Virus record (IMG/VR): IMGVR_UViG_3300028844_006119
Location: 78,187-142,186 of that record
Source: a virus
Reading direction: 5' to 3' (one strand)
DNA: 64,000 nt
Positions within the stretch are counted from its first letter, which is position 1, and the number at the start of each line of letters is the position of its first letter. Shown here in pieces: positions 1 to 64,000 of the stretch. The notes below the pieces were generated by a model that was not told the DNA's origin, did not search any database, and was given only the letters and a program-made list of their open reading frames with translations. A program made the position numbers and the translations under genes.

Positions 1-76
1 TTCCCTTGAATGTGACTCTTCGGTAGGAACAGGGACCTCGCAATATAGGCGGAGCCCTCCTTCATCGGCAGTAGTT

Positions 77-493
77 TCATTCCTTCTTTCCTCTCCCGAA
101 GATGTTGCCCGTGTACCTCTTGCGGGGGATATGAGATACTGCATCTGAGATCGTATCCACGAAGCCCTGCAGGGCATTAAGGCTACTGTTGTGTAGCGCA
201 ACTTCCCCGAAGGTATCGCCCGGTTCCGGGTCTACCTCTGATAGGGAGTGGCTTCCGATTTTGGTCCTCTTGGTGGGTGTTTTTCCTCCTGTGGGTGAAT
301 TTCGTCTAGCTATCGGGGCGGAATTTTCCTCCCGCTTCTGCTTTCTGCGGATTACTAGCCCGCAGGTGGTGACCGAGGGACATGCTCGGCATGTTCGGTC
401 ATCCCGGTCGTAGTAATCTTCGTCTCCGTAGCACTCCGGCTTACTTGAGGTATTGGCCGTCGTGCTATATCTTTTGCTGAACTCGTCAGACAT
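77..493 (-). CDS. Hypothetical protein with Cys cluster (possible Zn-binding)
   Basis: AGGAGG RBS upstream; PECYG...CRAC...C; preceded by the GTCATAA motif. Confidence 0.75.
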   Translation of the reverse strand: MSDEFSKRYSTTANTSSKPECYGDEDYYDRDDRTCRACPSVTTCGLVIRRKQKREENSAPIARRNSPTGGKTPTKRTKIGSHSLSEVDPEPGDTFGEVALHNSSLNALQGFVDTISDAVSHIPRKRYTGNIFGRGKKE

Positions 494-524
494 GGGCTAT
501 GCCTCCTATTAAGTGCCAAATTTG

Positions 525-550
525 TTATGACGCGGTATGGTAAGATCTAC
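525..550 (-). promoter_or_regulatory. Phage promoter-like motif (GTCATAA) for gene 77..493
   Basis: Minus strand gtagat-N13-GTCATAA, 32 nt upstream of ATG; motif recurs before other non-structural genes. Confidence 0.6.
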
Positions 551-571
551 ATGCTCGTCCGGAGTTTCCAC

Positions 572-1750
572 ATGTCTGTAATCGACCACCATGACGACCT
601 ATGCGAGTCCTTCCTGGCCTCTGTAGACCCCAATCAGGTGTCTGAGATCATGAAGACCTCTTCCTGGAGGGAGTCCTCGGACCTCCTGGACCGGGACTTT
701 GCGCTCATCCTGGTGGACGAGGTCGGCAAGGAGCACAGGAAGTTTGCCTGTTTCGACTCCGGCAATGCGCTGATGTCGGAGTGGTACCTTTTGCACGCTG
801 AGCACGGCCTAGACAGCGACTCCGTCAAGACCGCCGCCGCCAACATCGTAGACTCCCTGGAGCACTACGGACTGACCCCTGCACCCGCTTCCGTTTACCT
901 GGCAGACCGTACTTCCGGGGCAGATTCTCGGAGGGTTAAGGTAGCTGGGGCTCCAATGTCTGACTCCCACAGCTCTATTCGCGCCGCAAAGGGTGGGGCG
1001 ATTGGGGGAGCAGCTCTGGGAGCGATTTCTGGAGCTAAGGGAGGGGGGACTCCTCTTCAGATCGCCGGTCGGATGCTAGGCAGAGGCGCCGCAGTGGGCA
1101 CCGCTGGCGCGCTGGGAGTGGGCGGTATGGACTACACAGCCAAGAACGCCTCGGCGTTTGACTACGTAGCAGACGCTGCCGCTTCGTGGGACGACCTCGA
1201 TCCGTACGACAGACACGAAGTTGCTGTAAATCTGGTGAAGGTCGCCTCCGCAGGCGGAGCAACCGTTCCTGGCCACATTCGCGCCTACAGCGGCACTTCC
1301 TTGAGCCCGAACTTCAAGAAGATCGCAGAGGCCCGCAGGGACTTCACCTCCCAGCAAGACACCCAGGACGGGTACACGCGGTTGTCGAAGATGGCCGCGG
1401 CCATGGACCCTGATGATGTCGTCGAGGCCATGTACCTCCTAGACGAGCAGGCCCAGATCAACCACCGCTACGGAAGTCGCATCCCCGACCCAGTTCTGTC
1501 CGTCTATGGCACCACCAAGGAGGCAGAGTTCTCCTGGACCCACGGCGGCGACTATGTGAACGAGAGGATGCTAAAGAGGTACGCGGGCAGCGATTCCTCC
1601 CAGAAGATGGAAGATGTCTTCACCGATGATCTCAAGGATCTCTTTCGGAGAGACCCCATCTCTGTGTTCAAGCGGATGCCCGACGAGCAGAAGATCCTCC
1701 TCGCTAGAATGGCCTCCCAGTCCCGAGATAACAATAACGGCGGATACTGA
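572..1750 (+). CDS. Putative head-associated protein with multiple K-x-A sites and an internal Gly-zipper cassette
   Basis: GGAG RBS favours ATG 572 over 527; KTAA, KVAG, KNAS, KVAS, KIAE, KMAA, KEAE; GGAIGGAALGAISG segment. Confidence 0.75.
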   Translation: MSVIDHHDDLCESFLASVDPNQVSEIMKTSSWRESSDLLDRDFALILVDEVGKEHRKFACFDSGNALMSEWYLLHAEHGLDSDSVKTAAANIVDSLEHYGLTPAPASVYLADRTSGADSRRVKVAGAPMSDSHSSIRAAKGGAIGGAALGAISGAKGGGTPLQIAGRMLGRGAAVGTAGALGVGGMDYTAKNASAFDYVADAAASWDDLDPYDRHEVAVNLVKVASAGGATVPGHIRAYSGTSLSPNFKKIAEARRDFTSQQDTQDGYTRLSKMAAAMDPDDVVEAMYLLDEQAQINHRYGSRIPDPVLSVYGTTKEAEFSWTHGGDYVNERMLKRYAGSDSSQKMEDVFTDDLKDLFRRDPISVFKRMPDEQKILLARMASQSRDNNNGGY

Positions 1751-2541
1751 TGTCCTTGTTCAAGGACGAGCAGGCTCATCCATTGATCCTCCTCAGGAAG
1801 TACCTGGGGATGTTCGGCATTGACGCCCTGGAGTGGGAGCCGCCCGTGATCAAGAGCTCGGTAGAGGATGAGACGGGGACTTCAATCGCCCGGATCAACC
1901 TGCTGAAGCTCATGGCCGCCATCGCCGTGGCCAATCACGATTCGTTCTGGAAGGACTGGCAGACGTTCCACTTCCTTACCGCTGCCTTGAACAACAACAT
2001 CCCATCCGCCGCAGTCCTGTCGGATCAGACCGTGGGACAGATGATGACCGCGGTAGACATCGCGAACACCATACGTAAAGACTTGGGGAAGGCCACGTCA
2101 GTGCCTTCCTTTGGGGAGAAAGTCGCTCGGTACATCGCAGCGCAGGCCCTCGAGTCTGGAATTTGGTACCTGCCGTCCCCTCTAGGCTTCGCAAACAAGT
2201 ACTGTGCCGGGCTCATGCAGCGGTGCGGGAGATGCAGTAATGAGGAGGAGCGTCAGGATGACGGGCTCTGTAGTTATTGTACGGAGAGGTACAGCATGGA
2301 CTCCCTGCAGAAGATGGAGCCAGATCCCGACCTGGCAGGGCAATGGGACGCATCTAAGGTGAAGCCTTTTACCCTGCACCCATACGAGGGAGTAAGTCAG
2401 CGCCTGACCGAAGCTCTCACCCATAAGGACGTGGTCCTGGGGGAGACTCAGGATGACATCTGCGCCGCTAAACTGCTGACCGGACTGGAGTACATGAGCT
2501 ATAGAAGGGCTCAACTCAGGTCTCAAGGGGCGACTCAGTGA
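1750..2541 (+). CDS. Hypothetical protein upstream of portal, with CxxC...CxxC
   Basis: TGATG-coupled to previous ORF; CGRC...CSYC. Confidence 0.75.
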   Translation: MSLFKDEQAHPLILLRKYLGMFGIDALEWEPPVIKSSVEDETGTSIARINLLKLMAAIAVANHDSFWKDWQTFHFLTAALNNNIPSAAVLSDQTVGQMMTAVDIANTIRKDLGKATSVPSFGEKVARYIAAQALESGIWYLPSPLGFANKYCAGLMQRCGRCSNEEERQDDGLCSYCTERYSMDSLQKMEPDPDLAGQWDASKVKPFTLHPYEGVSQRLTEALTHKDVVLGETQDDICAAKLLTGLEYMSYRRAQLRSQGATQ

Positions 2542-3503
2542 TTTCCAGCGGCTCCCTCTTTTTCTTCAGCGACGAAATACAAAAGTGTGCAGGCATGCCT
2601 GCGCCTCAGCAAGCGCAGCAACCTGAGAAGAAACAGAGCTTTCTCTCCAGGAACAAGATGACTTTGGGAGCCGGCGCTCTTGCCGCAGGGATGATCCTAA
2701 AGAACCCCCAGGCAGCCTCCAAGTACCTGGGCCAAGTGAAGCAGATGGTCACTAACCCTAAGGCAGCCCTTCAGCGTGGCTGGAGATCTGGCTCATCCAA
2801 CATCACCGGCAAGGTCCCCGGGGCCTCCGAGTCGGCGTCCAAGAGAGTCAGACTGTACAAGGACGTCTTAAGCTCGGCCGAGCAAGGCAAGCTTCAGTCC
2901 GTCAAATCCCTCGACACTATTGGCGCGGGGGGAACTTCTGCGAGAGCTTCGGGCTGGGGAAGCGCGGGTAGGTCGTTCAGTAGAGCAGGACAAGAGCTAA
3001 AGATGTCCCCCGATCTCACTAAGAGAGTGGGAGACATGCAAGCCAAGCTCAAGGCCGGAGAAGAAGTCTCAGAGCAAGCCTTGAAGGGCCTTTATGCTGA
3101 GATTCAGGGTGCTGGAAAGGGCCTTAAGATGAGGAAGGGCCTGTCGTACTATGCCCCTGGAGAGCGTACGATGATGACAGGTCTGGGCACAGGTCTGGGG
3201 GCAACGGCGGGCCTTGAGACCCACGATGCGGAAACAGGACGCAAGAGGGGCGTGGCGGAGCGAGTTGCTCGCGGGACTGTCGGTGCTGCGACTGGCACCG
3301 CGATGTCCTCCCTATTCATGGGACGAGGCGCAAGGCTCAGCAGCAAGAACTTATTCACAGGAAATAGAGGCTCTCTGCTCAGCCAAAAGGGACTTCTGCC
3401 AGTCGCGGCAACGACTCCCCTACTGGTGGGTACTGAGGCCGCTGGGGAGGTCGCGGGGAAGGGCGGAGAGCTGGCCGACAGAGCCTTTGGACAGAAATCA
3501 TGA
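2538..3503 (+). CDS. Leader-bearing (FFSDEIQKCA) basic Gly-rich protein with hydrophobic segments
   Basis: Overlapping GTGA start; leader at aa 9-18; LGAGALAAGMIL and GLGTGLGATAG segments. Confidence 0.75.
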   Translation: MISSGSLFFFSDEIQKCAGMPAPQQAQQPEKKQSFLSRNKMTLGAGALAAGMILKNPQAASKYLGQVKQMVTNPKAALQRGWRSGSSNITGKVPGASESASKRVRLYKDVLSSAEQGKLQSVKSLDTIGAGGTSARASGWGSAGRSFSRAGQELKMSPDLTKRVGDMQAKLKAGEEVSEQALKGLYAEIQGAGKGLKMRKGLSYYAPGERTMMTGLGTGLGATAGLETHDAETGRKRGVAERVARGTVGAATGTAMSSLFMGRGARLSSKNLFTGNRGSLLSQKGLLPVAATTPLLVGTEAAGEVAGKGGELADRAFGQKS

Positions 3504-5602
3504 ACGTAGTTTCTAGCGAATCAAACCGATTCAACCCGCGCCCTGTCGACTATGAGGGTGGCCGGGGCTTCGGCATTCGCTACCCGTCCCCCTTCTTCGA
3601 TGTCGCGCAGCAGTTTCTTCCGTCCGACGTACACCAGCTCCATCACTGGTGTCGGTACTACTTTCTGACCAACCCGGTTATCAACGCTGCCTGCTCCAAG
3701 ATGGCGGAGTACCCCGTCACTCCTCTCGTCTTTGAGACGGAAGACCCCAAGCTGGTAGAGCTGGGCAAGTCCCTAGAAGATCAGCTAAAGCTGCGATCTT
3801 TTCAGGTTGAAGTCGGACTAGACTACTTTGTCTACGGAAATGCGTTCATCTCGCTGTTCTTCCCGTTTGAGAAGTACCTCCTCTGCCCGAAGTGCAAGGA
3901 GCGTTACCGCGCCAGCAAGAACCGCTTCAGATACAAGTGGCGGAGCGGTCGCTTCTATCTGAAGGAGTGCAAGTGCGGGTACCAGGGGTACGCGAAGCAG
4001 CAGGATGTCTACATCCGCAGCGCGCGCGACATTCGCCTGGTTCGGTGGAATCCAGAGAACGTCAACATCAAGTACAACGAGATCACAGGTAAGGCGAAGT
4101 ACTACTTCAAGCTGCCTCGAGCGATCGCCAACGATATCAAGTTGGGCGACGCGGACACGATCGAGACGCTACCCCTTGAGTTCCTAGAGGCTGCCCGTAA
4201 GAAGAAGTCCCTCCTGTTTACTCAGGACAACCTCTATCACTTGAAGCGTCCGACGATTGCCCAGAAGGATCAGGGCTGGGGCACTCCCCTGATCTACCCC
4301 TTGCTGAAGGACGCGTTCTACCTGCAGGTCATGAAGAAGGCGAACGAGGCGGTCCTCATGGAACACATCGTTCCTATGAGGATACTCTTCCCTGGGCAGA
4401 GCACGGGCGGGAATGAGGGTCCATACGGATCCTATAACCTGAGCAACTGGAAAAAGAAGGTAGACGCTGAGATCAACATGTGGCGTCGGGACCACAACTA
4501 CATCCCAGTTCTGCCCGTGAACGTCGGGTTCCAGCAGATCGGCGGACAGGGCCGAGCCCTTCTGATGTACCAGGAGATGCGTCTTCTTTCGGAGCAGATG
4601 CTCGCGGGCGCAGGAATCCCTGTCGAGTTCATCTTCGGCGGGCTTCAGTGGAGCGGGTCCAGCACCTCCCTCCGGGCTCTGGAGAACATGTTCCTGGGGT
4701 ACAACAAGCAGCGCCATGAGCTCGTAAACAAGTTCATCGTGGAGAAGGTTTGCTCCTTCATGCGTTGGCCCAAGATCTCGGTGCGCTTTGACAAGTTCAA
4801 GATGGCCGACGATCTGCAGAGAAGCATGTTCTACCTGCAGCTCAACCAGGCGCAGAAGGTCAGTGACCGCAGGCTGCTTGAGGAGATCGGAGAGAACTTC
4901 GATCTCGAGAACGATCGCATGATGTCCGAGCTAAAGAAGAACCTTCAGACGCAGCGCACCATGCAGGTCGCCGGTGCTGACGTTCAGGGAGAGATCCAGC
5001 TTCGCACTTCCCGGTACCAGGCTAAGTCTCAGTCCCTAATGGCGAAGGCACAGGCCGAAGTCCAGATGGAGATGCAGAAGAAGCAGCTGGAGATGCAGCA
5101 GCAGATGCAGCAGCAGGTGCAGCAGGGTGCAAACCCTCAACAGGTTCAGGCGGCGCAGCAGGCGGCGCAGCAACAACAAGGCGCAGCAGCACAGGCCGCC
5201 CCGCAAGGTCAGGCTCAGCAGGGCGGAGGTCAGGCTCAGCAGACTCCCGGTATGCCGGACGGGGCCACCGCGTACGATGAGAACGCGAAGTCTCCTAACG
5301 ACACGGGGATGCCCGCAGCTATGGCGGGTATGACTTCTCAGATCCAGCAGGGAGCTGGAGGAGTAGACCTTCGATACATCGCCCAGAGAGCCGCGGCGTT
5401 CTTGAAAACGGTCAAGAAGGAGCAGGGCCCTGAGGCCATGTACAAGTCTTTGGCCGAGATGCAAACCGGCAATCCGAATCTCTATCAGCTGGTTGTCCAG
5501 CTATTGAACGATACAGGATCTAAGGAAAATCCCCAGAACGCCCAGGCGGCCCCCAAGCCTAACGGGAATCCGCAAGCGGATATTTCCCGTCAGGTGGGGT
5601 AG
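3500..5602 (+). CDS. Portal protein (with Zn-ribbon-like insert and Gln-rich C-terminal extension)
   Basis: Portal-like motif series: INAACSKMAEYP, LDYFVYGNAFI, RWNPENVNI, YHLKRP...GWGTPLI, LAGAGIPVEFI; CPKC...CKC insert. Confidence 0.75.
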   Translation: MNVVSSESNRFNPRPVDYEGGRGFGIRYPSPFFDVAQQFLPSDVHQLHHWCRYYFLTNPVINAACSKMAEYPVTPLVFETEDPKLVELGKSLEDQLKLRSFQVEVGLDYFVYGNAFISLFFPFEKYLLCPKCKERYRASKNRFRYKWRSGRFYLKECKCGYQGYAKQQDVYIRSARDIRLVRWNPENVNIKYNEITGKAKYYFKLPRAIANDIKLGDADTIETLPLEFLEAARKKKSLLFTQDNLYHLKRPTIAQKDQGWGTPLIYPLLKDAFYLQVMKKANEAVLMEHIVPMRILFPGQSTGGNEGPYGSYNLSNWKKKVDAEINMWRRDHNYIPVLPVNVGFQQIGGQGRALLMYQEMRLLSEQMLAGAGIPVEFIFGGLQWSGSSTSLRALENMFLGYNKQRHELVNKFIVEKVCSFMRWPKISVRFDKFKMADDLQRSMFYLQLNQAQKVSDRRLLEEIGENFDLENDRMMSELKKNLQTQRTMQVAGADVQGEIQLRTSRYQAKSQSLMAKAQAEVQMEMQKKQLEMQQQMQQQVQQGANPQQVQAAQQAAQQQQGAAAQAAPQGQAQQGGGQAQQTPGMPDGATAYDENAKSPNDTGMPAAMAGMTSQIQQGAGGVDLRYIAQRAAAFLKTVKKEQGPEAMYKSLAEMQTGNPNLYQLVVQLLNDTGSKENPQNAQAAPKPNGNPQADISRQVG

Positions 5603-5862
5603 CGCAGCATGGGGAGATCTATGCCCGCAGGGAACTTCAGCGGATCCCCGGCCCCTGAGGGGTACAGGTACGCAAGGATTTCCCTGGAGTTGTCTATTAG
5701 GCATCTTTCGTGGAAGATCGGCTCTTGGTCTCCTGAGTCGAAGTAGGTCTCCGATACGGTGTACCTCTTTGGCCTCCTCCCCACCTCATACCTGGACAGG
5801 CTGACCATCTTCTCATTCTCTACGATCTGGGCCGTGCACCAGTCGCACTTGAATCTATCCAT
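5590..5862 (-). CDS. Small hypothetical Zn-finger-like protein
   Basis: CDWC...HERC; coupled to upstream ORF. Confidence 0.65.
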   Translation of the reverse strand: MDRFKCDWCTAQIVENEKMVSLSRYEVGRRPKRYTVSETYFDSGDQEPIFHERCLIDNSREILAYLYPSGAGDPLKFPAGIDLPMLRYPT

Positions 5863-6166
5863 CGACGATGGCCAGCATCAGTACTCCGCTCTCATACCCG
5901 CAGATTTCGCATTTACCGTTGCCGTAGTAAGGCTGTAGGATGAGACCCTCGGTGCAGGTCGAGCAGACCCACAAGTAGTCCCCAAACGCATTATCGATAA
6001 GAGAGCATGTCTCACACGCCACATCACTACAGAGGCTTTCGGCCAAGGGACAGTACGCCGTATGTATCGGCTCGTCCCTCTGCTTCTTCTCTGTCGGGAC
6101 CGCCGGGGCATCTAAAGAGAAGCCGGAGGGCCGGGCAAAAAGCCCGGCCCTCCTCTTCTTACTCAC
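5855..6166 (-). CDS. Cys-rich hypothetical protein
   Basis: CETC, CSTC, CEIC pairs. Confidence 0.65.
   Translation of the reverse strand: MSKKRRAGLFARPSGFSLDAPAVPTEKKQRDEPIHTAYCPLAESLCSDVACETCSLIDNAFGDYLWVCSTCTEGLILQPYYGNGKCEICGYESGVLMLAIVDG
6125..6160 (+). terminator. GC-rich hairpin, possible terminator of + strand (portal) transcripts
   Basis: ggagggccgggc-aaaaa-gcccggccctcc, perfect 12-bp stem followed by tcttctt. Confidence 0.4.
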
Positions 6167-6266
6167 CGTCGAGCTCGTCTAGCTCAGCGAGCGCGTCCTT
6201 CAGGACGCGCTCGCTCTGCTGCATCAGCCCCACCACGAAGGCGAGGCCGAATAGCCCCACGACCAC
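6159..6266 (-). CDS. Small membrane peptide, 35 aa (MVVGLFGLAFVVGLMQQSERVLKDALAELDELDGE); not in the ORF track
   Basis: GGAGG upstream; start overlaps upstream TAG (TAGTG); stop overlaps start of 5855..6166. Confidence 0.5.
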   Translation of the reverse strand: MVVGLFGLAFVVGLMQQSERVLKDALAELDELDGE

Positions 6267-6349
6267 TACGCCTCCCGAAAGAGGCGGTCAACCTCTTCTT
6301 GTGGGGTCTCGGGGGTCGGGGTCTCAGTCTCGTCAGCTGTATAGATCAT
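6266..6349 (-). CDS. Small acidic peptide, 27 aa (MIYTADETETPTPETPQEEVDRLFREA); not in the ORF track
   Basis: AAGGAG RBS before ATG 6349; first ORF after the GTCATAA motif at 6392. Confidence 0.45.
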   Translation of the reverse strand: MIYTADETETPTPETPQEEVDRLFREA

Positions 6350-6391
6350 TCTTCACTCCTTTTTGGTCGGGCTATGTCCCGACCAAAAGAG

Positions 6392-6418
6392 TTATGACTC
6401 GTAAACAATAAGGATTCA
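6392..6418 (-). promoter_or_regulatory. Phage promoter-like motif (GTCATAA), divergent from the RNAP gene
   Basis: tgaat-N15-GTCATAA, 43 nt upstream of ATG 6349. Confidence 0.55.
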
Positions 6419-6419
6419 C

Positions 6420-9400
6420 ATGGCAAACCTGGCTCCAGGGGACGCATACCGCCTCCTCGAAGAAAGAACCAAAGAAGCCATCAAGAGTCACTTCCCGGTC
6501 GAAGGCCGAGAAAACAGACTCGAGTTGGTAGATATTTCCACGGATGAGGATGCCTCCTCTGCGTCTGGAAAGCACCACAGCTACAACCACACGTCTCAGA
6601 CGGACGCAAAGCTCCATGACAGAACATGGGGTCCCAACATCGTAGGGACGTTCCGGCTCGTAAACATGGAGACGGGTAAGGTCGTAGACCAGGGGAAGCG
6701 CACCCTGGGCCAGCTGCCTAAGATCACCAGTCGGTACAGCTACATCGTTGAGGGGAACGAACGTCAAGTCGACAGCGTCTTCCGCCTTAACCCCGGCGCC
6801 TATCACGTAGAGGCCGACAACGGAGATCTTCTTGCGAAGTGGAACGTCGCCGCAGGATCCAAGGTTGGTTCGTTCAAGATCTCCATTGAGCGTAAGCATC
6901 CCAAGAAACTGGGGGCCATGTACCTGATTGTGAAGAGTGGCACGCAGTCTACTCGCAAGATCCCGGCGTACGGAATCCTCTCCGCCCTGGGAGTATCCGA
7001 CCCTGCTATGCGCAAGGCGTGGGGAGAATCCGTATTCGAGGTAAACCGCAGGATCTCCAAGCCCAACGACCTTCTAAACTTTCACGAAGCGGTGGAGAAG
7101 CGCCGAGCGGGCAAGGATAAGTACGAGACGCCTACCCTCTCCGAGGCCCGCAAGTTTGCGAAGGAAGTCTTCGAGGGCGCAGAAGTAAACCCCGATACGA
7201 TGCTTGCTACGCTGGGCAAGAAGTTCACCAACATCTCTGGGGACGCTCTCCTGGCCTCCTCGGCCAAGGTGGTGGGAATTAGCAAGGGGACCGCGGAGCC
7301 TGACGACAGACAGTCTCTCTCCAACAAGCGCCTCTTCGGGATGGAAGATTTCATCCACGAGGAGATCTCTAAGGGATCGTCTCGGTTCGAGATGCAGAAG
7401 AAGATCCGGAACAACCTCGATCGTAAGGGCAAGATCTCAGACATTCTTCCGGCTGCGTCCGTGGGGTATGGGAGGCTGATCACGCGCAAGTTCAAGGCTG
7501 CCCAACTTCCGACCCAGACAAATCCCCTTCAGTTCGTGTCTAACCACACGAAGACGACCATTCTCGGTCAGGCGTTTGGCGGAATTAAGGGAGACAATGT
7601 CAACCTTGATCGAGACAAGCTGATCAATCCCTCTCACTTGGGGCTGCTTGATCCTCTGCAGACACCAGAGAACACCTCTACCGGCGTCTCGCTGCACATC
7701 CCAATCGGGGCCAATAAGAAAGGTCAGCAGCTTTACACAAAAGTCCTGAACGTAAAGACCGGGAAGTTCGAGAATAAAAACGCAGCGGAGATGGAGAAGG
7801 CCGTCGTTGCATACCCCGACCAGGTGAAAATCACCCGCACGAAGACCGGAGCCACAGTCCGGCCCCTGCACCCCGACGTTGTCGTCTATGACTCAGACCG
7901 CAGCACGGCCAAGAGGCCCTGGAAGGACGTCCAGTACGTTCTTCCCAACGCAAAGACACTATTCTCGGTTAGCGCAAACATGATCCCGTTCGTTCAGAAC
8001 GACAACGGGAACCGAGCCATGATGGCCGCTAAGCACCAGGAGCAAGCAGTCTCTCTGAAAGACCGAGAAGCCCCGCTGGTTCAGGCTGAATTTGCGGGAG
8101 GGGTCTCATTCGACCAGATGATCGGCAAGTTGAACTCTACTACCGCTAGTGTGGCCGGAACTGTGTCGAGAATCACCAAGGATTCTGTTTACATAAAGGG
8201 CGCGGCAGGAAAAGCGGTGTCCCACCCGATCTACAACCACCATCCCCTCAACGGCACGAAGCACATGATGCATTCGACTCCGGTTGTGAAGGTGGGAGAC
8301 AAGGTAAAGGTTGGACAGCTCATCGCCGACTCTAACTTCACCAAGGACGGCACCCTATCCTTGGGTACGAATCTTCGCGTCGGGTATCTGCCGTACAAGG
8401 GCTACAACTTTGAGGACGGGACCGTCATCTCGGAGACTGCCGCCAAGAAGTTGGTGTCCACCCATCTCCACATCGAAGAAGCGGAGATGTTCGCCAACGT
8501 AGTCGTAAACAGGAAGCTGTGGAGAAACTTCGCTGGGGCCAACAAGGCCACGGCAGAAGTGATGAGCAAGCTGGACGAGGATGGCGTCATCAAGGAGGGA
8601 GCCAAGGTAGTTCCCGACGATGTGTTGATCACTCGGCTGGTCAAGGCGGAGATGACTCGAGAGAACCAGGACGTCAAGAGGTCCCTGAAGAAGGCTATCC
8701 GGGACTACAAAGACGCCGCAGTGGTCTGGAAGCATGAGTACGGCGGCACTGTCGTTCGAGTCGTCAAGACTGCGAAGAAGATCCAGGTTCATATCCGCAC
8801 TGAGCAGACAATGGAGCCCGGAGATAAGCTGTCGGGGCGTCACGGTAACAAGGGAATCATCACCAAGATCCTGCCTGACGATATGATGCCCAAGGATAAG
8901 AGCGGGAAGCCCGTCCATGTCCTGATGAGCCCCGCAGGCGTCCCATCCCGTATGAATGTCGGGCAGGTCCTGGAGACGGCTGCAAGTAAGATTGCCCGCA
9001 AGACGGGAAAGTCGTACAAGATCGAGAACTTCGATGCCTCCGTTGATTACTCCCAGAAGATTAAGGATGAGCTCAAGAAGCACAATCTTTCCGATACGGA
9101 GGAGCTTTTCGATCCCGAAACCGGAGAGTCTCTCGGGCAGATCTTTACGGGTGAGCAGTACATGCTCAAGCTGGACCACCAGGCCGAAAAGAAGGTGTCT
9201 GCCCGATCTGGAGGATCTGGGTATGCCTATCGGCCCACCGGCGAGGCAATCTCCGGTTCGGGCATCGGGAAGGGCGGGCAACGAATTGGTGGCCTAGACA
9301 CCTACGCTCTGCTGGCACACGGAGCCAAGAGAAATCTGATGGAGATGCAGACCTACAAGTCTGACTCCGAGCAGGCCCGGGATGTCTGGATTCGGGTGAT

Positions 9401-12400
9401 GCAGGGACAGCGTCCGCCTCCCCCCAAGGTCCCTACCTCGATGGAGCACTTCAAGAAGTACCTACGGGCTACGGGGGTCTATGCCGAGGAGACTGGCGGT
9501 GTGTACTCCCTGTCTCCCATGACGGATGCTCAGACCCTAGGGCAGAGTAAAGGCGCGCTCGTAGCGGCGGATAAGACGCTGGTGGCAAAGGGGATGCTCA
9601 CCAAGGAAGAAAAGGGCGGCCTGTTTGATAGGGGCAAGACCGGAGGCATGGAGGGCAAATTCTGGTCCCACATCGACATGAAGACCCGGATGCCCAACCC
9701 AATGTTTGAGACCGCAATCCAGTCTCTGCTCGGCCTAAAAAAGGCGGAGTTTGAAAAGCTGGTCTCCGAAAACGGAGCCGTGGGGAAGAAGTCCGGGTTC
9801 CAGATCATTGAGGAGCGTCTGCGCGCCATCAAGGTTCCCTCCGAGCTAAAGAAGGCGGAAGAGGAGCTGAAGACCGCTAAGAAGGCGGACCTCAACAAGA
9901 AGTACAAGAAGGTCCGGTATCTTCGCGCGCTGAAGGAGCTCAAGACCTCTCCGGTAGACGCCTATACGAACCAGCATCTCCCAGTGCTGCCTCCCATCTT
10001 GAGGCCGGTAAAGATTGGATACGACGGCACACAGATGATTGATGCCGCGAATCAGTACTACGCCATGATCGGCCAGATGACCAAGCAGGTAGAGCAGGGG
10101 AAGAAGGAGGGGCTGCCGAAGGCCGACATCTTCAAGAGAGAAGCGCAGCTATACGACCTGGTCCGTGCGTTGCGCCTGAATGGCATGACTCAGGAAGGCA
10201 GGGAGCTTCCCAGTCTGATGGACAAGATGACGGGCTCGAAGCCCAAACACTCATTCTTTCAGCAGGGTGTTCTGTCGAAGCGGCAGGACTTGTCGGGCCG
10301 GACGGTCGTTACCCCAGAGCCCGCATTGAAGATGGACCAGGTGGGCATCCCTGTCGATATGGCGATGGAGACGTACAAGCCGTTCGTCATCAGAGAGCTG
10401 TGGCGTCGTATGGGAATCGCCAAGAGCCCTGGCGAAGCAAGACGCATGATCAAGAAGAACCACCCCTCCGCCAAGAAAGCGTTGGAGAGGGTGATTACTC
10501 AGCGTCCAGTAATCATGAAGAGAGACCCTGCGCTTCATATGTTTTCTACTATGGCCTTCAAGCCAGTTCTTGTGCCGGGGAAGTCGATCAAGATCCACCC
10601 ACTTGTGTGCGGCGGCTTCAACGCGGACTTCGATGGCGACACCATGGCCATGTATGTGCCCGTGACTGAGGAAGCTGCGGAGGAGGCCCTGGAGAAGATG
10701 CTCCCGTCTAAGAACCTGTTTTCCCCCACACACGGGGGCCTCATGTTGACCCCCAGCCAGGATGCCGTTCTCGGCATCTACCAGGCTACAAAGTGGGGCA
10801 AGAAGGTTCCTGGAATCCTTACGGAGGAGCAGGCGCTTCAGCAGCTGAAGAACGGAAAGTTGAAGTCTGACAACGTCATCACGGTCAAGGGCCACAAGAA
10901 GCCTACGACTGCGGGAAGACTGCGGATCAACAAGACCCTGCCCGGCAGCGTAAAGAATGATCCCGAGCTTCTATACGATCCCAAATTCCGCATGGCCAAG
11001 GGCGCTATGAAGGGATTCGCAACTCGAGTAGCCCAATCCGATCCGGATGAGTTCTCCGGCATGATCGACGGATGGAAGGAGTTGGGGTTCACGCTGTCAT
11101 ATAAGAACGGTAGTTCGTTCAGCCTGAATGATTTTCACGACGGTAAGACCATCCGAGACAACGTCCTGAAGAAGTACAAGAAGGAAGAGAATGTGATTCG
11201 CAAGTCTGGTATTTCTCGTAAAAAGAAGGACCAGAAGATTATCGCCCTGTACCAAAAAGCAGGCGAGGAACTCAAGGTTATCGGGCAGGCCCACTACAAG
11301 GCTAAAAAAGACAACCGTATGTGGGAGTGGGCTGAAAGCGGTGCGCGAAGCAACTGGGGCCAGTTCGGTCAGTTGGTCATGGGGCCCATGCTTGTGCAGA
11401 ACCCCTCCAAGGAGTTTGTGCCTGTACCGCTCACTACCTCGTTTGGGGAGGGGCTCCCGATCTCTCAGTACTGGGCAGCGCTGCATGGCGCCCGAAAGGG
11501 AACCCTGGATCGCGCAGCAGGAACTAGAGACCCCGGAGCGCTCACCAAGGAGTTGATCAACACAGTCATTGCGTACTCTGTGACCGACAAGGACTGTGGT
11601 ACTTCCAAGGGCACTCTGATGTCCGTCATGGCGAAGGACATCGAGGGCAGGTACCTGGCGCGCGAGGTGCCCCTGAAGAGCGGGGACAAACTGACCCGTG
11701 GAACCCTGGTCAGCTCGGCATTGTTGACCAGGATGAAGAACTCCGGCCCCCAGAAGGTCCTGGTGCGCTCCCCTCTTCACTGCCAGCAGGCAACGGGCAT
11801 TTGCGCCACTTGCTATGGGCTTAACGAGAGAGGAACTCTCTACAAAAAGGGAACCAACGTTGGCATCATTGCCGGCCATGCCCTCGGAGAGCCAGTCACT
11901 CAGATGCAGATGCGGACGTTCCACACGGGCGGCGCCGGAACCGACGGGCTGACGGATTACTTCCAGCAGGCAAAGGACCTCTTCAAGGTGCCCGAGAAGC
12001 TACGAGGTGCCGCTACGTTGGCGGAGGTCACCGGCAGGGTAGATAAAATCGAGACGGATGCCCTTGGCGGTAAGAAGGTCACGATTGGCGGAAAGCTGCA
12101 CGTTGTCCCCCACTCGACCCCACTCCTCCCGAAGATTAGGGTCGGGGCGGACGTGAAGAAGACAGACGCGCTCTCTGTTGGTCGGAAAAATCCGCACGAC
12201 ATCCTTCGGATCTCCAACAACATCCATGCTGTCCGCAATCACCTCACGACAGAGCTAGACTCTCTGTACGTAGAGACTACGGGGAACGAGAGGCGGAGGA
12301 ACATCGAGACGGTGATCCGTGCGATGACCGATGTTGCGCAGGTGACCGAAAGCTCTGAGCACGAGAACCTGCTCAATGGGCAGATGATGTCTCTTTCCCG

Positions 12401-12758
12401 GATTGAGAACAGGAACAAAGAGCTGAAGAAGTTGGGACTCCCCACCATCCAGCACAAGCCTCTGCTGAAGCCTATGGACAAAGTCCCGCTTTCCGGTAAA
12501 GAAGACTGGATGGCGCGACTAAACTTCCAGAGGCTTAAGGACACCCTTATCGAGGGCGGGGCACAGAACTGGAAGTCAGATATCCAGGGTCACCCCATCC
12601 CAGGCCTGGCGCATGGTGCGGCGTTTGGACTGCAAGCCCCAAAGACCGCAGCCATAAGCTCCCCTTTCCCCAAGCCCCCCAAACCTGTTAAACTTCCGGC
12701 ACCTGTGCCTGCCGCCCCGCAGGGCATCTTCGGGTCCTTCTTTGGAGCAAAGTCATGA
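6420..12758 (+). CDS. rpoBC: DNA-directed RNA polymerase, fused beta-beta' subunit (phage-encoded)
   Basis: Beta motifs in order: NPLQF..H, HLGLLDPLQTPE, GYNFED, GDKLSGRHGNKG, GVPSRMNVGQ, YMLKL, GGQRIG. Then beta' motifs: LPVLPP.LRP, KRQDLSGR, catalytic NADFDGD (10620..10640), GARKG bridge helix, GEPVTQMQMRTFHTGG trigger loop. Confidence 0.97.
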   Translation: MANLAPGDAYRLLEERTKEAIKSHFPVEGRENRLELVDISTDEDASSASGKHHSYNHTSQTDAKLHDRTWGPNIVGTFRLVNMETGKVVDQGKRTLGQLPKITSRYSYIVEGNERQVDSVFRLNPGAYHVEADNGDLLAKWNVAAGSKVGSFKISIERKHPKKLGAMYLIVKSGTQSTRKIPAYGILSALGVSDPAMRKAWGESVFEVNRRISKPNDLLNFHEAVEKRRAGKDKYETPTLSEARKFAKEVFEGAEVNPDTMLATLGKKFTNISGDALLASSAKVVGISKGTAEPDDRQSLSNKRLFGMEDFIHEEISKGSSRFEMQKKIRNNLDRKGKISDILPAASVGYGRLITRKFKAAQLPTQTNPLQFVSNHTKTTILGQAFGGIKGDNVNLDRDKLINPSHLGLLDPLQTPENTSTGVSLHIPIGANKKGQQLYTKVLNVKTGKFENKNAAEMEKAVVAYPDQVKITRTKTGATVRPLHPDVVVYDSDRSTAKRPWKDVQYVLPNAKTLFSVSANMIPFVQNDNGNRAMMAAKHQEQAVSLKDREAPLVQAEFAGGVSFDQMIGKLNSTTASVAGTVSRITKDSVYIKGAAGKAVSHPIYNHHPLNGTKHMMHSTPVVKVGDKVKVGQLIADSNFTKDGTLSLGTNLRVGYLPYKGYNFEDGTVISETAAKKLVSTHLHIEEAEMFANVVVNRKLWRNFAGANKATAEVMSKLDEDGVIKEGAKVVPDDVLITRLVKAEMTRENQDVKRSLKKAIRDYKDAAVVWKHEYGGTVVRVVKTAKKIQVHIRTEQTMEPGDKLSGRHGNKGIITKILPDDMMPKDKSGKPVHVLMSPAGVPSRMNVGQVLETAASKIARKTGKSYKIENFDASVDYSQKIKDELKKHNLSDTEELFDPETGESLGQIFTGEQYMLKLDHQAEKKVSARSGGSGYAYRPTGEAISGSGIGKGGQRIGGLDTYALLAHGAKRNLMEMQTYKSDSEQARDVWIRVMQGQRPPPPKVPTSMEHFKKYLRATGVYAEETGGVYSLSPMTDAQTLGQSKGALVAADKTLVAKGMLTKEEKGGLFDRGKTGGMEGKFWSHIDMKTRMPNPMFETAIQSLLGLKKAEFEKLVSENGAVGKKSGFQIIEERLRAIKVPSELKKAEEELKTAKKADLNKKYKKVRYLRALKELKTSPVDAYTNQHLPVLPPILRPVKIGYDGTQMIDAANQYYAMIGQMTKQVEQGKKEGLPKADIFKREAQLYDLVRALRLNGMTQEGRELPSLMDKMTGSKPKHSFFQQGVLSKRQDLSGRTVVTPEPALKMDQVGIPVDMAMETYKPFVIRELWRRMGIAKSPGEARRMIKKNHPSAKKALERVITQRPVIMKRDPALHMFSTMAFKPVLVPGKSIKIHPLVCGGFNADFDGDTMAMYVPVTEEAAEEALEKMLPSKNLFSPTHGGLMLTPSQDAVLGIYQATKWGKKVPGILTEEQALQQLKNGKLKSDNVITVKGHKKPTTAGRLRINKTLPGSVKNDPELLYDPKFRMAKGAMKGFATRVAQSDPDEFSGMIDGWKELGFTLSYKNGSSFSLNDFHDGKTIRDNVLKKYKKEENVIRKSGISRKKKDQKIIALYQKAGEELKVIGQAHYKAKKDNRMWEWAESGARSNWGQFGQLVMGPMLVQNPSKEFVPVPLTTSFGEGLPISQYWAALHGARKGTLDRAAGTRDPGALTKELINTVIAYSVTDKDCGTSKGTLMSVMAKDIEGRYLAREVPLKSGDKLTRGTLVSSALLTRMKNSGPQKVLVRSPLHCQQATGICATCYGLNERGTLYKKGTNVGIIAGHALGEPVTQMQMRTFHTGGAGTDGLTDYFQQAKDLFKVPEKLRGAATLAEVTGRVDKIETDALGGKKVTIGGKLHVVPHSTPLLPKIRVGADVKKTDALSVGRKNPHDILRISNNIHAVRNHLTTELDSLYVETTGNERRRNIETVIRAMTDVAQVTESSEHENLLNGQMMSLSRIENRNKELKKLGLPTIQHKPLLKPMDKVPLSGKEDWMARLNFQRLKDTLIEGGAQNWKSDIQGHPIPGLAHGAAFGLQAPKTAAISSPFPKPPKPVKLPAPVPAAPQGIFGSFFGAKS

Positions 12759-13177
12759 ACAAGATCGCCGCATACGAAATCGCACTCGAGAGAATCGAAC
12801 TTGAGAAGCGGGCTGACTCCCTGGTGGAGGCCTACGGCACCAGTGAGGGCTACATGCCGGGTGCCTACCTTCAGGCGTTTGATCAGATCGAGAAGGAAGC
12901 CGGAATCCAGGCTATCGCAAATATCGGGAGCCGCCTCTCAACAGCGGCGCGAGGCACCATTAAAGGGATGATGGGGAGCGGCGGGGCAGTAGTCCGAAAG
13001 GGCGGGAAGATGCAGCTTAGCAGGGGAGCCGGACTTGGGGACACGGCTAAGTACTACGGAGCTCGAGGCGTGCAGCGCGCGGGAAGATTCGCCATGCAGA
13101 ATCCCGGCGCGACTGCAGCTGTTGGCGGGGTCGGAGGTGTCGGAGCTGCCGGCCTCGGGTACAAGGCTCTGAAGTAG
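12755..13177 (+). CDS. Leader-bearing (MNKIAAYE...FDQIEKEA) basic Gly-rich peptide precursor
   Basis: ATGA-coupled to RNAP; acidic N-half, cationic C-half ending in AVGGVGGVGAAGLGYK. Confidence 0.75.
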   Translation: MNKIAAYEIALERIELEKRADSLVEAYGTSEGYMPGAYLQAFDQIEKEAGIQAIANIGSRLSTAARGTIKGMMGSGGAVVRKGGKMQLSRGAGLGDTAKYYGARGVQRAGRFAMQNPGATAAVGGVGGVGAAGLGYKALK

Positions 13178-13178
13178 A

Positions 13179-14378
13179 ATGCCCGCACCCGTCTCCCCAG
13201 CAGCGCCTTCTCCGGCATTGATCCTCCAAGGGCGCATCTCTGAAGTAGATGCGCCCCGGTGGCTATGCAAGGTGCGGGTTGACGGGAGAGACGATGATGT
13301 GACCACGACCATCCCATCTGTGTACTCTCATCCGATGAACGGGGAGGGGATCCACTTCTTGCCGGAGGTTGGAGCGTTTTGCTACGTCTGCTTTAGCTCC
13401 GACAAGAAGACCATCCCCTTCCTGCTTTCTGCTGGAGCCGCAACGGTGCCGAAGGATCGGTCTTCATCCGAAGGCCTTCCCGGGTCGATGGATATGTTCC
13501 GTCCCCTCCTGACCGCAGGGGACATTGCCCTTCTCACTAGAGACGGCAACGGCCTTACCCTGCGCAGAGGAGGAGTGACGGAACTCAAGGGCACGTCCCT
13601 GGCTAAGATCGTGTTCAACCCGACGATGAACCAGGTGTTCACCATCGCTGAGAACTACCGGGTCCAGACGTTTGGAGGATCTACTGAGTGGAAGAACCTC
13701 CGACGCGAGGAAAACCCAGATGGCCAGGTCAGGACGCGGCTCTCTACTGTGGTCAAGGAGTACGCCACCTCCAAGGGCTACAGTGTCCGTCTCCAGATGG
13801 GTGCCACTGAGGGAGCGCCTGTTGCGCTTCAGGGCGACGATTCGGCAGAGAAAGCGCCGGACAAGGTGGTGGAAGAGTCGGAAGCTGTGACGCTCTCCGG
13901 TACAGGAGATACATACACGGTCACGGTGCCCAAGTCTGTTCCGCTGCTGGACAGCACTAGGGTTGTGGACTTCAGGATCTACGAGGACGAGACGGTCGCT
14001 GAAGATGCGCTAGAGGTAGTGATGAATCTCGGCATGGACCGAGAAGGAGACATCCAACTCGAGACCGATGGCGCTATGAAGATCGACGTGCCCAAGAAGT
14101 GGGTGGAGATTGTCGTTGGAGGCAGCACTCCGTTTATCAATACGGAAGCGGCAGGGGCGCAGAAGGTACTGGTAACTACTGGGACACAGGGCAACACTGA
14201 GCCGGTGATCAAGGGATTCGCATTCCTGTCAGATCTTGCGGCCTCTCTGACCGAGATTAAGACGGCCCTGAACGGGCTCGGCATTCCGACTGTCTCGACG
14301 GATGCCCTATTGGCAAACATCCTTACTTCTGTGGCGGACGGAGCTCCATATCTGTCTACTACTCTGGAGAGTGAATAA
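13179..14378 (+). CDS. Baseplate central spike / gpV-Gp5-like protein
   Basis: N-terminal OB-fold-like GRISEVD...CKVRV...GIHFLPEVGAFCYVCF followed by beta-strand-rich region. Confidence 0.55.
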   Translation: MPAPVSPAAPSPALILQGRISEVDAPRWLCKVRVDGRDDDVTTTIPSVYSHPMNGEGIHFLPEVGAFCYVCFSSDKKTIPFLLSAGAATVPKDRSSSEGLPGSMDMFRPLLTAGDIALLTRDGNGLTLRRGGVTELKGTSLAKIVFNPTMNQVFTIAENYRVQTFGGSTEWKNLRREENPDGQVRTRLSTVVKEYATSKGYSVRLQMGATEGAPVALQGDDSAEKAPDKVVEESEAVTLSGTGDTYTVTVPKSVPLLDSTRVVDFRIYEDETVAEDALEVVMNLGMDREGDIQLETDGAMKIDVPKKWVEIVVGGSTPFINTEAAGAQKVLVTTGTQGNTEPVIKGFAFLSDLAASLTEIKTALNGLGIPTVSTDALLANILTSVADGAPYLSTTLESE

Positions 14379-14611
14379 TGCCCCTCACCGGCACCGAAGA
14401 TGCTCTCTCTGCTGCGATTAAGGCTAAGGTCCAGACTAATAACCCTGACTTTGCCAGTAAGATCGGGGATGATTGGGATTGGCTGTTTGACTCTATCGCC
14501 AAGGCGGTTGTAGATCACGTCAGAGACAATATTTTGGTCGCCGGCACTACGGTTACGACGTGTGGTGCTGGTGCCGGTTCCGGTGTCTTCACCCACGTTT
14601 CCACTTCTTGA
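14378..14611 (+). CDS. Small baseplate/spike-associated hypothetical protein
   Basis: TAATG-coupled to the spike-like gene. Confidence 0.6.
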   Translation: MPLTGTEDALSAAIKAKVQTNNPDFASKIGDDWDWLFDSIAKAVVDHVRDNILVAGTTVTTCGAGAGSGVFTHVSTS

Positions 14612-14619
14612 GGACTAAA

Positions 14620-15960
14620 ATGGCACAACTCCTATTTCTGCCTGATGTCGACCCGAATTCCTTTTTCGAGAAGGAGGCGTCGATCTCGAAGATGCCCGAG
14701 GACGAGAAGGATTGGCCCAGCCACATCCTGAGCATGCTGTACGAGCAGCTGCCCTTCCTCAGCAAGTTCTCGGTCAACATCATGATCCAGAGAATGGAGC
14801 CGGAGGCAGGATTTGCGTTTGGTTACGCCCTGGTTCTGTCTAAGAGCGATCCGCGGGTCTCCACTGAGTCCAAGAACGTTGAGAACGGGATCCGCATTCC
14901 TCTCATCGTGGCAGATCGGCAGCTCCAGCCGTTCCATACCTTTGAGCTGAAGGGACAGGTCCGGCCCCTTACTCCTGAACGAGTCGCGGCTGCCATGATG
15001 AACCCCGCGATGTTCGACGGCCCGGCCACAAAGCCCGAGACTCAGAAGTCTCTCGTCGATCAGATGTACCCGCCCTACCAGCAGCGCCAGGGCTTCGGCA
15101 TGACCAGCAGTGGAAATGCAGGAGGCATGGGTAAGGTCAGTTCTATGCCCCTCTCTGCTATGACGGCCCCACAGCTAAAGCAGCACGCCCGACTGAAGGA
15201 AACTGAGAGGGGAGATGCCGCTGCGGCATCCATGACCAGCGGTCAGCGGCTGGAGCAGGCAGGAAGAGCTGCCATTGTCCCCACTGCTGCGGGTGCGTTG
15301 ATCTCGGCAGGCAGAGGTGCCATGAAAGGCGGCGGGACTTGGAAAAACAGACTTGCCCGTGGGGCGGCTGGGGTCACTACCGGAGCCCTAACGGGTGCGG
15401 GAATCTCTGCAGTAAATACCGGAGTTCAGGAGTCCGCTAGAGTGGCACGGGATGCTCAGAGGGCTAAGTTGGCCTCCCGGATTAAGAAGGGTCTGCCTCC
15501 TGCGCTCGCCCGCAACGCAGCAAAGGTAAAAGCAGTGCAGAATCCGGAGGCGGGCGCAGAGGTCCCTGCGGGGCTGCGGAAGAAGGGTTCGGTAAGGGAA
15601 GCCCACGTAAAGGAAGCACTGGCCCGCCTGGACTTCAATCCCAGCCGTAGGATTCCTTCAAACATGGTTATGAAGGGCTCTAAGGTCAAGGTGATGCCGG
15701 GCGTTACCGCCATGTCCCTGCGCTTCTTCCCCGTCATGGGAACAAAATTTGTAATAGGCGTGGATACCAAGCTGGCGAAGAAGCTCGGGAAGATGAAGGA
15801 TCAGAATCAGATCCGGCAAGCACTAATGGGGCCCATGAAGGCGGAGATCCGGGCTGCGCGCGGTAAGCGCCCCTCCCCCGGAATGTTCATGCTCTTCTCC
15901 AAGACGAAGACGGGATACGCGTACCAGGTTCCCACCCCCATCCCCGGGATGGCCGCGTGA
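14620..15960 (+). CDS. Putative head protein: N-terminal globular part followed by cationic Gly-zipper cargo
   Basis: GAGGA RBS favours ATG 14620; FFEKEAS near N-terminus; composition switches after GMGKVSS. Confidence 0.7.
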   Translation: MAQLLFLPDVDPNSFFEKEASISKMPEDEKDWPSHILSMLYEQLPFLSKFSVNIMIQRMEPEAGFAFGYALVLSKSDPRVSTESKNVENGIRIPLIVADRQLQPFHTFELKGQVRPLTPERVAAAMMNPAMFDGPATKPETQKSLVDQMYPPYQQRQGFGMTSSGNAGGMGKVSSMPLSAMTAPQLKQHARLKETERGDAAAASMTSGQRLEQAGRAAIVPTAAGALISAGRGAMKGGGTWKNRLARGAAGVTTGALTGAGISAVNTGVQESARVARDAQRAKLASRIKKGLPPALARNAAKVKAVQNPEAGAEVPAGLRKKGSVREAHVKEALARLDFNPSRRIPSNMVMKGSKVKVMPGVTAMSLRFFPVMGTKFVIGVDTKLAKKLGKMKDQNQIRQALMGPMKAEIRAARGKRPSPGMFMLFSKTKTGYAYQVPTPIPGMAA

Positions 15961-16775
15961 TTCCCTTCTACCCCAAGTTTGGAAGCCAGGAGGATGCTCC
16001 AGGGTATGGCCCTGCTGCGTCCGAGGATAAGTGCGAGAACTGCGCGCATTATCGTAACTTGGGGAACCAAGGGCACTGCGAGAAGTTCTCGTTTATGTGC
16101 CAGCCTGAGTACGCCTGTGACGACTTCCGGCCTTCGGGAGTAATCAAGGAGTCCAGCGTGGTTGCGGAGGCTGCGGCCCTCCCCCGGAAGAAGGTCGAGG
16201 CGGTACAGGACACTGCGCGTGCCCTAAAAGAGAGAAACATCTCTCGAGCCCTGAACTCTGCCCAAAAAGACCTGATGCCGGGGAGATACGACAAGGCCAT
16301 TGAGAACCTAAAGCATCTATACCCCAAAGAGGCTGCTTCTCCTTTCATGCAGGGACTCGATCCTCTTGCAGGGGAGGTCGCCCGGGGAGCTATCCGGGAT
16401 CGGCTGAATCCCGACGTCTCTTCGGAGGAAATGACCCGCAGACGGAGACTCGCGACGCTGGGCGGAGTAGTCGGAGGCGGAGTCCTGGTCCCTGGCGCAG
16501 TCTCCGCTGTCCTAGGGGCCGGTGTTGGAGCTATGGGGAATAGAGGGTTGGGGAGAGTTACGGGAGCCGCGCGCCAGGCAGGGCGGGCTCTGCGAGGAAC
16601 CTTTACCCGGGCAGGAAGTCCTGCTCTTATTGCCGGGGCAGGGATCGGAGCAATGGGGGCTCGCTCCCAATACGATTTAGGGGCGGGGCTTGCCGAGCTT
16701 GCCGCCGAGAAGCACGCCTCTACCGACCACAGCTTGCGGTCTTTTCTTAGGAAGAATCATGAACAAGAACGCTAA
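15957..16775 (+). CDS. Multi-cassette protein: Cys mini-domain plus Gly-zipper segment, separated by K-x-A/S sites
   Basis: KFGS, KESS, KEAA, KHAS; CENC...C...C; LGGVVGGGVLVPGAVSAVLGAGVGAMG. Confidence 0.65.
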   Translation: MIPFYPKFGSQEDAPGYGPAASEDKCENCAHYRNLGNQGHCEKFSFMCQPEYACDDFRPSGVIKESSVVAEAAALPRKKVEAVQDTARALKERNISRALNSAQKDLMPGRYDKAIENLKHLYPKEAASPFMQGLDPLAGEVARGAIRDRLNPDVSSEEMTRRRRLATLGGVVGGGVLVPGAVSAVLGAGVGAMGNRGLGRVTGAARQAGRALRGTFTRAGSPALIAGAGIGAMGARSQYDLGAGLAELAAEKHASTDHSLRSFLRKNHEQER

Positions 16776-18747
16776 GGTCTTTGGGGCCACCCACGACTCC
16801 GACAGAGCGAACAATGCGGCCATCCCCTACTCTGGTAGGCGGCGGGAATATGTTCTCTACCTCAATGCGAAGTCTAAGGAATCCCCCACCAAGCTGGTTA
16901 CGGCGCTCCTAACTGGGGCAGGTCTCGGAGGACTGGCGGGAGGACTTGCCGGCCTTGGTGGGGGCGCGAAAGGTGCCCTAGTTGGTATCCTTGCTGGGGC
17001 CCTTGGTGGCTCCCTCTTCGGCGCCCTGGCTAAGGCCATCGATGATGGGAACATTCAAGAGGCTAAGCGCATCCTCCGTAAGGGCCACATCGACCAGGGG
17101 CTTGGGGAAGCCATCATGCGAAACCAGCGAGCCAAGGAACAGGTGGCCCGGAGCAGACACTCCGAGACCCAACGCCGTCTCTCTGGAATCGAGAGAGGTA
17201 TGAGTCGAGCCAGCAGCTACCCACACCGTAGTCGTAGGGTCACTGTGAAGGTCGGATCTCTTTGTTCCAAGATCGCAGGTACCTTGAACGAGTCCGACTT
17301 CGAGCGCTTCAATGAGGTGTTTTCCGACGCCAATACTCGACGAATGATTGAGAAGAACGCCTCCGTCATGGAGTGCCTCACCCTCCTGACTGACTCGGAG
17401 ATTCACAGCACCGACAAGATGGCTTCGGCGGCGGCCTCGGCATTCACGATGGGCTACGACGTGGTCCAGGTGAGACCTTCCGGCTACGGCTACACAGTCA
17501 AGGTGTCCGCTGCTCCGCAGGGCGTGGCCCCGCAAGAAACCCAGATGACTCAGCAGCAGGCTCAGCAGGCTCTTCCTCCTGAGATGCTTCAGGCTGCAGA
17601 CCAGCAGGGCGCTGGCACGGTCACCAACGTGCAGGCAGACCCCGATCCGCTCGCGGAGAAGATGGCGCCGGCTACCGGGTTCGGCCTCTACAAGGTCACC
17701 GATGCTACTTCAGGCAAGCAGGTCGTTGGCTATGTCATTCCCGGACTGTTTGATCCGGTCTCGGGACAGCCCTCGCAGGTGAGCCTGTTCACCAACGGCT
17801 CCGCATACTGCGTGCAGCCGGTCATCAGCGGCTCCCTGTTGGGCGTGAACTTCAATCTTCCCATCCCGGAGAGCCCGGAAGTTCGCGGTTTGGGCGTGTT
17901 CGTCAAGAACAACGAGAAGGCCATCATCGCGACCATGCCGTACAACATCATCACTAAGGTGTCGGTTGAAGGTAAGGGCTACTTCGCCGCGCAGGACATG
18001 CAGGGCAACGACATCCGCATCATCCCTTCTGAGGGCATTGCAAAGCCGGTTGCGACCTCTGCCACCGAGATTGTGATTCCCGCAGACTACAAGTTCATGC
18101 CTCTCGAGAACCCCATCCAGCTTGCTGGCGGGGAAGAGCTGATGAAGTCCGCTCAGGCCAACGCGTTCCATACGATGATGGAGCTCCGGGCCTGGAGTGG
18201 AGGATGTCGCCTCGATGGTCCCGTCTTCGAGAAGGTGGGATCGGGTGAGCACGACTGGGCCGACGGTGTCTTCTGGATGGCCGCTGCCGGTGTCCCCCAG
18301 AACGTAGGCTCTGCACTTCTGGAGAAGGCAGCTTCCACAGGAGAGCCTCTCCGTCTGTTTGGTCTTGCGCCGCTTTCTACTCGAGAGGAGTACGTGGTCG
18401 AGGCAGAGAAGGAAGCCATGGCGGAAATGGCAGACATCGAGATTCCCCAGAGAGTCAACCTCCTTAAGGAGATCGCAGCGGTGACCTTCTCCAAGGAAGC
18501 ATCGGCACTTGTGGACACTACGTCTGTGGATGCCGTGCTTGCCCTCAACTTCCTCAACCCCGAGAATGTTGAGACCTTTGTAGAGCACCTGCCGCAGCTT
18601 GAGCACGCTTCCGAGAAGCTTGCCAATATCGTTCTGGCGTCTCAGCTGGGGCTTCAGTCCATCTCTAAGACCGCAGCCGTCCGTGCGATGTTTGCACTTG
18701 AAGATGTCATCTCAGGACTCAAGAGCCTCAAGACGTACTCGGTGTAA
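16759..18747 (+). CDS. Putative head protein: N-terminal Gly-zipper cassette, then a K-x-A-rich globular part
   Basis: AGGAAG RBS before ATG 16759; GAGLGGLAGGLAGLGGG; KVGS, KIAG, KMAS, KSAQ, KAAS, KEAS, KTAA. Confidence 0.75.
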   Translation: MNKNAKVFGATHDSDRANNAAIPYSGRRREYVLYLNAKSKESPTKLVTALLTGAGLGGLAGGLAGLGGGAKGALVGILAGALGGSLFGALAKAIDDGNIQEAKRILRKGHIDQGLGEAIMRNQRAKEQVARSRHSETQRRLSGIERGMSRASSYPHRSRRVTVKVGSLCSKIAGTLNESDFERFNEVFSDANTRRMIEKNASVMECLTLLTDSEIHSTDKMASAAASAFTMGYDVVQVRPSGYGYTVKVSAAPQGVAPQETQMTQQQAQQALPPEMLQAADQQGAGTVTNVQADPDPLAEKMAPATGFGLYKVTDATSGKQVVGYVIPGLFDPVSGQPSQVSLFTNGSAYCVQPVISGSLLGVNFNLPIPESPEVRGLGVFVKNNEKAIIATMPYNIITKVSVEGKGYFAAQDMQGNDIRIIPSEGIAKPVATSATEIVIPADYKFMPLENPIQLAGGEELMKSAQANAFHTMMELRAWSGGCRLDGPVFEKVGSGEHDWADGVFWMAAAGVPQNVGSALLEKAASTGEPLRLFGLAPLSTREEYVVEAEKEAMAEMADIEIPQRVNLLKEIAAVTFSKEASALVDTTSVDAVLALNFLNPENVETFVEHLPQLEHASEKLANIVLASQLGLQSISKTAAVRAMFALEDVISGLKSLKTYSV

Positions 18748-18748
18748 A

Positions 18749-19615
18749 ATGGCACATCCTGCAGAGTTCTTCATTAAGTACCTATTGGTAGCCGACGAGG
18801 GTATCTCGTTGGACTCCATCAATAGTACGTTGGAGCTCCACGGGATCTCATCGATTGAGGGCTCTGACCTAAAGATCATTCGAGAGGATCTTGGGCAGAG
18901 ACCCTCTGACTTTCAGCCGTGGGACAGGTCTCATAGGGCTACAAATAGCTGGCTAAAAAAGAAGCGCATCTTCTCGCTTGTGCATCCTGATGTCAGCACG
19001 TTGGAGATGAAGAAGACTATCCTCTCCAGTGGCCGGACTCGGGAGAAGGTGGACCGACTTCTCTTGGGGAACGTCTCGTACTTGGAGGCTTCCCACAGGG
19101 TCACCAAGCTTGGGATGCGCGTCTCCGATGCTGCGATCTCCGAGTACTGTCACTACTTCTGGAACACCCAGACGATGGGCGTGAGTGATTGGGCGGCGTA
19201 CCTGGAGCGAGATTCTTCGGAGAGAACCTCTGCTGTGCGGAGCGCCTACTCCCTGGCGATGATGGCAGGCCCGGATGCCGCGATGTACCGCATCGGCGTC
19301 AAGAAGCAGCTGGACGGCAAGAAGATCATGATGGAGGTGCAGGCAGAGCTGTACCACACCTTCTTGGAGACCAGAACACTGCCGCTATCCACGAAGAAGG
19401 TGGAGATGCTCTCGGCATTGGCTCGCGGACTTGCTAGAATCGACGAGCGCGTTCAGGCGGGGGACTCTGCACTGCAGGAAACCCTGAAGAAGTTCGAGAA
19501 GTTCAAGGTCCTACATAACGAGGCCAAGCCTCCCAGCCTTCTAGAGCTTGCACCTGCGGGATCTGTTAGCAATAGGTCTCGCGACGAAATCCTTACCTCC
19601 GGGGCACAAAAATGA
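18749..19615 (+). CDS. Hypothetical protein
   Basis: ATG 18749 immediately after upstream TAA; phage-like codon usage. Confidence 0.7.
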   Translation: MAHPAEFFIKYLLVADEGISLDSINSTLELHGISSIEGSDLKIIREDLGQRPSDFQPWDRSHRATNSWLKKKRIFSLVHPDVSTLEMKKTILSSGRTREKVDRLLLGNVSYLEASHRVTKLGMRVSDAAISEYCHYFWNTQTMGVSDWAAYLERDSSERTSAVRSAYSLAMMAGPDAAMYRIGVKKQLDGKKIMMEVQAELYHTFLETRTLPLSTKKVEMLSALARGLARIDERVQAGDSALQETLKKFEKFKVLHNEAKPPSLLELAPAGSVSNRSRDEILTSGAQK

Positions 19616-20559
19616 CCATCAAAGCAAGAACTACTCGGACGGAGAACGATCTCGTTGCCTTCGCCAATGCCAACAACATCCCCCTGTCCACGCTAGACCA
19701 CACGGTCAACAGCTCTGGGATGTTCACGGTGTTCCATTCGGATGCAACGGTGGACCATGGCGCGGTAGTCTACGGCACGGACGGTACTACGGGGGCTGCG
19801 CCTGGCGTCACCAATATCGCCACGGCCATTGCTTCGGGATCGTACACGCAGCCCATCAACGTAGCAAACTCTGGGTCTCTTACCCTTTGGCTCACGGTAG
19901 TGGCGAGTAACAACTCCAAGCTAGATATCTACGTTCGGGAGTCTCGGCTTGGCGAGCCCGACGCGGCCGTAGCTACAAATTGGCATCTCCCTCGGTTCGA
20001 GACGCGAGCAAGCGGATCGGGAACTGTTGTTCTCAAGGAGCACAAGACTGAGCTACAGAGCTCGGACATGAATGTCGCCGGCGGCAAGTACGTGTTCAGC
20101 ATTCCAGTTGACCACGCGAACTGGGTCTCCCTAGTATTCGTCGGAAATGCCGTTCACAGAATCACCGTCATTGCAGAGGTACCGAACTGTACCGAACTGA
20201 TGAGTACGCCTGACTTTATGCAAGATCCCGATCGCTCAAAGCCGGGACATGAGGTTGCCTTCAACGTTCCCCCTCGTATGCTGTACGAGGGCCGAAACTT
20301 CAAGGCAGAGATCGTCACTCGAGGAGATGATCTCATCTACCAGTTCTTTCGTACGCGCCACACGGACTTCCGAAGCCTGGTAGCAGAGATCATCGAAGAC
20401 CACTTCGGGGACTCCTCTAAGTTCTCCGCAGCCACTGTCCCGGAGCTCAAGTCTCTGGGTGTTCGTGCTCGGGGCGTTCTGGACGCTCCATTTTTCAATC
20501 TAGACCACTACACGTCCTCCTTTTTGGGCCTGGTCGATGCTTGCCTCGACGAAGGCTAA
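19612..20559 (+). CDS. Hypothetical protein; apparent fusion of a beta-rich structural protein and a separate ~119-aa protein starting at 20200
   Basis: 10-bp tandem duplication at 20179..20198 removes a TGATG stop/start junction. Confidence 0.65.
   Translation: MTIKARTTRTENDLVAFANANNIPLSTLDHTVNSSGMFTVFHSDATVDHGAVVYGTDGTTGAAPGVTNIATAIASGSYTQPINVANSGSLTLWLTVVASNNSKLDIYVRESRLGEPDAAVATNWHLPRFETRASGSGTVVLKEHKTELQSSDMNVAGGKYVFSIPVDHANWVSLVFVGNAVHRITVIAEVPNCTELMSTPDFMQDPDRSKPGHEVAFNVPPRMLYEGRNFKAEIVTRGDDLIYQFFRTRHTDFRSLVAEIIEDHFGDSSKFSAATVPELKSLGVRARGVLDAPFFNLDHYTSSFLGLVDACLDEG
20179..20198 (+). repeat. Perfect 10-bp tandem duplication (GTACCGAACT x2)
   Basis: gtaccgaact gtaccgaact g atg. Confidence 0.9.
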
Positions 20560-20575
20560 GATGGAGAGACTTAAG

Positions 20576-20992
20576 ATGGATCCAGTTACTGCAATTGTTA
20601 TTGCCATCCTTGTTGGGGTTGGTGCGGGCATTGGTACTGGCGTGGGCATTAGCGGTGCCGCGCATTCAAAGGCTACTGCCAAGGCGATTGAAGCGCAGGC
20701 AGACAACATCGAGGCGCTGCAGTCGGGCCAGGCAGTCATTCTAGAGAATGCCACCAAGCCGATTGTGATTGATGCGGAGATCCGCAGCACGCTGGCAGAT
20801 GTCCCAGTCCAGTGCCGCACAGAAGTTGGCGGAGACCCTACGACGGTAGAGTGTCAGTGGGCTACCTGCATTCAGTACGGGCAAAGCAGCGCGAACCGAC
20901 CGGAGTGCCGGGAAGTCGAAAAGCTGATGATCGCAAAGCTGCAGGAAGTGGCCTGCCCTGAGCCCGCTATTGGCGACGACGAGGGCGAGTAG
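20576..20992 (+). CDS. Membrane-anchored coiled-coil protein with Cys-rich C-terminus (spanin-like architecture, uncertain)
   Basis: GGAGAG RBS; N-terminal TM (VTAIVIAILVGVGAGIG), coiled coil, 5 Cys. Confidence 0.55.
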   Translation: MDPVTAIVIAILVGVGAGIGTGVGISGAAHSKATAKAIEAQADNIEALQSGQAVILENATKPIVIDAEIRSTLADVPVQCRTEVGGDPTTVECQWATCIQYGQSSANRPECREVEKLMIAKLQEVACPEPAIGDDEGE

Positions 20993-21302
20993 CGTCCTTC
21001 TTGAAGGGCGTGTTGTCCTGCACTGGACCGAGTCCTTTGATCAAAATCAGCGCCTTAAAGTCCCACTTACTCCAGTGGGACTTTTTGTATACGGCGTCAT
21101 TGGCCTCGCACCACTCCTTCAATAGGGACCTAAAAAAAGCGACCTCCTCTTTGCGCACTCTCCGGTGAAGCCGCAAGTGGAACACCCAACGAAGGGGGTC
21201 CACTTGCGGCTTCAAGTCCCAGGCGTAGAGATCACCGAGCAGGGCTCGCTGAAAGCTCTCCACCGCTCTGGGTACCCATTTGAGGGAGAGGGGTGTACTC
21301 AC
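20967..21302 (-). CDS. Hypothetical protein
   Basis: GGAGG upstream; downstream of 21232..21795. Confidence 0.6.
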   Translation of the reverse strand: MSTPLSLKWVPRAVESFQRALLGDLYAWDLKPQVDPLRWVFHLRLHRRVRKEEVAFFRSLLKEWCEANDAVYKKSHWSKWDFKALILIKGLGPVQDNTPFKKDATRPRRRQ

Positions 21303-21795
21303 CGAGTCCCTCCTTTAGGGTGTGTTTCTTCTTCCTAGCATCCCACTCTACCTCGATCATGAGACCGAGTGGGTATTCCGAGACGAGGTCTCGGAAGGTG
21401 GAATTCCACACACTCCTCACTTGCTCTTTGTTGTAGAGCCGCATCTTAGCCTCCACAGCGAGGACCGCGATGTTTCGCGGCCCCTGTGGAGTCTTGATCT
21501 CGCAGTGGAGCCAACACTGCATTCCGAACCATTTATGGAACGTGATCGTGTGGCCCCTTACGGGAAGGATCCCCTCGTCCTGGCAGCGCCAGGAGTAGAA
21601 GCGCTTACAGCGCCTCTTGATCTCCTCGGCGGACTCGTCGTATGTCTTTCCTACATCCGAGGCCAAATCCTCCTCGTCCAGAATGGAAAAGGTATGGACC
21701 CGGAGAAGAGGATCCTGGAGATGGACGAGAGTAAACTCTCGGCCTCTCATCATCCTCTTCTCTACTCCGCACAGCAAAAATTCTGATTCTGACAT
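21232..21795 (-). CDS. Hypothetical protein
   Basis: AGGAGG RBS; preceded by GGCATAA motif. Confidence 0.7.
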   Translation of the reverse strand: MSESEFLLCGVEKRMMRGREFTLVHLQDPLLRVHTFSILDEEDLASDVGKTYDESAEEIKRRCKRFYSWRCQDEGILPVRGHTITFHKWFGMQCWLHCEIKTPQGPRNIAVLAVEAKMRLYNKEQVRSVWNSTFRDLVSEYPLGLMIEVEWDARKKKHTLKEGLGEYTPLPQMGTQSGGELSASPAR

Positions 21796-21824
21796 TAGTG
21801 CCTCCTTTTTTGTTAGCAGAGGAC

Positions 21825-21852
21825 TTATGCCTTACAATGGTCCAAACTTTAG
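21825..21852 (-). promoter_or_regulatory. Phage promoter-like motif (ctaaag-N15-GGCATAA), divergent from terminase
   Basis: 30 nt upstream of ATG 21795. Confidence 0.6.
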
Positions 21853-21860
21853 GAGGCCAG

Positions 21861-23585
21861 ATGGATAACTCTGAGCCCTGGGATTATGCTCCTCCCTCAG
21901 TCGACCCGGACTTGGAGCAGGCATACGAAGAGGAAACCGCGGACATCCGCCTCCCCGTGTTGCCGTCCCAGTTCATTGAGACTTCCGTCTTGATGCCAGA
22001 TCCGCACACGCGGAGCCTCACCAACTTTTCCTTTGGCGAGAGAAAGTATCTTCGGGAGATCTACGACATCCGGGCTCCGAGAGTCCTTCTTATGTGCGGC
22101 AGGCAGGTTGAGAAAAGTACTACGCTGGGCAACAAGGCCCTTGCCTACTCGTGCCTCATTCCGCACTTCAAGATTCTCTATGTCTCTCCGTCTAGTACGC
22201 AGACCAAGGAGTTCTCCAAGACGAGACTGAAGGAGCCCCTCGAGACGTGCCCGGACCTGAAGACCTGGTTCCCGTCTCATTTGACGGACAACGTCTTCGA
22301 GAAGAAGGCCATCAACCGGAGTCAGATCACTCTCCGGTATGCGTTCCTGAACGCCGATAGATGCCGTGGCCTCTCGGCAGACCTCATCTGCATGGACGAG
22401 TTTCAGGATCTGCTCCTGGACAACATTCCGGTCATCGAAGAGGCCGCCTCGCACAGCCCCTTCAAGTGGTTCATCTACAGTGGGACGCCTAAGTCCCTGG
22501 ACAACCCCATCCAGCACTACTGGGATACCTACTCCACGCAGAACGAGTGGGTGGTTCCGTGTGATAGGCACGGCACCCCAAACAACCCAGGGTCGTGGCA
22601 CTGGAACATCCTTGGGGAAAAGAACATCGGCATCAATGGGCTGATCTGCGACAAGTGCGGAAACCTCATCAAGCCCGACCACCCCATGTCTCAATGGGTG
22701 AAAACCGGAAATCCCAACCCCAAGTACGACACGTTTGAGGGGTACCGCATCCCCCAGCTGATGGTGCCCTGGATTGAGTGGTCGAACATCCTCACCAAGT
22801 ACAACCAGTACCCCAGAGGTAAGTTCTACAATGAGGTTTTAGGCGCAAGCTTCGACTCTGGGCAGCGCCCACTGACTCGTCAGGATGTCTACGACAACTG
22901 CGACCCAGAGATGAGCATGTCTGTGGAGGGCGTTCAGAAGAACAAGACCGGAGCCACGCAGCTCTACGCCGGGATCGACTGGGGACAGGACAGCACAAAC
23001 TCCTACACCATCGTCACCATCGGCGGATACATCGGCGGCAAGTTCAAGATTATCTTCGCGCACAGGTTCAGCGGCGCGGAATCTGAGCCCAAAGTCCAGA
23101 TCGAGAAGATCAAGAAGCTCCTGGTCAGCTTCAATGTCGTTCGGGTAGGAGTTGACTATGGTGGAGGTTATTGGCCGAATGACGAGCTGCTGAGAAGCTT
23201 TGGCTCTCAGAGGATTGTCAGGTACCAGTACTCCACCCCAAAGACGATGATGAAGTACGACTCGAACAAGGGCCGGTTCTTGATCCACCGGTCTGAAGTG
23301 ATGAGTGCTGTGTTCAATGCGATCAAGCGTCGGTCGGTCTTTCGGTTCCCCAAGTGGCCTGAGTGGGGAACTCCTTTCGGGTCCGACATGCTGGCCATCT
23401 TCAGCGAGTACAATGAGCGAAGTCGGAACACCGAGTACAAGAAGTCCCCTAATACGACGGATGATACGTTTCACGCGCTGGTGCTGTGCTTCTTGGCGTC
23501 GATGATAGACAACCCTCGACCCGACATCCTGGTTCCAAACCAGGCTATTGACCGCAGGCTAAACGATCTCGAAGATTACAGCTAA
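21861..23585 (+). CDS. terL: Terminase large subunit
   Basis: AGGAGG RBS; Walker A-like CGRQVEKST, Walker B ICMDEFQD, coupling motif YSGTP, nuclease YAGIDWG and DDTFHA. Confidence 0.9.
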   Translation: MDNSEPWDYAPPSVDPDLEQAYEEETADIRLPVLPSQFIETSVLMPDPHTRSLTNFSFGERKYLREIYDIRAPRVLLMCGRQVEKSTTLGNKALAYSCLIPHFKILYVSPSSTQTKEFSKTRLKEPLETCPDLKTWFPSHLTDNVFEKKAINRSQITLRYAFLNADRCRGLSADLICMDEFQDLLLDNIPVIEEAASHSPFKWFIYSGTPKSLDNPIQHYWDTYSTQNEWVVPCDRHGTPNNPGSWHWNILGEKNIGINGLICDKCGNLIKPDHPMSQWVKTGNPNPKYDTFEGYRIPQLMVPWIEWSNILTKYNQYPRGKFYNEVLGASFDSGQRPLTRQDVYDNCDPEMSMSVEGVQKNKTGATQLYAGIDWGQDSTNSYTIVTIGGYIGGKFKIIFAHRFSGAESEPKVQIEKIKKLLVSFNVVRVGVDYGGGYWPNDELLRSFGSQRIVRYQYSTPKTMMKYDSNKGRFLIHRSEVMSAVFNAIKRRSVFRFPKWPEWGTPFGSDMLAIFSEYNERSRNTEYKKSPNTTDDTFHALVLCFLASMIDNPRPDILVPNQAIDRRLNDLEDYS

Positions 23586-23604
23586 AGTGTGCCGGTAGGG
23601 CACA

Positions 23605-23635
23605 GCCCGGCCCCCGAAGGGGCCGGGCCTATTTT
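23605..23635. terminator. Intrinsic terminator between convergent genes
   Basis: gcccggcccc-cgaa-ggggccgggc followed by ctatttt. Confidence 0.75.
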
Positions 23636-23647
23636 CTGCTGGCCAGC

Positions 23648-24025
23648 TTAGATGGCCCCGACGACCTCGCGGGCGCCGGGAGCCTTGTTCTCGGCATCTT
23701 TGACCTCCGCGAGGAGACGGCGGATCTCCTTCTTGGTCTTGTCGTTGATGCGGCCGGCCTTGAGCTCGCGCTCGACACTTGCCGCGATCAACTGGGACGA
23801 GACCCCCTCGTCAACGAGCAGCTTGCGGGCTGTCATGGACAGCCCCAGTCCAGCGAAGGCACCCGCAAAGGGCGCCCACCAGTTGTTTGCGATCATCTCG
23901 ACCCCGGCGTACTTGCCGACGGCGAAGGTCCCAGCGCCCGCGGCTCCGGCGTGAACGGCGTGCGTGCCGTTCTTGCCCAATCCGAGAGAACCTTCCATGA
24001 AGTTGTAGTAACCGTATGCACTCAT
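23648..24025 (-). CDS. Small membrane protein
   Basis: GGAG RBS; hydrophobic WWAPFAGAFAGLGLSM; own promoter motif; strong codon bias. Confidence 0.7.
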   Translation of the reverse strand: MSAYGYYNFMEGSLGLGKNGTHAVHAGAAGAGTFAVGKYAGVEMIANNWWAPFAGAFAGLGLSMTARKLLVDEGVSSQLIAASVERELKAGRINDKTKKEIRRLLAEVKDAENKAPGAREVVGAI

Positions 24026-24069
24026 GATATCTCTCCATGCAGAGGAGTTAGATCCCCTCTGCTCAATGT

Positions 24070-24097
24070 TTATGACCCATTTTTTGGGCCTTTTTAG
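24070..24097 (-). promoter_or_regulatory. Phage promoter-like motif (ctaaaa-N15-GTCATAA)
   Basis: 45 nt upstream of ATG 24025. Confidence 0.6.
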
Positions 24098-24098
24098 A

Positions 24099-24563
24099 CT
24101 AAGCCAGGTACCGCTTGTACTTGACTCTTAGCTTCTGGATCAGAGCCTCGTGCTCCTGCACGAGCGCCTCTTGAACCCCCATCCAGGGAGCGACTACGTC
24201 GCGCAGCCTGGTGACTCGTTCATTGACCGACGCCACAGATAGGGGAGCATTCTCCCCGACGTTCCCCGCCCGGTAGGTCTCGACCAAGCCGTCGACCCGT
24301 CCCTCTAGCGCCGCAACCTGCTTGCGGAGCTTCGTGTTCTCGCCCTTGAGGGCGGCGACCTGCTTCGCCGTGGGAGGCGTGAGGTTCTTGATCGCCTCCT
24401 TCTCTTCTTCGAGAGCCTGCGAGAAGCTCTCACCCGCCTCCTCCATCCTCTTGTCAAGCCGAGCCATGAGCTCGGCCTCAAGGGCCGGCAGGCCCTTCTT
24501 CAATTCTGCAGTCAGAATTGACAGGGACTCTCGCCCCTCCCTGGTGATCGCTTGCACGGCCAT
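24099..24563 (-). CDS. Coiled-coil hypothetical protein
   Basis: AGGAG RBS; heptad-like LKGENTKLRKQVAALEGRV. Confidence 0.7.
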   Translation of the reverse strand: MAVQAITREGRESLSILTAELKKGLPALEAELMARLDKRMEEAGESFSQALEEEKEAIKNLTPPTAKQVAALKGENTKLRKQVAALEGRVDGLVETYRAGNVGENAPLSVASVNERVTRLRDVVAPWMGVQEALVQEHEALIQKLRVKYKRYLA

Positions 24564-24600
24564 GTGTTCTCCTTCGCTAAGGTAGTCCTCAACGAAAGTC

Positions 24601-24627
24601 TTATGCCGTGTTTTCTCCCCTTTTTAA
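24601..24627 (-). promoter_or_regulatory. Phage promoter-like motif (ttaaaa-N14-GGCATAA)
   Basis: 38 nt upstream of ATG 24563; TAA of the motif is the upstream gene's stop codon. Confidence 0.55.
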
Positions 24628-25308
24628 GATCTTACGGAATAGGGCATCTGAGGTCGTAGAGGTCCCTACGTGCTGCCCCTCCAACTCCGGGGCGACGGCC
24701 CCCGCAAGCTCTCCGTAGATAAACGCGCTGATCCGCAACTTTCTTCGGGAGGATGCCAATATTTTGTGGAGCCCCTGCAGCTCCAGGGAAGCCGCATACT
24801 CTGGCCGAGTAACGACAAACCCCATCATCATGGTGCAGAGCCGCAAGAATGTTCTCCAGGGGTGGATATCGGAGGTCTGCCCTGCCATCACTACGAAGTC
24901 ATCCTCGGAGAGCCTGTCGAAGATCTCTACCCACGGAGCGATCTCCGTCGTCTCCCAGGCTCCTCTCTTCGTGTGGGCCACCGCAAACGTATACAGCTCT
25001 GAAGAGTAGGAGGGGCTCAGCCCCAGTGCCGCATCCTTCGCGTCTAAGATTCTAAGGACGACCTCCATGTGCGACTCCAGCCGGCGCACCTTAGAGCGCA
25101 GGCGAATCAGCTCCTGCCTGGAGACGACAGGGGACGCGGAGTCCATGTCTTCTTTCAGGTCCTGGACCTCCTCCGGGCGAAGGTATACGCTCCGGCCCTT
25201 CTTCTCCTTGGACAGCAAGCCTTTTTTGATATAGTTTCTGACGGTCCTGTCGGTTACTGAGAGGAACCTAGCTGCGTCCTGTAGCGTCATCATGTTATCG
25301 TGACTCAT
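24601..25308 (-). CDS. Helix-turn-helix (MerR/excisionase-like) DNA-binding protein
   Basis: MTLQDAARFLSVTDRTVRNYIKKGLL followed by coiled coil. Confidence 0.8.
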   Translation of the reverse strand: MSHDNMMTLQDAARFLSVTDRTVRNYIKKGLLSKEKKGRSVYLRPEEVQDLKEDMDSASPVVSRQELIRLRSKVRRLESHMEVVLRILDAKDAALGLSPSYSSELYTFAVAHTKRGAWETTEIAPWVEIFDRLSEDDFVVMAGQTSDIHPWRTFLRLCTMMMGFVVTRPEYAASLELQGLHKILASSRRKLRISAFIYGELAGAVAPELEGQHVGTSTTSDALFRKILKRGENTA

Positions 25309-25326
25309 CCCTACTCCGGGCGGTTC

Positions 25327-26208
25327 ATGTTTGGTTTAAGCATCACTAAAGACGATCTGAGAGAGCTGGCCTCCTGTGCCGCTACAGATTTTCTTGAGAC
25401 TAAGACCCCGCTCACCGAAGCGGTAGTCAAGGTCGCAAGTGGCTGCGAGAGGGATCTTACCTCAGAACACGTTCGCCGCATCTGTGAGATGACCTATCAC
25501 GACGCGTATGAGAGACTGCACAAGTCTGCCTCGGCTGCCGACAGGTACATTACTTTCGACCCGCCGGACGCGCCTACAGCAATTGGCATGCTTCGGGCTA
25601 AGAAGGTAGAATCCATGCACAAGGCGGCCAGCTTTGCAGGAGCCGGAACCATGATCGATAAGACCGCAAGCGCCCCACACCGGACCAAGTTTCAGGCTGC
25701 GAATGCCTTTGACGCTCTGATGAAGACCGCCTCTGTCGAGGAAGAGGGTGTCGACCATCGATACTTGCACCGTATCCGTCAGGATCTCAAGGAGGCAGTG
25801 GCCTCGGTAAGCTCTGAGCACGCTGGCGTTGTGGTTGCGGCCGACCTGGAGATGGGCTCCCTGATCAAGGAGGCGTACTCCTCCTACCGAGATGGGTACT
25901 CCGTGGAGGAGATCCTGCACGCGTGCTTCTCCGGGGCGGACCTGTCCGAGATCCCTAGATCTGCCTCCGTCAAGGTGGCCTCCATCCTCTCTGCTGAGCT
26001 GGCAAGAAAGGCCGTGAAGACCGCAGGTCTCGGAATCAACAAGACTGCCTCTCTCGGGGAAGTCGATCCTACACACCCGCTGCCCTCCCGCTTTACGAAG
26101 GCGGCGCAGCTAGAGACTGAGCGGGCACATCTGGAGCTTACTCTGTCGGACCTCAAGCGGGACCGGGACGGTTTCCGTAAAAAGGTCGAGTCTCTGTATG
26201 ACCGATAG
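25327..26208 (+). CDS. Head-module protein, very rich in K-x-A-S sites
   Basis: KVAS, KSAS, KAAS, KTAS x3, KEAY, KVAS, KTAG, KAAQ; start codon uncertain. Confidence 0.7.
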   Translation: MFGLSITKDDLRELASCAATDFLETKTPLTEAVVKVASGCERDLTSEHVRRICEMTYHDAYERLHKSASAADRYITFDPPDAPTAIGMLRAKKVESMHKAASFAGAGTMIDKTASAPHRTKFQAANAFDALMKTASVEEEGVDHRYLHRIRQDLKEAVASVSSEHAGVVVAADLEMGSLIKEAYSSYRDGYSVEEILHACFSGADLSEIPRSASVKVASILSAELARKAVKTAGLGINKTASLGEVDPTHPLPSRFTKAAQLETERAHLELTLSDLKRDRDGFRKKVESLYDR

Positions 26209-26491
26209 CCTGCTAACTCCCCAAGTCATGACGGCGTTCTCCGACGAGATCGAGAAGCTCGCCTTCTCCGTAATTGGCCGGGCGGCTAAGGGAGCTGCGG
26301 ACATGGGGTTTAAGGGCGTCGGTTCCGTGGCTAAGGCAGCGGTAAACAACCCCAAAGCGGCTCTCATGGGAACCGCAGCACTCGGCGCAACCGGCCTCGG
26401 GGGAGCCCACGTACTTAAGAAGTCCAGGCAGGGCTTTGAGGCCCAGAGTATGGGCTCTCTTCCTGGCCGGCATGGTACTTTAACCACATAG
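26198..26491 (+). CDS. Leader-bearing (AFSDEIEKLA) cationic Gly-rich peptide precursor
   Basis: Leader aa 13-22; ALMGTAALGATGLGGAHVLKK. Confidence 0.75.
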   Translation: MTDSLLTPQVMTAFSDEIEKLAFSVIGRAAKGAADMGFKGVGSVAKAAVNNPKAALMGTAALGATGLGGAHVLKKSRQGFEAQSMGSLPGRHGTLTT

Positions 26492-26501
26492 GAGTCTAAT
26501 C

Positions 26502-27023
26502 ATGGAAATTCCCGCAGAAGCATACGAGCTTTACGCTCGAGGCGAGATCACTGACCGGGAGATGCACGAGCTTGAGAAGTTCGCAGAGGCTCTCGAGAAG
26601 ACCGCCTTCGATTATGGGAAGGCGGGGCTGATGATGGGCGGAATGGCGCTGGCTGCTCCGGCGCTGGCGTATGCCGCAAACCAGGTCCCTAAGACCTTGC
26701 AGGGTATGGCGAACTCCATGCGCTTCGAGTCCGGCCTAAACAAGGCTCTCGAGATCAACCCGCAGCTCGGTAGTGCTAAGGACCCGAACTTGCGCATGGC
26801 GTACAAGACGCTCCAGACGACCAACCCGGACTACGCCAAGGATCCTCTGATCGCCGGTACCATTCTGGACATGGTCATGTCGAACCGCATGGACCCTGAT
26901 GATCCCGGCAGCGCACCTCGTTTCGACCCGACACTTCTCAATGAGATTCAGAAGAGCGCTCCCAGATCGCCTGACATGACCCAAACCATGGGAAGCGCGG
27001 CAATGACCGCCGCCAAGGGATAG
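26502..27023 (+). CDS. Head-module protein with ELEKFA/LEKTA sites followed by a hydrophobic segment
   Basis: AGGAG RBS; AGLMMGGMALAAPALAYAA. Confidence 0.75.
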   Translation: MEIPAEAYELYARGEITDREMHELEKFAEALEKTAFDYGKAGLMMGGMALAAPALAYAANQVPKTLQGMANSMRFESGLNKALEINPQLGSAKDPNLRMAYKTLQTTNPDYAKDPLIAGTILDMVMSNRMDPDDPGSAPRFDPTLLNEIQKSAPRSPDMTQTMGSAAMTAAKG

Positions 27024-27032
27024 AGGTCTGAT

Positions 27033-29006
27033 TTGGACAAGTACGCGCTATACCCCGGAAAGGCTGCTGACGGCCGGCCCAGAGTTCACCTGGTTGAGCC
27101 GGGTACTGGGTATGGTATGGCCAGTACTGACGGAGTCACCAAGACCGCGTCGGGAGAGCACCTTCCGGAAGTCATGGAGCTTATTGAGTCGATCGAGGCG
27201 CAGCCCGGAAGGCTGTACTTGGTCAACTCAGCTCTGGGTGCTGGGGAGAACGTTGGGTTCAATCTTCGAGGTGACTGGTTCACTGAGAAGGGCCTGAATC
27301 ACACTCCTCCCGGATTCGAGCAGATCCCGGTGTGGGATATCGAAGCGCGGAGAAAAGCCGCAAACATCACAGAGGCTGTGCCTCGGTGGGGGTCTTTGGC
27401 GTGGGGCTACCCTACGTTCTACAACGCGCATAGATTCCGGCACCACGTCAACAAGGACCCAAACAAAGCCTACGGATTCATTCTGGGGGCTTTTTGGGAT
27501 GACCGTATGAAGCGGGTCATCCTGGTGTCTGAGCTGATTAAGACCATGTGCGCCAAGATGGGGGCTCTTGATCTGTACAACCGGATCCAGGGTGGGGACT
27601 TTCCAGACTCCAGCATGGGCAGCAAGGTCCCGTACGACCGATGCGCTATTTGTAACCACCATGCCCGCACACCAATGCAGTATTGTGAGCATGTCCGTAA
27701 GGGAGCTTCTCCTCCCTATGGAATGAAGTCCATGCTCCCGGACGGGCGTATCTGCGGTGTTTACAACGACTACCCGAGATTCTTCGACGATTCATTTGTG
27801 TTTGTCGGGGCCGAGCGATCTGCGAAGGTGATGTCGGATGTCACGAATCAGGTCTCGGGGAGAAACGCGTACTCCCAGAAGATCTACCCGTTCTCGCGCC
27901 CCATCCAGAAGATTGCTTCTGCAGCCGGGGTAGCGGATGTAACTCCTATCTCTGATGCTCCGTCTCCGCAGACGCAGAAGCCGAACATCCCGGACTTTGT
28001 TTTAGAGGAAAAACTTACTCGGGCTGTCCAGCTGATTCCCGTAAGCACCTCTGCTGAGCGAGAGACGCTTAGATTCTTCATGCAAGAGCGCCTAGCGGAG
28101 GAAAGAGTCCGTGCGGGGACAATGTCCTCCACTGAGATGCAGATGTGGAAGGACCTCTCGCGGAACGTATTACTGAGGCAGTACGGGGTCTCCCCAGAGC
28201 AGATGGTCCACCTAAAGGTACTGTTCAACACCCGAGCAAATCAGGTACTTGGGATTACTAAGGTTGCGGAGATGCCCAAGTGGGCAGAGATTCTGAAGAG
28301 AATCCCCGCCCCCTCTCCGGAGCACATGAGCATCGTGCGTAGAGAGGAGAAGTGCCTCCCCGAGATTCCTAGAGAAATCCTGGACGAAATCGCAGATGCT
28401 CCTGGGCCAAATCTCCGTGCTGCAGCACGGATGGGCATCGTGGCCCGTCCCAATGAGTTCCAGTACATCATGCTGCGGCAAAGAGACCCGGACTTAGCGA
28501 GTAGACTCCACACGAATAGAGTGGTATTTCGCCCTACTTCCCTTCGTAGGGAGACATCAGCGTTCAATACGGGCTATGTCCCTCGCGACACTATGCACTC
28601 CATCATCCATAAGTTGGCACCTCTTATAGCCTCACGCTCCTTTGCGCCTTCGGCTATTAGAGCGCGGATCATTAAGATCACGCCCATGCCTAAGATCGCA
28701 GAGTTCTCAGAGACCGAGAACTTGGATGAGGTCTCAGAGCTATACAATCAGTATCGCCTGGGGCTTATGCTATCTCCTACAGACCTCACGGCAGTGACCG
28801 TGCCCTCTGTTTTCTCCGATAGAATCGATGACGATGTGAAAATTGCCGGTGATTCTGTTAGTCTTTCTGCCCTAATGACGAGCCTTGCCTATTGGCCCGG
28901 TTTACAGTTAGGATTAAACTCGGCTGAGGGGTCCTCCTCCGAAGACGCCACCCACTCTCAACCCCATATTGGAGAAATCCATCATGTCACTCCTTACGGA
29001 GCTTGA
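27033..29006 (+). CDS. Putative prohead (maturation) protease with Zn-finger insert
   Basis: Position upstream of scaffold-like and capsid genes; candidate catalytic His (HRFRHH) and Ser (DSSMG) followed by CAIC...C..H; TTG start with GAGG RBS. Confidence 0.5.
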   Translation: MDKYALYPGKAADGRPRVHLVEPGTGYGMASTDGVTKTASGEHLPEVMELIESIEAQPGRLYLVNSALGAGENVGFNLRGDWFTEKGLNHTPPGFEQIPVWDIEARRKAANITEAVPRWGSLAWGYPTFYNAHRFRHHVNKDPNKAYGFILGAFWDDRMKRVILVSELIKTMCAKMGALDLYNRIQGGDFPDSSMGSKVPYDRCAICNHHARTPMQYCEHVRKGASPPYGMKSMLPDGRICGVYNDYPRFFDDSFVFVGAERSAKVMSDVTNQVSGRNAYSQKIYPFSRPIQKIASAAGVADVTPISDAPSPQTQKPNIPDFVLEEKLTRAVQLIPVSTSAERETLRFFMQERLAEERVRAGTMSSTEMQMWKDLSRNVLLRQYGVSPEQMVHLKVLFNTRANQVLGITKVAEMPKWAEILKRIPAPSPEHMSIVRREEKCLPEIPREILDEIADAPGPNLRAAARMGIVARPNEFQYIMLRQRDPDLASRLHTNRVVFRPTSLRRETSAFNTGYVPRDTMHSIIHKLAPLIASRSFAPSAIRARIIKITPMPKIAEFSETENLDEVSELYNQYRLGLMLSPTDLTAVTVPSVFSDRIDDDVKIAGDSVSLSALMTSLAYWPGLQLGLNSAEGSSSEDATHSQPHIGEIHHVTPYGA

Positions 29007-29937
29007 ATCACGGGGCGTCACAGCTGAGGATCTTGAGAAAGCGGCATCTGTCCGTTTATTTGAGAAGGCTGCTGCCGCCGAAGACGTGGATCTCGGCTCA
29101 CTTGATGAAAATCAGGTAGAAGACCTCTACGTCACATTCCTTTCCAACCAGTCCAATGATGACTACACAAAAGAGGCTTCCGCCATGAACGACGAAATCG
29201 TTGACCTTTTCGAAAAGACCGCTGCAGCCGAGGGCATTGACCTCGACGACATGGCGGACCACGAGCTTGCTGAGCTCTACAACCACTACGTTGAGAACGT
29301 TCTGCCCGAGCAGGTCGAAGAGTACGAGAAGGGTGCTTCGTACGAGGTCGACGAGGCCACCGAGAAGCTCGCTGAGGCCGAGATTCTCGGTCGCCACATG
29401 GCGCGTGCCTACATGGATGAGTTCGACAAGGAGGCTGCGAGCGCAGCAGCGGCCGGTGCCAGACTGGACGCTGCTGCGGCCGAGGCCGGACGATGGGGCC
29501 AGTCGGGCAAGGTCGAGGCGCAGAACGCCGCGAACCGTGCCAAGGAATCGATTGGACGAGGCTACGAGTCTGCCAAGGCGAAGGGCAAGGCTGGCTATGA
29601 AGCTGGTGTCCGTGGTGCTAAGGCCACTGGTGCCGCAGTTGCTTCCGGTGCTCGGTCCTACGGCAATGCTATGACTGGTAAGCAGTTGCGAGAGGCTGTC
29701 TCCACCATGCGTAAGCAGAAGGGTGGATATCGATCTTCCGCAATGGGCCGCGGTAAGGCCCTTCGTGGCGGTGCCAAGACGCTAGCCGCATGGGGCGCAA
29801 CCGGTGCAGCTGGCTACGGCGCCAAGAAGGGCTACGACAGGATGACCAAGAAGTCCTCGATTGACGAGATCATTGAGGACCGCGCCAACGAGCTTCTCGG
29901 AGAGTTCCTCTTCGAGAGCGGTGTCGAGCTGGACTGA
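28984..29937 (+). CDS. Acidic scaffold-like protein with internal repeat and inserted cationic cassette
   Basis: GGAG RBS; repeats LFEKAAAAEDVDL...LY / LFEKTAAAEGIDL...LY; basic block between FDKEA and KKSS. Confidence 0.7.
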   Translation: MSLLTELESRGVTAEDLEKAASVRLFEKAAAAEDVDLGSLDENQVEDLYVTFLSNQSNDDYTKEASAMNDEIVDLFEKTAAAEGIDLDDMADHELAELYNHYVENVLPEQVEEYEKGASYEVDEATEKLAEAEILGRHMARAYMDEFDKEAASAAAAGARLDAAAAEAGRWGQSGKVEAQNAANRAKESIGRGYESAKAKGKAGYEAGVRGAKATGAAVASGARSYGNAMTGKQLREAVSTMRKQKGGYRSSAMGRGKALRGGAKTLAAWGATGAAGYGAKKGYDRMTKKSSIDEIIEDRANELLGEFLFESGVELD

Positions 29938-29945
29938 GAGTGGAA

Positions 29946-30227
29946 ATGCCTGCCAACACAGACATCATGAGATTCTTCTCAGACGAGATCTGTAAGTTGG
30001 CAGGCATGCCCGCACTCAAGGTTCCGGGCATGGGCAGTAAGGGACAACTATCTTCATTGATGGCCCGACCTGCCCATGCCCAGGCCGGTAACTTCGCAAA
30101 AGCACAAAAAGCACTGAAAACACCCACCACAGGAAGCGCCCCGAAAGGGATTAATCATGCTTCGTTAAAGGCGGTGGGCTCCACGGGATCTGTATCTTTA
30201 CCGCCACCTCCCGTGAAAACCGTCTAA
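29946..30227 (+). CDS. Leader-bearing (FFSDEICKLA) basic low-complexity peptide precursor
   Basis: No D/E after the leader; start 29940 or 29946. Confidence 0.7.
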   Translation: MPANTDIMRFFSDEICKLAGMPALKVPGMGSKGQLSSLMARPAHAQAGNFAKAQKALKTPTTGSAPKGINHASLKAVGSTGSVSLPPPPVKTV

Positions 30228-30251
30228 ACTTCCCACTTTTAGGGTGACCCA

Positions 30252-30992
30252 ATGAGCAACTACCGAAGCATGATTGATGACGCACTCCAGAGTGCAAGAG
30301 CCCGTATCGATGGCGGCAGCGCAGATCTGATGAAGACCGCTTCTGCCCCCGAGAACAGCATGGTCAAGGAGGCGTCCGAACTCGCAGACGCCCTTGAGTA
30401 TGTTGCCCACGCCTCTACGAACACTGGCTCCGCCGCTGACGCTGTTCGTGGCGAAATGGTTCGTTCCTTCTTTAAGAGCGCGGCAGGCGCTCCTGCCCAG
30501 AGCAGCACATCTGTTCAGGGCACCCAGGCACACGCCCCCACTGGAAAGAAGATCCAGGCAAAGGGCCAGTCTGTCGGAGGCTCGGCTCCTCAGTCGGAGA
30601 CCACTCCCGCCCCCGCAGATGGCCAGAAGCCGCTGCTCGAGTCCTTCAAGCAGGCAGAGGGTCAGTCTCTCTACGACATCCTGATGGCCAGTAAGACCGC
30701 AGGCAAGGGTGGCCCCTCCGAGAGCACGGCTACTGAGTCTGCTCAGGGCATTCCTTCTGGTAACGAGAACTCCAACCGTCAGGCGATTCTCGAGAGCAAC
30801 GAGGCTCCGGTCAACGCGACCCGCCGTCAGGCTAAGGCTCCCGTCCGTAAGCGCCTCGCGGAGGCGTTTGCCCACACGAACAGCACCACTGGCGACTCCA
30901 CGCTGAATGCAATGTTCCCTCAGGCCGCAGGTAAGGGATCCCACAAGATCGCCTCCGTGAAAGATCGGCTGAGCGCAATGGCTGGTGAGTAA
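30252..30992 (+). CDS. Head-module (scaffold/core-like) protein, K-x-A rich
   Basis: KTAS, KEAS, KSAA, KQAE, KTAG, KIAS. Confidence 0.75.
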   Translation: MSNYRSMIDDALQSARARIDGGSADLMKTASAPENSMVKEASELADALEYVAHASTNTGSAADAVRGEMVRSFFKSAAGAPAQSSTSVQGTQAHAPTGKKIQAKGQSVGGSAPQSETTPAPADGQKPLLESFKQAEGQSLYDILMASKTAGKGGPSESTATESAQGIPSGNENSNRQAILESNEAPVNATRRQAKAPVRKRLAEAFAHTNSTTGDSTLNAMFPQAAGKGSHKIASVKDRLSAMAGE

Positions 30993-31299
30993 TATGTCCT
31001 CTATTAGAGACAGGCTTGAGAAGATCGCTGCTGCCAAGGACGATAAGGGTGACCTCGCCCTTTATGTCTCTAAGAAGCTCTCGGAGAAAAGAGCATCCGT
31101 TGCGGAGTACTCTGTGCTCTTCGATAAGGTTGCCTCCGGTGACCTAGGAGAGCACACCCGTCAGGCCCTACTCGGCATCTGCGACACGATCCCAGAACCC
31201 ACTACTCTTTCGGAAAAGACAGCATCTGTGTATGATGTTATGGACTTTTCTGAGAATGACGCAAGAAGAGCTAGACTAGATCAGCTCCTAAAGCGTTAA
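30985..31299 (+). CDS. Small head-module protein, K-x-A rich
   Basis: EKIAA, EKRAS, DKVAS, EKTAS; start 30985 or 30994. Confidence 0.7.
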   Translation: MSNMSSIRDRLEKIAAAKDDKGDLALYVSKKLSEKRASVAEYSVLFDKVASGDLGEHTRQALLGICDTIPEPTTLSEKTASVYDVMDFSENDARRARLDQLLKR

Positions 31300-31323
31300 A
31301 CTTCCTTCCGCCGGAGAATTAAC

Positions 31324-31689
31324 ATGATGAAGATCGGGAATGCACAGCTTGCTGCTGTCTCCGCAAAGGGGGCGGCGACTATCCGTACTCTGGTGGAGAA
31401 AGTCGCTAGCTTGGAGACGGAGAACGTCTCCCTCCGAACAAAACTAGCTTCTATTGCGCGCGACTCTCAGATCTCTGAGCTTGCACGCGAGATGGAAGAC
31501 AAGAGCCTTAATGTTGACATGACTTTCGAAGAAAAGGTTGCACACCTGCGGGGTCAGGCAAACCTAGAGAACGTCACTGAAGCAGTAAAGATGGCGAGCG
31601 CGGGCCATGTCCGACTTGCCGATGTTTCCGACCATCCCGGGACGGGAGCGATCGACCCACTCACCTCTTTCTGCCTTTCCGGCGAATAA
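31324..31689 (+). CDS. Coiled-coil head-module (scaffold-like) protein
   Basis: GGAG RBS; EKVAS, TKLAS, EKVAH, VKMAS. Confidence 0.75.
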   Translation: MMKIGNAQLAAVSAKGAATIRTLVEKVASLETENVSLRTKLASIARDSQISELAREMEDKSLNVDMTFEEKVAHLRGQANLENVTEAVKMASAGHVRLADVSDHPGTGAIDPLTSFCLSGE

Positions 31690-31707
31690 TCAACTAGGAG
31701 ATACGTC

Positions 31708-32322
31708 ATGGCTGGCACTTTCGTCACGCTCGTTAATCCCGGGTATTCCTCTCTGTTTACCCGAGACCTTTCCACTGCTACGACGGCTAACGTCGAGGGC
31801 AGTACTTCCCTGAATCTGTTTGATCCCGATTCGACCCATCCTCTTCAGGAGGGTGAGTGGCTCGGCATCAACAGTAGCTACAAGTTCTCTCGTCCTTCGG
31901 GCGGAGACGTCACGGGATCTTCCAACTCGACCGGAGTCCTGGAGATCGTCGAGGACGCGCAGAACACGGCCGCTACCGGCCTGTGCTACATGTACTTCCA
32001 GGAGCGCGGTCGTTACGACGCCCAAGTCACCAAGAAGGCTCACTGCATCGTCGGACCGGGGAACTTCGAGTTCCGCACCAAGATGATCGTCTGCGCAGCC
32101 GGGGACGAAGGCGAAAAGGTCTTCGTGTATGTCTGCCAGGACTCCAGCAACCGTCTAGTCTCGGCTTTGGTCTCCGCTAGCGCGGCCATCGCTGCGACTA
32201 CGGCTGTCGCTCCCGCCGTGGGTACCGCCGCCACCACTGACGGCTCTTGGTACGCTGGTGTTATTTCCCGTGTTCACGGGACCAACGACGCTACCGTGCT
32301 GTTCCAGCCCGGCTTCCTCTAA
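31708..32322 (+). CDS. Putative capsid decoration/cement protein
   Basis: AGGAG RBS; directly upstream of the MCP; beta-rich; strong codon bias. Confidence 0.5.
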   Translation: MAGTFVTLVNPGYSSLFTRDLSTATTANVEGSTSLNLFDPDSTHPLQEGEWLGINSSYKFSRPSGGDVTGSSNSTGVLEIVEDAQNTAATGLCYMYFQERGRYDAQVTKKAHCIVGPGNFEFRTKMIVCAAGDEGEKVFVYVCQDSSNRLVSALVSASAAIAATTAVAPAVGTAATTDGSWYAGVISRVHGTNDATVLFQPGFL

Positions 32323-32345
32323 ACCCCCAGTCCTAGGAGAACATC

Positions 32346-33482
32346 ATGGATTATTCCGCTGAAATGGTGAATTCGGGCTTCATTGAGCGCCTCGAGACTG
32401 AGGGTTCCACGAAGACCGCCGCCGCCTCTCTCAACTACATCAAGGATCGCCTGCGCGAGTCCAGCTTTGCCGACATGATCGTTCCGAACGAGCGTGTTGT
32501 GCGTGGCGACTTGCAGCGCAGCACCCAGCACGACACCCTCGTGAAGATCGTCGACATCGAGCCGGGTTCCCGCGCGATGGCCGTCAACTTCCGTGGTCAG
32601 CCTACCGCTGAGTACGTGTCTGGTAAGCGCTACGCAATCGGCTTCTTCACCATCTCGAGCCTCAAGTTCGAAATCGTGGAGCAGGAGCTGATGGCATACG
32701 AGATGCCCGTCACCCGCATCATCGAGGAGAACAGCCTCAAGGACATGGTCGAGGTCAAGGATCGCGAGTTCCTGAACCACGTCGAGTCCTGCATCGATGC
32801 AATGCAGAGCGAGGGTGGTATCACCACCTTCAACACCTCGACTTGGACAGCTGGTTCCCAGTTCTCGAAGATCAAGGGCTCTCTGGCTCTGCAGCAGACC
32901 ACCGACAACTTCAACGTCCAGGCAATCCAGCGGACTGACATTGTGGAGCTCAAGAAGCTTCTCAAGCGTCAGGTGCTTGATAGCTCCGGTAACGTGGTTC
33001 GTCAGGGTCGTCTTCGTCCCGCGCTGATGCTCATGACTGAGTCCGACGCTGACGACTTCGATCAGTGGACTCACGAGGACTACGGTGATCGTCTCCAGAG
33101 CGAAACCGCTCTCGACGGCTACACCTACAACAAGGTCCTCGGTCTGCGCATCGTCCGTACCATCAAGAACGACATCCTGCGTGAGGGCAACGTTTACGTG
33201 TTCACCGCACCGGAGTTCTTCGGCCGGAACTACACGCTGAACGATGTCAAGTTCTACATCGATAAGATTGCGAACCGCATCTTCTGGCAGGCATGGATGG
33301 ACGTGGGCATGGGCTTCGGCAACATCGCCTCGGTCGTCAAGCTTGAGCTCTACTCCGGTAGTGTCAGTGGCACGCCGGATTCCGGCTTTGCTGCAGCGAT
33401 GCCGACTGACGAAGAGAACCTGGGTGGCCAGAACAACAAGGCCGCTGATGGTCTGACCTACCCGAGCCTCAACATCTTCTAG
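32346..33482 (+). CDS. Major capsid protein
   Basis: 378 aa, strongest codon bias in the window, AGGAG RBS, followed by strong terminator; position after protease/scaffold/decoration genes; HK97-like pattern (IEENSLKDMVEVKDREFL ... GLRIVRT ... VYVF). Confidence 0.75.
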   Translation: MDYSAEMVNSGFIERLETEGSTKTAAASLNYIKDRLRESSFADMIVPNERVVRGDLQRSTQHDTLVKIVDIEPGSRAMAVNFRGQPTAEYVSGKRYAIGFFTISSLKFEIVEQELMAYEMPVTRIIEENSLKDMVEVKDREFLNHVESCIDAMQSEGGITTFNTSTWTAGSQFSKIKGSLALQQTTDNFNVQAIQRTDIVELKKLLKRQVLDSSGNVVRQGRLRPALMLMTESDADDFDQWTHEDYGDRLQSETALDGYTYNKVLGLRIVRTIKNDILREGNVYVFTAPEFFGRNYTLNDVKFYIDKIANRIFWQAWMDVGMGFGNIASVVKLELYSGSVSGTPDSGFAAAMPTDEENLGGQNNKAADGLTYPSLNIF

Positions 33483-33511
33483 TCTATCGCTAGAAAGAGT
33501 TGACTCTTTTC

Positions 33512-33553
33512 AGGGCCCCGGTTCCCATAAGGGGGCTGGGGCCCTTTCGTTTT
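33512..33553 (+). terminator. Intrinsic terminator after MCP
   Basis: agggccccggttccc...gggggctggggccct followed by ttcgtttt. Confidence 0.75.
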
Positions 33554-33572
33554 CTCAGAGGAATTCATCGCT

Positions 33573-34139
33573 ATGAAACTGATGATCAGAAACACATCTA
33601 GGGATAAGACGACCGCTGCCATGCGAAAAGCGCGGCCTGGAGATGTCCAGCCAAACCCTACGATCAAGAAGGTCAGACTTCCTCCCGGCGGATCCCTTAC
33701 CGTTGATTCCAATGATCTGAGCAGCCTCGACGCACGGCTGATTCAGAAGCTTATGGGCTGTGGATGCCTCCGCACATTTGCGATGACATCCTCGGGGCCT
33801 ATGCGCGCTATCGATGCCGATGAGATCGGAGAGCTGTGTGATCTTTCGATCCCTGTTCCCCCTCCGGCGCCTGCGCCCGCACCCACGATTCCTGAGCCCG
33901 AGCCCGCAGTCGAAGAGATTGTGGCGGCCCCCGAGCCTGAACCGGAACCCGAACCGGAACCCGAACCGGAGCCAGAGGAAGACCTCGGCCCCGAAGAGGC
34001 TCCATACCTAGAAGCGGAGCTAAAGGCGATGAAAAACGTTGACCTTCGCTCCATCCTTTCTGACATGGACTTCGGCCGGACTACCGGCATGAACAAGTCC
34101 TCCCTAGTCAACGCAATCCTCGAGATGCAGGAGTCTTAA
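33573..34139 (+). CDS. Protein with PE-repeat linker and C-terminal Rho-N/HeH-like domain
   Basis: (PE)n tract; LKAMKNVDLRSIL...MNKSSLVNAILE. Confidence 0.65.
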   Translation: MKLMIRNTSRDKTTAAMRKARPGDVQPNPTIKKVRLPPGGSLTVDSNDLSSLDARLIQKLMGCGCLRTFAMTSSGPMRAIDADEIGELCDLSIPVPPPAPAPAPTIPEPEPAVEEIVAAPEPEPEPEPEPEPEPEEDLGPEEAPYLEAELKAMKNVDLRSILSDMDFGRTTGMNKSSLVNAILEMQES

Positions 34140-34140
34140 A

Positions 34141-34617
34141 ATGCCGCAGGTTCGCATTCACAACATCACCGATCGTCCCAATGTCGATACCCCTGCGTAC
34201 GCAGTCAAGGTTGCGGGTCAGCGGGTTCGCCCCGGCAAGTCTATTTCCGTGGATGATGGCCTGCTGTCTCCTAAGTTTCGTAAGCTGCACGGCACGGACA
34301 TTTGGATTGGGGCACAGGTCCCCGCCAAGTACAAGGCCACCAGCAAGGCGGCTCTCCGGGCCCTCAACGAGAACACCCCTCCGATGACGGCAGACCAGGC
34401 ACGCGAGTACTTGGCGACCCTTCCGAAGAGCGATCTTCTCCAGCTGTGTGATCATATGAGCCCCTCGCTCTCCTTCGCCAAGGAGCCTTCCAGCCGGATG
34501 CTCGTGGTCAAGGTCGCACGCGCTGCCTTCTCCGATTCTCGAGTTCTGAGCCCAGAGCACTTCTTCTGGCTCCGGCGATGGAACAAGCAGGGCAATACCT
34601 TCGTTGAGCGCGACTGA
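34141..34617 (+). CDS. Hypothetical virion-module protein
   Basis: AGGAG RBS; in operon. Confidence 0.7.
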   Translation: MPQVRIHNITDRPNVDTPAYAVKVAGQRVRPGKSISVDDGLLSPKFRKLHGTDIWIGAQVPAKYKATSKAALRALNENTPPMTADQAREYLATLPKSDLLQLCDHMSPSLSFAKEPSSRMLVVKVARAAFSDSRVLSPEHFFWLRRWNKQGNTFVERD

Positions 34618-35114
34618 TGTTCTCCACCACCACTCAGATCCCGGCAGCAAGCAAAAGAATGAACCAGATGGTGGCGATGATTCGCCTCTATCTTCGGGAC
34701 TTTCCCGAGCTGAACCGGCTGATTAGTGGTGAGGAGACCAGTGACCGTATGATCGCCTGGTCGATCATCGATGCCCTCGACGACTACAACACGACTCCTC
34801 CGTTCATCGGGGCGGCTAGTCTCACCAGCTTCCCCTCCACCTCGCTATTGCGCGAGGGGGCTGTAATCCGAATTCTCGAGTCCGTCGGACTCTTGCAGGT
34901 TCGGAATCAGATGAACTACTCGGACGGAGGGGTCTCTGTTTCGGTCTCCGATAAGGCACCTCTGTTGATGGGCTGGATTCAGATGTTCCGGCAATCCTAT
35001 GAGCAGAAGAAAGTCCGCATCAAATCGTCTATGAACGTAGAGATGGCGTTCGAGGGAGACGGAATTCACTCCGAATACTTCGTCGTCAACGGCATCTACT
35101 TCTCTGGCTTTTAG
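34617..35114 (+). CDS. Putative head-tail adaptor (neck) protein
   Basis: Helical gp6/gp15-like pattern IRLYLRD...ALDDYN...YSDGGVSVSV; position after MCP. Confidence 0.5.
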   Translation: MFSTTTQIPAASKRMNQMVAMIRLYLRDFPELNRLISGEETSDRMIAWSIIDALDDYNTTPPFIGAASLTSFPSTSLLREGAVIRILESVGLLQVRNQMNYSDGGVSVSVSDKAPLLMGWIQMFRQSYEQKKVRIKSSMNVEMAFEGDGIHSEYFVVNGIYFSGF

Positions 35115-35123
35115 GAGCTCTAA

Positions 35124-35972
35124 ATGTCTGACTGGTTCAAGAATCCCGCCTCTGAAATCCCCGATGAGATGTGGAGAGCTCCTGCCCCCATGCAGCGCCA
35201 GGCGGACGCCGTGGTGATGTGGGCTGAGCTCACGGGCAAGCACGCTTCCTTCGACGGCGTCAAGGCGTTTGGGCAAACCCTTCGGCTAAACCCGCGAAGT
35301 GATGATCTAGAGAATGCCTTTGCTCACTATGAGAAAAAGACGGGCAAACGTAGGAACCAGATGTCCCAGAGAGACGTCTACAACTCTTTGCGGGCTACGG
35401 GCATGGGAAAGTCCGCCGCATTCAAGCCCCTCTGGGAGCAACAGGGCGTCAAATCGTGGGCACAGGAAGATGCTTTGATGGCGGCCATCAAAGCCGAGGC
35501 TACTCCTGCAAGAAAGGCAAAGCTTATTCAGAGGCTCCGTAAGTTAGAGAGCTCCAACCTAGAAGGGGATTACGGCATTAAAAGTGCCTCCCTTGCTGAG
35601 ATGGTGGGGCACAAAGAAGCCGCCTGGAAGCCTGGAGTCAAAAAGGCCATTCACATGGCTGGGGACAACATCGAGCTCACGGGTGCTGCAATCGGAGCGC
35701 CACTTGGCGGCCTAAAGGCATACACGGACTATCGTGAGGGGAAGGGTGGGATTAGCAAGGCCGAGGCAACCCTTAAGGGGGAGATCACCAAGGCGCAGTC
35801 TCAGAAGGCGGACAAGAAGCGGATCGCTAAGCTGAGGCAGAAGCTCCAGACCGCCAAGTCCCGCAGAGAGAACATCGGCGCAACGACCGCAAAGGGGATC
35901 GGCCTCGGGGCGACGACTGGAGCCCTCGGCATGCACGCAATTAAGCGGATGCGCGGGGCAGGGCCGAAGTGA
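35124..35972 (+). CDS. Multi-cassette K-x-A protein with basic Gly-zipper C-terminal cargo
   Basis: KHAS, KSAA, KSAS, KEAA; GAAIGAPLGG and GIGLGATTGALG. Confidence 0.7.
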   Translation: MSDWFKNPASEIPDEMWRAPAPMQRQADAVVMWAELTGKHASFDGVKAFGQTLRLNPRSDDLENAFAHYEKKTGKRRNQMSQRDVYNSLRATGMGKSAAFKPLWEQQGVKSWAQEDALMAAIKAEATPARKAKLIQRLRKLESSNLEGDYGIKSASLAEMVGHKEAAWKPGVKKAIHMAGDNIELTGAAIGAPLGGLKAYTDYREGKGGISKAEATLKGEITKAQSQKADKKRIAKLRQKLQTAKSRRENIGATTAKGIGLGATTGALGMHAIKRMRGAGPK

Positions 35973-36847
35973 TCAAGTTTTGCAATGAAAGAGTGCTCTC
36001 TTTTGAGCTGGATTACCTGGACGTCATGTGGGAAATCGAGCCCACAACTGAGGACGTTCAGGAGTACCAGTTCTTTGTAGAGCGCTCTGAGGCGGAGGCA
36101 GGGCCTTGGCTTCAGATTGCAGGACCCCTCGTCGATGTCTACCGATTCCGGGACAACGCTACTCCCCAGATTACGACCAATGCCCGGACTCTCTTCTACC
36201 GAGTAAAGGCACTTCATTCCCCTACCGGAAGGATTGTCTACTCTCCTCTTTTCGACCAAGAGGGGCCTATTTCTTTACACGCTAAAGAAATGGTGAGACT
36301 GGAGAGAGTGCTGTTTGAGGAATTCGTCGCAATCCACTGTTGGATTTTCCCTCGCCGCACGTTTGGGCAGAGATGCCCGAACTGCTATGACGACGTCCTG
36401 GACAAAGTCATTGATGACTCCTGCCCTACCTGCTGGAGTACCGGATTCAGTGGCGGTTACCACCACCCCATCTCTTTTTGGGCCCAGATTGATGCCCCAG
36501 AGCAAACGGAGCAGGTGTCTCTTGAGGACCACCGAAGGGTGCTGTATTACCAGATTCGGTGTGGCCCAAGCCCCGCGCTGAAGCCTATGGACCTAATCAT
36601 CGATCACCAAAACAGAAGGTACCGGGTGGTGACGGTCTCCGGCACTGCCCGACTGGGGGTAACTGTTCGGCAGGAGGCACGTCTGGTCCAGATCCAGAGG
36701 GGCTCCATCGAGGACAAGATCCCGCTGAAGGTAGATACTGCTACAGTAAAGAGATTCCCAGAAAAGGTCTTTACCAACCCCCACTCGTTAGAGGCCGCAG
36801 AGCCTGACATCTCTAGCATCTTCGGTGCCTACGGATACACCCCATGA
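35969..36847 (+). CDS. Putative head-closure/neck protein with CxxC pairs
   Basis: FN3-like N-terminus; CPNC...CPTC..TGF.GGY; position in neck region. Confidence 0.5.
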   Translation: MIKFCNERVLSFELDYLDVMWEIEPTTEDVQEYQFFVERSEAEAGPWLQIAGPLVDVYRFRDNATPQITTNARTLFYRVKALHSPTGRIVYSPLFDQEGPISLHAKEMVRLERVLFEEFVAIHCWIFPRRTFGQRCPNCYDDVLDKVIDDSCPTCWSTGFSGGYHHPISFWAQIDAPEQTEQVSLEDHRRVLYYQIRCGPSPALKPMDLIIDHQNRRYRVVTVSGTARLGVTVRQEARLVQIQRGSIEDKIPLKVDTATVKRFPEKVFTNPHSLEAAEPDISSIFGAYGYTP

Positions 36848-37200
36848 CGAATCGCAAGACGGACAACGGAAGGCCCTTCACTCGAGGGATGCTTCTTCCG
36901 GCTGCAGCAACCGGCGCTGGGATGTTTGCCGGAGGCATGATGGGTGCCGCCGGAGCACGGGCCATTCTCCGCTCCCCCGGTATGGCAGAAAAGCTCCGCA
37001 GAATGAGCCCGGCACAAAGAAAGGTCTTCGGCGAGCGAGCCCTTCTGGTGACTAATACCGCAGGCAACATGGCTGGGGCTGGGGCCGGGTACCTCGCCCA
37101 CTCGCTCTTTCAGGACGAGATGGACAAGAGAAAGAAGAGCAGGGAGAAGACTGCCTCCGCGTTTCTCTACTGCTTGGAGTACCTAAACAGCTATGAGTAG
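36844..37200 (+). CDS. Small basic Gly-rich membrane-like protein with C-terminal EKTAS
   Basis: AAATGAGMFAGGMMGAAG; AGAGAGYLAH; FQDEMDK...EKTASAF. Confidence 0.7.
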   Translation: MTNRKTDNGRPFTRGMLLPAAATGAGMFAGGMMGAAGARAILRSPGMAEKLRRMSPAQRKVFGERALLVTNTAGNMAGAGAGYLAHSLFQDEMDKRKKSREKTASAFLYCLEYLNSYE

Positions 37201-38032
37201 CCCCACTATCAGACGATCTGCGCTTGAGTTGGGCCGGGGAGACGACCCAGTTGTCTACTCCCTGCGTCTATACGTGCAGTATCTTCAGGGGCTTTTTAAC
37301 TTCATGCCTAAGGGCTCCTTTTATTGGGACCCAGACAAGGAAGTCTCTGAGATCGTCATTAGGGCGCAGGCTCCTTTAGATCTCAAGACGGTAGGGAAAC
37401 GCCCCGCGATCACTGTGGTGATGGGCCCATATAACTTCTCCAATATCGGCCTCGACAATCTTTTATCGTATAATCCTCGGACGGGGGCTCGGGTCCGAAC
37501 GGATCTGATCAGCGGCCACTTGGTGGTATACTGTATAGCGAATTCGGACATCCTGGCGATGAGGCTGTCCCACCTGGTCGCGCACCACACTCGAGTCAAC
37601 CAGCGCCTACTGGAGAGCCCGGGAGGATTTCATTCTATCGCTCGACCTGCCCCTCAGGTAAACTCCCCCAGCCCTCCGGGACAGCTGGTGATGGGTGACC
37701 CAGGACAGCTGATCATGACTCAGGTCAATATCCCCTTTCAGATGCAATGGACGTGGGAAACTACCCCAAAGCAGTCCGCTCAGTTAAGGTCGCTTAGCAT
37801 GATCACCGATAACCGCCGCCCCTCAGAGGTTGAATATCAGGAGCCTACGCAGGTAGAATCAATTACTCTTGCTATGTCGACTTCTGATGTGCGGGTGCGT
37901 CGATTAAACAATAGAAGTATCATCACCCAAAGTGACGGACTTCCCACCAGTTCAAAGCCCTCGGTAGTCAAGATCCACGATGGTATTGATGACTTCCAAA
38001 CTTCCGGCCTAGAATCTTTTCAGGAGAATTAA
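37193..38032 (+). CDS. Putative tail terminator/completion protein
   Basis: Directly upstream of sheath; RPAITVV motif typical of this position. Confidence 0.45.
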   Translation: MSSPTIRRSALELGRGDDPVVYSLRLYVQYLQGLFNFMPKGSFYWDPDKEVSEIVIRAQAPLDLKTVGKRPAITVVMGPYNFSNIGLDNLLSYNPRTGARVRTDLISGHLVVYCIANSDILAMRLSHLVAHHTRVNQRLLESPGGFHSIARPAPQVNSPSPPGQLVMGDPGQLIMTQVNIPFQMQWTWETTPKQSAQLRSLSMITDNRRPSEVEYQEPTQVESITLAMSTSDVRVRRLNNRSIITQSDGLPTSSKPSVVKIHDGIDDFQTSGLESFQEN

Positions 38033-38035
38033 TCA

Positions 38036-41000
38036 ATGGCTTCCGAGACCCGCCCTGGCGTTATCGTTGTGCAGGAGCTTTCAGAGACGCCCGCGGCTGT
38101 CTCGGCCCCTACACTTGTTCCTGTTGTTGTCGGCCCTTGCTATCAGATCGTCGAGGCTCTTGAGAGCGACGGCTCTCTGAATGCAGACGCACAGTATGCC
38201 GACGAGCAGTACAACCAGGTGGCACTTGCCATCCCGCAGGCAGATCTGCCTGACCCCCGCAGCAACATCACCGAAGTCAATATCGATGAGTCGCAGGTGG
38301 GCCTGAGTCTGTACTTCGGTGGCCTGCTGGCCACGGTTGCGCGGGGCTCCAACAGCAGCACTGGGTCTTCCTTCCTTAAGGGAGTCAACCTCTGCGCGAA
38401 GCCCGCAATCTTCACGGACGAAGTCAGCGGCACCTACGATTTCACCAGCTACGGCGATGCCGGTGCGCTGCTGACTCTGGCCTTTGATCTTCCCAGCTCC
38501 TCCGTCACCTCCAACGACGTGACGATTACGTTCACTGGTTCGATGACGGCAACCGAGGTTGCGGACGCGATCAATGGCGCTGTGGGCGCAGATGTCGCCG
38601 AAGTCGTCGACAGCACCAACAGCTACGGGATCTCCAGCTTTACTAGCGCCGCTTACGAGCTGGTTCTGATCTACACAGCAGGGTTCGGCGCGACCTCGAA
38701 CATCACTGTTCGGGCCAACGGCTCGGCTCTCGCAGTCCTCTTCACCGGACTGTCCACCTCCGTGGACCACCGCATCGAAGGTGCTGGCTTCCGCGGAGAG
38801 GATGATGATGACGGAGACCTCACTACGCCTTGGATCGAGTGGCACCGCGGGGCGTACAAGTTTGGTACCCCCGGTACCGCGCTGACAGGCAACGCCTCCG
38901 CAGATGACGCGTTCAACACTTCCGGCGGCCCCGGCCCCTCTGCTGCAGACTTTGTGGGGCTCATTGACCTGAATGGTGCGTACACCGGCTCCAAGGCCAC
39001 GGATGTCACCTTTACCGGAAGTGCTCCGGTCGTTCCTCTTTCGGCAGCCACGACCACCCTCGAAGGGGATGAGTTCTGGGGCGATGGCTCTCAGGTCGGA
39101 GACGGCGTAATCACTGTCGTAGAGCAGCGACGGTTTAAGGTCGGCGTCCTGGACAACGCACTGTCTACCTTTGACGGTAACGGTGACCCCACTTCGGCGG
39201 TCTACACTACCCTCGAGGTCAACACCCCCTCCCACGGAACCCCGTTTTCTCCGAAGTACTCGTACTTCGTTGCGAACAACTTGGTCTACGGGGAGGTCAC
39301 TCCCGAGGGAACTGCAGCCGCAGTCACGGGCTCGATCACTGGCCTCGCTCCGCAGTCGGCCACGGTTTATACCTCGACGGTTTCTTCTTCCTGGCTCACG
39401 GCTATGCCGGCCACCGACGTACTCCTGTCTGGGGGCACTCTGACCATCCAGATCACGGAGGACGGAGTTCAGGGTGACGAAGTTACCTTTAACTTTGCCG
39501 AAGGTGCCGCGCACGCTGGTGCGTATGCGACCGTCGCAGAGATTGCGGCCGATCTGACCTCCGGGTTTGACGGTGTCACAGTTACTGCGTTTGATTCTGA
39601 TGGCGACGGAGAGGATGACTCCCTGGTCTTCCAGACCACTAAGACTGGCTCCGACCAGAGCATCAGCGTGAAGACGACGGGCACCAACAGCATCGCGTCT
39701 AGCTTGGGCATCACCTCTACCCTTACCGGTACCGGTAAGGACTACGAGTTCGCAGAGCAGGCGATCATCACGGGCGATTACATCACCGTGCCGCTGCCCT
39801 CCGACCAGAGCGCTGCCATTGAGTTCACCGTCGTTGACTCCTTTGGTACGCATACCTTCGACGCAGGGGCTGCCGCTACCACAGCACTGGCGGACCTGGA
39901 TGCTCTCGGACAGGCAATCTCGGGAGACACCTCGCACGCCAGTGGCGTCTACAGCGTCAACCTGAACGCGACCTCTGGCGGCTTTGAAGTCGCGACTCTG
40001 TACTTCATCGACGAAGACGGAGATGTCATCACCAACCCTGTCGGCGCCCTCAATGGTCGCATGGTCATCAAGACCACGCAGGGCGGTAGCAGCGTCGACG
40101 TGTCCGTGGATTCTACGGACGACACGGATCTGATCCTTCTCGGCTTCACGGACACCGGCTTCGCTGCGGAGCTCAGCGGTGACGTCGTGGATGGAAGTAG
40201 CATCCTTGTAAACACCGCTGGCGATACTCTCACGGTGTACGACGGCACTACGACTTGGACGTTCACCGCTTCCGGGGACATTACTACGGCGGCTGCGCTA
40301 GTCGCTGCGCTGAACGATGATGCTGAGGCACAGTGGGGCGGAGATGCTGCTGCGGTAACTGCGGCGGCTCACTTCTTTGTGGTTCCCCAGTCTGTTGTGG
40401 GAACGAACCAGATCGGGGTCCGGCTAATCAACGGCGGAACTCTAACTCTAGGCGGCACCCAGACTCAGAGCCTTACCGGCGGAGCCGACGACTCGGTTGC
40501 AGCGGCCAGCAACACCGATACCGGAGTGGATGAGCTCTCGGGCACGCGCCTGGCGTTCACCCTCGATGAGAACCCTTACGTCTACGAGATCGACTTCACG
40601 TCGAACTCGCTCGACGACGGTGTCACTCTCATCAACACCACTATCGGCGGCTCTTCCGACATCGCCTCTGAGAGCGGCGGTGCCTTGGCACTGACCTCCA
40701 GCTTTGCTGGTGCGGCTTCTCGGGTCACGATTGACGACACAACGACTGCTGAGGTCACCAACGACAACGCCGAGGACGCAGGTACGGTCCTGGGAGTTAC
40801 CAGTGGTGATTCGACAGGCTCTGGCCGCCCCAACCCTGATTTCTACCAGGACGGTTCCGGCACGGTGTACGTCGGCGCGAACATCCTGCGAAACCGAAGC
40901 ACTGGCGTTCCGTACAGCCTGGCTTCCGCCCTTGCAGACATCTACTTTGACTATGTCGGCCTCCGGCTGGATGTCTCGCCTGCTGCTGCCGACCCGGCGC

Positions 41001-42349
41001 TGCTGAGCTTCAACGATGTGACCACGATGATTGCGGCCATTGGCCCGGTCAGCACGGACAACCCGTTGGCTCTTGCCTGCTTCCTGCAGCTCTCGAACGC
41101 TCCCAGTCAGTCGGTCTCGGCTCTGGGCCTCAGCGAGACTTCCGCCGCCGCACCCCTGGGTTCGGTGACGGCACATGCAGAGGCTCTGGACTTCCTGGAG
41201 GCTAAGGAGGTCTACGCAATCGCTCCTCTGACGGATGATGGATTCGTTCATCAGCTGTACGCGACGCACGTAGAGTCCATGTCCGCTCCTTCCGAGCGGG
41301 GTGAGCGCATCGCCATCGTGTGGGCTCCGCAGCCTACCCGTGACACGGATGACTCCATCCAGTCCGGCACAGACGCGGAGACCAACGGCACCGACAGCTC
41401 AGTGACTCTGGGAAGCAACCCAGTCAGTGCCATCATCGGTGCGGGCGCCTCGGATGTTTCCGCTCTCACCGTGGCGGACGGCATCTACATGGAGGTGGTC
41501 ATCGTCAGCCTCGGGTCTACCGAGGTCCGAAACTACAGCCTCTCGTCTCAGACCGGCGTGATCAGTGCCTTCCGCACTTCTTTCGCCTCGGGCGAGAATG
41601 ACGATGGCTTCTACTCGACCACCGCATTGGATGGAGATGCTGGGTACACCAGCATGACCTACGCTATTCGTAAGCGTGGGGAACTCCTGTTGGTGACGGG
41701 AACGACCATCCCCGACTATGGGGCGATTGCAACCGCCGCCGCCGCGACTGGAGCTTCTTACGCCAGCCGTCGTGTCTTCCATGTCTACTGTGACTCGGTC
41801 GATACTTCGATCGACGGTGTTGTGACCAACGTGCCCGGCTACTACACCTGCGCTGCGATCACCGGCATGATTGCTGAGCAGCCTCCGCAGCAGCCCTTTA
41901 CTCGCCTGTCCATGACCGGTTTCTCCAAGGTGTACGGCTCTGACGACACCTTCAGCGAGAACCAGATGGACACTATCGCTGATGGGGGTCGGTACATCCT
42001 CATCAACCAGGGTGGTCGGATCGCATCCCGCCACCAGAGGTCTACCGCGAGTACCAGTATCGAGGCTCGTGAGCTCTCGATTACTAAGGCGATTGACTAC
42101 CTGGCCAAGGGTCTTCGGGCCACGAACCGGGTGTACATCGGTCGTTACGTCATCAACCCCGGATTTATCGACCAGCTGGTCATGTCGAACGAGGGTTTCC
42201 TCGCTCGCACCGTCCAGTCGGGCGTGGTGAACTCCGCCGCACTTAAGAGCGTGCTCCAGGATGAGAGTGCGCCCGATACAGTCCTCATTGAGGTCGAGGT
42301 TGCCCCGGCCTACCCCTGCAACAAGATTCGAATCACCATCGTTTCGTAA
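38036..42349 (+). CDS. Contractile tail sheath protein with very large inserted domain array
   Basis: N-terminal RPGVIVVQE...PVVVG; C-terminal RELSITKAIDYLAK..R...YIG...IEVEVAPAYPCNKIRITI. Confidence 0.85.
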   Translation: MASETRPGVIVVQELSETPAAVSAPTLVPVVVGPCYQIVEALESDGSLNADAQYADEQYNQVALAIPQADLPDPRSNITEVNIDESQVGLSLYFGGLLATVARGSNSSTGSSFLKGVNLCAKPAIFTDEVSGTYDFTSYGDAGALLTLAFDLPSSSVTSNDVTITFTGSMTATEVADAINGAVGADVAEVVDSTNSYGISSFTSAAYELVLIYTAGFGATSNITVRANGSALAVLFTGLSTSVDHRIEGAGFRGEDDDDGDLTTPWIEWHRGAYKFGTPGTALTGNASADDAFNTSGGPGPSAADFVGLIDLNGAYTGSKATDVTFTGSAPVVPLSAATTTLEGDEFWGDGSQVGDGVITVVEQRRFKVGVLDNALSTFDGNGDPTSAVYTTLEVNTPSHGTPFSPKYSYFVANNLVYGEVTPEGTAAAVTGSITGLAPQSATVYTSTVSSSWLTAMPATDVLLSGGTLTIQITEDGVQGDEVTFNFAEGAAHAGAYATVAEIAADLTSGFDGVTVTAFDSDGDGEDDSLVFQTTKTGSDQSISVKTTGTNSIASSLGITSTLTGTGKDYEFAEQAIITGDYITVPLPSDQSAAIEFTVVDSFGTHTFDAGAAATTALADLDALGQAISGDTSHASGVYSVNLNATSGGFEVATLYFIDEDGDVITNPVGALNGRMVIKTTQGGSSVDVSVDSTDDTDLILLGFTDTGFAAELSGDVVDGSSILVNTAGDTLTVYDGTTTWTFTASGDITTAAALVAALNDDAEAQWGGDAAAVTAAAHFFVVPQSVVGTNQIGVRLINGGTLTLGGTQTQSLTGGADDSVAAASNTDTGVDELSGTRLAFTLDENPYVYEIDFTSNSLDDGVTLINTTIGGSSDIASESGGALALTSSFAGAASRVTIDDTTTAEVTNDNAEDAGTVLGVTSGDSTGSGRPNPDFYQDGSGTVYVGANILRNRSTGVPYSLASALADIYFDYVGLRLDVSPAAADPALLSFNDVTTMIAAIGPVSTDNPLALACFLQLSNAPSQSVSALGLSETSAAAPLGSVTAHAEALDFLEAKEVYAIAPLTDDGFVHQLYATHVESMSAPSERGERIAIVWAPQPTRDTDDSIQSGTDAETNGTDSSVTLGSNPVSAIIGAGASDVSALTVADGIYMEVVIVSLGSTEVRNYSLSSQTGVISAFRTSFASGENDDGFYSTTALDGDAGYTSMTYAIRKRGELLLVTGTTIPDYGAIATAAAATGASYASRRVFHVYCDSVDTSIDGVVTNVPGYYTCAAITGMIAEQPPQQPFTRLSMTGFSKVYGSDDTFSENQMDTIADGGRYILINQGGRIASRHQRSTASTSIEARELSITKAIDYLAKGLRATNRVYIGRYVINPGFIDQLVMSNEGFLARTVQSGVVNSAALKSVLQDESAPDTVLIEVEVAPAYPCNKIRITIVS

Positions 42350-42361
42350 TAGGAGAACAAA

Positions 42362-42808
42362 ATGGCCGTTTCCGCAACAGCTAAGTCCCTCATCAACGCC
42401 GACAGCTACAGCACCAAGTGGCATCAGAAGCGCATTCACCGCAAGCTGGATGACCGCGATGATGTCCTGGACGAGGCTCTTCAGATCATCGAGTCCCATG
42501 ACGCAAGTGCGCTTCCCCGCATGACCGGCATGACCGGCTTCGGTCTTTCTCAGGCCAGCCCCGGCTCGTCCTCCGCGACTCTGACTGTCGGAGGAGCCGG
42601 CTGCACGGCTGCCTCTACGGTCACGCTTGTCCTGGGCGCTACTTCCATCGATGTCACTGCCGGCGTCAACGAGGTCACGGTCGACACCGACGGCGACGTA
42701 GACACCGTTATTGCGGCTACTACCGCAGGCGGTAAGGACGTAGTCCCGGTCTACCTGACGGTGGATGGTGTGCTTTGCCCCGTCATCACCCTGATTACTC
42801 TGGCCTAA
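42362..42808 (+). CDS. Virion accessory protein (paralogous N-terminus with next gene)
   Basis: AGGAG RBS; YSTKW..RIHRKLDDRDDVLDEAL. Confidence 0.7.
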   Translation: MAVSATAKSLINADSYSTKWHQKRIHRKLDDRDDVLDEALQIIESHDASALPRMTGMTGFGLSQASPGSSSATLTVGGAGCTAASTVTLVLGATSIDVTAGVNEVTVDTDGDVDTVIAATTAGGKDVVPVYLTVDGVLCPVITLITLA

Positions 42809-42817
42809 GATAAGTAA

Positions 42818-43426
42818 ATGCCAGTCTCTAAAGCCCTAGAAAGCGCTACCAACTACGCTACTCGCTGGACCAGCGAGCGCGTGGAGCGCCGTTTGGACGA
42901 TAGAGACGACCTACTTAGCGAAGGCCTCTACAACCTCGAGAACCGTACCGTCACTCTCTCGGGAGACGCTACGGGGACCGGAACCGTAGACAGTAGTGGT
43001 GATCTAGACATTGCGGTCTCCCTAGCAAGCTCGTCCTTCGCGGGACTTGCTTCTACGGGAGATCTTGATGTCGACGGCGACACTACGATGGGTGGCGATC
43101 TAACATTCGATAGCACCGTCTCCCAATCCATCACCGGACCGGTGACCGCATCTCTTTCGCTATCGCCCGGAGCTGCGGATCAGTCCCTACTTCTGTCTAT
43201 TCCTACCTACGGGAATATGGTGGAGATGAACGGCCCCAACATGGGGTTTTTCAGAGCAAGTCCTGTCGGGCAGCCCTCGAGCACCGGGGAGACCTCCGGC
43301 GTCACTGCAGGATTGGGCACTGCCCTTAATGATGATTCTACTTTCACTGGTGGAGTCGGTACGACTGCATACACCATTAGTGATATTGTGAAGCATCTCA
43401 AAAACCTAGGCCTGCTCGCGCAGTGA
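42818..43426 (+). CDS. Virion accessory/fiber-like protein
   Basis: YATRW..RVERRLDDRDDLLSEGL; TLSGDATGTG fiber-like segment. Confidence 0.65.
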   Translation: MPVSKALESATNYATRWTSERVERRLDDRDDLLSEGLYNLENRTVTLSGDATGTGTVDSSGDLDIAVSLASSSFAGLASTGDLDVDGDTTMGGDLTFDSTVSQSITGPVTASLSLSPGAADQSLLLSIPTYGNMVEMNGPNMGFFRASPVGQPSSTGETSGVTAGLGTALNDDSTFTGGVGTTAYTISDIVKHLKNLGLLAQ

Positions 43427-43449
43427 TCTCCATCCTTTAGGAGCCTAAA

Positions 43450-44148
43450 ATGGCATCTCTTTCTCAGTGGTCTCCGTACGAGGACAACGTCCAGGGCGGC
43501 ATGTCCGACGGGCGCTTCATGAACGCCGCATACACGGTCGTGTGTGCAGGCCCTCCTCGCCTCTCCCAGGTCGGCGGTCCCGAGTTCCTCGGCGCTGCCC
43601 TGGCTGCCGGCTCCGGTACCGAGGACATGCTCGCGTACCCGATTGGCGTGATTCAGAACTTCAATCTGAGCCACAACATGCAGCTGAGCCGGATCTTTGA
43701 GCTCGGCTCTGTCCGGTCGTACTTCATCCCCGGTCGGGTGATGGGTCAGATTGGTCTTGGTCGCGTGCTGTACCACGGCCCGTCGCTTCTGCGCGTGCTG
43801 TACGCGTACTACACCGACATCATCCCGCCCACGTTTGTGGATCCGGTCTTCTCGAACATTGGCGCTGCTACGGTCGCCAACCCGCACGATGTCATCATCC
43901 CGCCGGGCTACGAGAACATCTTCCTCAACCTGGCTTCGGACCTCTTTACTCAGCCTGTCGGTCTGCTTCTCCTCATGAAGGACAGCAACGAGGACACTCT
44001 GGGTGCTGGTTACTTCGAGTCGTGCTACATCCCCAACCACAGCATCTCTACTGACGCCATGGGCACGCTCATCCAGGAGCAGGCCGGTGTGCAGTTTGAG
44101 CGCATGGTTCCCGTCAACACCGAGGTTGTCGGCCTAATCACCGGATAA
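43450..44148 (+). CDS. Tail tube protein
   Basis: Downstream of sheath; IGVIQNFNLS...RIFELGS...YFIPG...YFESCYI...EQAGVQFERM. Confidence 0.7.
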   Translation: MASLSQWSPYEDNVQGGMSDGRFMNAAYTVVCAGPPRLSQVGGPEFLGAALAAGSGTEDMLAYPIGVIQNFNLSHNMQLSRIFELGSVRSYFIPGRVMGQIGLGRVLYHGPSLLRVLYAYYTDIIPPTFVDPVFSNIGAATVANPHDVIIPPGYENIFLNLASDLFTQPVGLLLLMKDSNEDTLGAGYFESCYIPNHSISTDAMGTLIQEQAGVQFERMVPVNTEVVGLITG

Positions 44149-44158
44149 AGGAAGAGAC

Positions 44159-44401
44159 ATGAATAAGATCGCAATGTACGAAGAGCTGCTCGAAAATCAC
44201 CCTCTCTGGAGCAAAGAAGGAGGCATTAGTTCGGGGCTGAAGGCCCTGAAGGCCTCCGGTCTGAAGGCCTCCGGTCTGAAGGCGGGGACGGCTAAGAAGA
44301 TGCTTGCAGCACGACCGATGTCGCAGGGGGGGTCGCAGAGATGGATGATGAAGAGCACACCATCGCTGAGGCAGAATGTCGGGTCTCTTTTCAAGAGGTA
44401 G
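44159..44401 (+). CDS. Leader-bearing (MNKIAMYE...KEG) small basic peptide precursor
   Basis: AAGGAAG RBS; same N-terminus as 12755..13177; 15-nt tandem repeat gives (LKASG)2. Confidence 0.7.
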   Translation: MNKIAMYEELLENHPLWSKEGGISSGLKALKASGLKASGLKAGTAKKMLAARPMSQGGSQRWMMKSTPSLRQNVGSLFKR

Positions 44402-44408
44402 GTAAGCG

Positions 44409-44696
44409 GTGGATCTTGAAGTCCTACATTTCTTCTCTGATGAGGTGGAGAAGACTGCGTCTGGCCCGTGGAATCAGAACGCTGGCGCGTTCGCAAGTGT
44501 CGCCGGGGAGCTGGACGATGGCGGCGGGTTCACTGTCTCTGATCTTCGGAAGTACCTGCGCTACCCACAGTCGCGATCCTCAGTTCAGCGACCTACTAAG
44601 CCTACGGTGATGTGGACCTCCTCGGATGCAGAGGACTGGCTCATCTTCAGCCCAAACAAGCACCGGGCGTTTGTTCGCTGGGCTAGAGGCAAATGA
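44409..44696 (+). CDS. Leader-bearing (LHFFSDEVEKTA) small protein
   Basis: GTG start with AGGT RBS; leader nearly identical to next gene. Confidence 0.7.
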   Translation: MDLEVLHFFSDEVEKTASGPWNQNAGAFASVAGELDDGGGFTVSDLRKYLRYPQSRSSVQRPTKPTVMWTSSDAEDWLIFSPNKHRAFVRWARGK

Positions 44697-44740
44697 TGGA
44701 TCTCGAAGTCTTACATTTCTTTTCTGATGAGGTGGAGAAG
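44409..44740 (+). repeat. 45-nt direct repeat encoding the shared leader (44409..44453 and 44696..44740)
   Basis: 41/45 identical; differences are the start codon and three synonymous positions. Confidence 0.9.
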
Positions 44741-44941
44741 CTCGCAGCGAAGAGTCGGCACAACTACTACATGCGGAATCGTAATCAGATTCTGCAGAAG
44801 CAGCGTCAGTACCGAGCCAAGAACAAGGCCGGTATTGCACGCAGGCAGAAGATGTACCGGCGGAAGGTAAAGATGGGCGCGCATAGACAGCGTAAGCGCA
44901 TCTCTACGGGCCACTCCTACACCTACGGCGGGTACAGATAG
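44693..44941 (+). CDS. Leader-bearing (LHFFSDEVEKLA) protamine-like Arg/Lys-rich peptide precursor
   Basis: 64 aa after the leader: 21 K/R, no D/E. Confidence 0.75.
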   Translation: MMDLEVLHFFSDEVEKLAAKSRHNYYMRNRNQILQKQRQYRAKNKAGIARRQKMYRRKVKMGAHRQRKRISTGHSYTYGGYR

Positions 44942-45876
44942 TGGATGTCCCTGACCTATTCGACCAGAAGAGGAAGAAGGTCTCTGGGCTAAAGATGCCC
45001 AGGCAGTTTACTCCGCGGTTACCCGGCGCATCCACTAAGGGGCAGGCTCCCATAAACCCGTTCTCAGGAAATAAGATGAAGGTCGCATCCCTGTCTTCTT
45101 TCCGAGAAGCTCAGCTCATAAAGACTGCCTCTGCGGAAGACGCTCATCTCTACTTTGAGATGTGCAAGCTTGCGGATACTGGGGATGAGCTTAAGATTCG
45201 CATGTTCCTAGCGCAGCATCCTGAGATGGAGAAAGACGCTGGGATCATCGGCCACGGCTTCAGGCTGCTGAGTAAGGCCCTGGGAGGGGCAGGTAAGACT
45301 TTCAACAGTAGCCGCTTGACTGCCGCCGCAGGCAAAGCTGAATACGCAGCAGCAAAAAGGTTCAGCGGGGCGGCGGTAAATCCTAGAAACCTAGGGCAGG
45401 CCGCTAAGGAAACCCAGTACGCCTCTCTAGCGGGAGCTTCTGGTAAGCGGGGAGGGGAGCTCACCGCTGCCGCAAAAAACATCCGAGAAGCCAAAGCCGT
45501 CAAATCTCAGGTAAATGCTGGGCAGTTTGCTGCACCTGCTGCGGCTCCTGCTCCCTCTAACGTCGTCCCTGGCGCCCCTTCCGCGTTTAAGGGACAGCCG
45601 GACAAATATGTAAAGGCATATGCGGACGTCGGGGATGAGACAGCTAAGAGGACCCTGGCCGGCAGAGTAAGTGAGAAGCAGCTCGAAGCTGTCGCGAAGA
45701 CCGCTCCTACTCCTAAGACGGAGCTGCTCTCGAACAGTACTCTCGGCAAGGCCATCGTGGGCACGGCCGCCGTAGGCGGGGTCGGGGCTGTGGGCTACGG
45801 AGGCTACAAGGGCGTTCAGCGCGGAAAGGCGCAGAACCTGCAGCAGCAGGCTCGCGGGTTCAACTACGGGATGTAG
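44941..45876 (+). CDS. K-x-A protein with cationic amphipathic/Gly-zipper cargo
   Basis: KVAS, KTAS, KLAD, MEKDA|GIIGHGFRLLSKALGG; C-terminal GTAAVGGVGAVGYGGYK. Confidence 0.75.
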   Translation: MDVPDLFDQKRKKVSGLKMPRQFTPRLPGASTKGQAPINPFSGNKMKVASLSSFREAQLIKTASAEDAHLYFEMCKLADTGDELKIRMFLAQHPEMEKDAGIIGHGFRLLSKALGGAGKTFNSSRLTAAAGKAEYAAAKRFSGAAVNPRNLGQAAKETQYASLAGASGKRGGELTAAAKNIREAKAVKSQVNAGQFAAPAAAPAPSNVVPGAPSAFKGQPDKYVKAYADVGDETAKRTLAGRVSEKQLEAVAKTAPTPKTELLSNSTLGKAIVGTAAVGGVGAVGYGGYKGVQRGKAQNLQQQARGFNYGM

Positions 45877-46132
45877 ACACGGCTCTTAGGAGCCCTTCAG
45901 TGTCGAAGCTGGTAGACCTGCCTTTCTTCTCCGCCTGGCATACCTTCTTGCGCAGAGGGTCCATAGGCTCTGATGTCTGAGGGTCATAGATCCCCTCGTC
46001 CTCGATGGCCGTGTCGATAAGCGCGTACAGCACTTCCTTCTTGCTGACTTTCCTGTCCAGTCTCTCAGACAGGGTCCTGGCAGTTCGCTCCAGGTAGGCA
46101 GATTGGTGCTGATTAATCGTCATGGTCGGCAT
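45860..46132 (-). CDS. Small ribbon-helix-helix-like DNA-binding protein
   Basis: MTINQHQSAYLER...VSKKEVLYALID pattern. Confidence 0.5.
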   Translation of the reverse strand: MPTMTINQHQSAYLERTARTLSERLDRKVSKKEVLYALIDTAIEDEGIYDPQTSEPMDPLRKKVCQAEKKGRSTSFDTEGLLRAVSTSRS

Positions 46133-46145
46133 AAAAGTTCCACCT

Positions 46146-46173
46146 AAAAGACAGTGGGGTTTCCCCCACTGTC
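46146..46173 (-). terminator. Intrinsic terminator after VWA gene
   Basis: Minus strand gacagtgggg-gaaa-ccccactgtc-tttt. Confidence 0.8.
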
Positions 46174-46178
46174 AGACC

Positions 46179-48029
46179 TCATCGGCCCATGTGTGACTCA
46201 ATCATAACCCGAGCGCTCTCTTCGAGGGCCTTGGGCAGATCGGGTACGGTTGCTACAAGCCCGTAGCGCCCCACACCAAAGGCATTGTCGTAGTAGTCAG
46301 AGTTCTGAGATCCAATGCCCAGAATCGATACCACGATCCCATCTACTCGCATCTCCCGAAGGACTGCGTGAAGGTCTTCTACGGCGTTCCCGGTGCTTCT
46401 CCGCCCTCGGCAGCTAGTCGGGAACCCGTCTGTAATCATCAAGACGGCCCTATCTGTCTTGGCCGTCTTGGCCCATTCCCAGGCGGCATCCAAGGCCTGG
46501 ACCATAGAGGTCATCCCCATTGTAAGTCCGGGGACGTTCTTTGGGCTGCCCACCTTGGAGAAGAAGAAGAGCTCGGAAGAGAACCCCCAGAGCTGAAGTC
46601 GGACATTCACTCCCTTGCAGGCAAAGTCGATATTAGCGACTGCCTGGTCCAGGAGGTCCATGCCCCACCCAGCCATGGACCCGGACACGTCCATCAGGAC
46701 CAACAGGTCCATGCCTCCGTACTTACGAGTCTCCTTAAAGAGCTTGGTCGTAGAAAACGAGTTCGAGATCTTTGCGTTGATCACGGACTCAATGTCCAGG
46801 TCTTGCCCTGTCCAGGCCCTACGCATCTCCTTCTTCATCTTCACGTTCTCGAGATGCCTGCGCATGCGGGCCGCCCGAGGCGTGGGACTAGGAAGTCTCT
46901 GGGAGGGGGTGACCATAGATCCCCGAATGCCGGAGACCTTGGCTGCAGACAGGAGGATGTCCTCTTGCCCACGCTTTCGGCTCTTCTTAGCCTTCCCCAG
47001 CTCCTTCTTGGCTACCTGAATTCGGGAGAACATCTTCTCAGTCCCGCTCTTTAGGAGCTTCTCCAGGGAAGAGTCTTCCTTCGAGCCGTCCTTTCCGGTC
47101 TTGCTGTCATCGTCCTTGGCTGTCATCAGCTTCTGGATCTCAAGCAGCTTCTTGGCGGAGACCTTCTTCTTCCTCTTCCTGCCAGTAGGGTCATTCTCGG
47201 GCTGGAGGTCTTTCCCTCCAAGTGGATTGTCCTCGTTATCCCCGTGGCCTTTTCCCGAATCTCCCATGTTGGAGATGGCCTTGTTCAGCAGGTCCAGCTT
47301 CATCTGCTGCTGTTGCTGTCGGGTGCTGTTTTGCTGCGGATCTGGCGGGAACTGCTTCAACAGCTCATCGGCGATGTCGTCGACTAGGCGGGACGTAAGG
47401 GCAATACACGCCTTGTTGTCTACAAGCTCTACTCTCGAGCGAGCAATCTTCATATGCTTGGCACATGCCTTGAACTCATCGGGAGCGCCAGGGGTCTCCA
47501 CCCCGGCAGCGATTCTTCCCAGGTAGGAGATCAAGTCCTTCTCAGCCTGATCCTCCATGTCGTTTGCCGCAATGTCATGCCATCTCTGCCGAAGAAGGTC
47601 TGCACCTCCAGCGTACAGTTCTCCCCACACCGAACAGCACCGCCAGTCCTCCAGGACGTTCCACAGGTGATGAACCAGGCCCTCCAGCTTAGCTGTATAG
47701 GGAATGGCGTCCGGGTGGGTCTTGGGAATGCTGGCTTTCTTCAGTAGCCGCTCTACCGCCTTCTCACGGAAAGCCTCCGTCAGCTCGAGGTCTGTGCCCC
47801 CGAATGGGTGGCTGATCTCATGCTCCAGGATGAGGTATGCCTCCGGGTCTTGGAGAGGCACCCGGAAGAATGTGGCGCAGTCTGTGCTTCCAGACGGGGC
47901 ATTGACCAGGTCAAAGTCCTTCCCCATCATCTTAGAGAAGGTGGCCGTGAGGATCTGCATACGTTCCAGCAGTTCCCCAGGCGTCCCTCCCATTGCCCCC
48001 AGGTCGAGGGGGGTTCGATTACCAGTCAT
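46179..48029 (-). CDS. VWA-domain protein with N-terminal HExxH metallopeptidase-like motif (CobT/MoxR-partner type)
   Basis: HEISH...NVLEDWR; MIDAS DVSGSM; MITDGFP; ILGIG. Confidence 0.85.
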   Translation of the reverse strand: MTGNRTPLDLGAMGGTPGELLERMQILTATFSKMMGKDFDLVNAPSGSTDCATFFRVPLQDPEAYLILEHEISHPFGGTDLELTEAFREKAVERLLKKASIPKTHPDAIPYTAKLEGLVHHLWNVLEDWRCCSVWGELYAGGADLLRQRWHDIAANDMEDQAEKDLISYLGRIAAGVETPGAPDEFKACAKHMKIARSRVELVDNKACIALTSRLVDDIADELLKQFPPDPQQNSTRQQQQQMKLDLLNKAISNMGDSGKGHGDNEDNPLGGKDLQPENDPTGRKRKKKVSAKKLLEIQKLMTAKDDDSKTGKDGSKEDSSLEKLLKSGTEKMFSRIQVAKKELGKAKKSRKRGQEDILLSAAKVSGIRGSMVTPSQRLPSPTPRAARMRRHLENVKMKKEMRRAWTGQDLDIESVINAKISNSFSTTKLFKETRKYGGMDLLVLMDVSGSMAGWGMDLLDQAVANIDFACKGVNVRLQLWGFSSELFFFSKVGSPKNVPGLTMGMTSMVQALDAAWEWAKTAKTDRAVLMITDGFPTSCRGRRSTGNAVEDLHAVLREMRVDGIVVSILGIGSQNSDYYDNAFGVGRYGLVATVPDLPKALEESARVMIESHMGR

Positions 48030-48372
48030 TTTCTTTCTTCATCCTCTCCTTAATTGCCCCAGCGATTGCCCAGGCCTTTGGCTTGCGCCGGTAGCTGATG
48101 ACGGTCCAGTGCCCCATGGGGGCATCGGACTCGAGCATGGACGTCACATCCTCCGTGTACTGCTCCTGGGCCTCCGCCTCGCACTGTCGGAGTAGCTTAC
48201 TGCTCCTTCGAGACCGCTCCATTCTGCGAAGTTCGCCCTCCAAGAGATACTCCGCTTCCTCCTCTACGCAGGTGTTGAGATACTGAAGGACCGAGTCCAT
48301 GTCGGCCTTCCTTGCCCGGTTGGTGAACCACCCGGTCAGCTCTTCGAAAGTACCGAACATGCGGGCTCCCAT
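48019..48372 (-). CDS. Hypothetical protein between AAA and VWA genes
   Basis: Overlaps both neighbours in an operon arrangement. Confidence 0.6.
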   Translation of the reverse strand: MGARMFGTFEELTGWFTNRARKADMDSVLQYLNTCVEEEAEYLLEGELRRMERSRRSSKLLRQCEAEAQEQYTEDVTSMLESDAPMGHWTVISYRRKPKAWAIAGAIKERMKKENDW

Positions 48373-49229
48373 AGCTTCACGTTAGCGATGTTGACGGAGA
48401 AGATGCTCTGAATTCGAGCTCGAATCTTGTCCCTATGGTCCGGCTCGAACTTGGCCTCCAGGATGCGAAACATCCTCTCCTTCCCGATTCGCTCTGTAAG
48501 GCGGACCAGGTAGCAGAGGTCACGAGTGGAGAGGGCGTAGTCCCATTCCCCGGTACGAGATTCTCCCGCCAGGGTCAGTAGACGGCTGACGAGTCTCCGC
48601 TCATTGACCGCTGCGGGAGAAGAGAACTGCGCCTCCAGTAGCCGGGACTCGTCCTTTTCGTCCATGTACGAGACTTCCGCGAAGTTAAAGCGCGACTGCA
48701 ACGCCTCGTTCAAGGAGTAAGTGCCGCCATAGCCCGGGTTCATCGTACCGACGATCCAGAACTGACAGCCCTTGTTCACCTTGAAGGTCTTGCCCAGGAA
48801 CGGGGCTTCTACTGCACGCCGGAAGTCAGCGACGCTGAACAGGGCGGAGTGCATCTCTGGGCGGAGGGTGTTGATCTCCTCCAAGATCAGAACGCATGCG
48901 CCAGTCTCATTCGCCACCTCGATGGCAGTAGTCAGGGTGCCCAGCGTAAAGAAAACGCTGTCTCCCTGCATGCCGAAGGTGCCGATCAGGTCCCGCGTGT
49001 CTGTCTCGCTGTTGCAGTTCTGCCGGACACGGGACGCGCCAATCTCCGAGCAGAACTCTTCGATGGCCAAGGTCTTGCCCGTGCCCTTGGGGCCCTTCAG
49101 GATTAGAGGATCTCCCCAGGCCAACTCCTCCAGGGTCCCCACAATTCCAGTATCCACGAACAGGTCGTCGTGGTCAGGTACCAGGTCTTCGGCGCTAAGC
49201 CGTACGAATGGAATATCTCCCATTTTCAT
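48336..49229 (-). CDS. MoxR/CbbQ-like AAA+ ATPase
   Basis: Walker A GPKGTGKT; DLIG; Walker B variant LILEEIN; GTMNPGYGG..LNEALQSRF; STR. Confidence 0.88.
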   Translation of the reverse strand: MKMGDIPFVRLSAEDLVPDHDDLFVDTGIVGTLEELAWGDPLILKGPKGTGKTLAIEEFCSEIGASRVRQNCNSETDTRDLIGTFGMQGDSVFFTLGTLTTAIEVANETGACVLILEEINTLRPEMHSALFSVADFRRAVEAPFLGKTFKVNKGCQFWIVGTMNPGYGGTYSLNEALQSRFNFAEVSYMDEKDESRLLEAQFSSPAAVNERRLVSRLLTLAGESRTGEWDYALSTRDLCYLVRLTERIGKERMFRILEAKFEPDHRDKIRARIQSIFSVNIANVKLWEPACSVLSKS

Positions 49230-49263
49230 CTCCGAGTGCTATGTGGTTCGTTCCACAAAACTC

Positions 49264-49289
49264 TTATGACGCGCATCTTCGATTTTTGT
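49264..49289 (-). promoter_or_regulatory. Phage promoter-like motif (acaaaa-N13-GTCATAA)
   Basis: 35 nt upstream of the AAA ATG. Confidence 0.6.
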
Positions 49290-49335
49290 GCTAACAAATA
49301 TTGCGCTGTGCTCACACTCTGGATACCCTGACCCC

Positions 49336-49593
49336 ATGGAAGATCCCAAAGACGACGACATCGACCTCTCTGCGATGAGCAAGGAGCAGGTCCTCGCGGG
49401 TGTCGGGGACCTGCTCATGACTATGCTGGGCTCGAACAGGCTTGCAGTCGTAGCAATGAGCGGGAAGGGGGCCGTCACCTTCCTCAATCCCCTGCTCGCC
49501 CTACACATCCCCCCGGAAGAGCTGGCGCGAGTTCTCCTGGAGTCCTGGGATGACACCGAGGTGGAGGAGCTTCTCGCACATGTCTACGAATAA
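49336..49593 (+). CDS. Hypothetical protein
   Basis: Acidic small ORF; start at ATG 49336 inferred. Confidence 0.55.
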   Translation: MEDPKDDDIDLSAMSKEQVLAGVGDLLMTMLGSNRLAVVAMSGKGAVTFLNPLLALHIPPEELARVLLESWDDTEVEELLAHVYE

Positions 49594-49906
49594 TGTCTTC
49601 CCCCTGTGGAAGAAGACGGGCTGCATCCCGGCCCCTAAGATGGAAGGAGACCGAGTCTCTCTCGGCCTTCTCCAGTCCATGCTTGCCCGGCAGGTGGGCA
49701 GACACGAGACCTTCTCCGATGAACTATTGGAGGAGATGGAGATGACCATTCAGAAGGTCATCACAGACGAGACATCTATTGATTTCTCCGAGAGCGAGAA
49801 ACACCTCTGCGTGGATATCCTCTCGGAATGTGCCCGCGGTGTCTTTGGCTACACCCTGTACTTGCCCAAGAAGTGGCTGGGGCACCTGCGTAAAAAGGAC
49901 GAGTAA
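49580..49906 (+). CDS. Hypothetical protein
   Basis: GGAGG RBS before ATG 49580. Confidence 0.6.
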   Translation: MSTNNVFPLWKKTGCIPAPKMEGDRVSLGLLQSMLARQVGRHETFSDELLEEMEMTIQKVITDETSIDFSESEKHLCVDILSECARGVFGYTLYLPKKWLGHLRKKDE

Positions 49907-49917
49907 CGCGGTCACAA
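49890..49917 (+). promoter_or_regulatory. Variant of the phage promoter motif (gtaaaa-N15-GTCACAA) before the ParB-like gene
   Basis: One mismatch to GTCATAA; 42 nt upstream of ATG 49959. Confidence 0.45.
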
Positions 49918-49958
49918 TACTATTGCCCGGCAACTTAACCCCTGGAGCAAGAGGAAAA

Positions 49959-50783
49959 ATGAGCCTGTTTGATACCAATACGACAGAGATTCCTGCAGAA
50001 GAAATCCAAATCGGAGCATCGATCTCCAACATCAGGACGTACTTCGATCGAGAGAGGATCGAAGAGTTGGCAGAGGCCATCAAGCGTGATGGCCTTATGG
50101 TCCCTCTGATCGTGATGCCCGGAGAAGATGAAGACGGAGAGCCCATCGTAGAGCTTGTCGCGGGAGAGCGACGTCTTCAGGCCATCAGAATGATTCGTCG
50201 AGAGGACGATGAGTTCCTGGAGAACGGCATTCCCTGCGTCACCTTCGCAGGCACCGTTCACGAGGCTCGGTACGTAAATGCGAGTGAGAACATCGACCGC
50301 GAGGATGTCGATGAGGTGGACATCTCGGCGTGGATCTACGGCTGCACGCAGGACGGAGTGATCCAGTCTGAGATTGCAGATCGTCTACATCGGTCTGCTA
50401 GCTGGGTTTCTCAGCGAGTCACCTTCCACGACCAGGCCAGTGACGAAGTCAAGCAGGCCCTCCGAGAAGGATGGATTGGCTTCATCGCAGCGTATGAGCT
50501 GGCAAAGAACCTGAGCAAGGAAGACCAGGTCAAGTGGCTCGAGAAGGCACGCAAGCACAACGAAAAGATCACGGTCGAGGATGCGCGCAACTCTGCGGAC
50601 AAGGACAAGGAGAAGAAGCCCGGCAAGAAGGCCCGGCGCAAGATCCTTCAGCGTGCCGATAAGTGCGCAGACGAGAAGGGCTCAGAAGTCGCCCGAGGCC
50701 TCGCCCACTCCCTTCGTTGGGTAGACGGGGACATCAGTGATGATGAGGTCGATGAGATCCTCTCCTTCGAGGAGTCTAAGTGA
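49959..50783 (+). CDS. parB: ParB/Spo0J-like protein
   Basis: IEELAEAIKRDGLMVPLIV...LVAGERRLQA; ENIDRED; HTH IQSEIADRLHRSASWVSQR. Confidence 0.85.
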   Translation: MSLFDTNTTEIPAEEIQIGASISNIRTYFDRERIEELAEAIKRDGLMVPLIVMPGEDEDGEPIVELVAGERRLQAIRMIRREDDEFLENGIPCVTFAGTVHEARYVNASENIDREDVDEVDISAWIYGCTQDGVIQSEIADRLHRSASWVSQRVTFHDQASDEVKQALREGWIGFIAAYELAKNLSKEDQVKWLEKARKHNEKITVEDARNSADKDKEKKPGKKARRKILQRADKCADEKGSEVARGLAHSLRWVDGDISDDEVDEILSFEESK

Positions 50784-50938
50784 GTCTGCTAGAGCGCTTC
50801 CCTACGGCAGGACTCCCCGTCCTCGCCTACTGGAAGATCGGTCCATCGTCCATCGGGATCTTTGAGATCTTGAATATGGGAAACCACATGCGAGCGGTGA
50901 GAATCGGGATCCTGTAGGGATCCGATAGACCAAAGAAG

Positions 50939-50978
50939 AATGCCCCCAGGACTGTAAGGTCCTGGGGGCATTGCTTTT
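50939..50978. terminator. Bidirectional terminator
   Basis: aatgcccccaggac-tgtaag-gtcctgggggcatt between convergent genes, A/T-rich flanks. Confidence 0.75.
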
Positions 50979-50997
50979 GGGGATTCTTTAGCTGGAG

Positions 50998-53058
50998 TTA
51001 TGCGGGCCAGTTGGCTCCGGCACCTGCTGCGACAGCGAGGCCAGGGAAGCTGTTGATCCATGCCCCAGTAATCACAAGCTCTACGTTGTGGAAACTACTG
51101 TGCGCTCCGCCAGTGCCCAACACGAACCCACAGTTGACCTCAATCAGGGAGTCGTCGGGGGTCTGCATTGCTACGGCGTTTGATCCGTGCGACCCGGCGG
51201 GGAGAGCAACTGGGCGATTTCCGCCCAGATCCCACCCCAGAATCCCAGTAGACAGGTCTACGTTGGACGCGGGATCACTACTGGTGATGTTTGCCCTTCC
51301 CGAAGGAATTAGATAGCGCTTGGTCACGCCGTCGATGGGATCGTCTGCGACGAATACAGACAGGTGCACCATGAAGTGGAGATGCTCATCCGAAGACATG
51401 GAGGAATCTGCGCCCCTCTTCGTGGCGAAGCACACCTTGTTGGTACTTCCGTCGCTGAACATCACTGCGGGATGCCAGGACGATGGGATAGTGCCTGTGG
51501 TGTTATCCAGGAACCCTGCGAAGGAGATGTCGTAGCGATACCCCGGTTCCATAGAGAGGTCGGTCTTCAGATCTGTTATGAAGAACTCAGTCCCTCCTCC
51601 CGCGGTGCTGATCTCATCCGAGAAGACTGCCTGACCGCCTCCACCGACTGCTGCCCATACGGAGCCGCTGCCGTCCTCCGTAGTAACTGCGCCGGTCAGG
51701 CCTAGAGTGGCCTCTCCCTCTACGGCAGCAATAGCGTCGGCGTTGGAGTAGCCTGCTACGGGGATCCACATTGAGGTGGCATTGTCCCAAGACAGCAGCT
51801 GAGTATCCGCCGGACTGGGAGCGTTGACGTCTGTCAGCGCATTGAGAGTCGTTGCCCCCAGAGCAAGAGTAGTAGGCTGCCACTCCGTGGACCCATTCAC
51901 CCAGGTGAGTACCTGGGCATCGGTAGGGGCAGGAGAGTTTACGTCGCTCAAGTCGTTCAGCGCCCCGTGTCCCAGAATGGTGGACACGCTGGAAACTTCA
52001 AACTCCCCGGAGCTCTGGTCGTAGATCAGAACGTTGTTATCTGCCACTCCAGAGGTATCGCCAACGTCGCTCAGGTCGCTGAGCTGAGACGCGCCACCAC
52101 CGCCGGACCCTGCAGCCCAAACGGCCTTGGCACCGTCCCACTGTAGGTAGTGACTGGTGGTGTGAGTAGACTGGCCGATCTTCGTAACATGCCCGTCCCC
52201 GTCGAAGCTGAGGGCGGCAGTGCCTCCGCCTTCCTTTAGCGATCCTCCGTCGTTCAGAACGATGTCGTTGTCGAAGGTTGCCTCTCCAGTAAAGACGGAG
52301 GTTCCGGTGACTGCCAGAGTTCCAGGAACGAGAACCTCTCGGACATCCAAGCTCAGGTCCTGATCCGCAAAGGCCGCCACATCTCCAATAGTGATGTTGT
52401 TCGAGGAGGCGAAATCCGTGGCGAAGAGTGTGTGCCCGGACTGCGTCTGCACCGTAAGCTCTGCACCGTCCTTGACTGTCAGAGCAAGTCCCGTAGAGGA
52501 CAGGGTGACCTTTGAGTCGGCGCCCCACAATCGGGTCTCGACGGCAGTGACGCTGCCGACGTAGACATTGCGGGCACCAGAAGTTGCCACGTAAACGGGG
52601 TCGACGGATGAGGGCTCTCCCAGGTAGACGGAGCTGCCCTTGATGGTGGTGTTCCCGCCAGAGCTGTCAATCTCTACGTTTCCTACGCCAGTCAGGGAGA
52701 CTGTAGAGTCCGAGGCAACGTCAATCGCTCCACCCTTTACCTGGGTAGTCTGGGTGGCCATGCCCGTCAGGCCGAGGGTCAGGAACTCTGCGCCATCGGT
52801 AGTATCCGCGCGCATGTAGTAGTTAGCTCCCTCGTACACGGCGAAGGCGTACGCAGGTACTCCCCCAGAGCCATAATTATCGCTGATTGCGATGTGCGTC
52901 TGAGTGGCTCCACCGCCCAAGGCGGTGGTTACATCGGATGAGTCCGTGAAGTAGAAGCTGGTGCCGTCCGTCCACAGAGACAGGGTGCTTGCCCCTACTC
53001 CCGTGGGAGTGACGGTGGACTTAAATACGAACTGATGGGCGAGAACTTTTCCTGCCAT
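50998..53058 (-). CDS. Tail fiber-like protein
   Basis: Ser/Thr/Gly-rich beta repeats; three L[SN]xL[ST]DV...VL.[WY] fiber repeats. Confidence 0.65.
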   Translation of the reverse strand: MAGKVLAHQFVFKSTVTPTGVGASTLSLWTDGTSFYFTDSSDVTTALGGGATQTHIAISDNYGSGGVPAYAFAVYEGANYYMRADTTDGAEFLTLGLTGMATQTTQVKGGAIDVASDSTVSLTGVGNVEIDSSGGNTTIKGSSVYLGEPSSVDPVYVATSGARNVYVGSVTAVETRLWGADSKVTLSSTGLALTVKDGAELTVQTQSGHTLFATDFASSNNITIGDVAAFADQDLSLDVREVLVPGTLAVTGTSVFTGEATFDNDIVLNDGGSLKEGGGTAALSFDGDGHVTKIGQSTHTTSHYLQWDGAKAVWAAGSGGGGASQLSDLSDVGDTSGVADNNVLIYDQSSGEFEVSSVSTILGHGALNDLSDVNSPAPTDAQVLTWVNGSTEWQPTTLALGATTLNALTDVNAPSPADTQLLSWDNATSMWIPVAGYSNADAIAAVEGEATLGLTGAVTTEDGSGSVWAAVGGGGQAVFSDEISTAGGGTEFFITDLKTDLSMEPGYRYDISFAGFLDNTTGTIPSSWHPAVMFSDGSTNKVCFATKRGADSSMSSDEHLHFMVHLSVFVADDPIDGVTKRYLIPSGRANITSSDPASNVDLSTGILGWDLGGNRPVALPAGSHGSNAVAMQTPDDSLIEVNCGFVLGTGGAHSSFHNVELVITGAWINSFPGLAVAAGAGANWPA

Positions 53059-53124
53059 GAGAGACCTCGAGCGAAAGTTAGAAGGTTCGGTACTGCGAGA
53101 TCTTCACAGCAAGCGTAAGAAACA

Positions 53125-54066
53125 TCAGGCCGATACCTCAAACTGCAGCTCTACTCTAACGCCTTCCGCATCGCTAGCGCCAGACGCGGTTAGGTCGATA
53201 GACCAGGTCTCCAGGTCCGAGAACTGCAGCAACGAGGCAGTGCCCGTCAAAGGCACGTTCAGCACAGTATTTGCTGTCAGGGTATTCATGTCTACCGCCC
53301 CACTCAACACGGAAGCAGTTGTGGAGTCTTTGATGTCTAACTCAAGAGTACCCACGGTGTTTTGAGTGCTGCAGATGACCCGTACCTTAGTGAGAACGGT
53401 ATTGTCGGAGTTTACCCAGCCATTGTAGGTCTTTACGGCCGACGGAGTTGGGTCTCCCAGATCGACTCGGTGAGTGTCGATCCGAGGAGATCTGCTTTCC
53501 CATGAGGGGTACGCCCCAGGACCATTGGTCTGTAAGACCTTCCCTGCCGTACCTGCCGCAAGACGGACCCAAGAGCTACCGTCAAAGTACAGGACGTCGC
53601 CCTGAGTCTGCCCAGAGATCTCTAGAGGGTAATCGCCCGACAGAACGTACCCATCTACTACATCTAAGACGCCGTCCACGTCGATGGTGTCGCGTCTTAC
53701 TTCCTGAGGCCAATCACTTGCCAGGGAGACGTCGACCGTGATCGTCTCTGACGAGGTGATCTTGGTGACATCAATCCACTTGTCTGCGGTACCGGAGGTA
53801 GCAGAGCTTGTGCCCCCGAACCCGATCTGAAGCCACCGACCAACTGCCGTAGCGGGAGTGATCACGGTCAGCCCGTCATCGACCGCAACGGACTCTAGGT
53901 CGTATGCGTAAATGCCATTCAGGTCTCTGACGTGGATCAGGGTGCCGTCCCAGATATCATTGGGGGCCAGAGCCGCCAGCTGAGTCAGATCGTCCACGCC
54001 AGGCCGGAAGATGTCTGCGCTGACCAGGCCCGTTCGGTGTGCGCGTCTGTGGATGCTCCGGCTCAT
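53125..54066 (-). CDS. Tail fiber/tailspike-associated protein
   Basis: DDGLTVITP...GRWL domain and GDVLYFDGSSWVRLAAGTAGKVLQTNG repeat typical of fiber proteins. Confidence 0.55.
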   Translation of the reverse strand: MSRSIHRRAHRTGLVSADIFRPGVDDLTQLAALAPNDIWDGTLIHVRDLNGIYAYDLESVAVDDGLTVITPATAVGRWLQIGFGGTSSATSGTADKWIDVTKITSSETITVDVSLASDWPQEVRRDTIDVDGVLDVVDGYVLSGDYPLEISGQTQGDVLYFDGSSWVRLAAGTAGKVLQTNGPGAYPSWESRSPRIDTHRVDLGDPTPSAVKTYNGWVNSDNTVLTKVRVICSTQNTVGTLELDIKDSTTASVLSGAVDMNTLTANTVLNVPLTGTASLLQFSDLETWSIDLTASGASDAEGVRVELQFEVSA

Positions 54067-54482
54067 ACCGGTACCACCAAGCCAAGCCACGCCTCGAGAG
54101 TGGTAGCTGTGTCCGCCCCATAGCTGACATTGGTCACCTGCACGTAGATGCGATCCATGCCCTGCACTTCGATAGTGGAAACATCGTCAGCGTTGATCGT
54201 CAGCGTCTCGCCTTTGTGCCACCGGCCGCTGATGGGGGAATACCACCAGATCTGGAGCGTGTAGTACGCTGTGGGCTCAGTGGAGGTCAGGTTGAAGAAC
54301 AGATGCAGGAACTCGTTTCGCTGCAGCAAGATGCCATCGCCCGAGGCCGAGGGCTCATCGGTAAGTCTAGTAGAGGAGGGGATGTCCCCCAGGTAGGGCT
54401 GATCAGTCCCAACATTCAGGAGCCTGCGGTCGGCCGCCGTGTCACCGGCAATCCCCGTGCGGGTGTAAACTTTCTTGGGCAT
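54063..54482 (-). CDS. Hypothetical beta-rich virion protein
   Basis: AGGAG RBS; coupled to fiber genes. Confidence 0.65.
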   Translation of the reverse strand: MPKKVYTRTGIAGDTAADRRLLNVGTDQPYLGDIPSSTRLTDEPSASGDGILLQRNEFLHLFFNLTSTEPTAYYTLQIWWYSPISGRWHKGETLTINADDVSTIEVQGMDRIYVQVTNVSYGADTATTLEAWLGLVVPV

Positions 54483-54558
54483 CGTGTAAGCTCCTAAGAT
54501 TTCGCAGGCCTAATCATATCTCATTGAAGTAAATGGTGCAGTCTGCTTACGGCGTGGG

Positions 54559-54984
54559 TCACAGCCCGAGAATGTGGGTAGCCGCAGGCCCTGCGGTGTC
54601 CTTTACCTTGCCGTACCACTCCCCGAATAGGTGGCTCGGCACATTCTGTTCCCAGTACGTGGCCATATCCGCCACTCTGGGGTTCTTTTTGATTGCCGGG
54701 ATAAGGGATTTTGCTGCTTCTGCCTTACCTAGGCCCTTAGCGGTCGCCATGGCGAACTCCGGCCCCATCGCTAAGACTTCTGGTCGGGCAGCATTGTGGG
54801 CTGCCGTGTTCAATCTGTTCACTCTCTCTGGGTTCAGCGCCCCGCCGGGGCCGAACAGCTTCCCGTATCCCCTAGCCGTGCTGCCTCGGATACCTGGAGA
54901 GTTCCAGTGTTTTACGGCAAAGCCTGGGCTGATGGCCTGCTTCTCAAGCTCGTCCCTAAAGAAGTGAAGGACATCGGGGTGCAT
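54559..54984 (-). CDS. Leader-bearing (VLHFFRDELEKQA) protein; start may be further upstream (ORF open to 55164)
   Basis: Leader matches 44409/44693 at VLHFF.DE.EK.A; AAGGAAGG before ATG 54984. Confidence 0.65.
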   Translation of the reverse strand: MHPDVLHFFRDELEKQAISPGFAVKHWNSPGIRGSTARGYGKLFGPGGALNPERVNRLNTAAHNAARPEVLAMGPEFAMATAKGLGKAEAAKSLIPAIKKNPRVADMATYWEQNVPSHLFGEWYGKVKDTAGPAATHILGL

Positions 54985-55173
54985 CCCTTCCTTGTCGAAG
55001 AGGACCAGCTCATCCTTCACGATGGTCCCGTTCTTCTCCTTCTGTACCCGCGCAGCGCCTTTGCCGTTCACTTGGGACCTGCCTGCACGCAAAGACTTTC
55101 TGCCTCTGGGGGTTGCGACCTCTGAGAAGGAGGAGCTGGAAGATTGGTACATGCCGGTCCTCAAGTTTTAGCT

Positions 55174-55205
55174 AAAAAGGGGGCGACAGATAAGTGTCGC
55201 CCCCT
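55174..55205 (-). terminator. Intrinsic terminator after gyrB
   Basis: Minus strand agggggcgaca-cttatc-tgtcgccccct-tttt. Confidence 0.8.
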
Positions 55206-55210
55206 GAGGC

Positions 55211-57103
55211 CTATAAATCTAGCCCAGGATGGGCAATGCCGCTCTGGATGAGAGTGGTCAGTATCTCATATCTCGCCGAGGGATCTTTACCCATCATCGC
55301 AGAGATTACCGCTTCCGTCTCCAATGCTGCTCCGTCCGGGATCTCTACTCGGTTAAGAGTCCTGCCCTCTGGGTCCATTGTGGTCATCTTCAAGATGGAG
55401 GGAGGCATCTCCCCCAGCCCCTTAAACCGGGTGATCTCGGGGGTCCCCTTCTTCTTCTTAAGGAGCCTCTTCAGTGATGCGTCATCGTCAATCCAGAAGG
55501 ACTCTGTCCGGTACGTCACTCGGTATAGCGGAGGGACGGCCAGGTAGACCTTCCCCTCCTCTATGAGCTCCGGCAGGTGCCGGTAGAAGAACGTGAGCGC
55601 CAGAACGGAGATGTGGTGCCCGTCGCTATCCGCGTCCATCAGTAGGACGATCTTCCCGTATCTCAACGAGTTCAGATTGAATGAGTCGCCAATGCCGCAC
55701 CCCATGGCAGTCACAATGTTTCTCAGCTCCTCGTTCTTCATGACCTTGGAGAGCGGAGCACTCTCCGAGTTCAAGATCTTGCCTCGAAGGGGCAGGATGG
55801 CCTGGGTCTTTCTATCCCGGGCCATCTTCGCAGACCCCCCGGCGGAGTCTCCCTCCACCAGGAACAGCTCCGTCTTATCCCGGTCTGTAGAGCTGCAGTC
55901 GGCTAGCTTTCCGGGAAGGATTAGCCTAGACGTGGGCGTGGCCCGTTTGACCTTGACCTTGGCGTCCCTTGCGGCAAGACGGGCCTTTGCAGACTGGATC
56001 ACCCGCAGGACTATGGTGTCCGTCTGACGCTGATTGTCCCGCAGCCACATCTCGAACGGGGCAGACAGGGCCTCATGGACCCGCTTCTTTATCTCCGGAT
56101 TGTTAAGCCTGTCCTTGGTTTGACCCTGGAACTGGGGCTCTTCGACGAATACAGAGATGAACGCCAGCAATCCCTCTCTGATGTCATCCGGGACAACTTT
56201 CAATCGCTTGGGAACACTTGGGTGCTCTCGCATTACGTCTCGGATCTTAGAGACGATGAGGTGATCCAGCCCCTTCTCATGGGTTCCGCCGTCCTGAGTA
56301 GGAATACCATTGGCGAAAGACAGTACGTCGCTTCTGGCCGAGTCGGTCCACACCAGAGAGACCTGAATCCGAGGATCGTCGATGGAAACGGAGAACGGGA
56401 ACTCCGTGACCATCTCATCCTCGGTCTCCTCCAGGGTATGACTTAGGTAATCTCGCAGACCTCCCACAAAGCAGAAGGACTCCTCCTGTCCCTTGTACCG
56501 GAGAGAGAACGTCACGCCCGGAGTTAGGTACGCCTTGACTCGGAGCCTTTCCAGGACCACAGGCATCTTGAACGACAGCTTCCCGAAGATCTCTTCGTCG
56601 GGCACAAAGCGTACAAATGTCCCATGGGCCCTCTTTGGCGCGGACTCCTTCTTCAGTCTCCCCTTCGTCTTGCCTCGCGCGAACCTACGCGTCGCCGTAT
56701 GGCCCCCACGGGTGCTAGCAACTTCCAGTTCCGAGCTGAGCGCATTGACTACGCTCGAGCCTACCCCGTGCAGGCCGCCGGAGGTCTTGTACGCCCCTCC
56801 ACCGAACTTGCCTCCTGCGTGCAGCTTAGTGAAGATGACATCCAAGGCGGACTGCCCCGTCTTGGGATGCTTTCCGTAAGGAATGCCGCGTCCGTTGTCT
56901 GTGACGGACGCCTCTCGCTCCTGCAAGTCGATCTCGATCTTCGTAGCGTGGCCTGCGATGGCCTCATCCACGCTGTTATCCACGATCTCCCACAGTAGGT
57001 GATGGAAGCCGTGGGTGTCTGTGCCTCCGATGTACATACCGGGGCGCTTCCGGACAGCCTCAAGCCCCTCTAGGACTTGGATGTCACTTGCGTCGTAGCT
57101 CAT
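55211..57103 (-). CDS. gyrB: Type IIA topoisomerase B subunit (GyrB/ParE)
   Basis: LEGLEAVRKRPGMYIG, EIVDNSVDE, DNGRGIP, GGLHGVG, EGDSAGG, PLRGKILN, DADSDG, RFKGLGEM; GGAGG RBS before ATG 57103. GyrB vs ParE not resolved. Confidence 0.93.
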   Translation of the reverse strand: MSYDASDIQVLEGLEAVRKRPGMYIGGTDTHGFHHLLWEIVDNSVDEAIAGHATKIEIDLQEREASVTDNGRGIPYGKHPKTGQSALDVIFTKLHAGGKFGGGAYKTSGGLHGVGSSVVNALSSELEVASTRGGHTATRRFARGKTKGRLKKESAPKRAHGTFVRFVPDEEIFGKLSFKMPVVLERLRVKAYLTPGVTFSLRYKGQEESFCFVGGLRDYLSHTLEETEDEMVTEFPFSVSIDDPRIQVSLVWTDSARSDVLSFANGIPTQDGGTHEKGLDHLIVSKIRDVMREHPSVPKRLKVVPDDIREGLLAFISVFVEEPQFQGQTKDRLNNPEIKKRVHEALSAPFEMWLRDNQRQTDTIVLRVIQSAKARLAARDAKVKVKRATPTSRLILPGKLADCSSTDRDKTELFLVEGDSAGGSAKMARDRKTQAILPLRGKILNSESAPLSKVMKNEELRNIVTAMGCGIGDSFNLNSLRYGKIVLLMDADSDGHHISVLALTFFYRHLPELIEEGKVYLAVPPLYRVTYRTESFWIDDDASLKRLLKKKKGTPEITRFKGLGEMPPSILKMTTMDPEGRTLNRVEIPDGAALETEAVISAMMGKDPSARYEILTTLIQSGIAHPGLDL

Positions 57104-57495
57104 CTTGATTCCTCCTTCCAGGATAGGACCAGCCATCCGTGCCTGTCGGACAGCCAGTCAGAGATCCGGACGTCCTCAATGTGGGCGGGGACCAGGATTA
57201 GCTCTGGTAGCTCTACCTCCTCATCATCTGTGTCCCACTCGACCCGGACCAGGGTGTGCTTCTCCAGCACGGCCTCGGTCGTGCGGACCTCGCGGATGAC
57301 TAAAAAGGGCCCATCCTCTCGTAGATTTCGAAGGATGAACTTCTGAGGGCACTCGCCCCCAACCTTCTCGTGCAGGGAGTCCATCTTCATAGCCCCCGCC
57401 GGGGAGGCAGTCAGCTGGAAGGTGTTGCAGTTCTCGACGAAGTTCAACAGAGACTCTGCGTCTGGAAAGTCCACGCACAAACGGTACGTGTCCAT
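57100..57495 (-). CDS. Hypothetical protein
   Basis: AGGAGG RBS; coupled operon. Confidence 0.7.
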   Translation of the reverse strand: MDTYRLCVDFPDAESLLNFVENCNTFQLTASPAGAMKMDSLHEKVGGECPQKFILRNLREDGPFLVIREVRTTEAVLEKHTLVRVEWDTDDEEVELPELILVPAHIEDVRISDWLSDRHGWLVLSWKEESR

Positions 57496-57725
57496 TAGTC
57501 GTCCTCCTTTCGTTCCAGGTCGTCGATCATATTCGCGAGGTCGATTGACCGACCGCCGACCGCGTCTAACGCATCGTGAAGCGCCTTCTTCACGATCTCG
57601 TCTTCCTTGCTTCCTGAGAGGATCTCCAGGCTCTTTGCGATCTTTGCCAGACTCTTTGCGATGCTGGGCATCGTGTGGTCGTAGTGGCGGGCGCCCCTTA
57701 TGGAATGTCCGAATTCTGTAGCCAT
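57495..57725 (-). CDS. Hypothetical protein
   Basis: AGGAGG RBS; first gene after the promoter motif. Confidence 0.7.
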   Translation of the reverse strand: MATEFGHSIRGARHYDHTMPSIAKSLAKIAKSLEILSGSKEDEIVKKALHDALDAVGGRSIDLANMIDDLERKEDD

Positions 57726-57752
57726 TTTAATCCTCCTTTAGGTTCGAAATGG

Positions 57753-57779
57753 TTATGCCTCGGTTTCCGCCGTATTTGA
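57753..57779 (-). promoter_or_regulatory. Phage promoter-like motif (tcaaat-N14-GGCATAA) for the gyrB operon
   Basis: 28 nt upstream of ATG 57725. Confidence 0.6.
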
Positions 57780-57874
57780 CCGCCCCCTACTTTCGGTTTA
57801 TTGTCCGAAGTCCTCGTTAAATGTTCGAGGCTTCAAGCATCTGCGAAGATGCCCAATCCTAAATAGGAGGAAGC

Positions 57875-58105
57875 ATGTCAGTTGTTTCTGACTTTCTAAA
57901 GAAGCACAAGATCACCCTGGGTGTTGTCGGGACCACTTTGGTTATCGGAACCGCTTACGGTTCTTGCCAGATGACCCCTTCCCTTCCCGCAGAGGACGCG
58001 CCCGCTGAGCAGACTGCTCAGGAAGAAGCTCCCGCAGAGGAAGAGGCTACAGAAGCTCCCGCAGAGGAAGCAGCTCCCGCCGTGCCCTCGGAGGAGAGCG
58101 AGTAG
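57875..58105 (+). CDS. Small membrane-anchored/lipoprotein-like protein with acidic EEAPA repeats
   Basis: AGGAGG RBS; KKHK + hydrophobic helix + GSC; followed by hairpin. Confidence 0.75.
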   Translation: MSVVSDFLKKHKITLGVVGTTLVIGTAYGSCQMTPSLPAEDAPAEQTAQEEAPAEEEATEAPAEEAAPAVPSEESE

Positions 58106-58120
58106 CACCTAAAGAGAAGT

Positions 58121-58146
58121 AGGGTGGGGCCAAGTGGCCCCACCCT
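58121..58146. terminator. Hairpin terminator between convergent genes
   Basis: agggtggggcca-ag-tggccccaccct. Confidence 0.7.
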
Positions 58147-58150
58147 TGTC

Positions 58151-58450
58151 TCATTCTTCCCCAAGGGAGGCCTTCTCCACGAGGACCAGGCGATCCCACT
58201 CCGCAAGCAACTCCGTCAGATCGGCGGAGTCCGTAGTGTTGAGAGCATGCTCCAGCGCCTGCGTAGCGTGTCGGTTGAACTCGAAGTCATTCTTGATCCC
58301 GGAGATCACCAACGCGGCAGGGTTCTCGCCCTTGGTGTCAAGCCACCAGCTCAAAGCGCTCAGCAGACGCTCCATTCCGTCCTGTCTGTCTCGCCAGCGC
58401 ATGTCTAGGCACGCGCTGACGAGTTCTTTCTCTACGTCTATTTTAGGCAC
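58151..58450 (-). CDS. Hypothetical protein (start GTG 58450)
   Basis: Overlaps stop of 58443..58667; GAGGAG upstream. Confidence 0.55.
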   Translation of the reverse strand: MPKIDVEKELVSACLDMRWRDRQDGMERLLSALSWWLDTKGENPAALVISGIKNDFEFNRHATQALEHALNTTDSADLTELLAEWDRLVLVEKASLGEE

Positions 58451-58667
58451 ACTCACACTCCTCGAAGGCGCAGCCACAGTCGTGGCATGCGCCCTGAATC
58501 CCTCCTCCAGAGAAGAAGAGGTCTGATTTTGGAAGGATGCCTGCCTCGGATGTGGAGACCCACATGCTGACAGGCGCACTCTCGGAGGGGTGATGAAAGG
58601 ACACTCGTGCCCTGTCCCCCCGCACCTCATGTACTGAGGCGAGAAACTTTCCCCACAGCAGATGCAT
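58443..58667 (-). CDS. Small protein with C-terminal Cys cluster
   Basis: AGGAG RBS; CHDCGC...CEC. Confidence 0.6.
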   Translation of the reverse strand: MHLLWGKFLASVHEVRGDRARVSFHHPSESAPVSMWVSTSEAGILPKSDLFFSGGGIQGACHDCGCAFEECECA

Positions 58668-58675
58668 GTGTTCTC

Positions 58676-59122
58676 CTAGTTCATTTCGTTGATCATGGCG
58701 GCAGCTCGGACTAGTCCTGCCTCCCTGGCTATTGCAAACTTCTGAGACGCGGCGCGGACCTCTTTGAGGCCCATCACTGCCTTCTCAATCTCTTCCCTGC
58801 TGGAGTCCACGCTATTGAGGACGGACTCGCACTCTAGAACCTTGGCCTTCATGTCTATCAACCCTTTGTGGATGAAGCCGTTCTTCTCTAGCCATTCGGC
58901 GTAGGTAGGATCGTCCTGGGCAAGCATCTGGGCCACGGCCTTTGCCACGGACTCGACCCCCTGGGCAAACTCCGGGTCCTCGGCCATACGGACCTCTACC
59001 TCCATCACCTTCCCGTAGCCGTCCGCAAGTTCTCCGTGGCCGTTCATGGCCCGCCACACATCGAAAAGGCCAGGCCAGCGCTTATCTAGAGCTTCTAGGT
59101 CTGCGATTGGATCATTCTTCAT
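58676..59122 (-). CDS. Hypothetical protein
   Basis: AAGGAG RBS before ATG 59122. Confidence 0.65.
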   Translation of the reverse strand: MKNDPIADLEALDKRWPGLFDVWRAMNGHGELADGYGKVMEVEVRMAEDPEFAQGVESVAKAVAQMLAQDDPTYAEWLEKNGFIHKGLIDMKAKVLECESVLNSVDSSREEIEKAVMGLKEVRAASQKFAIAREAGLVRAAAMINEMN

Positions 59123-59465
59123 CGCTTTTCTCCTTGGGCGTAAAGCCCTCACAGGTTGATTCACAGGGTCCGAGGATCTGCAGGTCCGCGCACCCATAGG
59201 TGCTGCTGGGCAGCACCATGAGGAAGCACCCGTGGGTGCAATCCATACAGAGTTGGGAGGATGGCCACATGACCAGGGTCATTTCCCCCAAGGCCGGTAG
59301 ACCGGCACCGCTCAGGCCATCCTGGATGTCCCGCAGAGCCATCTTCCCGTACATCTTGGTGATCTCCCGAAGGGAGAGCTCATATAGGGACTCTACGTCC
59401 TCGATCCCATCTCGAGCCAGCCTCTCTGTGAGCTCAGGCCCCGCAACAGCCATCATGGTCATCAT
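59112..59465 (-). CDS. RNA polymerase alpha-CTD-like (HhH) domain fused to a Cys-rich domain
   Basis: LARDGIEDVESLYELSLREITKMYGKMALRDIQDGLSGAGL resembles alphaCTD L...GI..IGDL......L.K...GKKSL.EI...L...GL. Confidence 0.55.
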   Translation of the reverse strand: MMTMMAVAGPELTERLARDGIEDVESLYELSLREITKMYGKMALRDIQDGLSGAGLPALGEMTLVMWPSSQLCMDCTHGCFLMVLPSSTYGCADLQILGPCESTCEGFTPKEKSDEE

Positions 59466-59983
59466 GGTCGCATCCTCATAATGAATATCTCCGCCACAAC
59501 CAGGGTTCCGTCCCGACTCTCCCCTTCGACGAAGATCGCCATAGCCACCTCAACATTTTCGGGGGCAGACATATGGATGTTTACGTTCTCCTTGAACAGT
59601 GCCCGAAGGGCCAAGTTCGTCTCTGTCCAGAACTTCAGCTGCATCAGAGAGTCACAAAACTCATCGTCCTGCCTTATCTCCCTGGCACGCTCCACTGCCT
59701 TCGTGATGTCGGGCAGTCGAGCTTCTGTTTCTTCTGGGTACTCGCCTGTCTTCATCCACCCCTTGAGGGCGCCAAGCTCATAGGCGATGACGAAGTCATC
59801 CAGTTCAAACTCCTGGTTGTTCATTGTAATTTGGATGGCCGTGTGCCCGTTCGTGGCCTCCATTACCAGCGACGGGGAGCCGCTCTCGGATCGGACCTGT
59901 ATCAGGCTCAGATCTTCTCTGTCCTTTCCTCCGCAGAAGTGCGTGCATGCCTTTACTGCGCAGGGGAGTAGTAGTTCGTCCAT
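59462..59983 (-). CDS. Hypothetical protein, weak similarity to a sliding-clamp domain
   Basis: REDLSLIQV...VMEATNGHTAIQI resembles the beta-clamp ATDGHRL element. Confidence 0.45.
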   Translation of the reverse strand: MDELLLPCAVKACTHFCGGKDREDLSLIQVRSESGSPSLVMEATNGHTAIQITMNNQEFELDDFVIAYELGALKGWMKTGEYPEETEARLPDITKAVERAREIRQDDEFCDSLMQLKFWTETNLALRALFKENVNIHMSAPENVEVAMAIFVEGESRDGTLVVAEIFIMRMRP

Positions 59984-59986
59984 CTT

Positions 59987-60385
59987 TTACTTTCTTGTTG
60001 GTGTGATTGTGTAGAAGTCAGAGTGATCCGATTCCTCGTACCGGGACTCCACGACGGTCTCGGATTCGATCATGTGCGGAAGGATGTTTTCGCAGAATGT
60101 GCGAATCTCATCCTGGTAGTTCTTGAGGGAGCACAGCACCTCCCAGGAGGCTCCCTTGAGTCTGGAGTACTGCTCTTCCTCCCCGGCCCATCCTCCGAGA
60201 TAGCAGAGAGAGCCCCAGGGAATGAAGTCGCAGCGGCCAACTCGTACCCAGTCCGCGAGCCAGGGGACATCGAACTTCTCGGCCGCTTCGTGCCACCCTC
60301 GACTCTGCCTGTCTTCCTGGCACCAAGAGATGACCTCTCGGGCTTCTTCTGTTACTTGTGCTTGAAACCGCACTCCGGTGTACAT
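59987..60385 (-). CDS. Hypothetical protein
   Basis: First gene after the promoter motif; MGMYT/MYTG...SLKNY..EI..F-type phage ORF. Confidence 0.7.
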   Translation of the reverse strand: MYTGVRFQAQVTEEAREVISWCQEDRQSRGWHEAAEKFDVPWLADWVRVGRCDFIPWGSLCYLGGWAGEEEQYSRLKGASWEVLCSLKNYQDEIRTFCENILPHMIESETVVESRYEESDHSDFYTITPTRK

Positions 60386-60430
60386 TCCGATGGGAGACTC
60401 CCAGTTAGTTAGAGTTTACGTTCAATATCC

Positions 60431-60456
60431 TTATGACCCAAAAAGAGCCCTTTTGG
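60431..60456 (-). promoter_or_regulatory. Phage promoter-like motif (ccaaaa-N13-GTCATAA)
   Basis: 46 nt upstream of ATG 60385. Confidence 0.55.
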
Positions 60457-60463
60457 AGTAGAA

Positions 60464-61009
60464 ATGGCCGAGTCACTAGACGACCTAATTAATGCGATTC
60501 AGCACGCCGTCATTGAGGCACAGGAGATCGCGGAAGATCACCACATTGACCTAGTGGGGCGGTTCTTCGAGGAAGATGAAGAAACGGGAAAGACCCGCGC
60601 CGTTACGCAGGATGTGTGGGTTCCCAGCCCTGGCGGAGAGGACATTATGATCAAAGTGCCCCTCATGACTTTGGCGTCACTGGGAGCAATGAAGATTAAA
60701 GAATTGAAAGTGGAGTTCGAGGCCAAGCTTTCTTCCTTGGATACGGACGAGGCAGATGAGCCCCAGGAGAGGGAATCTAAGCCCCAAAAGAAGGCAGAGA
60801 GGGCCCCACTCGCCCAAAGAGCGAGGAAGGGAGCGTTCTCCCAGAAGATCGGAAGGCGCCGAGGGCGGCGCATGGCGTTAGACTTCAAGCGCGGCGCTGC
60901 CCCCGCAGACGACGCCACAGTTGCTAAGATAAGCATCACCTTCGAAGGAACAGAGCCACCAGAAGGTGTGATCCGGCTCAACAATCAAGTCTTAAAGACA
61001 ATTCCATAG
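60464..61009 (+). CDS. DUF2589-like protein
   Basis: LINAIQHAV..AQ; KVPLMTL...IKELKVEFE; PPEGVIRL. Confidence 0.7.
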   Translation: MAESLDDLINAIQHAVIEAQEIAEDHHIDLVGRFFEEDEETGKTRAVTQDVWVPSPGGEDIMIKVPLMTLASLGAMKIKELKVEFEAKLSSLDTDEADEPQERESKPQKKAERAPLAQRARKGAFSQKIGRRRGRRMALDFKRGAAPADDATVAKISITFEGTEPPEGVIRLNNQVLKTIP

Positions 61010-61018
61010 GGCATACAA

Positions 61019-61657
61019 ATGGCTAACGAAATCGTGAATATGGGAGATCAATTCTCCGGACTTCCAATGGCGGACCTCATCGGTGCTCCCCTGCTGGCAG
61101 CGTGCGACGCGCAGGTGATCCTGGCGAAGGCTGCAGCAGACTTCATCGACCAGGTCGGCCTGAACTCTGAGGATGGATCGGAGAATAAGGTTGCCCGTAC
61201 TGTCGATTTCAGTATGAGCCGTCCGGCCCAGAACCCTGATGGATCCTCTACTCAAGAGGACATTTCCATCCAGGCCCCTCTTCTCGCTCTCGTCAACGTG
61301 CCTTCCCTCTCAGTGAAGGAGGTCTCCATTGATTTCGAGATGGAGGTCAAGTCTTCCTTCCAGGAGAAGAGCTCTAAGGACGTAAAGGCTGGAGTAGAGG
61401 CTTCCGCTTCTGCGGGATGGGGATGGGGTAAGGCCAGTGTGCGAGTGACGGGCTCTGTGGCCAGCCACAAGGAGAGTGCCCGCAGCTCAGACAACAGTGC
61501 TAAGTACACAGTCCACGTCGCAGCGCGCGATGACGGGCCTCCTGAGGGATTGAGCCGTCTGCTGGACATCATGGCAACAGCTGTTGCTCCGGTGCAGAAG
61601 TCTCTTCCTGCCGAGCCTGCTCCGGTCACCACATCGACTACTAAAAAGAAGAACTAA
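61019..61657 (+). CDS. DUF2589-like protein
   Basis: FSGLPMADLIGAPLLAACDAQ..LA; APLLALVNVPSL.V.EV.IDFEMEVK; DNSAKY.VHV.A...PPEGLSRLLDI. Confidence 0.8.
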   Translation: MANEIVNMGDQFSGLPMADLIGAPLLAACDAQVILAKAAADFIDQVGLNSEDGSENKVARTVDFSMSRPAQNPDGSSTQEDISIQAPLLALVNVPSLSVKEVSIDFEMEVKSSFQEKSSKDVKAGVEASASAGWGWGKASVRVTGSVASHKESARSSDNSAKYTVHVAARDDGPPEGLSRLLDIMATAVAPVQKSLPAEPAPVTTSTTKKKN

Positions 61658-61666
61658 AAGCTTCAA

Positions 61667-61697
61667 AGAAGACGGCCCCCGAAAGGGGCCGTCTTCT
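61667..61697. terminator. Bidirectional terminator
   Basis: agaagacggcccc-cgaaa-ggggccgtcttct between convergent genes. Confidence 0.75.
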
Positions 61698-61703
61698 CGT
61701 CTC

Positions 61704-62585
61704 TCAGCTTTCTTCCTCTCCCATGGCGTCCCAATCAGGACTTCCTGGGAACATCGGAAGCCGGTACTTGGGGGAGAGCCTACGAAGCTTCTTCCCTCGG
61801 ATCTCTGCCTTCCATGCGTAGGCCAGCCACGTCATGAACTCATCATGCGTGATCCGGAAGCCCTTGTGCCGGTACTGTAGGATCCTCTCTCGTAGCGCCA
61901 GGGCCGGAGAACCCTCCTCGAGGCCGATTCCTGTCAGGTACTTCTCGAAGAAGGTGTCTGCCTTCTCCTTGTTCCAGCTGCGCATGTAGACGTACATGGC
62001 GATGGAGGGCCCGGAATGGCACCGAACCCCACTCTGGCTCTTGTGCGAAAAGTACGCAGCCAGGCATTCCTGAATAGCAGGCACTTCTTCGAGAAGGTCG
62101 TACACTTCCGAGTTGGAAGGGCTTGATGCCCGAGTGAGGATCCTTCGCCTTCCTCCTTCCATCCGCCAGTAGGCGGAGCACGCCGCGGCGAGGTCACGTC
62201 CCCTCTTGTACCCCAGGATGTTGAGTTGACTGCCCCGCGTCCTTCCCATTCCCTGGTCCATGACCAGTTGGGCCCCCTCCTCTACTCCCGTAAACACCAC
62301 ACTCTGGAACGGAGTTTCCGATTCAATGCAGGCCCGGAGGCGGTGCTGGCCGTCCAGCAGCTTCCCACTCTTTGCGAAGCGAATGGCGTCGCCCGTAACC
62401 TTCCAGTTCCCTGCAGCCATGTCCTTCGCGTATCTGGAGATTCTGTGGTTGTTGATCGTACGGTTGTTGAGGTTCTTGTCCAACCAAGACGTGGCCATTT
62501 CTGGAGTTACCCAGATGGCCTTTGCAACCGAGGCTCCTGCCCCCGTTGGTGTCTTCGGTGTCTTCTTTGTCTTCTTTGCGGGCAT
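61704..62585 (-). CDS. ParB/Srx-fold (DGQHR) protein
   Basis: VTPEMATSWL..N.NNR...YAKDMAAG.W...GDAIRF...LLDGQHRL.A. Confidence 0.8.
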   Translation of the reverse strand: MPAKKTKKTPKTPTGAGASVAKAIWVTPEMATSWLDKNLNNRTINNHRISRYAKDMAAGNWKVTGDAIRFAKSGKLLDGQHRLRACIESETPFQSVVFTGVEEGAQLVMDQGMGRTRGSQLNILGYKRGRDLAAACSAYWRMEGGRRRILTRASSPSNSEVYDLLEEVPAIQECLAAYFSHKSQSGVRCHSGPSIAMYVYMRSWNKEKADTFFEKYLTGIGLEEGSPALALRERILQYRHKGFRITHDEFMTWLAYAWKAEIRGKKLRRLSPKYRLPMFPGSPDWDAMGEEES

Positions 62586-62634
62586 GAAAAGCTCCTCTCG
62601 GTAGTTGTAGAGTTACTTTTCTCTACTAAATGCC

Positions 62635-62662
62635 TTATTACTTATTTTCCTCTTCCTTTTCG
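62635..62662 (-). promoter_or_regulatory. Variant of the promoter motif (cgaaaa-N15-GTAATAA)
   Basis: 50 nt upstream of ATG 62585; one mismatch. Confidence 0.45.
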
Positions 62663-63039
62663 GACACAGTTAGTCCGGACTCTTCCGCAGACAGGAGGTC
62701 GGCCCAGTCCCACCACACATCTGCCCGCGCGGCGTCCTCGTCTGAGTTGACCCAGAGGGCGACACTGATTCCGTCGTCGTTGTGCAGGAGCCCAACATCA
62801 AGTCCGTGAGGGAGCCCCAGCCAATAGCGGGTGTCGCCTTCCTTGGCGTCCATCTCGTAGGGGGTGGGCGGCCCCTCAATCTTTGCGCGCTCCCACACGG
62901 TGTGCGCTCGGTCCAGCAGCTCGTTGATGTCCTTCACTTCAAGGTCCATCGACTTTGCCGCGTCTGTGACGTTGTAGTCACTGGCGATCAGTTCGCACAG
63001 AAGACGTGCGAACTGAACTTCATTGTTACCCCAGCTCAT
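62638..63039 (-). CDS. Hypothetical protein
   Basis: GGAGGAGG RBS; coupled operon. Confidence 0.7.
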   Translation of the reverse strand: MSWGNNEVQFARLLCELIASDYNVTDAAKSMDLEVKDINELLDRAHTVWERAKIEGPPTPYEMDAKEGDTRYWLGLPHGLDVGLLHNDDGISVALWVNSDEDAARADVWWDWADLLSAEESGLTVSEKEEENK

Positions 63040-63278
63040 TCCTCCTCCCAGTCGTACGGAGTAAGGTACTCAGGGTCTGAGCTCTGCTCCTCCAGGAGCA
63101 CCTTCATCTCTTCGTGGGTGACCTCTACGGACTCCATGTCGGTCACATTGCCGGAAGCGTGCCCGTGGATGGTCATGTGGATGATGTCGCTCAACCCCAT
63201 GTCATCCGGTAGCGGGCTGGTAGGGTCCTCCGTCAACACCTCGAAGACGATTGTCGTCTTCCAGAACTTGGTCTTCAT
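63036..63278 (-). CDS. Small acidic hypothetical protein
   Basis: ATGA coupling at 63275..63278. Confidence 0.65.
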   Translation of the reverse strand: MKTKFWKTTIVFEVLTEDPTSPLPDDMGLSDIIHMTIHGHASGNVTDMESVEVTHEEMKVLLEEQSSDPEYLTPYDWEEE

Positions 63279-63712
63279 TTCCTGCTCCAATGGTTTCGGT
63301 AGATCATGTTGGTCTTGCTGATCCTCATCATGAGTCGCCAGCAGCCCTCCTCTATTGCTCGGGCCCGGTGTTCATAGGCCCCGCTGTACTCCCACACCGT
63401 TCCGGCATGAAGGACTGTCCCGTCTCTGCCGAGGGTGGGGACTCCTCCAATCGTCAGAAGACGGTGGATCTCATCGGGCTCTTCGCGCCCATCACAATGC
63501 CACCGACCGTGCCCAAACCGACCTTCTGGCTCTAAGAACCGGAAGTGGTAGGTCAGTCGCGGCCCTTCTATGCCCTCGGACATCCTCTCGAACAGCTCAA
63601 CCATGTGCGCAGGAAGGTTCCTACGCACGAAGGCCTGACTTGCGTAACGAAAAGAGCCGATAGGCAGCCCTTCCAGACTCGGGTGAGTCTGGAAGAGCGC
63701 CTTTGCGGTCAT
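63275..63712 (-). CDS. Putative 2OG-Fe(II) oxygenase-fold protein
   Basis: WHCDG (HxD) ... YEHRA (distal H) ... WRLMMR (R). Confidence 0.5.
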   Translation of the reverse strand: MTAKALFQTHPSLEGLPIGSFRYASQAFVRRNLPAHMVELFERMSEGIEGPRLTYHFRFLEPEGRFGHGRWHCDGREEPDEIHRLLTIGGVPTLGRDGTVLHAGTVWEYSGAYEHRARAIEEGCWRLMMRISKTNMIYRNHWSRK

Positions 63713-63969
63713 CGGGTGCATGCCTGGTCGCCGGTGTCGATGTAGTTCTGGCTACAAGCACTGTGCCCGCATCTGATGCGGTCCCACGGAGTCATTAGGC
63801 GCTCTGGGTCGAGCAGTGACCGACCCTTGTGGTGGTAGATACCACCAACACACTCCATGTTCTCATTCTCATCGGGATGTGTCGAGAACACTCGATCCTC
63901 GTTGTGCCCGAATGGGATGATCCTGCCATCCTCGAGGATGATTCCATCTGAGAACATGTCCCAGCTCAA
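63709..63969 (-). CDS. Hypothetical protein (start uncertain, near window edge)
   Basis: ATGA-coupled to downstream gene; CGHSACSQ. Confidence 0.55.
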   Translation of the reverse strand: MSWDMFSDGIILEDGRIIPFGHNEDRVFSTHPDENENMECVGGIYHHKGRSLLDPERLMTPWDRIRCGHSACSQNYIDTGDQACTR

Positions 63970-64000
63970 GACCTTTCTGCCATCAAAATCTACGAAGTAC

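Follow-up and report, generated by a model that had tools for sequence, protein, structure and literature searches.

A two-part leader ending in K-x-A on unrelated basic proteins of an uncultured phage: a candidate tag for capsid cargo

The window analysed here is a stretch of 64,000 nucleotides (positions 78,187 to 142,186 of IMG/VR record IMGVR_UViG_3300028844_006119) from an uncultured phage of ~185 kb. Six of its ORFs carry the motif [A/F]-F-[S/R]-D-E-[I/V/L]-x-K-x-A, hereafter the tag, and no further strong copy was found in the whole 142-kb record (Table 1). Five of the six tagged genes lie inside a block of virion genes that extends from the portal gene to beyond the capsid gene. The sixth, ORF 54559-55152, adjoins a GyrB-like gene outside the head operon, and the piece ahead of its tag is conserved in three relatives. 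For gene 29940-30227, the ATG at 29946 is the more likely start. All six ORFs had been picked out by a first-pass annotation, which described the motif as lying at or near the N-terminus; this holds for five copies, but the sixth is internal. The looser copies that it listed are real, but are internal or close to a C-terminus. The head module also contains a gene for a fused beta-beta' RNA polymerase.

Table 1. Tagged genes, related leaders and head-protein genes in the window (aa, amino acids).
Feature	Coordinates	Strand	Description
Leader, 18 aa, ending Q-K-C-A	2538..2591	+	N-terminus of gene 2538-3503; strong tag copy 2562-2591; cargo 303 aa, basic, with Gly/Ala-rich hydrophobic stretches
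Looser tag A-F-D-Q-I-E-K-E-A	12875..12901	+	Residues 41-49 of gene 12755-13177; Gly-rich basic part follows
Leader ending F-F-E-K-E-A	14620..14679	+	N-terminus of 446-aa protein 14620-15960
Head-core protein	25327..26208	+	Six hydrophobic-x-K-x-A-[S/G/A] sites
Leader, 22 aa	26198..26263	+	N-terminus of gene 26198-26491; strong tag copy 26234-26263; cargo 75 aa, basic, Gly/Ala-rich
Head-maturation protease (predicted)	27033..29006	+	Assemblin/gp21 fold at residues ~40-290, then C-terminal extension of ~360 aa
Scaffold-like acidic repeat protein	28984..29937	+	Six hydrophobic-x-K-x-A-[S/G/A] sites; nested basic cassette
Internal tag A-Y-M-D-E-F-D-K-E-A	29407..29436	+	Middle of scaffold-like gene 28984-29937
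Leader	29940..30002	+	N-terminus of gene 29940-30227; strong tag copy 29973-30002; cargo 74 aa, basic, Pro/Gly-rich
Second-type leader ending R-L-E-K-I-A	30985..31029	+	Gene 30985-31299
Major capsid protein	32346..33482	+	K23 invariant and A25 nearly invariant (32412-32420) in 15 sequences
Looser copy F-Q-D-E-M-D-K	37108-37128		Near C-terminus of the 36844 gene
Leader, 17 aa	44409..44459	+	N-terminus of gene 44409-44696; strong tag copy 44430-44459; cargo 78 aa
Leader, 17-18 aa	44693..44746	+	N-terminus of gene 44693-44941; strong tag copy 44717-44746; cargo 64 aa
Internal tag	54934..54987	-	ORF 54559-55152, ~65 residues past its likely start; strong tag copy 54963-54934; basic cargo of 124 aa follows

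The six copies compare with ~1e-4 expected by chance in the proteome, and none occurred in 60 Markov-1 random genomes. Similarity ends at the final Ala, as had been noted; an all-against-all blastp search detected no similarity among the six parts beyond it, hereafter the cargo (lowest E 0.11, for an alignment of 11 residues). Each cargo part is basic (pI 10.0-11.8), as the first-pass annotation had largely anticipated, and none of the six tagged genes has a known domain. The cargo of gene 44693-44941 is protamine-like (21 Lys and Arg residues, no Asp or Glu) and is conserved in relatives G001, G012, and G013, and the cargo of gene 44409-44696 had no relative in the 11 other genomes. Several cargo parts contain Gly-zipper-like hydrophobic stretches. 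The Ser of the tag is encoded by AGC, TCC, TCA, or TCT, and the Arg by AGG; such differences in codons indicate selection at the peptide level. The neighboring leaders that begin at 44409 and 44696 are an exception, being identical at 41 of 45 nucleotides and differing only silently.

A profile built from the tag retrieved 43 ORFs in 12 genomes of the clade with scores above the highest obtained on reversed sequences. Of these ORFs, 42 continue for 25 residues or more past the tag, and they fell into 23 cargo clusters, which bears out the proposed diversity of cargo. In orthologs, the tag was kept down to ~40% identity of the capsid protein while the cargo diverged. Whole-protein tblastn found no orthologs of genes 44409, 26198, and 54559 among the five whole relatives G001-G005; relatives of 54559 were recognised by cargo clustering and by the presence of the tag and of the conserved piece at the N-terminus. 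Scans of IMG/VR with the patterns F-F-S-D-E..K.A, V-L-H-F-F-x-D-E, and F-F-x-D-E-L-E-K gave scattered matches outside the clade at about the level of chance. A further match, in a protein of an AT-rich prophage, was unrelated, and an N-terminal match on contig G015 came from an unrelated 46-kb phage. By these sequence scans, the tag is limited to one uncultured clade, and its earlier description as genome-wide overstated six copies in 142 kb.

The tag consists of two parts, an aromatic-acidic front (F-F-x-D-E) and a K-x-A end. The latter, usually followed by Ser, Gly, or Ala, is a signal found across the whole clade: the pattern hydrophobic-x-K-x-A-[S/G/A] was enriched 2.3-3.7-fold in four clade genomes (z 5-9), and the reversed pattern showed no enrichment in the same genomes. 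Enrichment rose to 6.5-fold (z 18) for sites with the Ala at residues 10-25. In this genome, the sites concentrate in head-module proteins. Conservation at the N-terminus of the capsid protein makes K23-A25 a candidate removal site for a propeptide of 25 residues. The portal protein has no K-x-A propeptide, and for the RNA polymerase, in which an N-terminal T-K-E-A occurs in close relatives only, we claim no conserved propeptide. The second-type leader of gene 30985-31299 has a counterpart outside the window, at the start of a gene 45 kb upstream. Among cultured phages, the distantly related Vibrio phage D69 has the K-x-A signal, and the F-F-x-D-E tag was absent from the 50 kb of that phage examined.

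Two further sites flank the folded domain of the gene 27033-29006 product, at residues 37-39 (27141-27149) and 293-295 (27909-27917), both in linkers of low pLDDT. Among 66 diverse family members, the first site had Lys in 62 and Ala in 63, and the second had Lys in 56 and Ala in 60, with a hydrophobic P5 and Gly, Ser, or Ala at P1'. The C-terminal extensions of 142 family members contained 194 sites versus 31.8 expected, and the reversed pattern in the same extensions occurred 28 times versus 31.5 expected. Several lines of evidence, among them structural modeling, identify this product as a putative head-maturation protease with the assemblin/gp21 fold. The model built from a 66-row alignment reached a pLDDT of 85.5 and matched T4 gp21 (PDB ID: 5jbl; Z 9.5, root mean square deviation 2.8 Å, 131 residues aligned) and the varicella-zoster virus and pseudorabies virus proteases (Z 8.3-8.6; 1vzv 8.6, 4v08 8.5). 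The top 35 structural matches were all proteases of this fold, and the first unrelated entry scored 5.8; Foldseek E-values were 7e-3 or weaker. An earlier model from a 20-row alignment (pLDDT 54, weak matches) was replaced once a search of representatives had supplied the 66 rows. The PHROG "head maturation protease" profile matched 16 of 20 family members. H138 and S194 were invariant and H137 nearly so in the 66 sequences, and in two relatives an intein directly follows the S-M-G of the protease. A sequence search of the PDB gave no match, and Pfam and NCBIfam contained no entry for the family, matching only the intein domains of the two relatives. Clustered at 50% identity, the family comprises at least 3,477 groups, and the cultured phages that encode it include Vibrio phages D69, D181, and D148.

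Comparison with relatives indicated that gene fusion and fission occur exactly at K-x-A joints. In G001, genes 1750 and 2538 are fused through a bare K-T-A joint, and a cassette of ~295 residues is inserted at a K-T-A↓S joint. In six relatives, L-F-G-E-K-x-A joins the 26198-type peptide to the upstream protein; in others, the peptide has a gene of its own and another leader, which likewise ends in K-x-A. Since leaders in this slot lack the aromatic-acidic half in relatives, that half is not obligatory. Elsewhere it was retained: the ortholog of gene 2538-3503 in G007 keeps its leader as A-F-V-D-E-M-Q-K-L-S, and orthologs of gene 29940-30227 in 13 relatives keep an aromatic-acidic leader ending in K-x-A or K-x-S while the cargo diverges. 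In G002, G004, and G008, a tagged protein carries the InPase domain PF18823 (E 1.9e-38 in G004); related cargo is present in G003, and G005 has an untagged homolog. Two proteins of G001, both from one metagenomic contig, end in the aromatic-acidic half, each 10-12 residues past a K-x-A↓S, suggesting that this half can act apart from its own K-x-A. Together with the duplicated leader at 44409/44696, these swaps, insertions, and C-terminal copies agree with the description of the leader as shufflable. Within the scaffold-like gene 28984-29937, the internal tag marks the switch from acidic repeats to the basic Gly/Ala cassette; the block before the tag and the tag itself are conserved in 10 aligned relatives, the part past K-x-A is variable, and the C-terminal tail is acidic and conserved.

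We favor, with moderate confidence, the interpretation that the tag is the core of a cleavable propeptide that marks cargo of the head interior. The tagged basic proteins would probably be packed into the capsid and trimmed there in a T4-like manner, with a different tag and a different cutting rule. K-x-A, usually with a hydrophobic P5 and followed by Ser, Gly, or Ala, would be the site cut by the phage's own head protease. Cutting at this site, which the first-pass annotation had proposed, is well supported by comparison, namely by the enrichment and N-terminal bias of the site, by its near-invariance in the capsid protein and at either flank of the protease domain, by its position at the joints of fusion and fission, and by the predicted fold of the protease. 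By analogy with T4, the F-F-x-D-E-hydrophobic part, probably an amphipathic helix, would most likely bring a protein into the prohead core or to the protease there. Once the head had assembled, the protease would fragment the scaffold-like proteins, process both the capsid protein and itself, and release inside the capsid the basic cargo, which includes Gly/Ala-rich peptides and the protamine-like protein. We infer that the freed cargo stays with the DNA in the virion and probably exits with it. A prediction of the complex of capsid protein, scaffold-like protein, and an 82-aa tagged protein scored 0.00; it was run without controls and has no bearing either way.

Three observations cut against simple addressing. 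First, ordinary internal K-x-A sites partly share the acidic preference (0.27 at P4, 0.19 at P6, and 0.24 at P7 versus 0.13 in the background), so that the acidic part of the tag may be partly extended protease specificity. Second, a full tag stands inside the scaffold-like protein, before a built-in cassette that needs no address. Third, relatives place other leaders, also ending in K-x-A, on the same cargo slot. These observations would fit a tag that is a substrate motif only: the best-fitting extended protease site on a short pro-segment that prevents basic or membrane-active peptides from doing harm before they are in the head, with entry into the prohead achieved otherwise, for example through the charge of the cargo or its affinity for the acidic scaffold. 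The contrast between uniformly basic cargo and acidic scaffold-like proteins points the same way. However, the enrichment of aromatic residues at P9 is confined to N-terminal sites (0.21 versus 0.08 at internal sites), the two C-terminal aromatic-acidic halves in G001 have no K-x-A after them, and the joint is a bare K-x-A where cargo is fused, whereas stand-alone cargo has a long leader. We consider this explanation unlikely, though by no means negligible.

It is improbable that the tag is instead recognised by some different partner (for example a chaperone, an enzyme that modifies the protein, or a route of membrane insertion or secretion), with K-x-A incidental. The Gly-zipper-like stretches of the cargo would suit such a role, but the tag always ends in or adjoins the K-x-A signal shared with the capsid protein, the protease, and the scaffold-like proteins, nearly all tagged genes lie in the virion block, and a non-systematic look noticed no modifying enzyme beside them. 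That the six genes form a plain paralog family or match by chance is very improbable: the near-identity of the 44409 and 44696 leaders shows that at least that leader was copied recently, but the cargo parts are dissimilar, the codons of the other leaders differ, the chance expectation is minute, and the tag outlasts the divergence of the cargo.

The cleavable propeptide that we favor has a close parallel in T4, in which a capsid targeting sequence on the internal proteins IPI-III and Alt is removed by the prohead protease gp21 (PMC9026906, PMC9958956). Both systems have a peptide of ~10 residues common to unrelated, mostly basic proteins of the head interior, ending at the cutting site of the head protease and accompanied by a scaffold core with many cut sites; here, the location, the cutting, and the sites are predicted. 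Both peptides are also two-part: in T4, the N-terminal part serves targeting, and residues 8 and 10 serve processing (PMC9026906). The addressing role of the front half here is proposed by analogy with this division. The protease fold is the same, and C-terminal propeptides also occur in T4, in which Alt loses one (PMC9026906). Unlike in T4, the tag has no resemblance to the T4 targeting sequence, the cutting rule is K-x-A↓S/G/A rather than L/I-x-E, the protease carries a long C-terminal extension, and the tag, known from sequence alone, also occurs inside proteins and at C-termini. Neither the portal nor the protease matched a T4-type family in Pfam or PHROG, and the most similar capsid protein of a cultured phage shares 25% identity. 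Because the tag ends in K-x-A and T4-type portal and protease families are not matched, the system is not a member of the T4 type, although it would work in a similar way.

The consensus of herpesvirus proteases is V/L/I-x-A↓S. There, P3 is hydrophobic, with Tyr at P4 of the release site, whereas here P3 is Lys and P5 is hydrophobic. To our knowledge, the herpesvirus site is not known as a portable leader on unrelated cargo. Of the herpesvirus Ser-His-His triad, only His138 and Ser194 could be assigned here. The likeness to herpesvirus assemblin (UL26/UL80a) lies in the protease fold, in an N-terminal protease domain followed, as in UL26, by a linker with a conserved Ala before Ser or Ala, and in a scaffold-like protein encoded next door. 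In herpesviruses, protease and scaffold form one fused protein, from which a cut at the release site liberates the protease (PMC4498786), and the proteases cut between Ala and Ser (substrate in PMC13486704), which is consistent with the predicted cut after K-x-A.

Likewise, in phiKZ and SPN3US, N-terminal propeptides are removed from numerous head and ejection proteins at a single short consensus, with multiple cuts in the long ones, and the protease cuts itself, much as we propose here (PMC10052503, PMC5694885). Unlike here, that consensus ends in Glu, and the propeptides are mostly 111-254 residues long and share no short tag. Encapsulins and phage polyvalent proteins both bring unrelated modules into an HK97-fold shell. 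Encapsulins also place a short terminal peptide on unrelated cargo; their peptide is not known to be removed and binds the shell protein directly. The InPase domain is described as typical of virion-packaged phage polyvalent proteins, for which the main cutting enzymes are reported to be zincin-like peptidases embedded in them (PMC5512222).

The lineage, the tag, and the cutting rule all differ from those of T4-type leader systems. If our interpretation is correct, T4-style loading, in which unrelated proteins carry a short address and a protease site, arose or persisted in a lineage without sequence kinship to T4, and the cutting rule of this lineage resembles that of herpesvirus proteases. 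The interpretation would also supply a specificity that can be tested, hydrophobic-x-K-x-A↓S/G/A, for a family of thousands of proteases that is nameless in curated libraries, and the presence of the signal in cultured Vibrio phages opens the cutting rule to bench tests. Virion-internal and probably injected proteins of these phages would become predictable from sequence alone, including the InPase-domain protein in relatives and, in this phage with its fused beta-beta' RNA polymerase gene in the head module, possibly packed transcription factors. More tentatively, and with doubt still the stronger side, a K-x-A↓S "cutting code" may be in use throughout this large family of head proteases with the assemblin fold, supplemented in this clade by a short addressing helix at the N-terminus, inside, or at the C-terminus, so that any protein or cassette could be loaded and released in the capsid and new cargo could arise by inserting or splitting cassettes at the joints. 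This would constitute a second, independent programmable loading system outside T4-like phages.

All six strong copies of the tag [A/F]-F-[S/R]-D-E-[I/V/L]-x-K-x-A reported in the first-pass annotation lie where it placed them, and the record holds no further copy. The description of the motif as N-terminal held for five of the six (8-22 residues from the start) and failed for the sixth, which lies ~65 residues into a protein encoded on the minus strand, where a GyrB-like gene adjoins, and is preceded by an N-terminal piece conserved in the relatives G001, G012, and G013. The cargo, i.e., the part following the final Ala of the tag, had been described as mostly strongly basic and proved to be basic in every case (pI 10.0-11.8). 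Codon usage varies between the tag copies, except in the adjacent pair 44409/44696, the leaders of which are identical at 41 of 45 nt, with all changes silent. In the product of 44693-44941 (+) and its orthologs, the mature part after the tag comprises 64 protamine-like residues, including 21 Lys and Arg and no acidic residue; in alignment A2, its last 14 residues are invariant bar one position, and the last eight, rich in Tyr and Gly, are wholly invariant. This product may be a DNA-condensing internal protein.

The window constitutes the final 64 kb of the 142-kb record (estimated completeness, 77%), and complete relatives, which carry terminal repeats, measure 165-195 kb. Among cultured phages, D69, D181, and D148 of Vibrio come closest (capsid-protein identity, 25%). 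A capsid-protein search located 34 related loci in IMG/VR, and the complete sequences of 11 larger relatives (G001-G009, G012, and G013) were retrieved. The virion block occupies the plus strand from ~500 to 45,900, and its fused RNA polymerase gene lies directly after the portal-like gene inside the head module, with bacterial-type beta domains first and beta' domains after; a conserved K-x-A propeptide was looked for at the N-terminus of this polymerase and none was found. Just past the block, on the opposite strand (46179-49223), a VWA CoxE-like protein (PF05762, E 6.6e-7) adjoins a gene whose product has a P-loop-like G-P-K-G-T-G-K-T, and the two form a MoxR/VWA-type pair.

Features of the window and related loci, with numbers of hydrophobic-x-K-x-A-[S/G/A] sites
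Feature	Location	Strand	Sites	Details
Portal-like gene	3500-5602	+		Virion block
Fused beta-beta' RNA polymerase	6420-12755	+		Single ORF, 2112 aa; Rpb2 domain 6 (E 1e-65), domain 7, then Rpb1 domains 2, 3, 5
Gene 16759	16759-18747		4	
Terminase large subunit	21861-23582	+		Virion block
Gene 25327	25327-26208		6	
Protease	27033-29006	+	3	Virion block
Scaffold-like acidic protein	28984-29937	+	6	Virion block
Gene 30252	30252-30992		3	
Major capsid protein	32346-33482	+		Virion block
Hint/intein domains in protease genes	L017:2660-3649; L034:4226-5215			After invariant S-M-G; Hom_end_hint E 2.6e-8
Tagged InPase protein	L096:8147-10204 (G004)			686 aa; N-terminal A-F-A-D-E-L-G-K-Q-A; tagged orthologs in G002, G008

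The K-x-A half of the tag is part of a far wider signal. Relative to per-protein shuffles of four clade genomes, hydrophobic-x-K-x-A-[S/G/A] was enriched 2.3-3.7 times (z 5-9), and the reversed pattern showed no enrichment. N-terminal enrichment, which had been proposed as a check on the tag, was evident for these sites: their excess peaked with the Ala at residues 10-25 (6.5-fold, z 18) and was 4.5-fold at residues 25-50. In the window's genome, the sites cluster in head-module proteins. In the capsid protein, K23 is invariant and A25 nearly so (15 sequences, down to 41% identity). The leaders at 30985 and 14620 share the K-x-A ending without the F-F-x-D-E part, and a 277-aa gene of the same record (45,228-44,395 bases before the window start, +) has an N-terminal leader, R-L-Q-K-I-A-A, resembling that of gene 30985.

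Among the relatives, gene joining and splitting falls exactly on K-x-A, and this evidence for K-x-A joints is unusually clear. Genes 1750 and 2538 form a single 619-aa ORF in G001, joined by a bare K-T-A; in the window, 2538 is separate, with its own start and a long leader. The Gly/Ala-rich peptide in the slot of gene 26198 is fused to the upstream protein via L-F-G-E-K-x-A in six relatives and is a separate gene in eight others, where leaders of two other kinds all end in K-x-A. In the gene 54559 family, K-T-A|S immediately precedes the tag in G012 and G013, and G001 carries a ~295-aa cassette inserted at this joint. The relatives' scaffold-like protein bears one or two basic cassettes behind an internal tag copy. 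This basic Gly/Ala cassette follows the internal tag twice in six loci (L004, L005, L007, L008, L009, and L011; ~5200-7000 per locus) and once in the window, so nested cassettes differ in number between loci.

The aromatic-acidic half is kept in orthologs while the cargo drifts, and in the slot of gene 29940 it is retained in 13 relatives. A tag profile identified 43 ORFs in 12 genomes scoring above the best match on reversed sequences; the cargo diversity anticipated in the first-pass annotation was apparent, as the 42 ORFs with at least 25 post-tag residues formed 23 cargo clusters. Two G001 proteins, a 143-aa singleton and the cassette-bearing member of the gene 54559 family, have the aromatic-acidic half, detached from its own K-x-A, at the C-terminal end, in each case 10-12 residues past a K-x-A|S site. 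The singleton (L119:1533-1961), located in a non-structural region, has K-Q-A|S before this terminal half, and its G-G-x-A...D-x-D stretch recalls polymerase-beta-type nucleotidyltransferases, with no Pfam match. An excess of aromatic residues at P9 is restricted to N-terminal sites (0.21 vs 0.08), and acidic residues are favoured at P4, P6, and P7 of all K-x-A sites; these data suggest that the tag combines an extended form of the site consensus with an element particular to termini.

Of 20 clade members, 16 were matched by the PHROG 'head maturation protease', the best at E 2.4e-8. When 1.8 billion representatives were searched with a profile, at least 3,477 clusters of the protease family had an E-value of 1e-3 or below, and 1,125 had one of 1e-30 or below; many members are 500-1,500 residues in length. 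A structural model of residues 1-330, predicted from a 66-sequence family alignment (pLDDT 85.5), resembled T4 prohead protease gp21 (Z 9.5, rmsd 2.8 Å over 131 residues) and the varicella-zoster and pseudorabies proteases (Z 8.3-8.6). The best 35 matches were all proteases of the assemblin/gp21 fold, with unrelated folds from Z 5.8; Foldseek E-values were weak (7e-3 or worse). Residues H138 and S194 are invariant. An intein lies immediately behind S-M-G in the protease of two relatives, and many family members among the representatives showed 2-4 matched stretches each, suggesting that inteins are frequent in the family. Two K-x-A sites bracket the protease domain in the 66 sequences (first, K 62/66 and A 63/66; second, K 56/66 and A 60/66), with a hydrophobic P5 and Gly, Ser, or Ala at P1', and both fall in low-confidence linkers of the model (residues 28-38 and 294-312). 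The C-terminal extensions of 142 members contained 194 sites vs 31.8 expected, as compared with 28 vs 31.5 for the reversed pattern.

On these sequence data, the most economical reading would be cutting after K-x-A by the head protease and release of basic cargo. The protease would cleave scaffold-like and core proteins to fragments, trim the capsid protein and itself, and release small basic cargo within the head. For cargo built into a head protein, the joint alone would suffice; cargo encoded alone would need the longer leader and would be recruited through the aromatic-acidic helix of that leader. The precedent for such an addressing helix is the 10-residue capsid targeting sequence (CTS) of T4, in which the front part determines targeting and the final part processing, and which also loads foreign proteins; T4 Alt loses a C-terminal propeptide too (PMC9026906, PMC9958956). 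One tagged protein of the relatives has an InPase domain (PF18823, E 1.9e-38), reported as typical of virion-packaged phage polyvalent proteins (PMC5512222); no ortholog was found in the window's own, incomplete record.

The proposed addressing role is weakened by the presence of the complete tag within the scaffold-like protein as well, by the use of other leaders for the same cargo slot in relatives, and by the origin of the C-terminal tag copies from a single contig. The main rival, possible but rather unlikely in our judgment, is therefore that the peptide serves only as an optimal substrate and pro-segment. That it is a tag for another partner is less likely and seems improbable. Plain paralogy and a chance match are excluded, as the cargo parts, claimed to be unrelated, share no similarity after the final Ala (best blastp E 0.11), and ~1e-4 tag copies are expected from amino-acid composition, with none in 60 Markov-1 random genomes.

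The F-F-x-D-E tag is confined to one uncultured clade; outside it, matches in three pattern scans of IMG/VR did not rise above the chance level. The K-x-A signal reaches far wider. In 26 annotated plus-strand virion-block genes of phage D69 within a 50-kb stretch (OZ195729.1:136000-185999), we counted 27 K-x-A-[S/G/A] sites vs 3.8 expected (reversed pattern, 1 vs 3.5), some of them at the N-termini of the protease homolog, the capsid protein, and a basic protein of 151 aa; no F-F-x-D-E tag was found in the same stretch.

The herpesvirus protease consensus is V/L/I-x-A|S. Herpesvirus proteases cleave Ala|Ser (substrate in PMC13486704), and UL26 has the same layout as the window protease, an N-terminal protease and a C-terminal extension with a site between; the UL26 protease is freed from the C-terminal scaffold at the release site (PMC4498786). 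The present system would work like the T4 CTS/internal-protein system and like giant-phage head proteolysis, but it is a member of neither: it differs in its tag, in its phage lineage, and in its predicted cutting rule, with Lys at P3 and Ala at P1, and its protease comes from an unnamed family and is fused to a long extension. What is new here would be a T4-like function with a different tag, cutting rule, and lineage, and D69, a cultured distant relative with the same protease family, offers a bench system for the cutting rule.

What the first reader, a model, noticed from the sequence alone, without database searches (positions are those of the whole stretch)
6420..12758. Single-chain, streamlined beta-beta' RNA polymerase inside the virion operon
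Seen: all major beta then beta' motifs in one 2112-aa ORF, with a seamless junction near 9480-9510 and intact NADFDGD. It is about 600 aa shorter than E. coli beta plus beta'. It lies between portal and baseplate-spike genes, is ATGA-coupled to a leader-bearing gene, and ends in KTAA plus a Pro-rich tail. Established: beta-beta' fusions occur in Helicobacter and Wolbachia, phiKZ-like phages have split subunits, and uncultured phages with deep-branching beta/beta' have been reported, so the enzyme class is probably not new. Inference: a virion-packaged RNAP, possibly processed at the C-terminal K-x-A. No alpha-NTD, omega or sigma gene is visible in the window.
Basis: partly seen in the sequence, partly recalled or inferred. 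Interest (0 to 1): 0.7.

Follow-up and report, generated by a model that had tools for sequence, protein, structure and literature searches.

The report
Single-chain bacterial-type phage RNA polymerase
An uncultured marine tailed phage encodes both large subunits of a bacterial-type RNA polymerase as one 2112-residue protein beside its portal gene; the enzyme is real, belongs to a large family I found described in no paper, and probably works with the phage's own sigma factor after delivery in the virus particle.

Summary
Window 6420-12758 (+) is one open 2112-aa frame with beta domains, then beta' domains, and intact catalytic motifs. An independent marine assembly carries it colinearly, with no indel.

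It is about 620 aa shorter than E. coli beta plus beta'. Most of that is the absence of lineage-specific inserts (SI1, SI2, SI3). The beta' N-terminal zinc finger and part of the jaw are also missing.

The protein belongs to a large fused family: over 120 protein clusters and 549 IMG/VR stretches. The family sits next to the portal gene in 76 of 81 loci. In my tree it is separated from 19 bacteria of nine phyla by one long branch, so it is not a recent capture.

The closest cultured relatives are Salmonella phage Arash and Vibrio phage D69. They split the same enzyme inside beta', and in Arash the two pieces are among the most abundant virion proteins.

The genome carries no alpha or omega gene. 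It does carry a sigma factor, 44 kb before the window. A complex model docks that sigma on the polymerase clamp helices.

C-terminal K-x-A processing is not supported.

Other follow-up reports of this scan reached the same reading on other genomes.

The parts
6420..12758 (+). Single-chain beta-beta' RNA polymerase gene (2112 aa, P0001)
   Evidence: Intact and colinear in an independent marine contig.
6420..9497 (+). Beta-like half (res 1-1026). It lacks E. coli beta 3-39, SI1 (229-376), SI2 (934-1049) and parts of 1126-1194. The rifampicin pocket is altered: Q513 deleted, D516 to T, H526 to N, S531 to T.
   Evidence: Pfam Rpb2_6 and Rpb2_7; MAFFT map against E. coli.
9498..12758 (+). Beta'-like half (res 1027-2112). 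It follows the beta C-end directly, with no linker.
9603..9677 (+). Place where the beta' N-terminal Cys4 zinc-binding domain (E. coli 67-98) is missing. It is missing across the aligned family members, including Arash and D69.
   Evidence: Alignment.
10023..10160 (+). Clamp helices (res 1202-1247), the predicted docking site of the phage sigma factor.
   Evidence: Aligns to E. coli beta' 260-309. Interface in the complex model: score 0.73, best control 0.01.
10620..10640 (+). NADFDGD catalytic metal-binding motif (res 1401-1407).
   Evidence: Most of its columns are invariant in the 12-member family alignment.
10887..10913 (+). Loop where Arash and Vibrio phage D69 split the enzyme into two genes (res 1490-1498; E. 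coli beta' 551-554).
12630..12755 (+). C-terminal tail: a Pro/Lys-rich linker ending in the aromatic motif GIFGSFFG.
   Evidence: The linker plus terminal F-F-S-F-type motif is conserved in the close clade (63-82% identity). The KTAA site is not conserved.
3500..5602 (+). Portal protein gene.
   Evidence: 31% identity to Arash portal gp204, E 3.5e-86. Found upstream on the same strand in 76 of 81 related loci.
5590..6266 (-). Small minus-strand genes between portal and polymerase: 5590-5862 and 5855-6166 (both Cys-rich) and 6159-6266 (hydrophobic 35 aa).
   Evidence: The overlapping + ORF 6007-6411 translates to low-complexity sequence.
6350..6419 (+). Upstream region of the polymerase gene: a hairpin (ttggtcggg...cccgaccaa), the Shine-Dalgarno AAGGA at 6410-6414, and a minus-strand GTCATAA at 6392-6398.
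   Evidence: Sequence read; motif scan.
12755..13177 (+). 140-aa gene whose ATG overlaps the polymerase TGA stop (ATGA). It has a Gly/Ala-rich C-end and no signal-like N-end.
   Evidence: Homologues in only 11 of 81 related loci.
13179..14378 (+). Central baseplate spike (gpV/VgrG-like), 399 aa.
   Evidence: Pfam Phage_base_V, E 3e-4, below cut-off. Model pLDDT 73.7; best folds are contractile-injection VgrG, the R2 pyocin spike and P2 gpV. Present in 74 of 81 related loci.

Best explanation
The gene encodes an active DNA-dependent RNA polymerase of the bacterial type. [quoted passage not shown]

Proposed mechanism (inferred steps are marked):
1. The single chain forms the whole catalytic core. 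No alpha dimer or omega is needed, because the covalent joint replaces alpha's role as an assembly scaffold (inferred).
2. Promoter recognition comes from the phage's own 277-aa sigma-70-family factor. Its gene lies 44 kb before the window, at G000:32958-33791. Its region 2 docks on the clamp helices (modelled, not measured).
3. The gene sits in the portal-to-baseplate block, so it would be expressed with the virion genes (inferred). The core, and probably sigma, are packed into the capsid and ejected with the DNA (inferred from the Arash virion proteome).
4. In the cell the pair starts transcription of phage genes independently of the host polymerase. It is probably insensitive to rifampicin (inferred from changed pocket residues).
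5. A candidate promoter class, TAAA-N15-G[GT]CATAA, heads the minus-strand non-structural genes (weak evidence).
For: Shown:
- One open frame with all beta then beta' domains and intact catalytic motifs.
- The frame is intact in an independent sample.
- The family is large and keeps full length: over 120 clusters of 2030-2130 aa and 549 IMG/VR stretches, the best 80 of which are full length. That argues for selection on the fused form.
- The phage clade is split from 19 bacteria of 9 phyla by one branch (SH-aLRT 100).
- No alpha (PF01000, PF01193) or omega (PF01192) in the 142-kb record. No alpha (PF01000) in 15 large relatives, 9 of them at least 90% complete.
- Sigma: Sigma70_r3 at E 2e-8, and a FliA/WhiG-type alignment over res 98-269. 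It is homologous to Arash gp10 (E 8e-19). The top 50 fold matches of its model are all sigma-70-family factors, the best being B. subtilis SigD.
- A Sigma70_r3 hit occurs in 12 of 15 large relatives. Sigma homologues lie on the same contigs as the polymerases.

Modelled:
- Polymerase residues 1027-1500 with sigma gave ipSAE 0.73 (three runs: 0.73, 0.75, 0.68) against a best control of 0.01.
- That mark was reached by 58 of 80 solved complexes and 2 of 110 mismatched pairs.
- The runs agree in at least 51% of their contacts, and the partner pLDDT is at least 68.
- The interface is the clamp helices, res 1202-1247.
- This is a textbook pair, so the pass may only reflect likeness to solved holoenzymes.

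By homology:
- Arash gp206, gp216 and sigma gp10 are in purified virions, and gp206 has the most spectra (PMC10585845).
- Portal upstream in 76 of 81 loci and spike downstream in 74 of 81.

Promoter motif: 19 of 20 G[GT]CATAA sites are on the minus strand. At least 14 lie 25-93 nt upstream of minus-strand ORF starts.
Against: - No proteome, transcriptome or biochemistry exists for this phage or for any fully fused member. Packaging rests on a relative at about 30% identity.
- The Arash authors themselves note that abundant enzymes may simply persist in purified particles.
- The record is only 77% complete, so a missing alpha, omega or second sigma cannot be excluded for this genome.
- Use of host alpha or omega cannot be excluded by sequence.
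- Pfam does not see sigma region 2. Region 2 is found in only 3 of 15 relatives.
- The promoter motif is no more frequent than chance overall (20 sites against about 24 in shuffles). In relatives its orientation bias is weak (15 sense against 10 antisense).
- No promoter class was found for the plus-strand genes, including the polymerase gene itself.
Confidence: 0.6

Rival explanations
1. It is a non-virion polymerase. The enzyme is made after infection and transcribes middle or late genes only. Host polymerase makes the early transcripts, and nothing is packaged.
For: - The gene lies among late-type structural genes, so it could simply be a late product kept for the next round or used late.
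- Some plus-strand genes have sigma-70-like TTGAC(T/A) boxes upstream.
- The Arash authors allow that abundant enzymes may persist in purified particles.
Against: - Only one polymerase gene is present. A polymerase expressed with the late genes cannot start its own synthesis unless it arrives with the DNA or the host enzyme transcribes it first.
- In Arash the two polymerase pieces rank first and fifth in virion spectra, above the portal.
- Portal adjacency is conserved in 76 of 81 loci.
Confidence: 0.25
2. It is a hybrid enzyme. The single chain is only a beta-beta' core that must recruit host alpha, omega or a host sigma factor to assemble and work.
For: - Bacterial beta-beta' fusions (Helicobacter, Wolbachia) still use alpha and omega (established knowledge).
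- The beta' C-terminal region that omega contacts in bacteria is partly alignable.
Against: - Alpha is absent from 15 of 15 large relatives, while 12 of 15 keep their own sigma.
- Hosts of the family appear very diverse (Salmonella and Vibrio for cultured relatives; marine metagenomes here). Dependence on a host-specific alpha would be costly.
- phiKZ-type phage polymerases are described with beta and beta' cognates plus one phage-specific subunit; the review names no alpha (PMC7824862).
Confidence: 0.13
3. It is a recent capture of bacterial rpoBC, bacterial contamination, or an assembly or frameshift artefact that joins two genes.
For: Some records in the phage collection that matched are clearly bacterial rpoBC (Salmonella, Listeria and Staphylococcus entries).
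Against: - Best identity to any bacterial rpoBC is 29-33%, spread over many phyla.
- The phage clade is separated from all 19 bacteria by a branch of about 2.6 changes per site.
- The frame is flanked by portal and spike genes.
- The same fused frame occurs in hundreds of contigs and in an independent sample without indels.
Confidence: 0.01

Closest known systems
RNA polymerase of Salmonella phage Arash (gp206 + gp216, with sigma gp10; OQ632216, PMC10585845) and of Vibrio phages D69, D181 and D148
   Same: - Homologous over the whole length, at about 30% identity.
- Beta is fused to the N-half of beta' in the same way, and the zinc finger is missing.
- The gene follows the portal gene.
- A homologous sigma sits near large virion proteins.
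- In Arash, both polymerase pieces and sigma gp10 were detected in virions.
   Different: - Arash and D69 cut the enzyme in a surface loop of beta' (our res 1490-1498) into 1525-aa and 606-aa genes, separated by 2 to 9 other genes. Here it is one chain.
- Arash has a second, RpoS-like sigma (gp196). It has no match in this 142-kb record.
- On the tree the split forms nest beside a fused member, so the split looks secondary.
phiKZ-type jumbo-phage multisubunit polymerases (virion and non-virion sets; PMC7598289, PMC7824862)
   Same: - Phage-encoded polymerases related to cellular beta and beta'.
- One set is packaged in the virion for early transcription.
- No alpha or omega.
   Different: - Those enzymes are split into four or five polypeptides, and the phages encode no sigma factor (PMC7824862).
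- They come as two paralogous sets.
- Here there is one chain, one copy and a sigma partner.
- PHROG hits to their families are much weaker (E 1e-7 to 1e-30) than hits to the two unnamed families 24349 and 25354.
mReC: Caudovirales with a deeply branching multisubunit polymerase (Weinheimer and Aylward 2020, PMC7481178)
   Same: - Uncultured tailed phages with beta and beta' recognisable by cellular profiles.
- They form a clade apart from cellular lineages.
   Different: - Every phage row in the two parts of their Supplementary Data 2 that I read has separate beta (900-1563 aa) and beta' (887-1391 aa) genes.
- The paper mentions fusion only for crAss-like phages.
- Whether the fused family is sister to mReC was not tested.
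Cellular beta-beta' fusions (Helicobacter, Wolbachia) and single-chain two-barrel phage polymerases (crAss-like gp66, YonO)
   Same: - Helicobacter and Wolbachia join beta to beta' in the same order (established knowledge).
- crAss-like gp66 is a single-chain, virion-packaged polymerase with the DFDxD site (bioRxiv 10.1101/2020.03.07.982082).
   Different: - The cellular fusions are housekeeping enzymes that use alpha, omega and host sigmas.
- crAss and YonO enzymes show no detectable similarity to the COG0085/COG0086 profiles (PMC7481178). This protein scores E 1e-65 and E 4e-30 on Pfam beta and beta' domains.

Membership tests
Bacterial-type multisubunit RNA polymerase core (beta + beta') | Beta catalytic barrel and flanking domains (Rpb2_6, Rpb2_7; GRHGNKG lysines) | tested here: met
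   Pfam E 1e-65 and E 8e-6; the motif aligns with E. coli beta 1060-1080.
Bacterial-type multisubunit RNA polymerase core (beta + beta') | Beta' NADFDGD site, bridge helix, trigger loop and second zinc site | tested here: met
   PDB sequence search matches bacterial beta' at E 1e-113.
Bacterial-type multisubunit RNA polymerase core (beta + beta') | Beta' N-terminal Cys4 zinc-binding domain | tested here: not met
   E. coli beta' 67-98 has no counterpart, and all four Cys are absent. The same holds across the aligned family members.
Bacterial-type multisubunit RNA polymerase core (beta + beta') | Alpha dimer and omega subunits encoded or used | tested here: not met
   No PF01000, PF01193 or PF01192 in the genome. 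PF01000 is absent from 15 of 15 large relatives. Use of host subunits is not testable here.
Sigma-dependent holoenzyme (sigma-70 family partner) | A sigma-70-family factor is encoded, with regions 2-4 and a clamp-helix docking surface | tested here: met
   - Sigma70_r3 over the cut-off, and a FliA/WhiG-type span.
- The model's fold matches are all sigma factors.
- The complex model scored 0.73 against a best control of 0.01, at the clamp helices.
- Binding itself has not been measured.
Arash-like phage polymerase lineage | Homology over the full length, portal adjacency, and a homologous virion sigma | tested here: met
   same clade on the tree.
Arash-like phage polymerase lineage | Enzyme split into a beta + beta'-N gene and a beta'-C gene | tested here: not met
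   One uninterrupted frame here. Arash and D69 break at our res 1490-1493.
Virion-packaged RNA polymerases (N4, phiKZ virion set, crAss gp66, Arash) | Protein present in purified virions and ejected into the host | not testable with these tools
   Shown only for the Arash homologues (PMC10585845). Here the support is gene position and synteny.
phiKZ-type jumbo-phage polymerases | Four or five split subunits, two paralogous sets, no sigma | tested here: not met
   One gene, one copy, and a sigma is present. The phiKZ features are taken from PMC7824862.
mReC lineage (PMC7481178) | Separate beta and beta' genes forming the published deep clade | tested here: inconclusive
   Gene layout differs. 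No mReC sequence was on hand for the tree.

The most novel reading that the evidence does not exclude
The 2112-aa chain and the 277-aa phage sigma together form a complete, self-sufficient holoenzyme of the cellular type. That is two proteins instead of the bacterial six chains, with no alpha, no omega and no beta' zinc finger. The pair is packed in the capsid, ejected with the DNA, and reads a phage-specific sigma-28-like promoter class. It would be the simplest known sigma-dependent multisubunit-type transcription machine. The conserved C-terminal linker and aromatic end motif could be its capsid-docking handle.
Probability: 0.4. Interest if true: 0.8.

Novelty: new variant of a known kind. 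Interest (0 to 1): 0.62.

Why it matters
- Bacterial RNA polymerase is thought to need the alpha dimer to assemble beta and beta'. A natural, widespread enzyme that replaces this with a covalent joint would test that idea directly.
- It also lacks a zinc finger that nearly all sampled bacteria keep, and yet appears to use a sigma factor.
- It would offer a two-gene, probably rifampicin-insensitive, sigma-programmable polymerase for structural work and for orthogonal gene expression.
- The family adds a fourth way for phages to bring their own transcription into the cell, besides N4-type, phiKZ-type and crAss-type virion polymerases.
- It is common in marine and other metagenomes, yet I found no paper that describes it.

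Tried and rejected
- **Near-identity search.** Megablast of the gene against 50,697 phage records found no match.
- **Neighbouring genes.** PHROG and Pfam scans of ten neighbours gave nothing except a weak Phage_base_V hit.
- **Weak Sigma70_r4 hits.** Two of the three turned out to be a ParB-like protein (49779-50783) and an excisionase/MerR-type HTH protein (24601-25308, minus strand), not sigmas.
- **Second sigma.** A search with Arash gp196 found no match in the 142-kb record.
- **C-terminal K-x-A processing.** Rejected for this protein. The count equals chance (4 against 3.9 expected) and the site is not conserved. No other ORF in the genome ends in an FxSFF-type motif, so a shared C-terminal packaging tag is not supported either.
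- **De novo word search of intergenic DNA.** No long shared motif was found, and none by eye upstream of plus-strand genes.
- **Promoter motif in relatives.** G[GT]CATAA shows only a weak orientation bias there.
- **RNA evidence.** No RNA holder is listed among public runs, so expression could not be examined.
- **Short joints in laid contigs.** Joints with sides of 22-23 letters come from other organisms' conserved rpoB/rpoC pieces, not from this phage.
- **mReC membership.** It could not be settled, because no mReC sequences were on hand.
- **Host.** Unknown. The only family member in the prokaryote genome set is a 204-kb contig binned with a Bacteroidales MAG. That is weak evidence, and it concerns a distant member.

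Full report
**1. The observation**

Window 6420-12758 (+) is one open frame of 2112 codons.
- Pfam places RNA_pol_Rpb2_6 (res 611-932, E 1e-65) and Rpb2_7 first. Rpb1_2 (1287-1425, E 4e-30), Rpb1_3 and Rpb1_5 follow.
- PHROGs matches two unnamed families, 24349 for the beta part and 25354 for the beta' part, far better than the phiKZ-type 'RNA polymerase beta subunit' families.
- A search of solved structures matches bacterial beta' at E 1e-113.

I aligned the protein, eleven relatives, Arash and D69 against E. coli beta plus beta'.
- The beta C-end (...GVYAEETGG) runs straight into the beta' N-end (VYSLSPMTD...). The joint is at about residue 1026/1027 (about nt 9497), and no linker is added.
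- NADFDGD (1401-1407), GRHGNKG, the bridge helix, the trigger loop and the second zinc site are intact.

The frame is not an assembly artefact. A contig from an independent marine study (run X3, 8986 nt) covers window 6000-12903 with 203 substitutions and no gap.

**2. What 'streamlined' means**

The protein is 637 aa shorter than E. coli beta (1342) plus beta' (1407). The alignment accounts for about 621 of these:
- Beta: residues 3-39, SI1 (229-376), SI2 (934-1049), and parts of 1126-1194.
- Beta': residues 14-31, the Cys4 zinc-binding domain (67-98), 144-174, SI3 (945-1100), and part of the jaw (1138-1185).

Most of the loss is therefore lineage-specific inserts that many bacteria also lack. 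The real departures are the missing zinc finger and the trimmed jaw. The zinc finger is missing in all the aligned family members, Arash and D69 included.

The flap-tip region and the clamp helices are kept.

In the rifampicin pocket, Q513 is deleted, D516 is T, H526 is N and S531 is T. By analogy with E. coli resistance mutations, this predicts insensitivity. That is an inference.

**3. Relatives**

The closest cultured relatives are Salmonella phage Arash and Vibrio phages D69, D181 and D148, at about 30% identity.
- In these phages, the portal gene and a small gene precede a 1525-aa gene (beta plus the N-half of beta'). A 606-aa gene (the C-half of beta') lies 2 to 9 genes further on.
- The break maps to our residues 1490-1493, which is E. 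coli beta' 551-554. This is a variable surface loop.
- D181 and D148 have a homing endonuclease annotated under the stretch that matches the polymerase.

The fused form is very common.
- More than 120 clusters of 2030-2130 aa share 40-82% identity with the window protein. They sit on contigs of up to 220 kb.
- Some members reach 2400-2800 aa and carry intein or LAGLIDADG domains.
- In IMG/VR, 549 stretches encode relatives. The best 80 all match essentially the whole protein.
- None of the ten NCBI-derived clusters I looked up carries a phage or organism name.

**4. Origin**

A scan of one genome per prokaryote species found a single family member. It is a 204-kb contig binned with a Bacteroidales MAG, carrying a 2869-aa fused frame. 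Every other hit was ordinary rpoBC at 29-33% identity, spread over many phyla.

I built a tree of 15 phage rows and 19 bacteria from nine phyla (1952 columns, LG+C20 by PMSF, quick search).
- It puts all phage rows on one side of a single branch (SH-aLRT 100, length 0.58 + 2.07).
- Bacterial inner branches are at most 0.26.
- The enzyme is therefore not a recent capture from any sampled phylum.
- The tree has no outgroup, so it says nothing about the root.

Within the phage clade, the split Arash/D69 pair sits beside the fused Bacteroidales-bin member (support 85). This group is opposite the other twelve fused rows. Fusion is therefore the likely family state, and the split is secondary.

The published deep-branching phage set (mReC, PMC7481178) lists separate beta and beta' genes in every phage row of the two supplement parts I read. 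That paper mentions fusion only for crAss-like phages. Three literature searches found no description of a fused bacterial-type phage polymerase. The library is incomplete, so this is not proof of absence.

**5. Partners**

The record is an IMG/VR contig of 142,186 bp, estimated 77% complete. The window is its last 64 kb.

It has one polymerase gene. It has no alpha (PF01000, PF01193) and no omega (PF01192), while the same searches found these families in all 14 control genomes.

It does have a sigma factor, at G000:32958-33791, 44 kb before the window.
- Sigma70_r3 scores E 2e-8, over the cut-off. A FliA/WhiG-type alignment covers residues 98-269.
- It is homologous to Arash gp10 (E 8e-19). 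It follows homologues of the large virion proteins that precede gp10 in Arash.
- Its AlphaFold model (pLDDT 76.8) matches only sigma-70-family factors among the top 50 PDB chains. The best match is B. subtilis SigD.

In 15 large relatives (9 at least 90% complete, 2 with terminal repeats), 12 have a Sigma70_r3 hit and none has alpha. Sigma homologues lie on the same contigs as the polymerases and diverge in step with them.

A complex model of polymerase residues 1027-1500 with sigma passed its controls.
- It scored ipSAE 0.73 (three runs: 0.73, 0.75, 0.68) against a best control of 0.01.
- That mark was reached by 58 of 80 solved complexes and by 2 of 110 mismatched pairs.
- The runs share at least 51% of their contacts, and the partner pLDDT is at least 68.
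- The interface joins clamp-helix residues 1202-1247 to sigma residues 56-99.

Sigma on the beta' coiled coil is a textbook complex. The pass shows that this pair looks like solved holoenzymes. It does not show that the pair binds.

**6. Packaging**

There is no direct evidence for this phage.

In Arash, mass spectrometry of purified virions gave gp206 the most spectra of any protein (3516). Gp216 had 1210 and sigma gp10 had 467. The second sigma, gp196, is not in the passages of the virion table that I read (PMC10585845). The authors caution that abundant enzymes might simply persist in purified particles.

In 81 related loci the portal gene lies upstream on the same strand in 76, mostly within 2.5 kb. 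The 399-aa gene downstream is present in 74. That gene is a central spike:
- Phage_base_V scores E 3e-4, below the cut-off.
- The model has pLDDT 73.7.
- The best fold matches are contractile-injection VgrG proteins, the R2 pyocin spike and P2 gpV.

A single polymerase gene placed among late genes makes most sense if the protein travels with the DNA. That is an inference.

**7. The C-terminal tail**

After the conserved GAEFG, the close clade (63-82% identity) has a 30-48-aa Pro/Lys-rich linker. It ends in G[FI]FGSFF, FFSF[LI] or FSFFG. The 40%-identity clade ends about 10 aa after GAEFG, in ...KPHxY. So the linker and the terminal aromatic motif are conserved features of one clade.

The KTAA site is not conserved. 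K.A[AGS] occurs 4 times in the protein against 3.9 expected, and the C-terminal site is absent from the relatives examined.

Genome-wide the motif is enriched (107 against 59 expected). The enrichment is concentrated in a few head-region proteins, for example 8 against 0.8 in window 25300-26208. It may be a real signal there, but it does not single out the polymerase.

The function of the tail is unknown. A docking peptide for capsid or portal is a guess.

**8. A candidate promoter class**

G[GT]CATAA occurs 20 times in the genome, and 19 of these are on the minus strand. At least 14 lie 25-93 nt upstream of minus-strand ORF starts. These include window positions 531, 21831, 24076, 24607, 49270, 57759 and 60437.

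Fifteen aligned sites also share T.AAAA about 15-20 nt upstream and an A-tract next to the core.

The minus-strand genes are non-structural: a GyrB-like topoisomerase, an AAA_5 ATPase and others. The plus strand carries the terminase, the portal, the polymerase and the spike.

From memory, the layout resembles sigma-28 promoters (TAAA-N15-GCCGATAA). That would fit the FliA/SigD-like sigma. The evidence is weak:
- The total count is no higher than in shuffles.
- Relatives show little orientation bias.
- No motif was found for plus-strand genes.

Other readers of this scan noted the same motif.

**9. Verdict**

The gene encodes a real, probably active, single-chain bacterial-type polymerase from a large phage family that I could not find in the literature. 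The best-supported mechanism is a two-protein holoenzyme, the chain plus the phage sigma, without alpha. It is probably carried in the virion to start infection.

The steps that are shown are the gene, its motifs, the family, the phylogenetic separation, the presence of sigma and the absence of alpha. The steps that are inferred are binding, alpha independence, packaging, rifampicin insensitivity and the promoter class.

Follow-up reports of this scan on other genomes reached the same reading.

Near-identical sequence occurs in marine metagenomes from several studies.

Noticed in passing
window 531, 6398, 21831, 24076, 24607, 49270, 57759, 60437 (minus strand); stronger copies at G000 652, 1166, 1709, 5546, 6264: Promoter-like motif T.AAAA-N(about 15)-G[GT]CATAA. 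Of 20 sites, 19 are on the minus strand, and most lie 25-93 nt upstream of non-structural minus-strand genes. The left-arm copies read AAAAAGrGGCATAAATAnTAGTA.
   Followed up: partly
window 25300-26208, 16690-18747, 28969-29937, 527-1750: K-x-A-[AGS] is strongly over-represented in a few head-region proteins (8 against 0.8 expected, 6 against 1.2, 6 against 1.4, 5 against 0.7). Genome-wide it is 107 against 59. It may be a head-protease signal, but the polymerase is not enriched.
   Followed up: partly
window 6007-6411 (+) and 5590-6266 (-): The 134-aa plus-strand ORF just before the polymerase translates to Ser/Pro/Arg-rich low-complexity sequence and is probably not a gene. The real genes there are two Cys-rich small ORFs and a 35-aa hydrophobic ORF on the minus strand. 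A GC-rich hairpin lies at about 6126-6153.
   Followed up: partly
window 12903-13178: In an independent marine contig (run X3), the 3' part of the 140-aa gene downstream of the polymerase is replaced: 274 nt are skipped and 215 other letters stand in their place. This small gene has homologues in only 11 of 81 related loci.
   Followed up: no
P0034, P0039, P0042, P0044, P0045, P0048, P0067, P0070; L089:8947-17556: Several family members are 2400-2870 aa long and carry LAGLIDADG or intein-splicing domains (PF14528, PF14890) inside the polymerase. Vibrio phages D181 and D148 have a homing endonuclease annotated under the stretch that matches the polymerase. Mobile elements seem to target this gene repeatedly.
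   Followed up: no
P0059 and P0069 (res about 1380); L001 Arash gp206; L002 D69: Variants of the catalytic motif: NADHDGD in one fused subclade, and AADYDGD in Arash and D69, instead of NADFDGD. The three aspartates are kept.
   Followed up: no
window 55211-57136 (-), 48336-49229 (-), 46179-48029 (-), 49779-50783 (+): The right arm encodes a GyrB-like topoisomerase subunit, a MoxR-type AAA_5 ATPase next to a VWA (CoxE-like) protein, and a ParB/Noc-like protein.
   Followed up: no
G000 10980, 34361; window 33573, 62782 (upstream regions): Four plus-strand genes have (G)TTGAC(T/A/C) 35-60 nt upstream of the start, like a sigma-70 -35 box. No convincing -10 partner was seen.
   Followed up: no

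Follow-up and report, generated by a model that had tools for sequence, protein, structure and literature searches.

Modular basic proteins with a lysine-flanked glycine-zipper helix in the head-gene block of an uncultured, RNA polymerase-encoding phage

The head region of an uncultured phage of about 185 kb, which encodes its own RNA polymerase and has a genome with 57% G+C, codes for more than 12 very basic proteins, the common element of which is a short, lysine-flanked glycine-zipper helix. In the window, that is, the whole stretch of 64,000 nucleotides analyzed here, this module, an uncharged Gly/Ala segment with Lys or Arg on both sides, was found in at least 13 proteins, and further such segments are located upstream in the same record. 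We tentatively interpret the carriers as modular head-internal (cargo/ejection) proteins of an RNA polymerase-packaging clade, with a membrane role after ejection.

The kin of this phage are Salmonella myovirus Arash and Vibrio phage D69, to which homology was seen for the RNA polymerase, portal, capsid, protease-like and tail genes. The module genes are located in the head/virion block, where genes for the portal, protease, capsid and tail lie between them. Genes of note without the module are:

3500-5602, + strand, portal protein; match to Arash gp204, annotated as portal (tblastn, E 1e-87)
6420-12758, + strand, single-chain beta-beta' RNA polymerase
27033-29006, + strand, protease-like protein of 657 amino acids; invariant K37-x-A39 near the N-terminus, 11 K-x-A sites in total
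32346-33482, + strand, major capsid protein; K-T-A site at residues 23-25

In Arash, the homologs of the RNA polymerase (gp206 and gp216) are abundant virion proteins, and the enzyme is presumed to be the large cargo delivered alongside the module proteins. The protease-like protein had a weak match to phrog_18299 (E 9.6e-5) and none in Pfam and PDB; it is the presumed prohead protease, an assignment that rests on this one match.

The original prediction described five proteins as a family of cationic peptides, and all five segments quoted in it were found in the translations:

12755-13177, + strand, 140 amino acids; ends with a Gly module, K-A-L-K and the stop codon
26198-26491, + strand, 97 amino acids; FSDEI-x-K-x-A leader at residues 1-22 (26198-26263), then a basic amphipathic part
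28969-29937 (alternative start 28984), + strand, scaffold-slot protein, encoded next to the protease-like gene on its downstream side
35124-35972, + strand, 282 amino acids; N-terminal 40 residues conserved
44941-45876, + strand, 311 amino acids; four invariant K-x-A sites at residues 46-100 (45076-45240)

The leader of the 12755 protein (residues 1-49, 12755-12901) contains two K-x-A sites and is followed by an amphipathic start (residues 50-73, 12902-12973), with the Gly-zipper module at residues 118-136 (13106-13162). The basic amphipathic part of the 26198 protein is followed by N-P, a Gly module (residues 54-73, 26357-26416) and K-K; the same slot contains unalignable ORFs of equal architecture in eight relatives (L002, L007, L014, L016, L017, L018, L025, L031). 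The scaffold-slot protein consists of an acidic repeat half with E-K-x-A sites and a basic half, with the Gly module at residues 271-285 (29779-29823) followed by K-K and an acidic C-terminal domain, and the module is retained in nearly all orthologs and duplicated in some. The module of the 35124 protein (residues 258-273, 35895-35942) precedes K-R close to the C-terminus, and the proteins in this slot in three relatives (G001, G005, G003) each contain two Gly modules. The 44941 protein has a conserved amphipathic helix (residues 101-127, 45241-45321), a hypervariable Pro/Ala/Thr-rich middle, a Gly module (residues 271-289, 45751-45807) and an invariant C-terminal tail (residues 291-311, 45811-45873). 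Other genes with the module or with a related leader or start are:

527-1750, + strand, head-region protein of 407 amino acids; two Gly modules (992-1036, 1085-1129), 8 K-x-A sites
2538-3503, + strand, basic (+23) protein of 321 amino acids; FFSDEI-x-K-x-A leader, two Gly modules (3168-3215, 3273-3323)
14560-15960, + strand, 466 amino acids; Gly module at residues 268-285 (15361-15414)
15957-16775, + strand, basic protein of 272 amino acids; twin Gly modules at residues 165-194 (16449-16538)
16690-18747, + strand, conserved head-region protein of 685 amino acids; 12 K-x-A sites
23648-24025, - strand, ORF of 125 amino acids; Gly module (23915-23968), membership uncertain
26502-27023, + strand, conserved protein of 173 amino acids; E-K-x-A leader, Gly/Ala hydrophobic segment at residues 41-59 (26622-26678), folded C-terminal domain
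29940-30227, + strand, basic protein of 95 amino acids; FFSDEI-x-K-x-A leader, without Gly module
36844-37200, + strand, basic protein of 118 amino acids; Gly module at residues 20-38 (36901-36957)
44159-44401, + strand, 80 amino acids; N-terminal start like that of the 12755 protein, +12 after the leader, without a long Gly module
44409-44941, + strand, two small genes (44409-44696 and 44693-44941); near-identical FFSDEV-x-K-x-A leaders (mutual E 6e-9)

The 685-residue protein contains a twin Gly-zipper hairpin (residues 69-114, 16894-17031) within its variable N-terminal part. The 26502-27023 protein is a homolog of Arash gp221 (blastp, E 4e-5), and its AF2 model has a pLDDT of 77.9, with values of only 45-52 for the Gly/Ala segment, which is not packed into the fold. 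In the slot of 36844-37200, the relatives have proteins with two modules. The neighboring gene 20537-20992 encodes a genuine hydrophobic helix (sum 0.4).

Judging from the sequences, the set is modular rather than one homologous family, combining a conserved K-x-A leader with a basic body that evolves fast and a zipper helix that is semi-conserved. Pairwise BLAST searches among the module proteins recovered short modules in common and no full-length homology. The pattern described for five members is real, and it belongs to a larger set. The identity was 0.61-0.71 for leaders, 0.43-0.51 for Gly modules and 0.23-0.25 for middles. Within the 12755 family, for which 26 metagenomic homologs were identified, the corresponding pairwise values were 0.71, 0.43 and 0.25, while in the 44941 family the amphipathic start is conserved. 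The architecture is kept in the syntenic slots of relatives even without alignable sequence, and the presence of the FFSDEI-x-K-x-A leader on the module-less 29940-30227 protein shows that the leader is portable.

Most proteins of the set have a leader that ends with K-x-A, and the remaining parts have net charges of +7 to +23. The K-x-A sites are invariant in three alignments (A1, A2, A4), and the motif is over-represented in head proteins, for example with 11 sites in 25300-26208 and as many in the protease-like protein. We lean towards cleavage of the module proteins at these sites. The leaders had been described as acidic propeptides, which agrees with the net charges for 12755 (-5), 26198 (-3) and 28984 (-31), as well as 26502 (-6), but not with those for 44941 (+3) and 35124 (+5), which are basic. 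Likewise, the three mature N-termini predicted to begin with G-I are all present, but the third (gene 44159-44401) is preceded by K-E-G and not by K-x-A.

The whole record contains 29 Gly/Ala segments in 22 ORFs, as compared to 6.2±2.3 (maximum 12) in 300 within-protein shuffles, corresponding to an approximately five-fold enrichment. Among 251 unique modules from the clade, the Gly-Gly spacing was 0.389 at i+4 and 0.422 at i+8, as compared to 0.30±0.012-0.015 after shuffling (z about 7-8), and GxxxGxxxG was present in 114 of the 251 modules versus 56±6 in shuffles. The cultured relatives again gave the i+4 peak (z 3.7), and even distant ones, whose G+C is lower, have retained the modules. The segments are mostly preceded by R/K/P and followed by K/R, and the K/R brackets are conserved. 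The spacing pattern is that of a true glycine zipper, as originally proposed for these uncharged segments, and its period of four residues indicates a helix rather than an extended docking peptide. None of the Pfam models was significant for the module proteins, the best being a sub-threshold likeness of the 685-residue protein to Gly-zipper_YMGG (E 0.51); family searches gave no matches, and no paper on such basic glycine-zipper head proteins was found in the literature.

The proteins are quite probably internal to the virion, as suggested by analysis of the proteins in Arash. All eight Arash ORFs with modules are annotated as structural and seven are listed in the published virion proteome table, with 1952 spectra for gp4, 1060 for gp97, 832 for gp191, 371 for gp238, 355 for gp221, 222 for gp224 and 143 for gp213 (PMC10585845), while gp241 has a structural label in GenBank only. 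Both gp97, which contains five to seven modules, and gp4 were among the most detected virion proteins. The preparation yielded 116 out of the 272 proteins, metabolic enzymes among them (PMC10585845), which makes the specificity of this proteome modest. The listing or annotation of all module-bearing Arash proteins as virion proteins supports virion carriage here by proxy, in line with the original assumption that the peptides are virion components. Arash gp97, gp4, gp213, gp221 and gp224 and the small structural-module proteins of D69, which belong to the same clade, likewise contain K/R-bracketed modules and K-x-A-(S/G) motifs, but except for gp221 they are analogs by architecture that cannot be aligned with the present proteins. 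The Arash paper gives the label "structural protein" alone, with no function, cleavage map or motif (PMC10585845).

The predicted mature N-termini are amphipathic, with 18-residue helical moments of 0.51-0.56 that were reached by only 0.2-3.4% of shuffles, which bears out the basic amphipathic starts noted earlier. These moments resemble those of antimicrobial peptides, but the predicted mature parts are mostly 75-300 amino acids rather than short peptides. A simple antimicrobial-peptide family is further disfavored by the presence of the module in large conserved head proteins as well as in the scaffold-slot protein, and by a leader in the 12755 family that is far better conserved than the presumed "active" part; overall, the original interpretation is partly supported. 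The summed hydrophobicity of the best 19-mers was +4.1 to +9.4, a range that spans T7 gp14 (+6.1) and N4 gp52 (+7.9). By the translocon scale, the Gly segments are not classical membrane-spanning helices; T7 gp14 is membrane-inserted after ejection, and N4 gp51 and gp52 act as membrane proteins (PMC13434306, PMC8954989). Membrane activity of the module proteins is thus plausible from this analysis, and their insertion after ejection is a possibility that we put forward with some reserve.

We compared the module proteins to known systems. The T4 proteins IPI, IPII, IPIII and Alt have an N-terminal capsid-targeting sequence that is cut by the gp21 prohead protease and, as here, a short conserved leader ending at a presumed protease site is attached to unrelated, fast-evolving and mostly basic head-region cargo, for which injection with the DNA is expected. 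Unlike in T4, where the site is Leu/Ile-x-Glu, the presumed site here is K-x-A with a small residue after it; no sequence relation to T4 internal proteins was found. To our knowledge, glycine-zipper helices do not occur in the internal proteins of T4, and we know of no propeptide leader in T7 or N4 ejection proteins. T7 gp14/gp15/gp16, P22 gp7/gp16/gp20 and N4 gp51/gp52 are soluble in the capsid and inserted into the host membrane after ejection (PMC8954989, PMC13434306). Their membrane segments are rich in small residues and marginally hydrophobic, as here, and N4 co-ejects a virion RNA polymerase; the present phage also encodes an RNA polymerase. No homology to these ejection proteins was found, and the sets differ, with three large low-copy proteins in T7, P22 and N4 as compared to at least 12 small or mid-sized basic proteins here, plus modules within larger ones.

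The (G/A/S)xxxGxxxG periodicity is also that of transmembrane zippers, which Kim et al. in 2005 reportedly described in VacA, MscS, prion and amyloid-beta segments, and of the Pfam zipper-hairpin families (YMGG, Omp, Rick_17kDa_Anti/SlyB). Twin segments with a turn of one to five residues and lengths of 15-25 residues are found in both these families and the present modules, but the present proteins lack a lipoprotein or secretion signal and occur in a phage head context. Adenovirus protein VI and the nodavirus gamma peptide are membrane-penetration peptides that are held in the capsid, freed by a protease at maturation and used at entry. Their resemblance to the idea of ejected peptides is conceptual only, since they belong to another virus lineage with another entry route and have no sequence or fold relation to the present proteins.

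According to the reading that we tentatively favor, each protein would consist of up to three parts: a conserved N-terminal leader ending with Lys-x-Ala, which probably serves for targeting to the prohead before the head protease removes it; a fast-evolving, strongly basic, Gly-rich body, often with an amphipathic helix at its start; and an uncharged, GxxxG-periodic Gly/Ala helix of 15-25 residues that has Lys/Arg on both sides and in many cases ends with Tyr. The proteins would be loaded into the prohead core (the scaffold-slot protein has the same helix) and be trimmed at K-x-A, and the marginal hydrophobicity of the zipper helices would keep them soluble. They would exit together with DNA, RNA polymerase and sigma factor, after which the zipper helices and amphipathic starts may enter the host envelope, self-associate and assist the DNA and the large protein cargo in crossing it or remaining anchored there. 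Two observations, among others, speak against this reading: the modules are numerous and their Arash carriers abundant, while a channel would need fewer copies, and Arash is contractile-tailed, while the known ejection-protein conduits are from short-tailed phages.

An internal matrix with no membrane role, in which the packaged DNA is bound by the basic bodies and the zipper helices hold the proteins together and attach them to the scaffold-slot protein, is nearly as likely as membrane activity, although doubtful in itself. Such an inner core or DNA-organizing gel, which has parallels in the phiKZ inner body and in the core of T4 and its internal proteins, would agree with the high net charges and the abundance of gp97 and gp4, and the module in the scaffold-slot and large conserved head proteins points to a function within the head; helix packing by GxxxG motifs also occurs in soluble proteins. 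However, the internal proteins that are known to condense DNA do not require uncharged helices of 15-25 residues, Tyr/Lys ends and a tight twin arrangement (16894-17031) are typical features of membrane hairpins, and the 44941 family has kept its amphipathic starts conserved. It is improbable that the Gly/Ala segment and its basic end are instead a docking signal for the inner capsid face or scaffold, in the manner of the peptides that load cargo into encapsulins or of the P22 scaffold end that binds the coat, with the leader as a protease handle only. The module is located at or near the C-terminus in the 12755, 35124 and 44941 proteins, recurs in the scaffold-slot protein and is semi-conserved amid drifting sequence, but the period-4 helix, the many internal or N-terminal modules and the better conservation of the leaders argue against docking, for which the invariant C-terminal tail of the 44941 family is a better candidate.

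The C-terminal position in three of the five proteins, and the hydrophobic helix of the 20537-20992 neighbor, would also fit infected-cell membrane proteins outside the virion (assembly anchors, lysis, superinfection exclusion) with a Gly-rich tail anchor. This is hardly likely, since a single helix with a hydrophobicity sum of +4 to +9 would not be inserted stably, the genes are interleaved with virion genes, the K-x-A leaders are shared with head proteins and the Arash counterparts are present in virion preparations. Least likely are Gly/Ala low-complexity linkers without specific function, as a by-product of the base composition, to which the low AF2 confidence for 12755-13177, the fast-evolving middles and the unmatched family searches could point; the enrichment over shuffles of the same proteins, the i+4/i+8 periodicity, the conserved brackets and the persistence of the modules in syntenic slots and at lower G+C all argue against such a by-product.

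The window has a G+C content of 57% and is the final 64 kb of a 142-kb record with an estimated completeness of 77%. The genes below mark a morphogenesis region (Arash is a cultured Salmonella myovirus related to the window phage); matches to PHROG or Pfam are almost absent for the remaining window genes.

3500-5602, portal gene, matching Arash gp204 (E 1e-87)
6420-12758, single-chain beta-beta' RNA polymerase of 2112 aa, directly after the portal gene
21798-23585, large terminase
27033-29006, protease-like gene, with a weak match to phrog_18299
32346-33482, major capsid gene

Since this block holds terminase, protease-like, capsid and portal genes, the proteins considered here are encoded in the region for head and tail morphogenesis of a large tailed phage. 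The protease assignment of 27033-29006 is weak, as it comes from a single weak family match; no match was obtained by phmmer (first 300 residues), with a 17-sequence profile against PDB sequences, or in Pfam.

The original prediction singled out five genes, here named by their start coordinates (12755, 44941, 26198, 28969/28984 and 35124), and their translations match its strings exactly. A set of five proved too small, however, as Gly/Ala segments without charged residues, bracketed by Lys/Arg and here called modules, occur in at least 13 window proteins and in more upstream in the record. We defined a module as a run of 13 or more residues in which D, E, K, R, Q, N and P are all absent, Gly occurs four times or more, and Gly and Ala together make up 40% or more. 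Genes were called by a simple longest-ORF rule, and a few module-bearing ORFs (e.g., 30198-31037 on the minus strand and 62782-63321) are probably not genes. In total, 29 modules were identified in 22 ORFs of the record, as compared to 6.2±2.3 (maximum 12) in 300 within-protein shuffles.

For analysis of their internal pattern, 251 unique modules were pooled from a total of 1074 ORFs, which came from the record itself, from 34 related loci and five related genomes, and from parts of Arash and of D69, a cultured Vibrio phage also related to the window phage. The probability of finding a second Gly after a given Gly was 0.389 at i+4 and 0.422 at i+8, as compared to 0.30±0.012-0.015 in shuffles, while it was below the shuffles at i+1 to i+3. 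The pattern GxxxGxxxG was present in 114 of the 251 modules, against 56±6 in shuffles. The pooled modules are kin, which inflates the z-values, but the pattern is consistent over deep branches, and the cultured phages, with 13 modules, also showed the i+4 peak when taken by themselves (z 3.7). Module length peaks at 15-19 residues, with mostly R, K or P as the preceding and K or R as the following residue. The Gly periodicity thus bears out the zipper segments of the original prediction, and with the pattern (G/A/S)xxxGxxxG present, "glycine zipper" is a fair name for the modules. A silk-like beta structure was rejected because the Gly period is four and not two, which favors helices over strands. 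None of the Pfam glycine-zipper profiles (PF13441 YMGG, PF13488, PF05433) gave a match above its curated cut-off; the best was PF13441 on 16690-17400 (E 0.51, 10.5 bits against a cut-off of 28.9), and the five named proteins had no match to these profiles at all.

BLAST searches among the proteins recovered only short common pieces. The single homologous family of five peptides was therefore rejected, since short modules are all that they have in common, and judged by sequence the proteins are a class assembled from such modules. The leader FFSDE-[IV]-x-K-x-A is common to 2538, 26198, 29940, 44409 and 44693, while 12755 and 44159 have another leader type in common, some proteins carry an N-P cap ahead of the Gly segment, and the Gly segments are mutually alike. 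Leaders, by which we mean the N-terminal parts ending in K-x-A, had been described as acidic; this is true of four of those tested, but 44941 and 35124 have basic leaders. The three predicted mature N-termini beginning with G-I are all present, but the third, located in the 80-aa gene 44159-44401, follows K-E-G rather than K-x-A.

The 12755 protein has 26 metagenomic homologs. In their alignment, conservation is high over residues 1-49, which include two K-x-A sites with an invariant Lys, whereas only the basic, Gly-rich character is kept beyond the second site, with a semi-conserved zipper at the C-terminus (mean pairwise identities of 0.71 for the leader, 0.25 for the middle and 0.43 for the zipper). 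In one homolog (P0025), a leader unit ending in E-K-E-A is present twice in tandem, so that the leader behaves as a repeatable cassette. In the 44941 family, the first 100 residues hold four invariant K-x-A sites, and the amphipathic helix immediately after the fourth is well conserved (identity 0.59). The middle, rich in Pro, Ala and Thr, is hypervariable and differs greatly in length (0.23), whereas the zipper is conserved (0.51) and a C-terminal tail of seven residues is invariant. The record's own gene call for 44941-45876 begins at Met46 and gives a 266-aa form; the 45 codons upstream (44941-45075) are conserved as protein in many homologs, and the longer, GTG-started form is therefore probably real.

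Gene position is also informative. In relatives, the 26198 slot, located between the orthologs of 25300-26208 and 26502-27023, contains small ORFs that are not alignable by BLAST but share one layout, in which R/E-K-x-A is followed by a basic amphipathic stretch, by N-P, and then by a Gly/Ala helix and basic residues. Likewise, in genomes with only 70-80% identity in the capsid protein, the 35124 and 36844 slots encode proteins that carry one module or two. Gene 28969-29937 holds the usual position of a scaffold gene, directly after the protease-like gene, and its product has a module of K/R, Gly/Ala, G-Y-G-G and K-K in nearly all relatives, duplicated in some; one ortholog has a nine-residue string in common with the 44941 zipper. 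What is best supported is that we are dealing with real, conserved genes for modular, basic proteins of the head region, in which the uncharged segments are glycine-zipper helices. In more distant relatives, orthologs of 26502-27023 are double in length (L015 2255-3379, L023 2605-3705 and the loci L016, L020 and L031), the gain being a C-terminal part that is long, charged and coiled-coil-like; two of these proteins also have an additional N-terminal hydrophobic Gly/Ala segment.

The K-x-A motif is modestly enriched over the whole record (262 occurrences as compared to 218 expected) and strongly enriched in certain head proteins, with 11 in the protease-like protein, 12 in 16690-18747 and 5 in 31324-31689. 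The 302-aa head protein 25300-26208 contains 11, against 2.7 expected, mostly as hydrophobic-x-K-x-A-S, and its sequence looks like that of a protein cut into many pieces. The residue that follows K-x-A is usually Ser, Ala or Gly. The motif is found at residues 23-25 of the capsid protein, and the protease-like protein has an invariant K37-x-A39. This distribution fits K-x-A as the recognition site of the putative prohead protease. By analogy to the capsid-targeting sequence of T4, which follows the same logic with a different cleavage code, the leaders would target the proteins to the prohead and then be removed at K-x-A.

We also compared the window to cultured phages. A search with the capsid protein matched only the Vibrio phages D69, D181 and D148 (25% identity), and a megablast search with window positions 26000-36000 against cultured phages gave no match; in the search for related loci, 13179-14378 retrieved none and 46179-48029 only one. 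With tblastn, the RNA polymerase, the portal, the N-terminal domain of the protease-like protein and four tail-region proteins matched Arash, and most of these, plus the capsid protein, also matched D69. The head of Arash, a myovirus, measures 95 nm, and LC-MS of its virions listed 116 proteins, of which the RNA polymerase beta subunit was the most detected and which included a sigma factor (PMC10585845). By the same module rule, the whole Arash genome has eight module-bearing ORFs, each of which carries an annotation as a structural or tail protein. The virion table contains gp4 (1952 spectra), gp97 (1060), gp191 (832), gp238 (371), gp221 (355), gp224 (222) and gp213 (143) (PMC10585845), while the structural label of the eighth, gp241, comes from GenBank only. 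Given that 116 of 272 Arash proteins were detected overall, the probability of eight out of eight by chance is approximately 0.001, but the proteome is supportive rather than decisive because the virions were prepared by sucrose gradient and metabolic enzymes were also present (PMC10585845).

Arash gp97 is a very basic protein of 439 aa with a chain of five to seven zippers bracketed by K/R. Gp221 is a true homolog of 26502-27023 (blastp E 4e-5), and its gene is likewise flanked by the gp220-like and protease-like genes. Five small structural-module proteins of D69 are built in the same way, and some of them have K-x-A-S sites. That analogs of the window module proteins, and one homolog, occur in the virions of a related cultured phage is the best-supported statement on their location. 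The Arash paper names these counterparts merely as structural proteins (PMC10585845).

The cationic, amphipathic starts claimed for the mature proteins were recovered by a hydrophobic-moment check. The predicted mature N-termini of 12755, 44941 and 26198 have helical moments of 0.51-0.56 over 18 residues and a charge of +3, and thus resemble the amphipathic helices of cationic antimicrobial peptides. Shuffled sequences reach such moments in 0.2-3.4% of trials, and the same measure gives 0.51 for magainin 2 and 0.55 for melittin. After the leaders, the proteins have net charges of +7 to +23. On the translocon scale, the best 19-mers have summed free energies of +4.1 to +9.4 kcal/mol, so that the modules do not qualify as classical membrane anchors. 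By comparison, T7 gp14 scores +6.1, N4 gp52 +7.9 and N4 gp51 +10.6; these proteins reside inside the virion and, once ejected, insert into membranes or else behave like membrane proteins (PMC8954989, PMC13434306). As these ejection proteins are equally weakly hydrophobic, weak hydrophobicity is to be expected of proteins kept soluble in a capsid. Only 20537-20992, just upstream of the terminase, scores near zero: this acidic protein of 151 aa has a truly hydrophobic helix of 28 residues (best 19-mer sum 0.4) and is probably a true membrane protein, unlike the other modules.

The AF2 model of 12755-13177 (20 homologs) was all-helical and uninformative (pLDDT 50.7). The model of 26502-27023 (18 homologs) reached a pLDDT of 77.9, with confident predictions for the leader (residues 1-35) and a C-terminal domain (residues 70-150), while the Gly/Ala segment at residues 41-60 had a pLDDT of 45-52 and is therefore predicted not to be packed into the fold. 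Foldseek searches with the latter model against PDB and BFVD gave no match at E ≤ 0.001. In the ESM Atlas, 12755-13177 obtained scores of 0.81 to viral clusters only, with no meaningful structural neighbors. PHROG and Pfam searches with the five named proteins, ten further module proteins and their Arash and D69 counterparts gave nothing significant.

For the mature proteins, we tentatively favor, at less than even odds, latent membrane insertion and self-association after ejection. This reading draws on the Tyr/Lys ends of the zipper helices, the occurrence of tight twin hairpins, the conserved amphipathic helix of the 44941 family, the hydrophobicity in the range of known ejection proteins, and the fact that a polymerase of over 230 kDa has to be delivered. 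Almost as likely is a purely internal role in a DNA-binding, self-gluing core, for which the high charge of the module proteins, their abundance in Arash and the presence of a module in the scaffold-slot protein all speak; the two roles are compatible with each other. A docking peptide of the type that loads cargo into encapsulins, here placed on the interior of an HK97-fold shell, would suit the C-terminal module of three of the five proteins, but we consider it distinctly unlikely because many modules are internal or N-terminal and because the period-4 Gly pattern argues for a helix. That the proteins are ordinary membrane proteins fits the data poorly and seems more doubtful still, and a compositional by-product, also a poor fit, is the least credible of these explanations.

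Extending membrane insertion to a larger scheme, basic glycine-zipper proteins might be a general phage "entry kit" that is stored in the capsid, ejected with DNA, polymerase and sigma factor, and recruits or remodels lipid of the host inner membrane into a conduit or a protected, transcribing early compartment. We regard this as rather unlikely in its full form. The early infection vesicle of phiKZ-like phages is comparable to the proposed compartment but belongs to an unrelated clade (bioRxiv 10.1101/2024.03.24.586471).

By analogy, the system works in its logic like the internal proteins of T4 and the ejection proteins of podoviruses. As in T4, otherwise unrelated head cargo has a short N-terminal leader in common, but T4 leaders are cut at Leu/Ile-x-Glu by a gp21-type protease, whereas the recurrent site in the window is K-x-A, and no homology to the T4 internal proteins was detected with PHROG or Pfam. 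Composition and marginal hydrophobicity of the modules are like those of the podovirus ejection proteins (T7 gp14-16, N4 gp51/52), with virion location taken by proxy from Arash, but there was no PHROG match to them and no fold match for the one confident model. Because homology is lacking and the presumed cleavage code differs, the window proteins are members of neither family. Leader-bearing class II bacteriocins are short secreted peptides with a double-glycine leader, whereas the predicted mature parts in the window are 59-303 aa and their leaders end in K-x-A; the window genes are interspersed with those for portal, protease, capsid and tail proteins, and no gene for a dedicated transporter came to notice in the window. 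Literature searches turned up no account of glycine-zipper or GxxxG modules in phage capsid, virion or ejection proteins, and the paper on polyvalent proteins (PMC5512222) makes no mention of such proteins.

Polymerase-carrying phages must move large proteins and DNA across the envelope and protect both in the first minutes of infection. The module defined here (Lys/Arg, GxxxG helix, Lys/Arg) is testable and recurs in at least 12 head proteins per genome, in the scaffold-slot protein, and over a deep clade with two cultured systems. If it is a membrane-insertion or core-assembly element, it would account for many of the "hypothetical structural proteins" of these phages, and the T4 and phiKZ paradigms would be joined by a further cleavage code, K-x-A, and by a cargo architecture that is likewise new.

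The fusion state of the RNA polymerase differs across the clade. Beta and beta' are fused in one 2112-aa chain in the window phage and in two related genomes (G001, G005), encoded by two adjacent genes in a third (G004 97231-103529), and by two genes with others between them in D69 (L060 4945-11996) and Arash (L061/L064; gp206 and gp216). In another genome (G003 14161-23094; loci L040, L043 and L044), the polymerase match is in three pieces, with gaps of approximately 1.4 kb and 1.0 kb. The open frames around these gaps are very long (2986 and 3379 aa), which points to in-frame insertions, for example inteins. The protease-like gene is interrupted by approximately 1.2 kb between query residues 197 and 197 in two related loci (L018 2684-5866 and L019 3183-6365), which could represent an intein or homing-endonuclease insertion. 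Finally, a gene for a PAAR spike-tip protein ends the tail module in both cultured relatives (L061 39468-39752 in Arash; L060 29054-29344 in D69), which fits a contractile, membrane-piercing tail in this clade.
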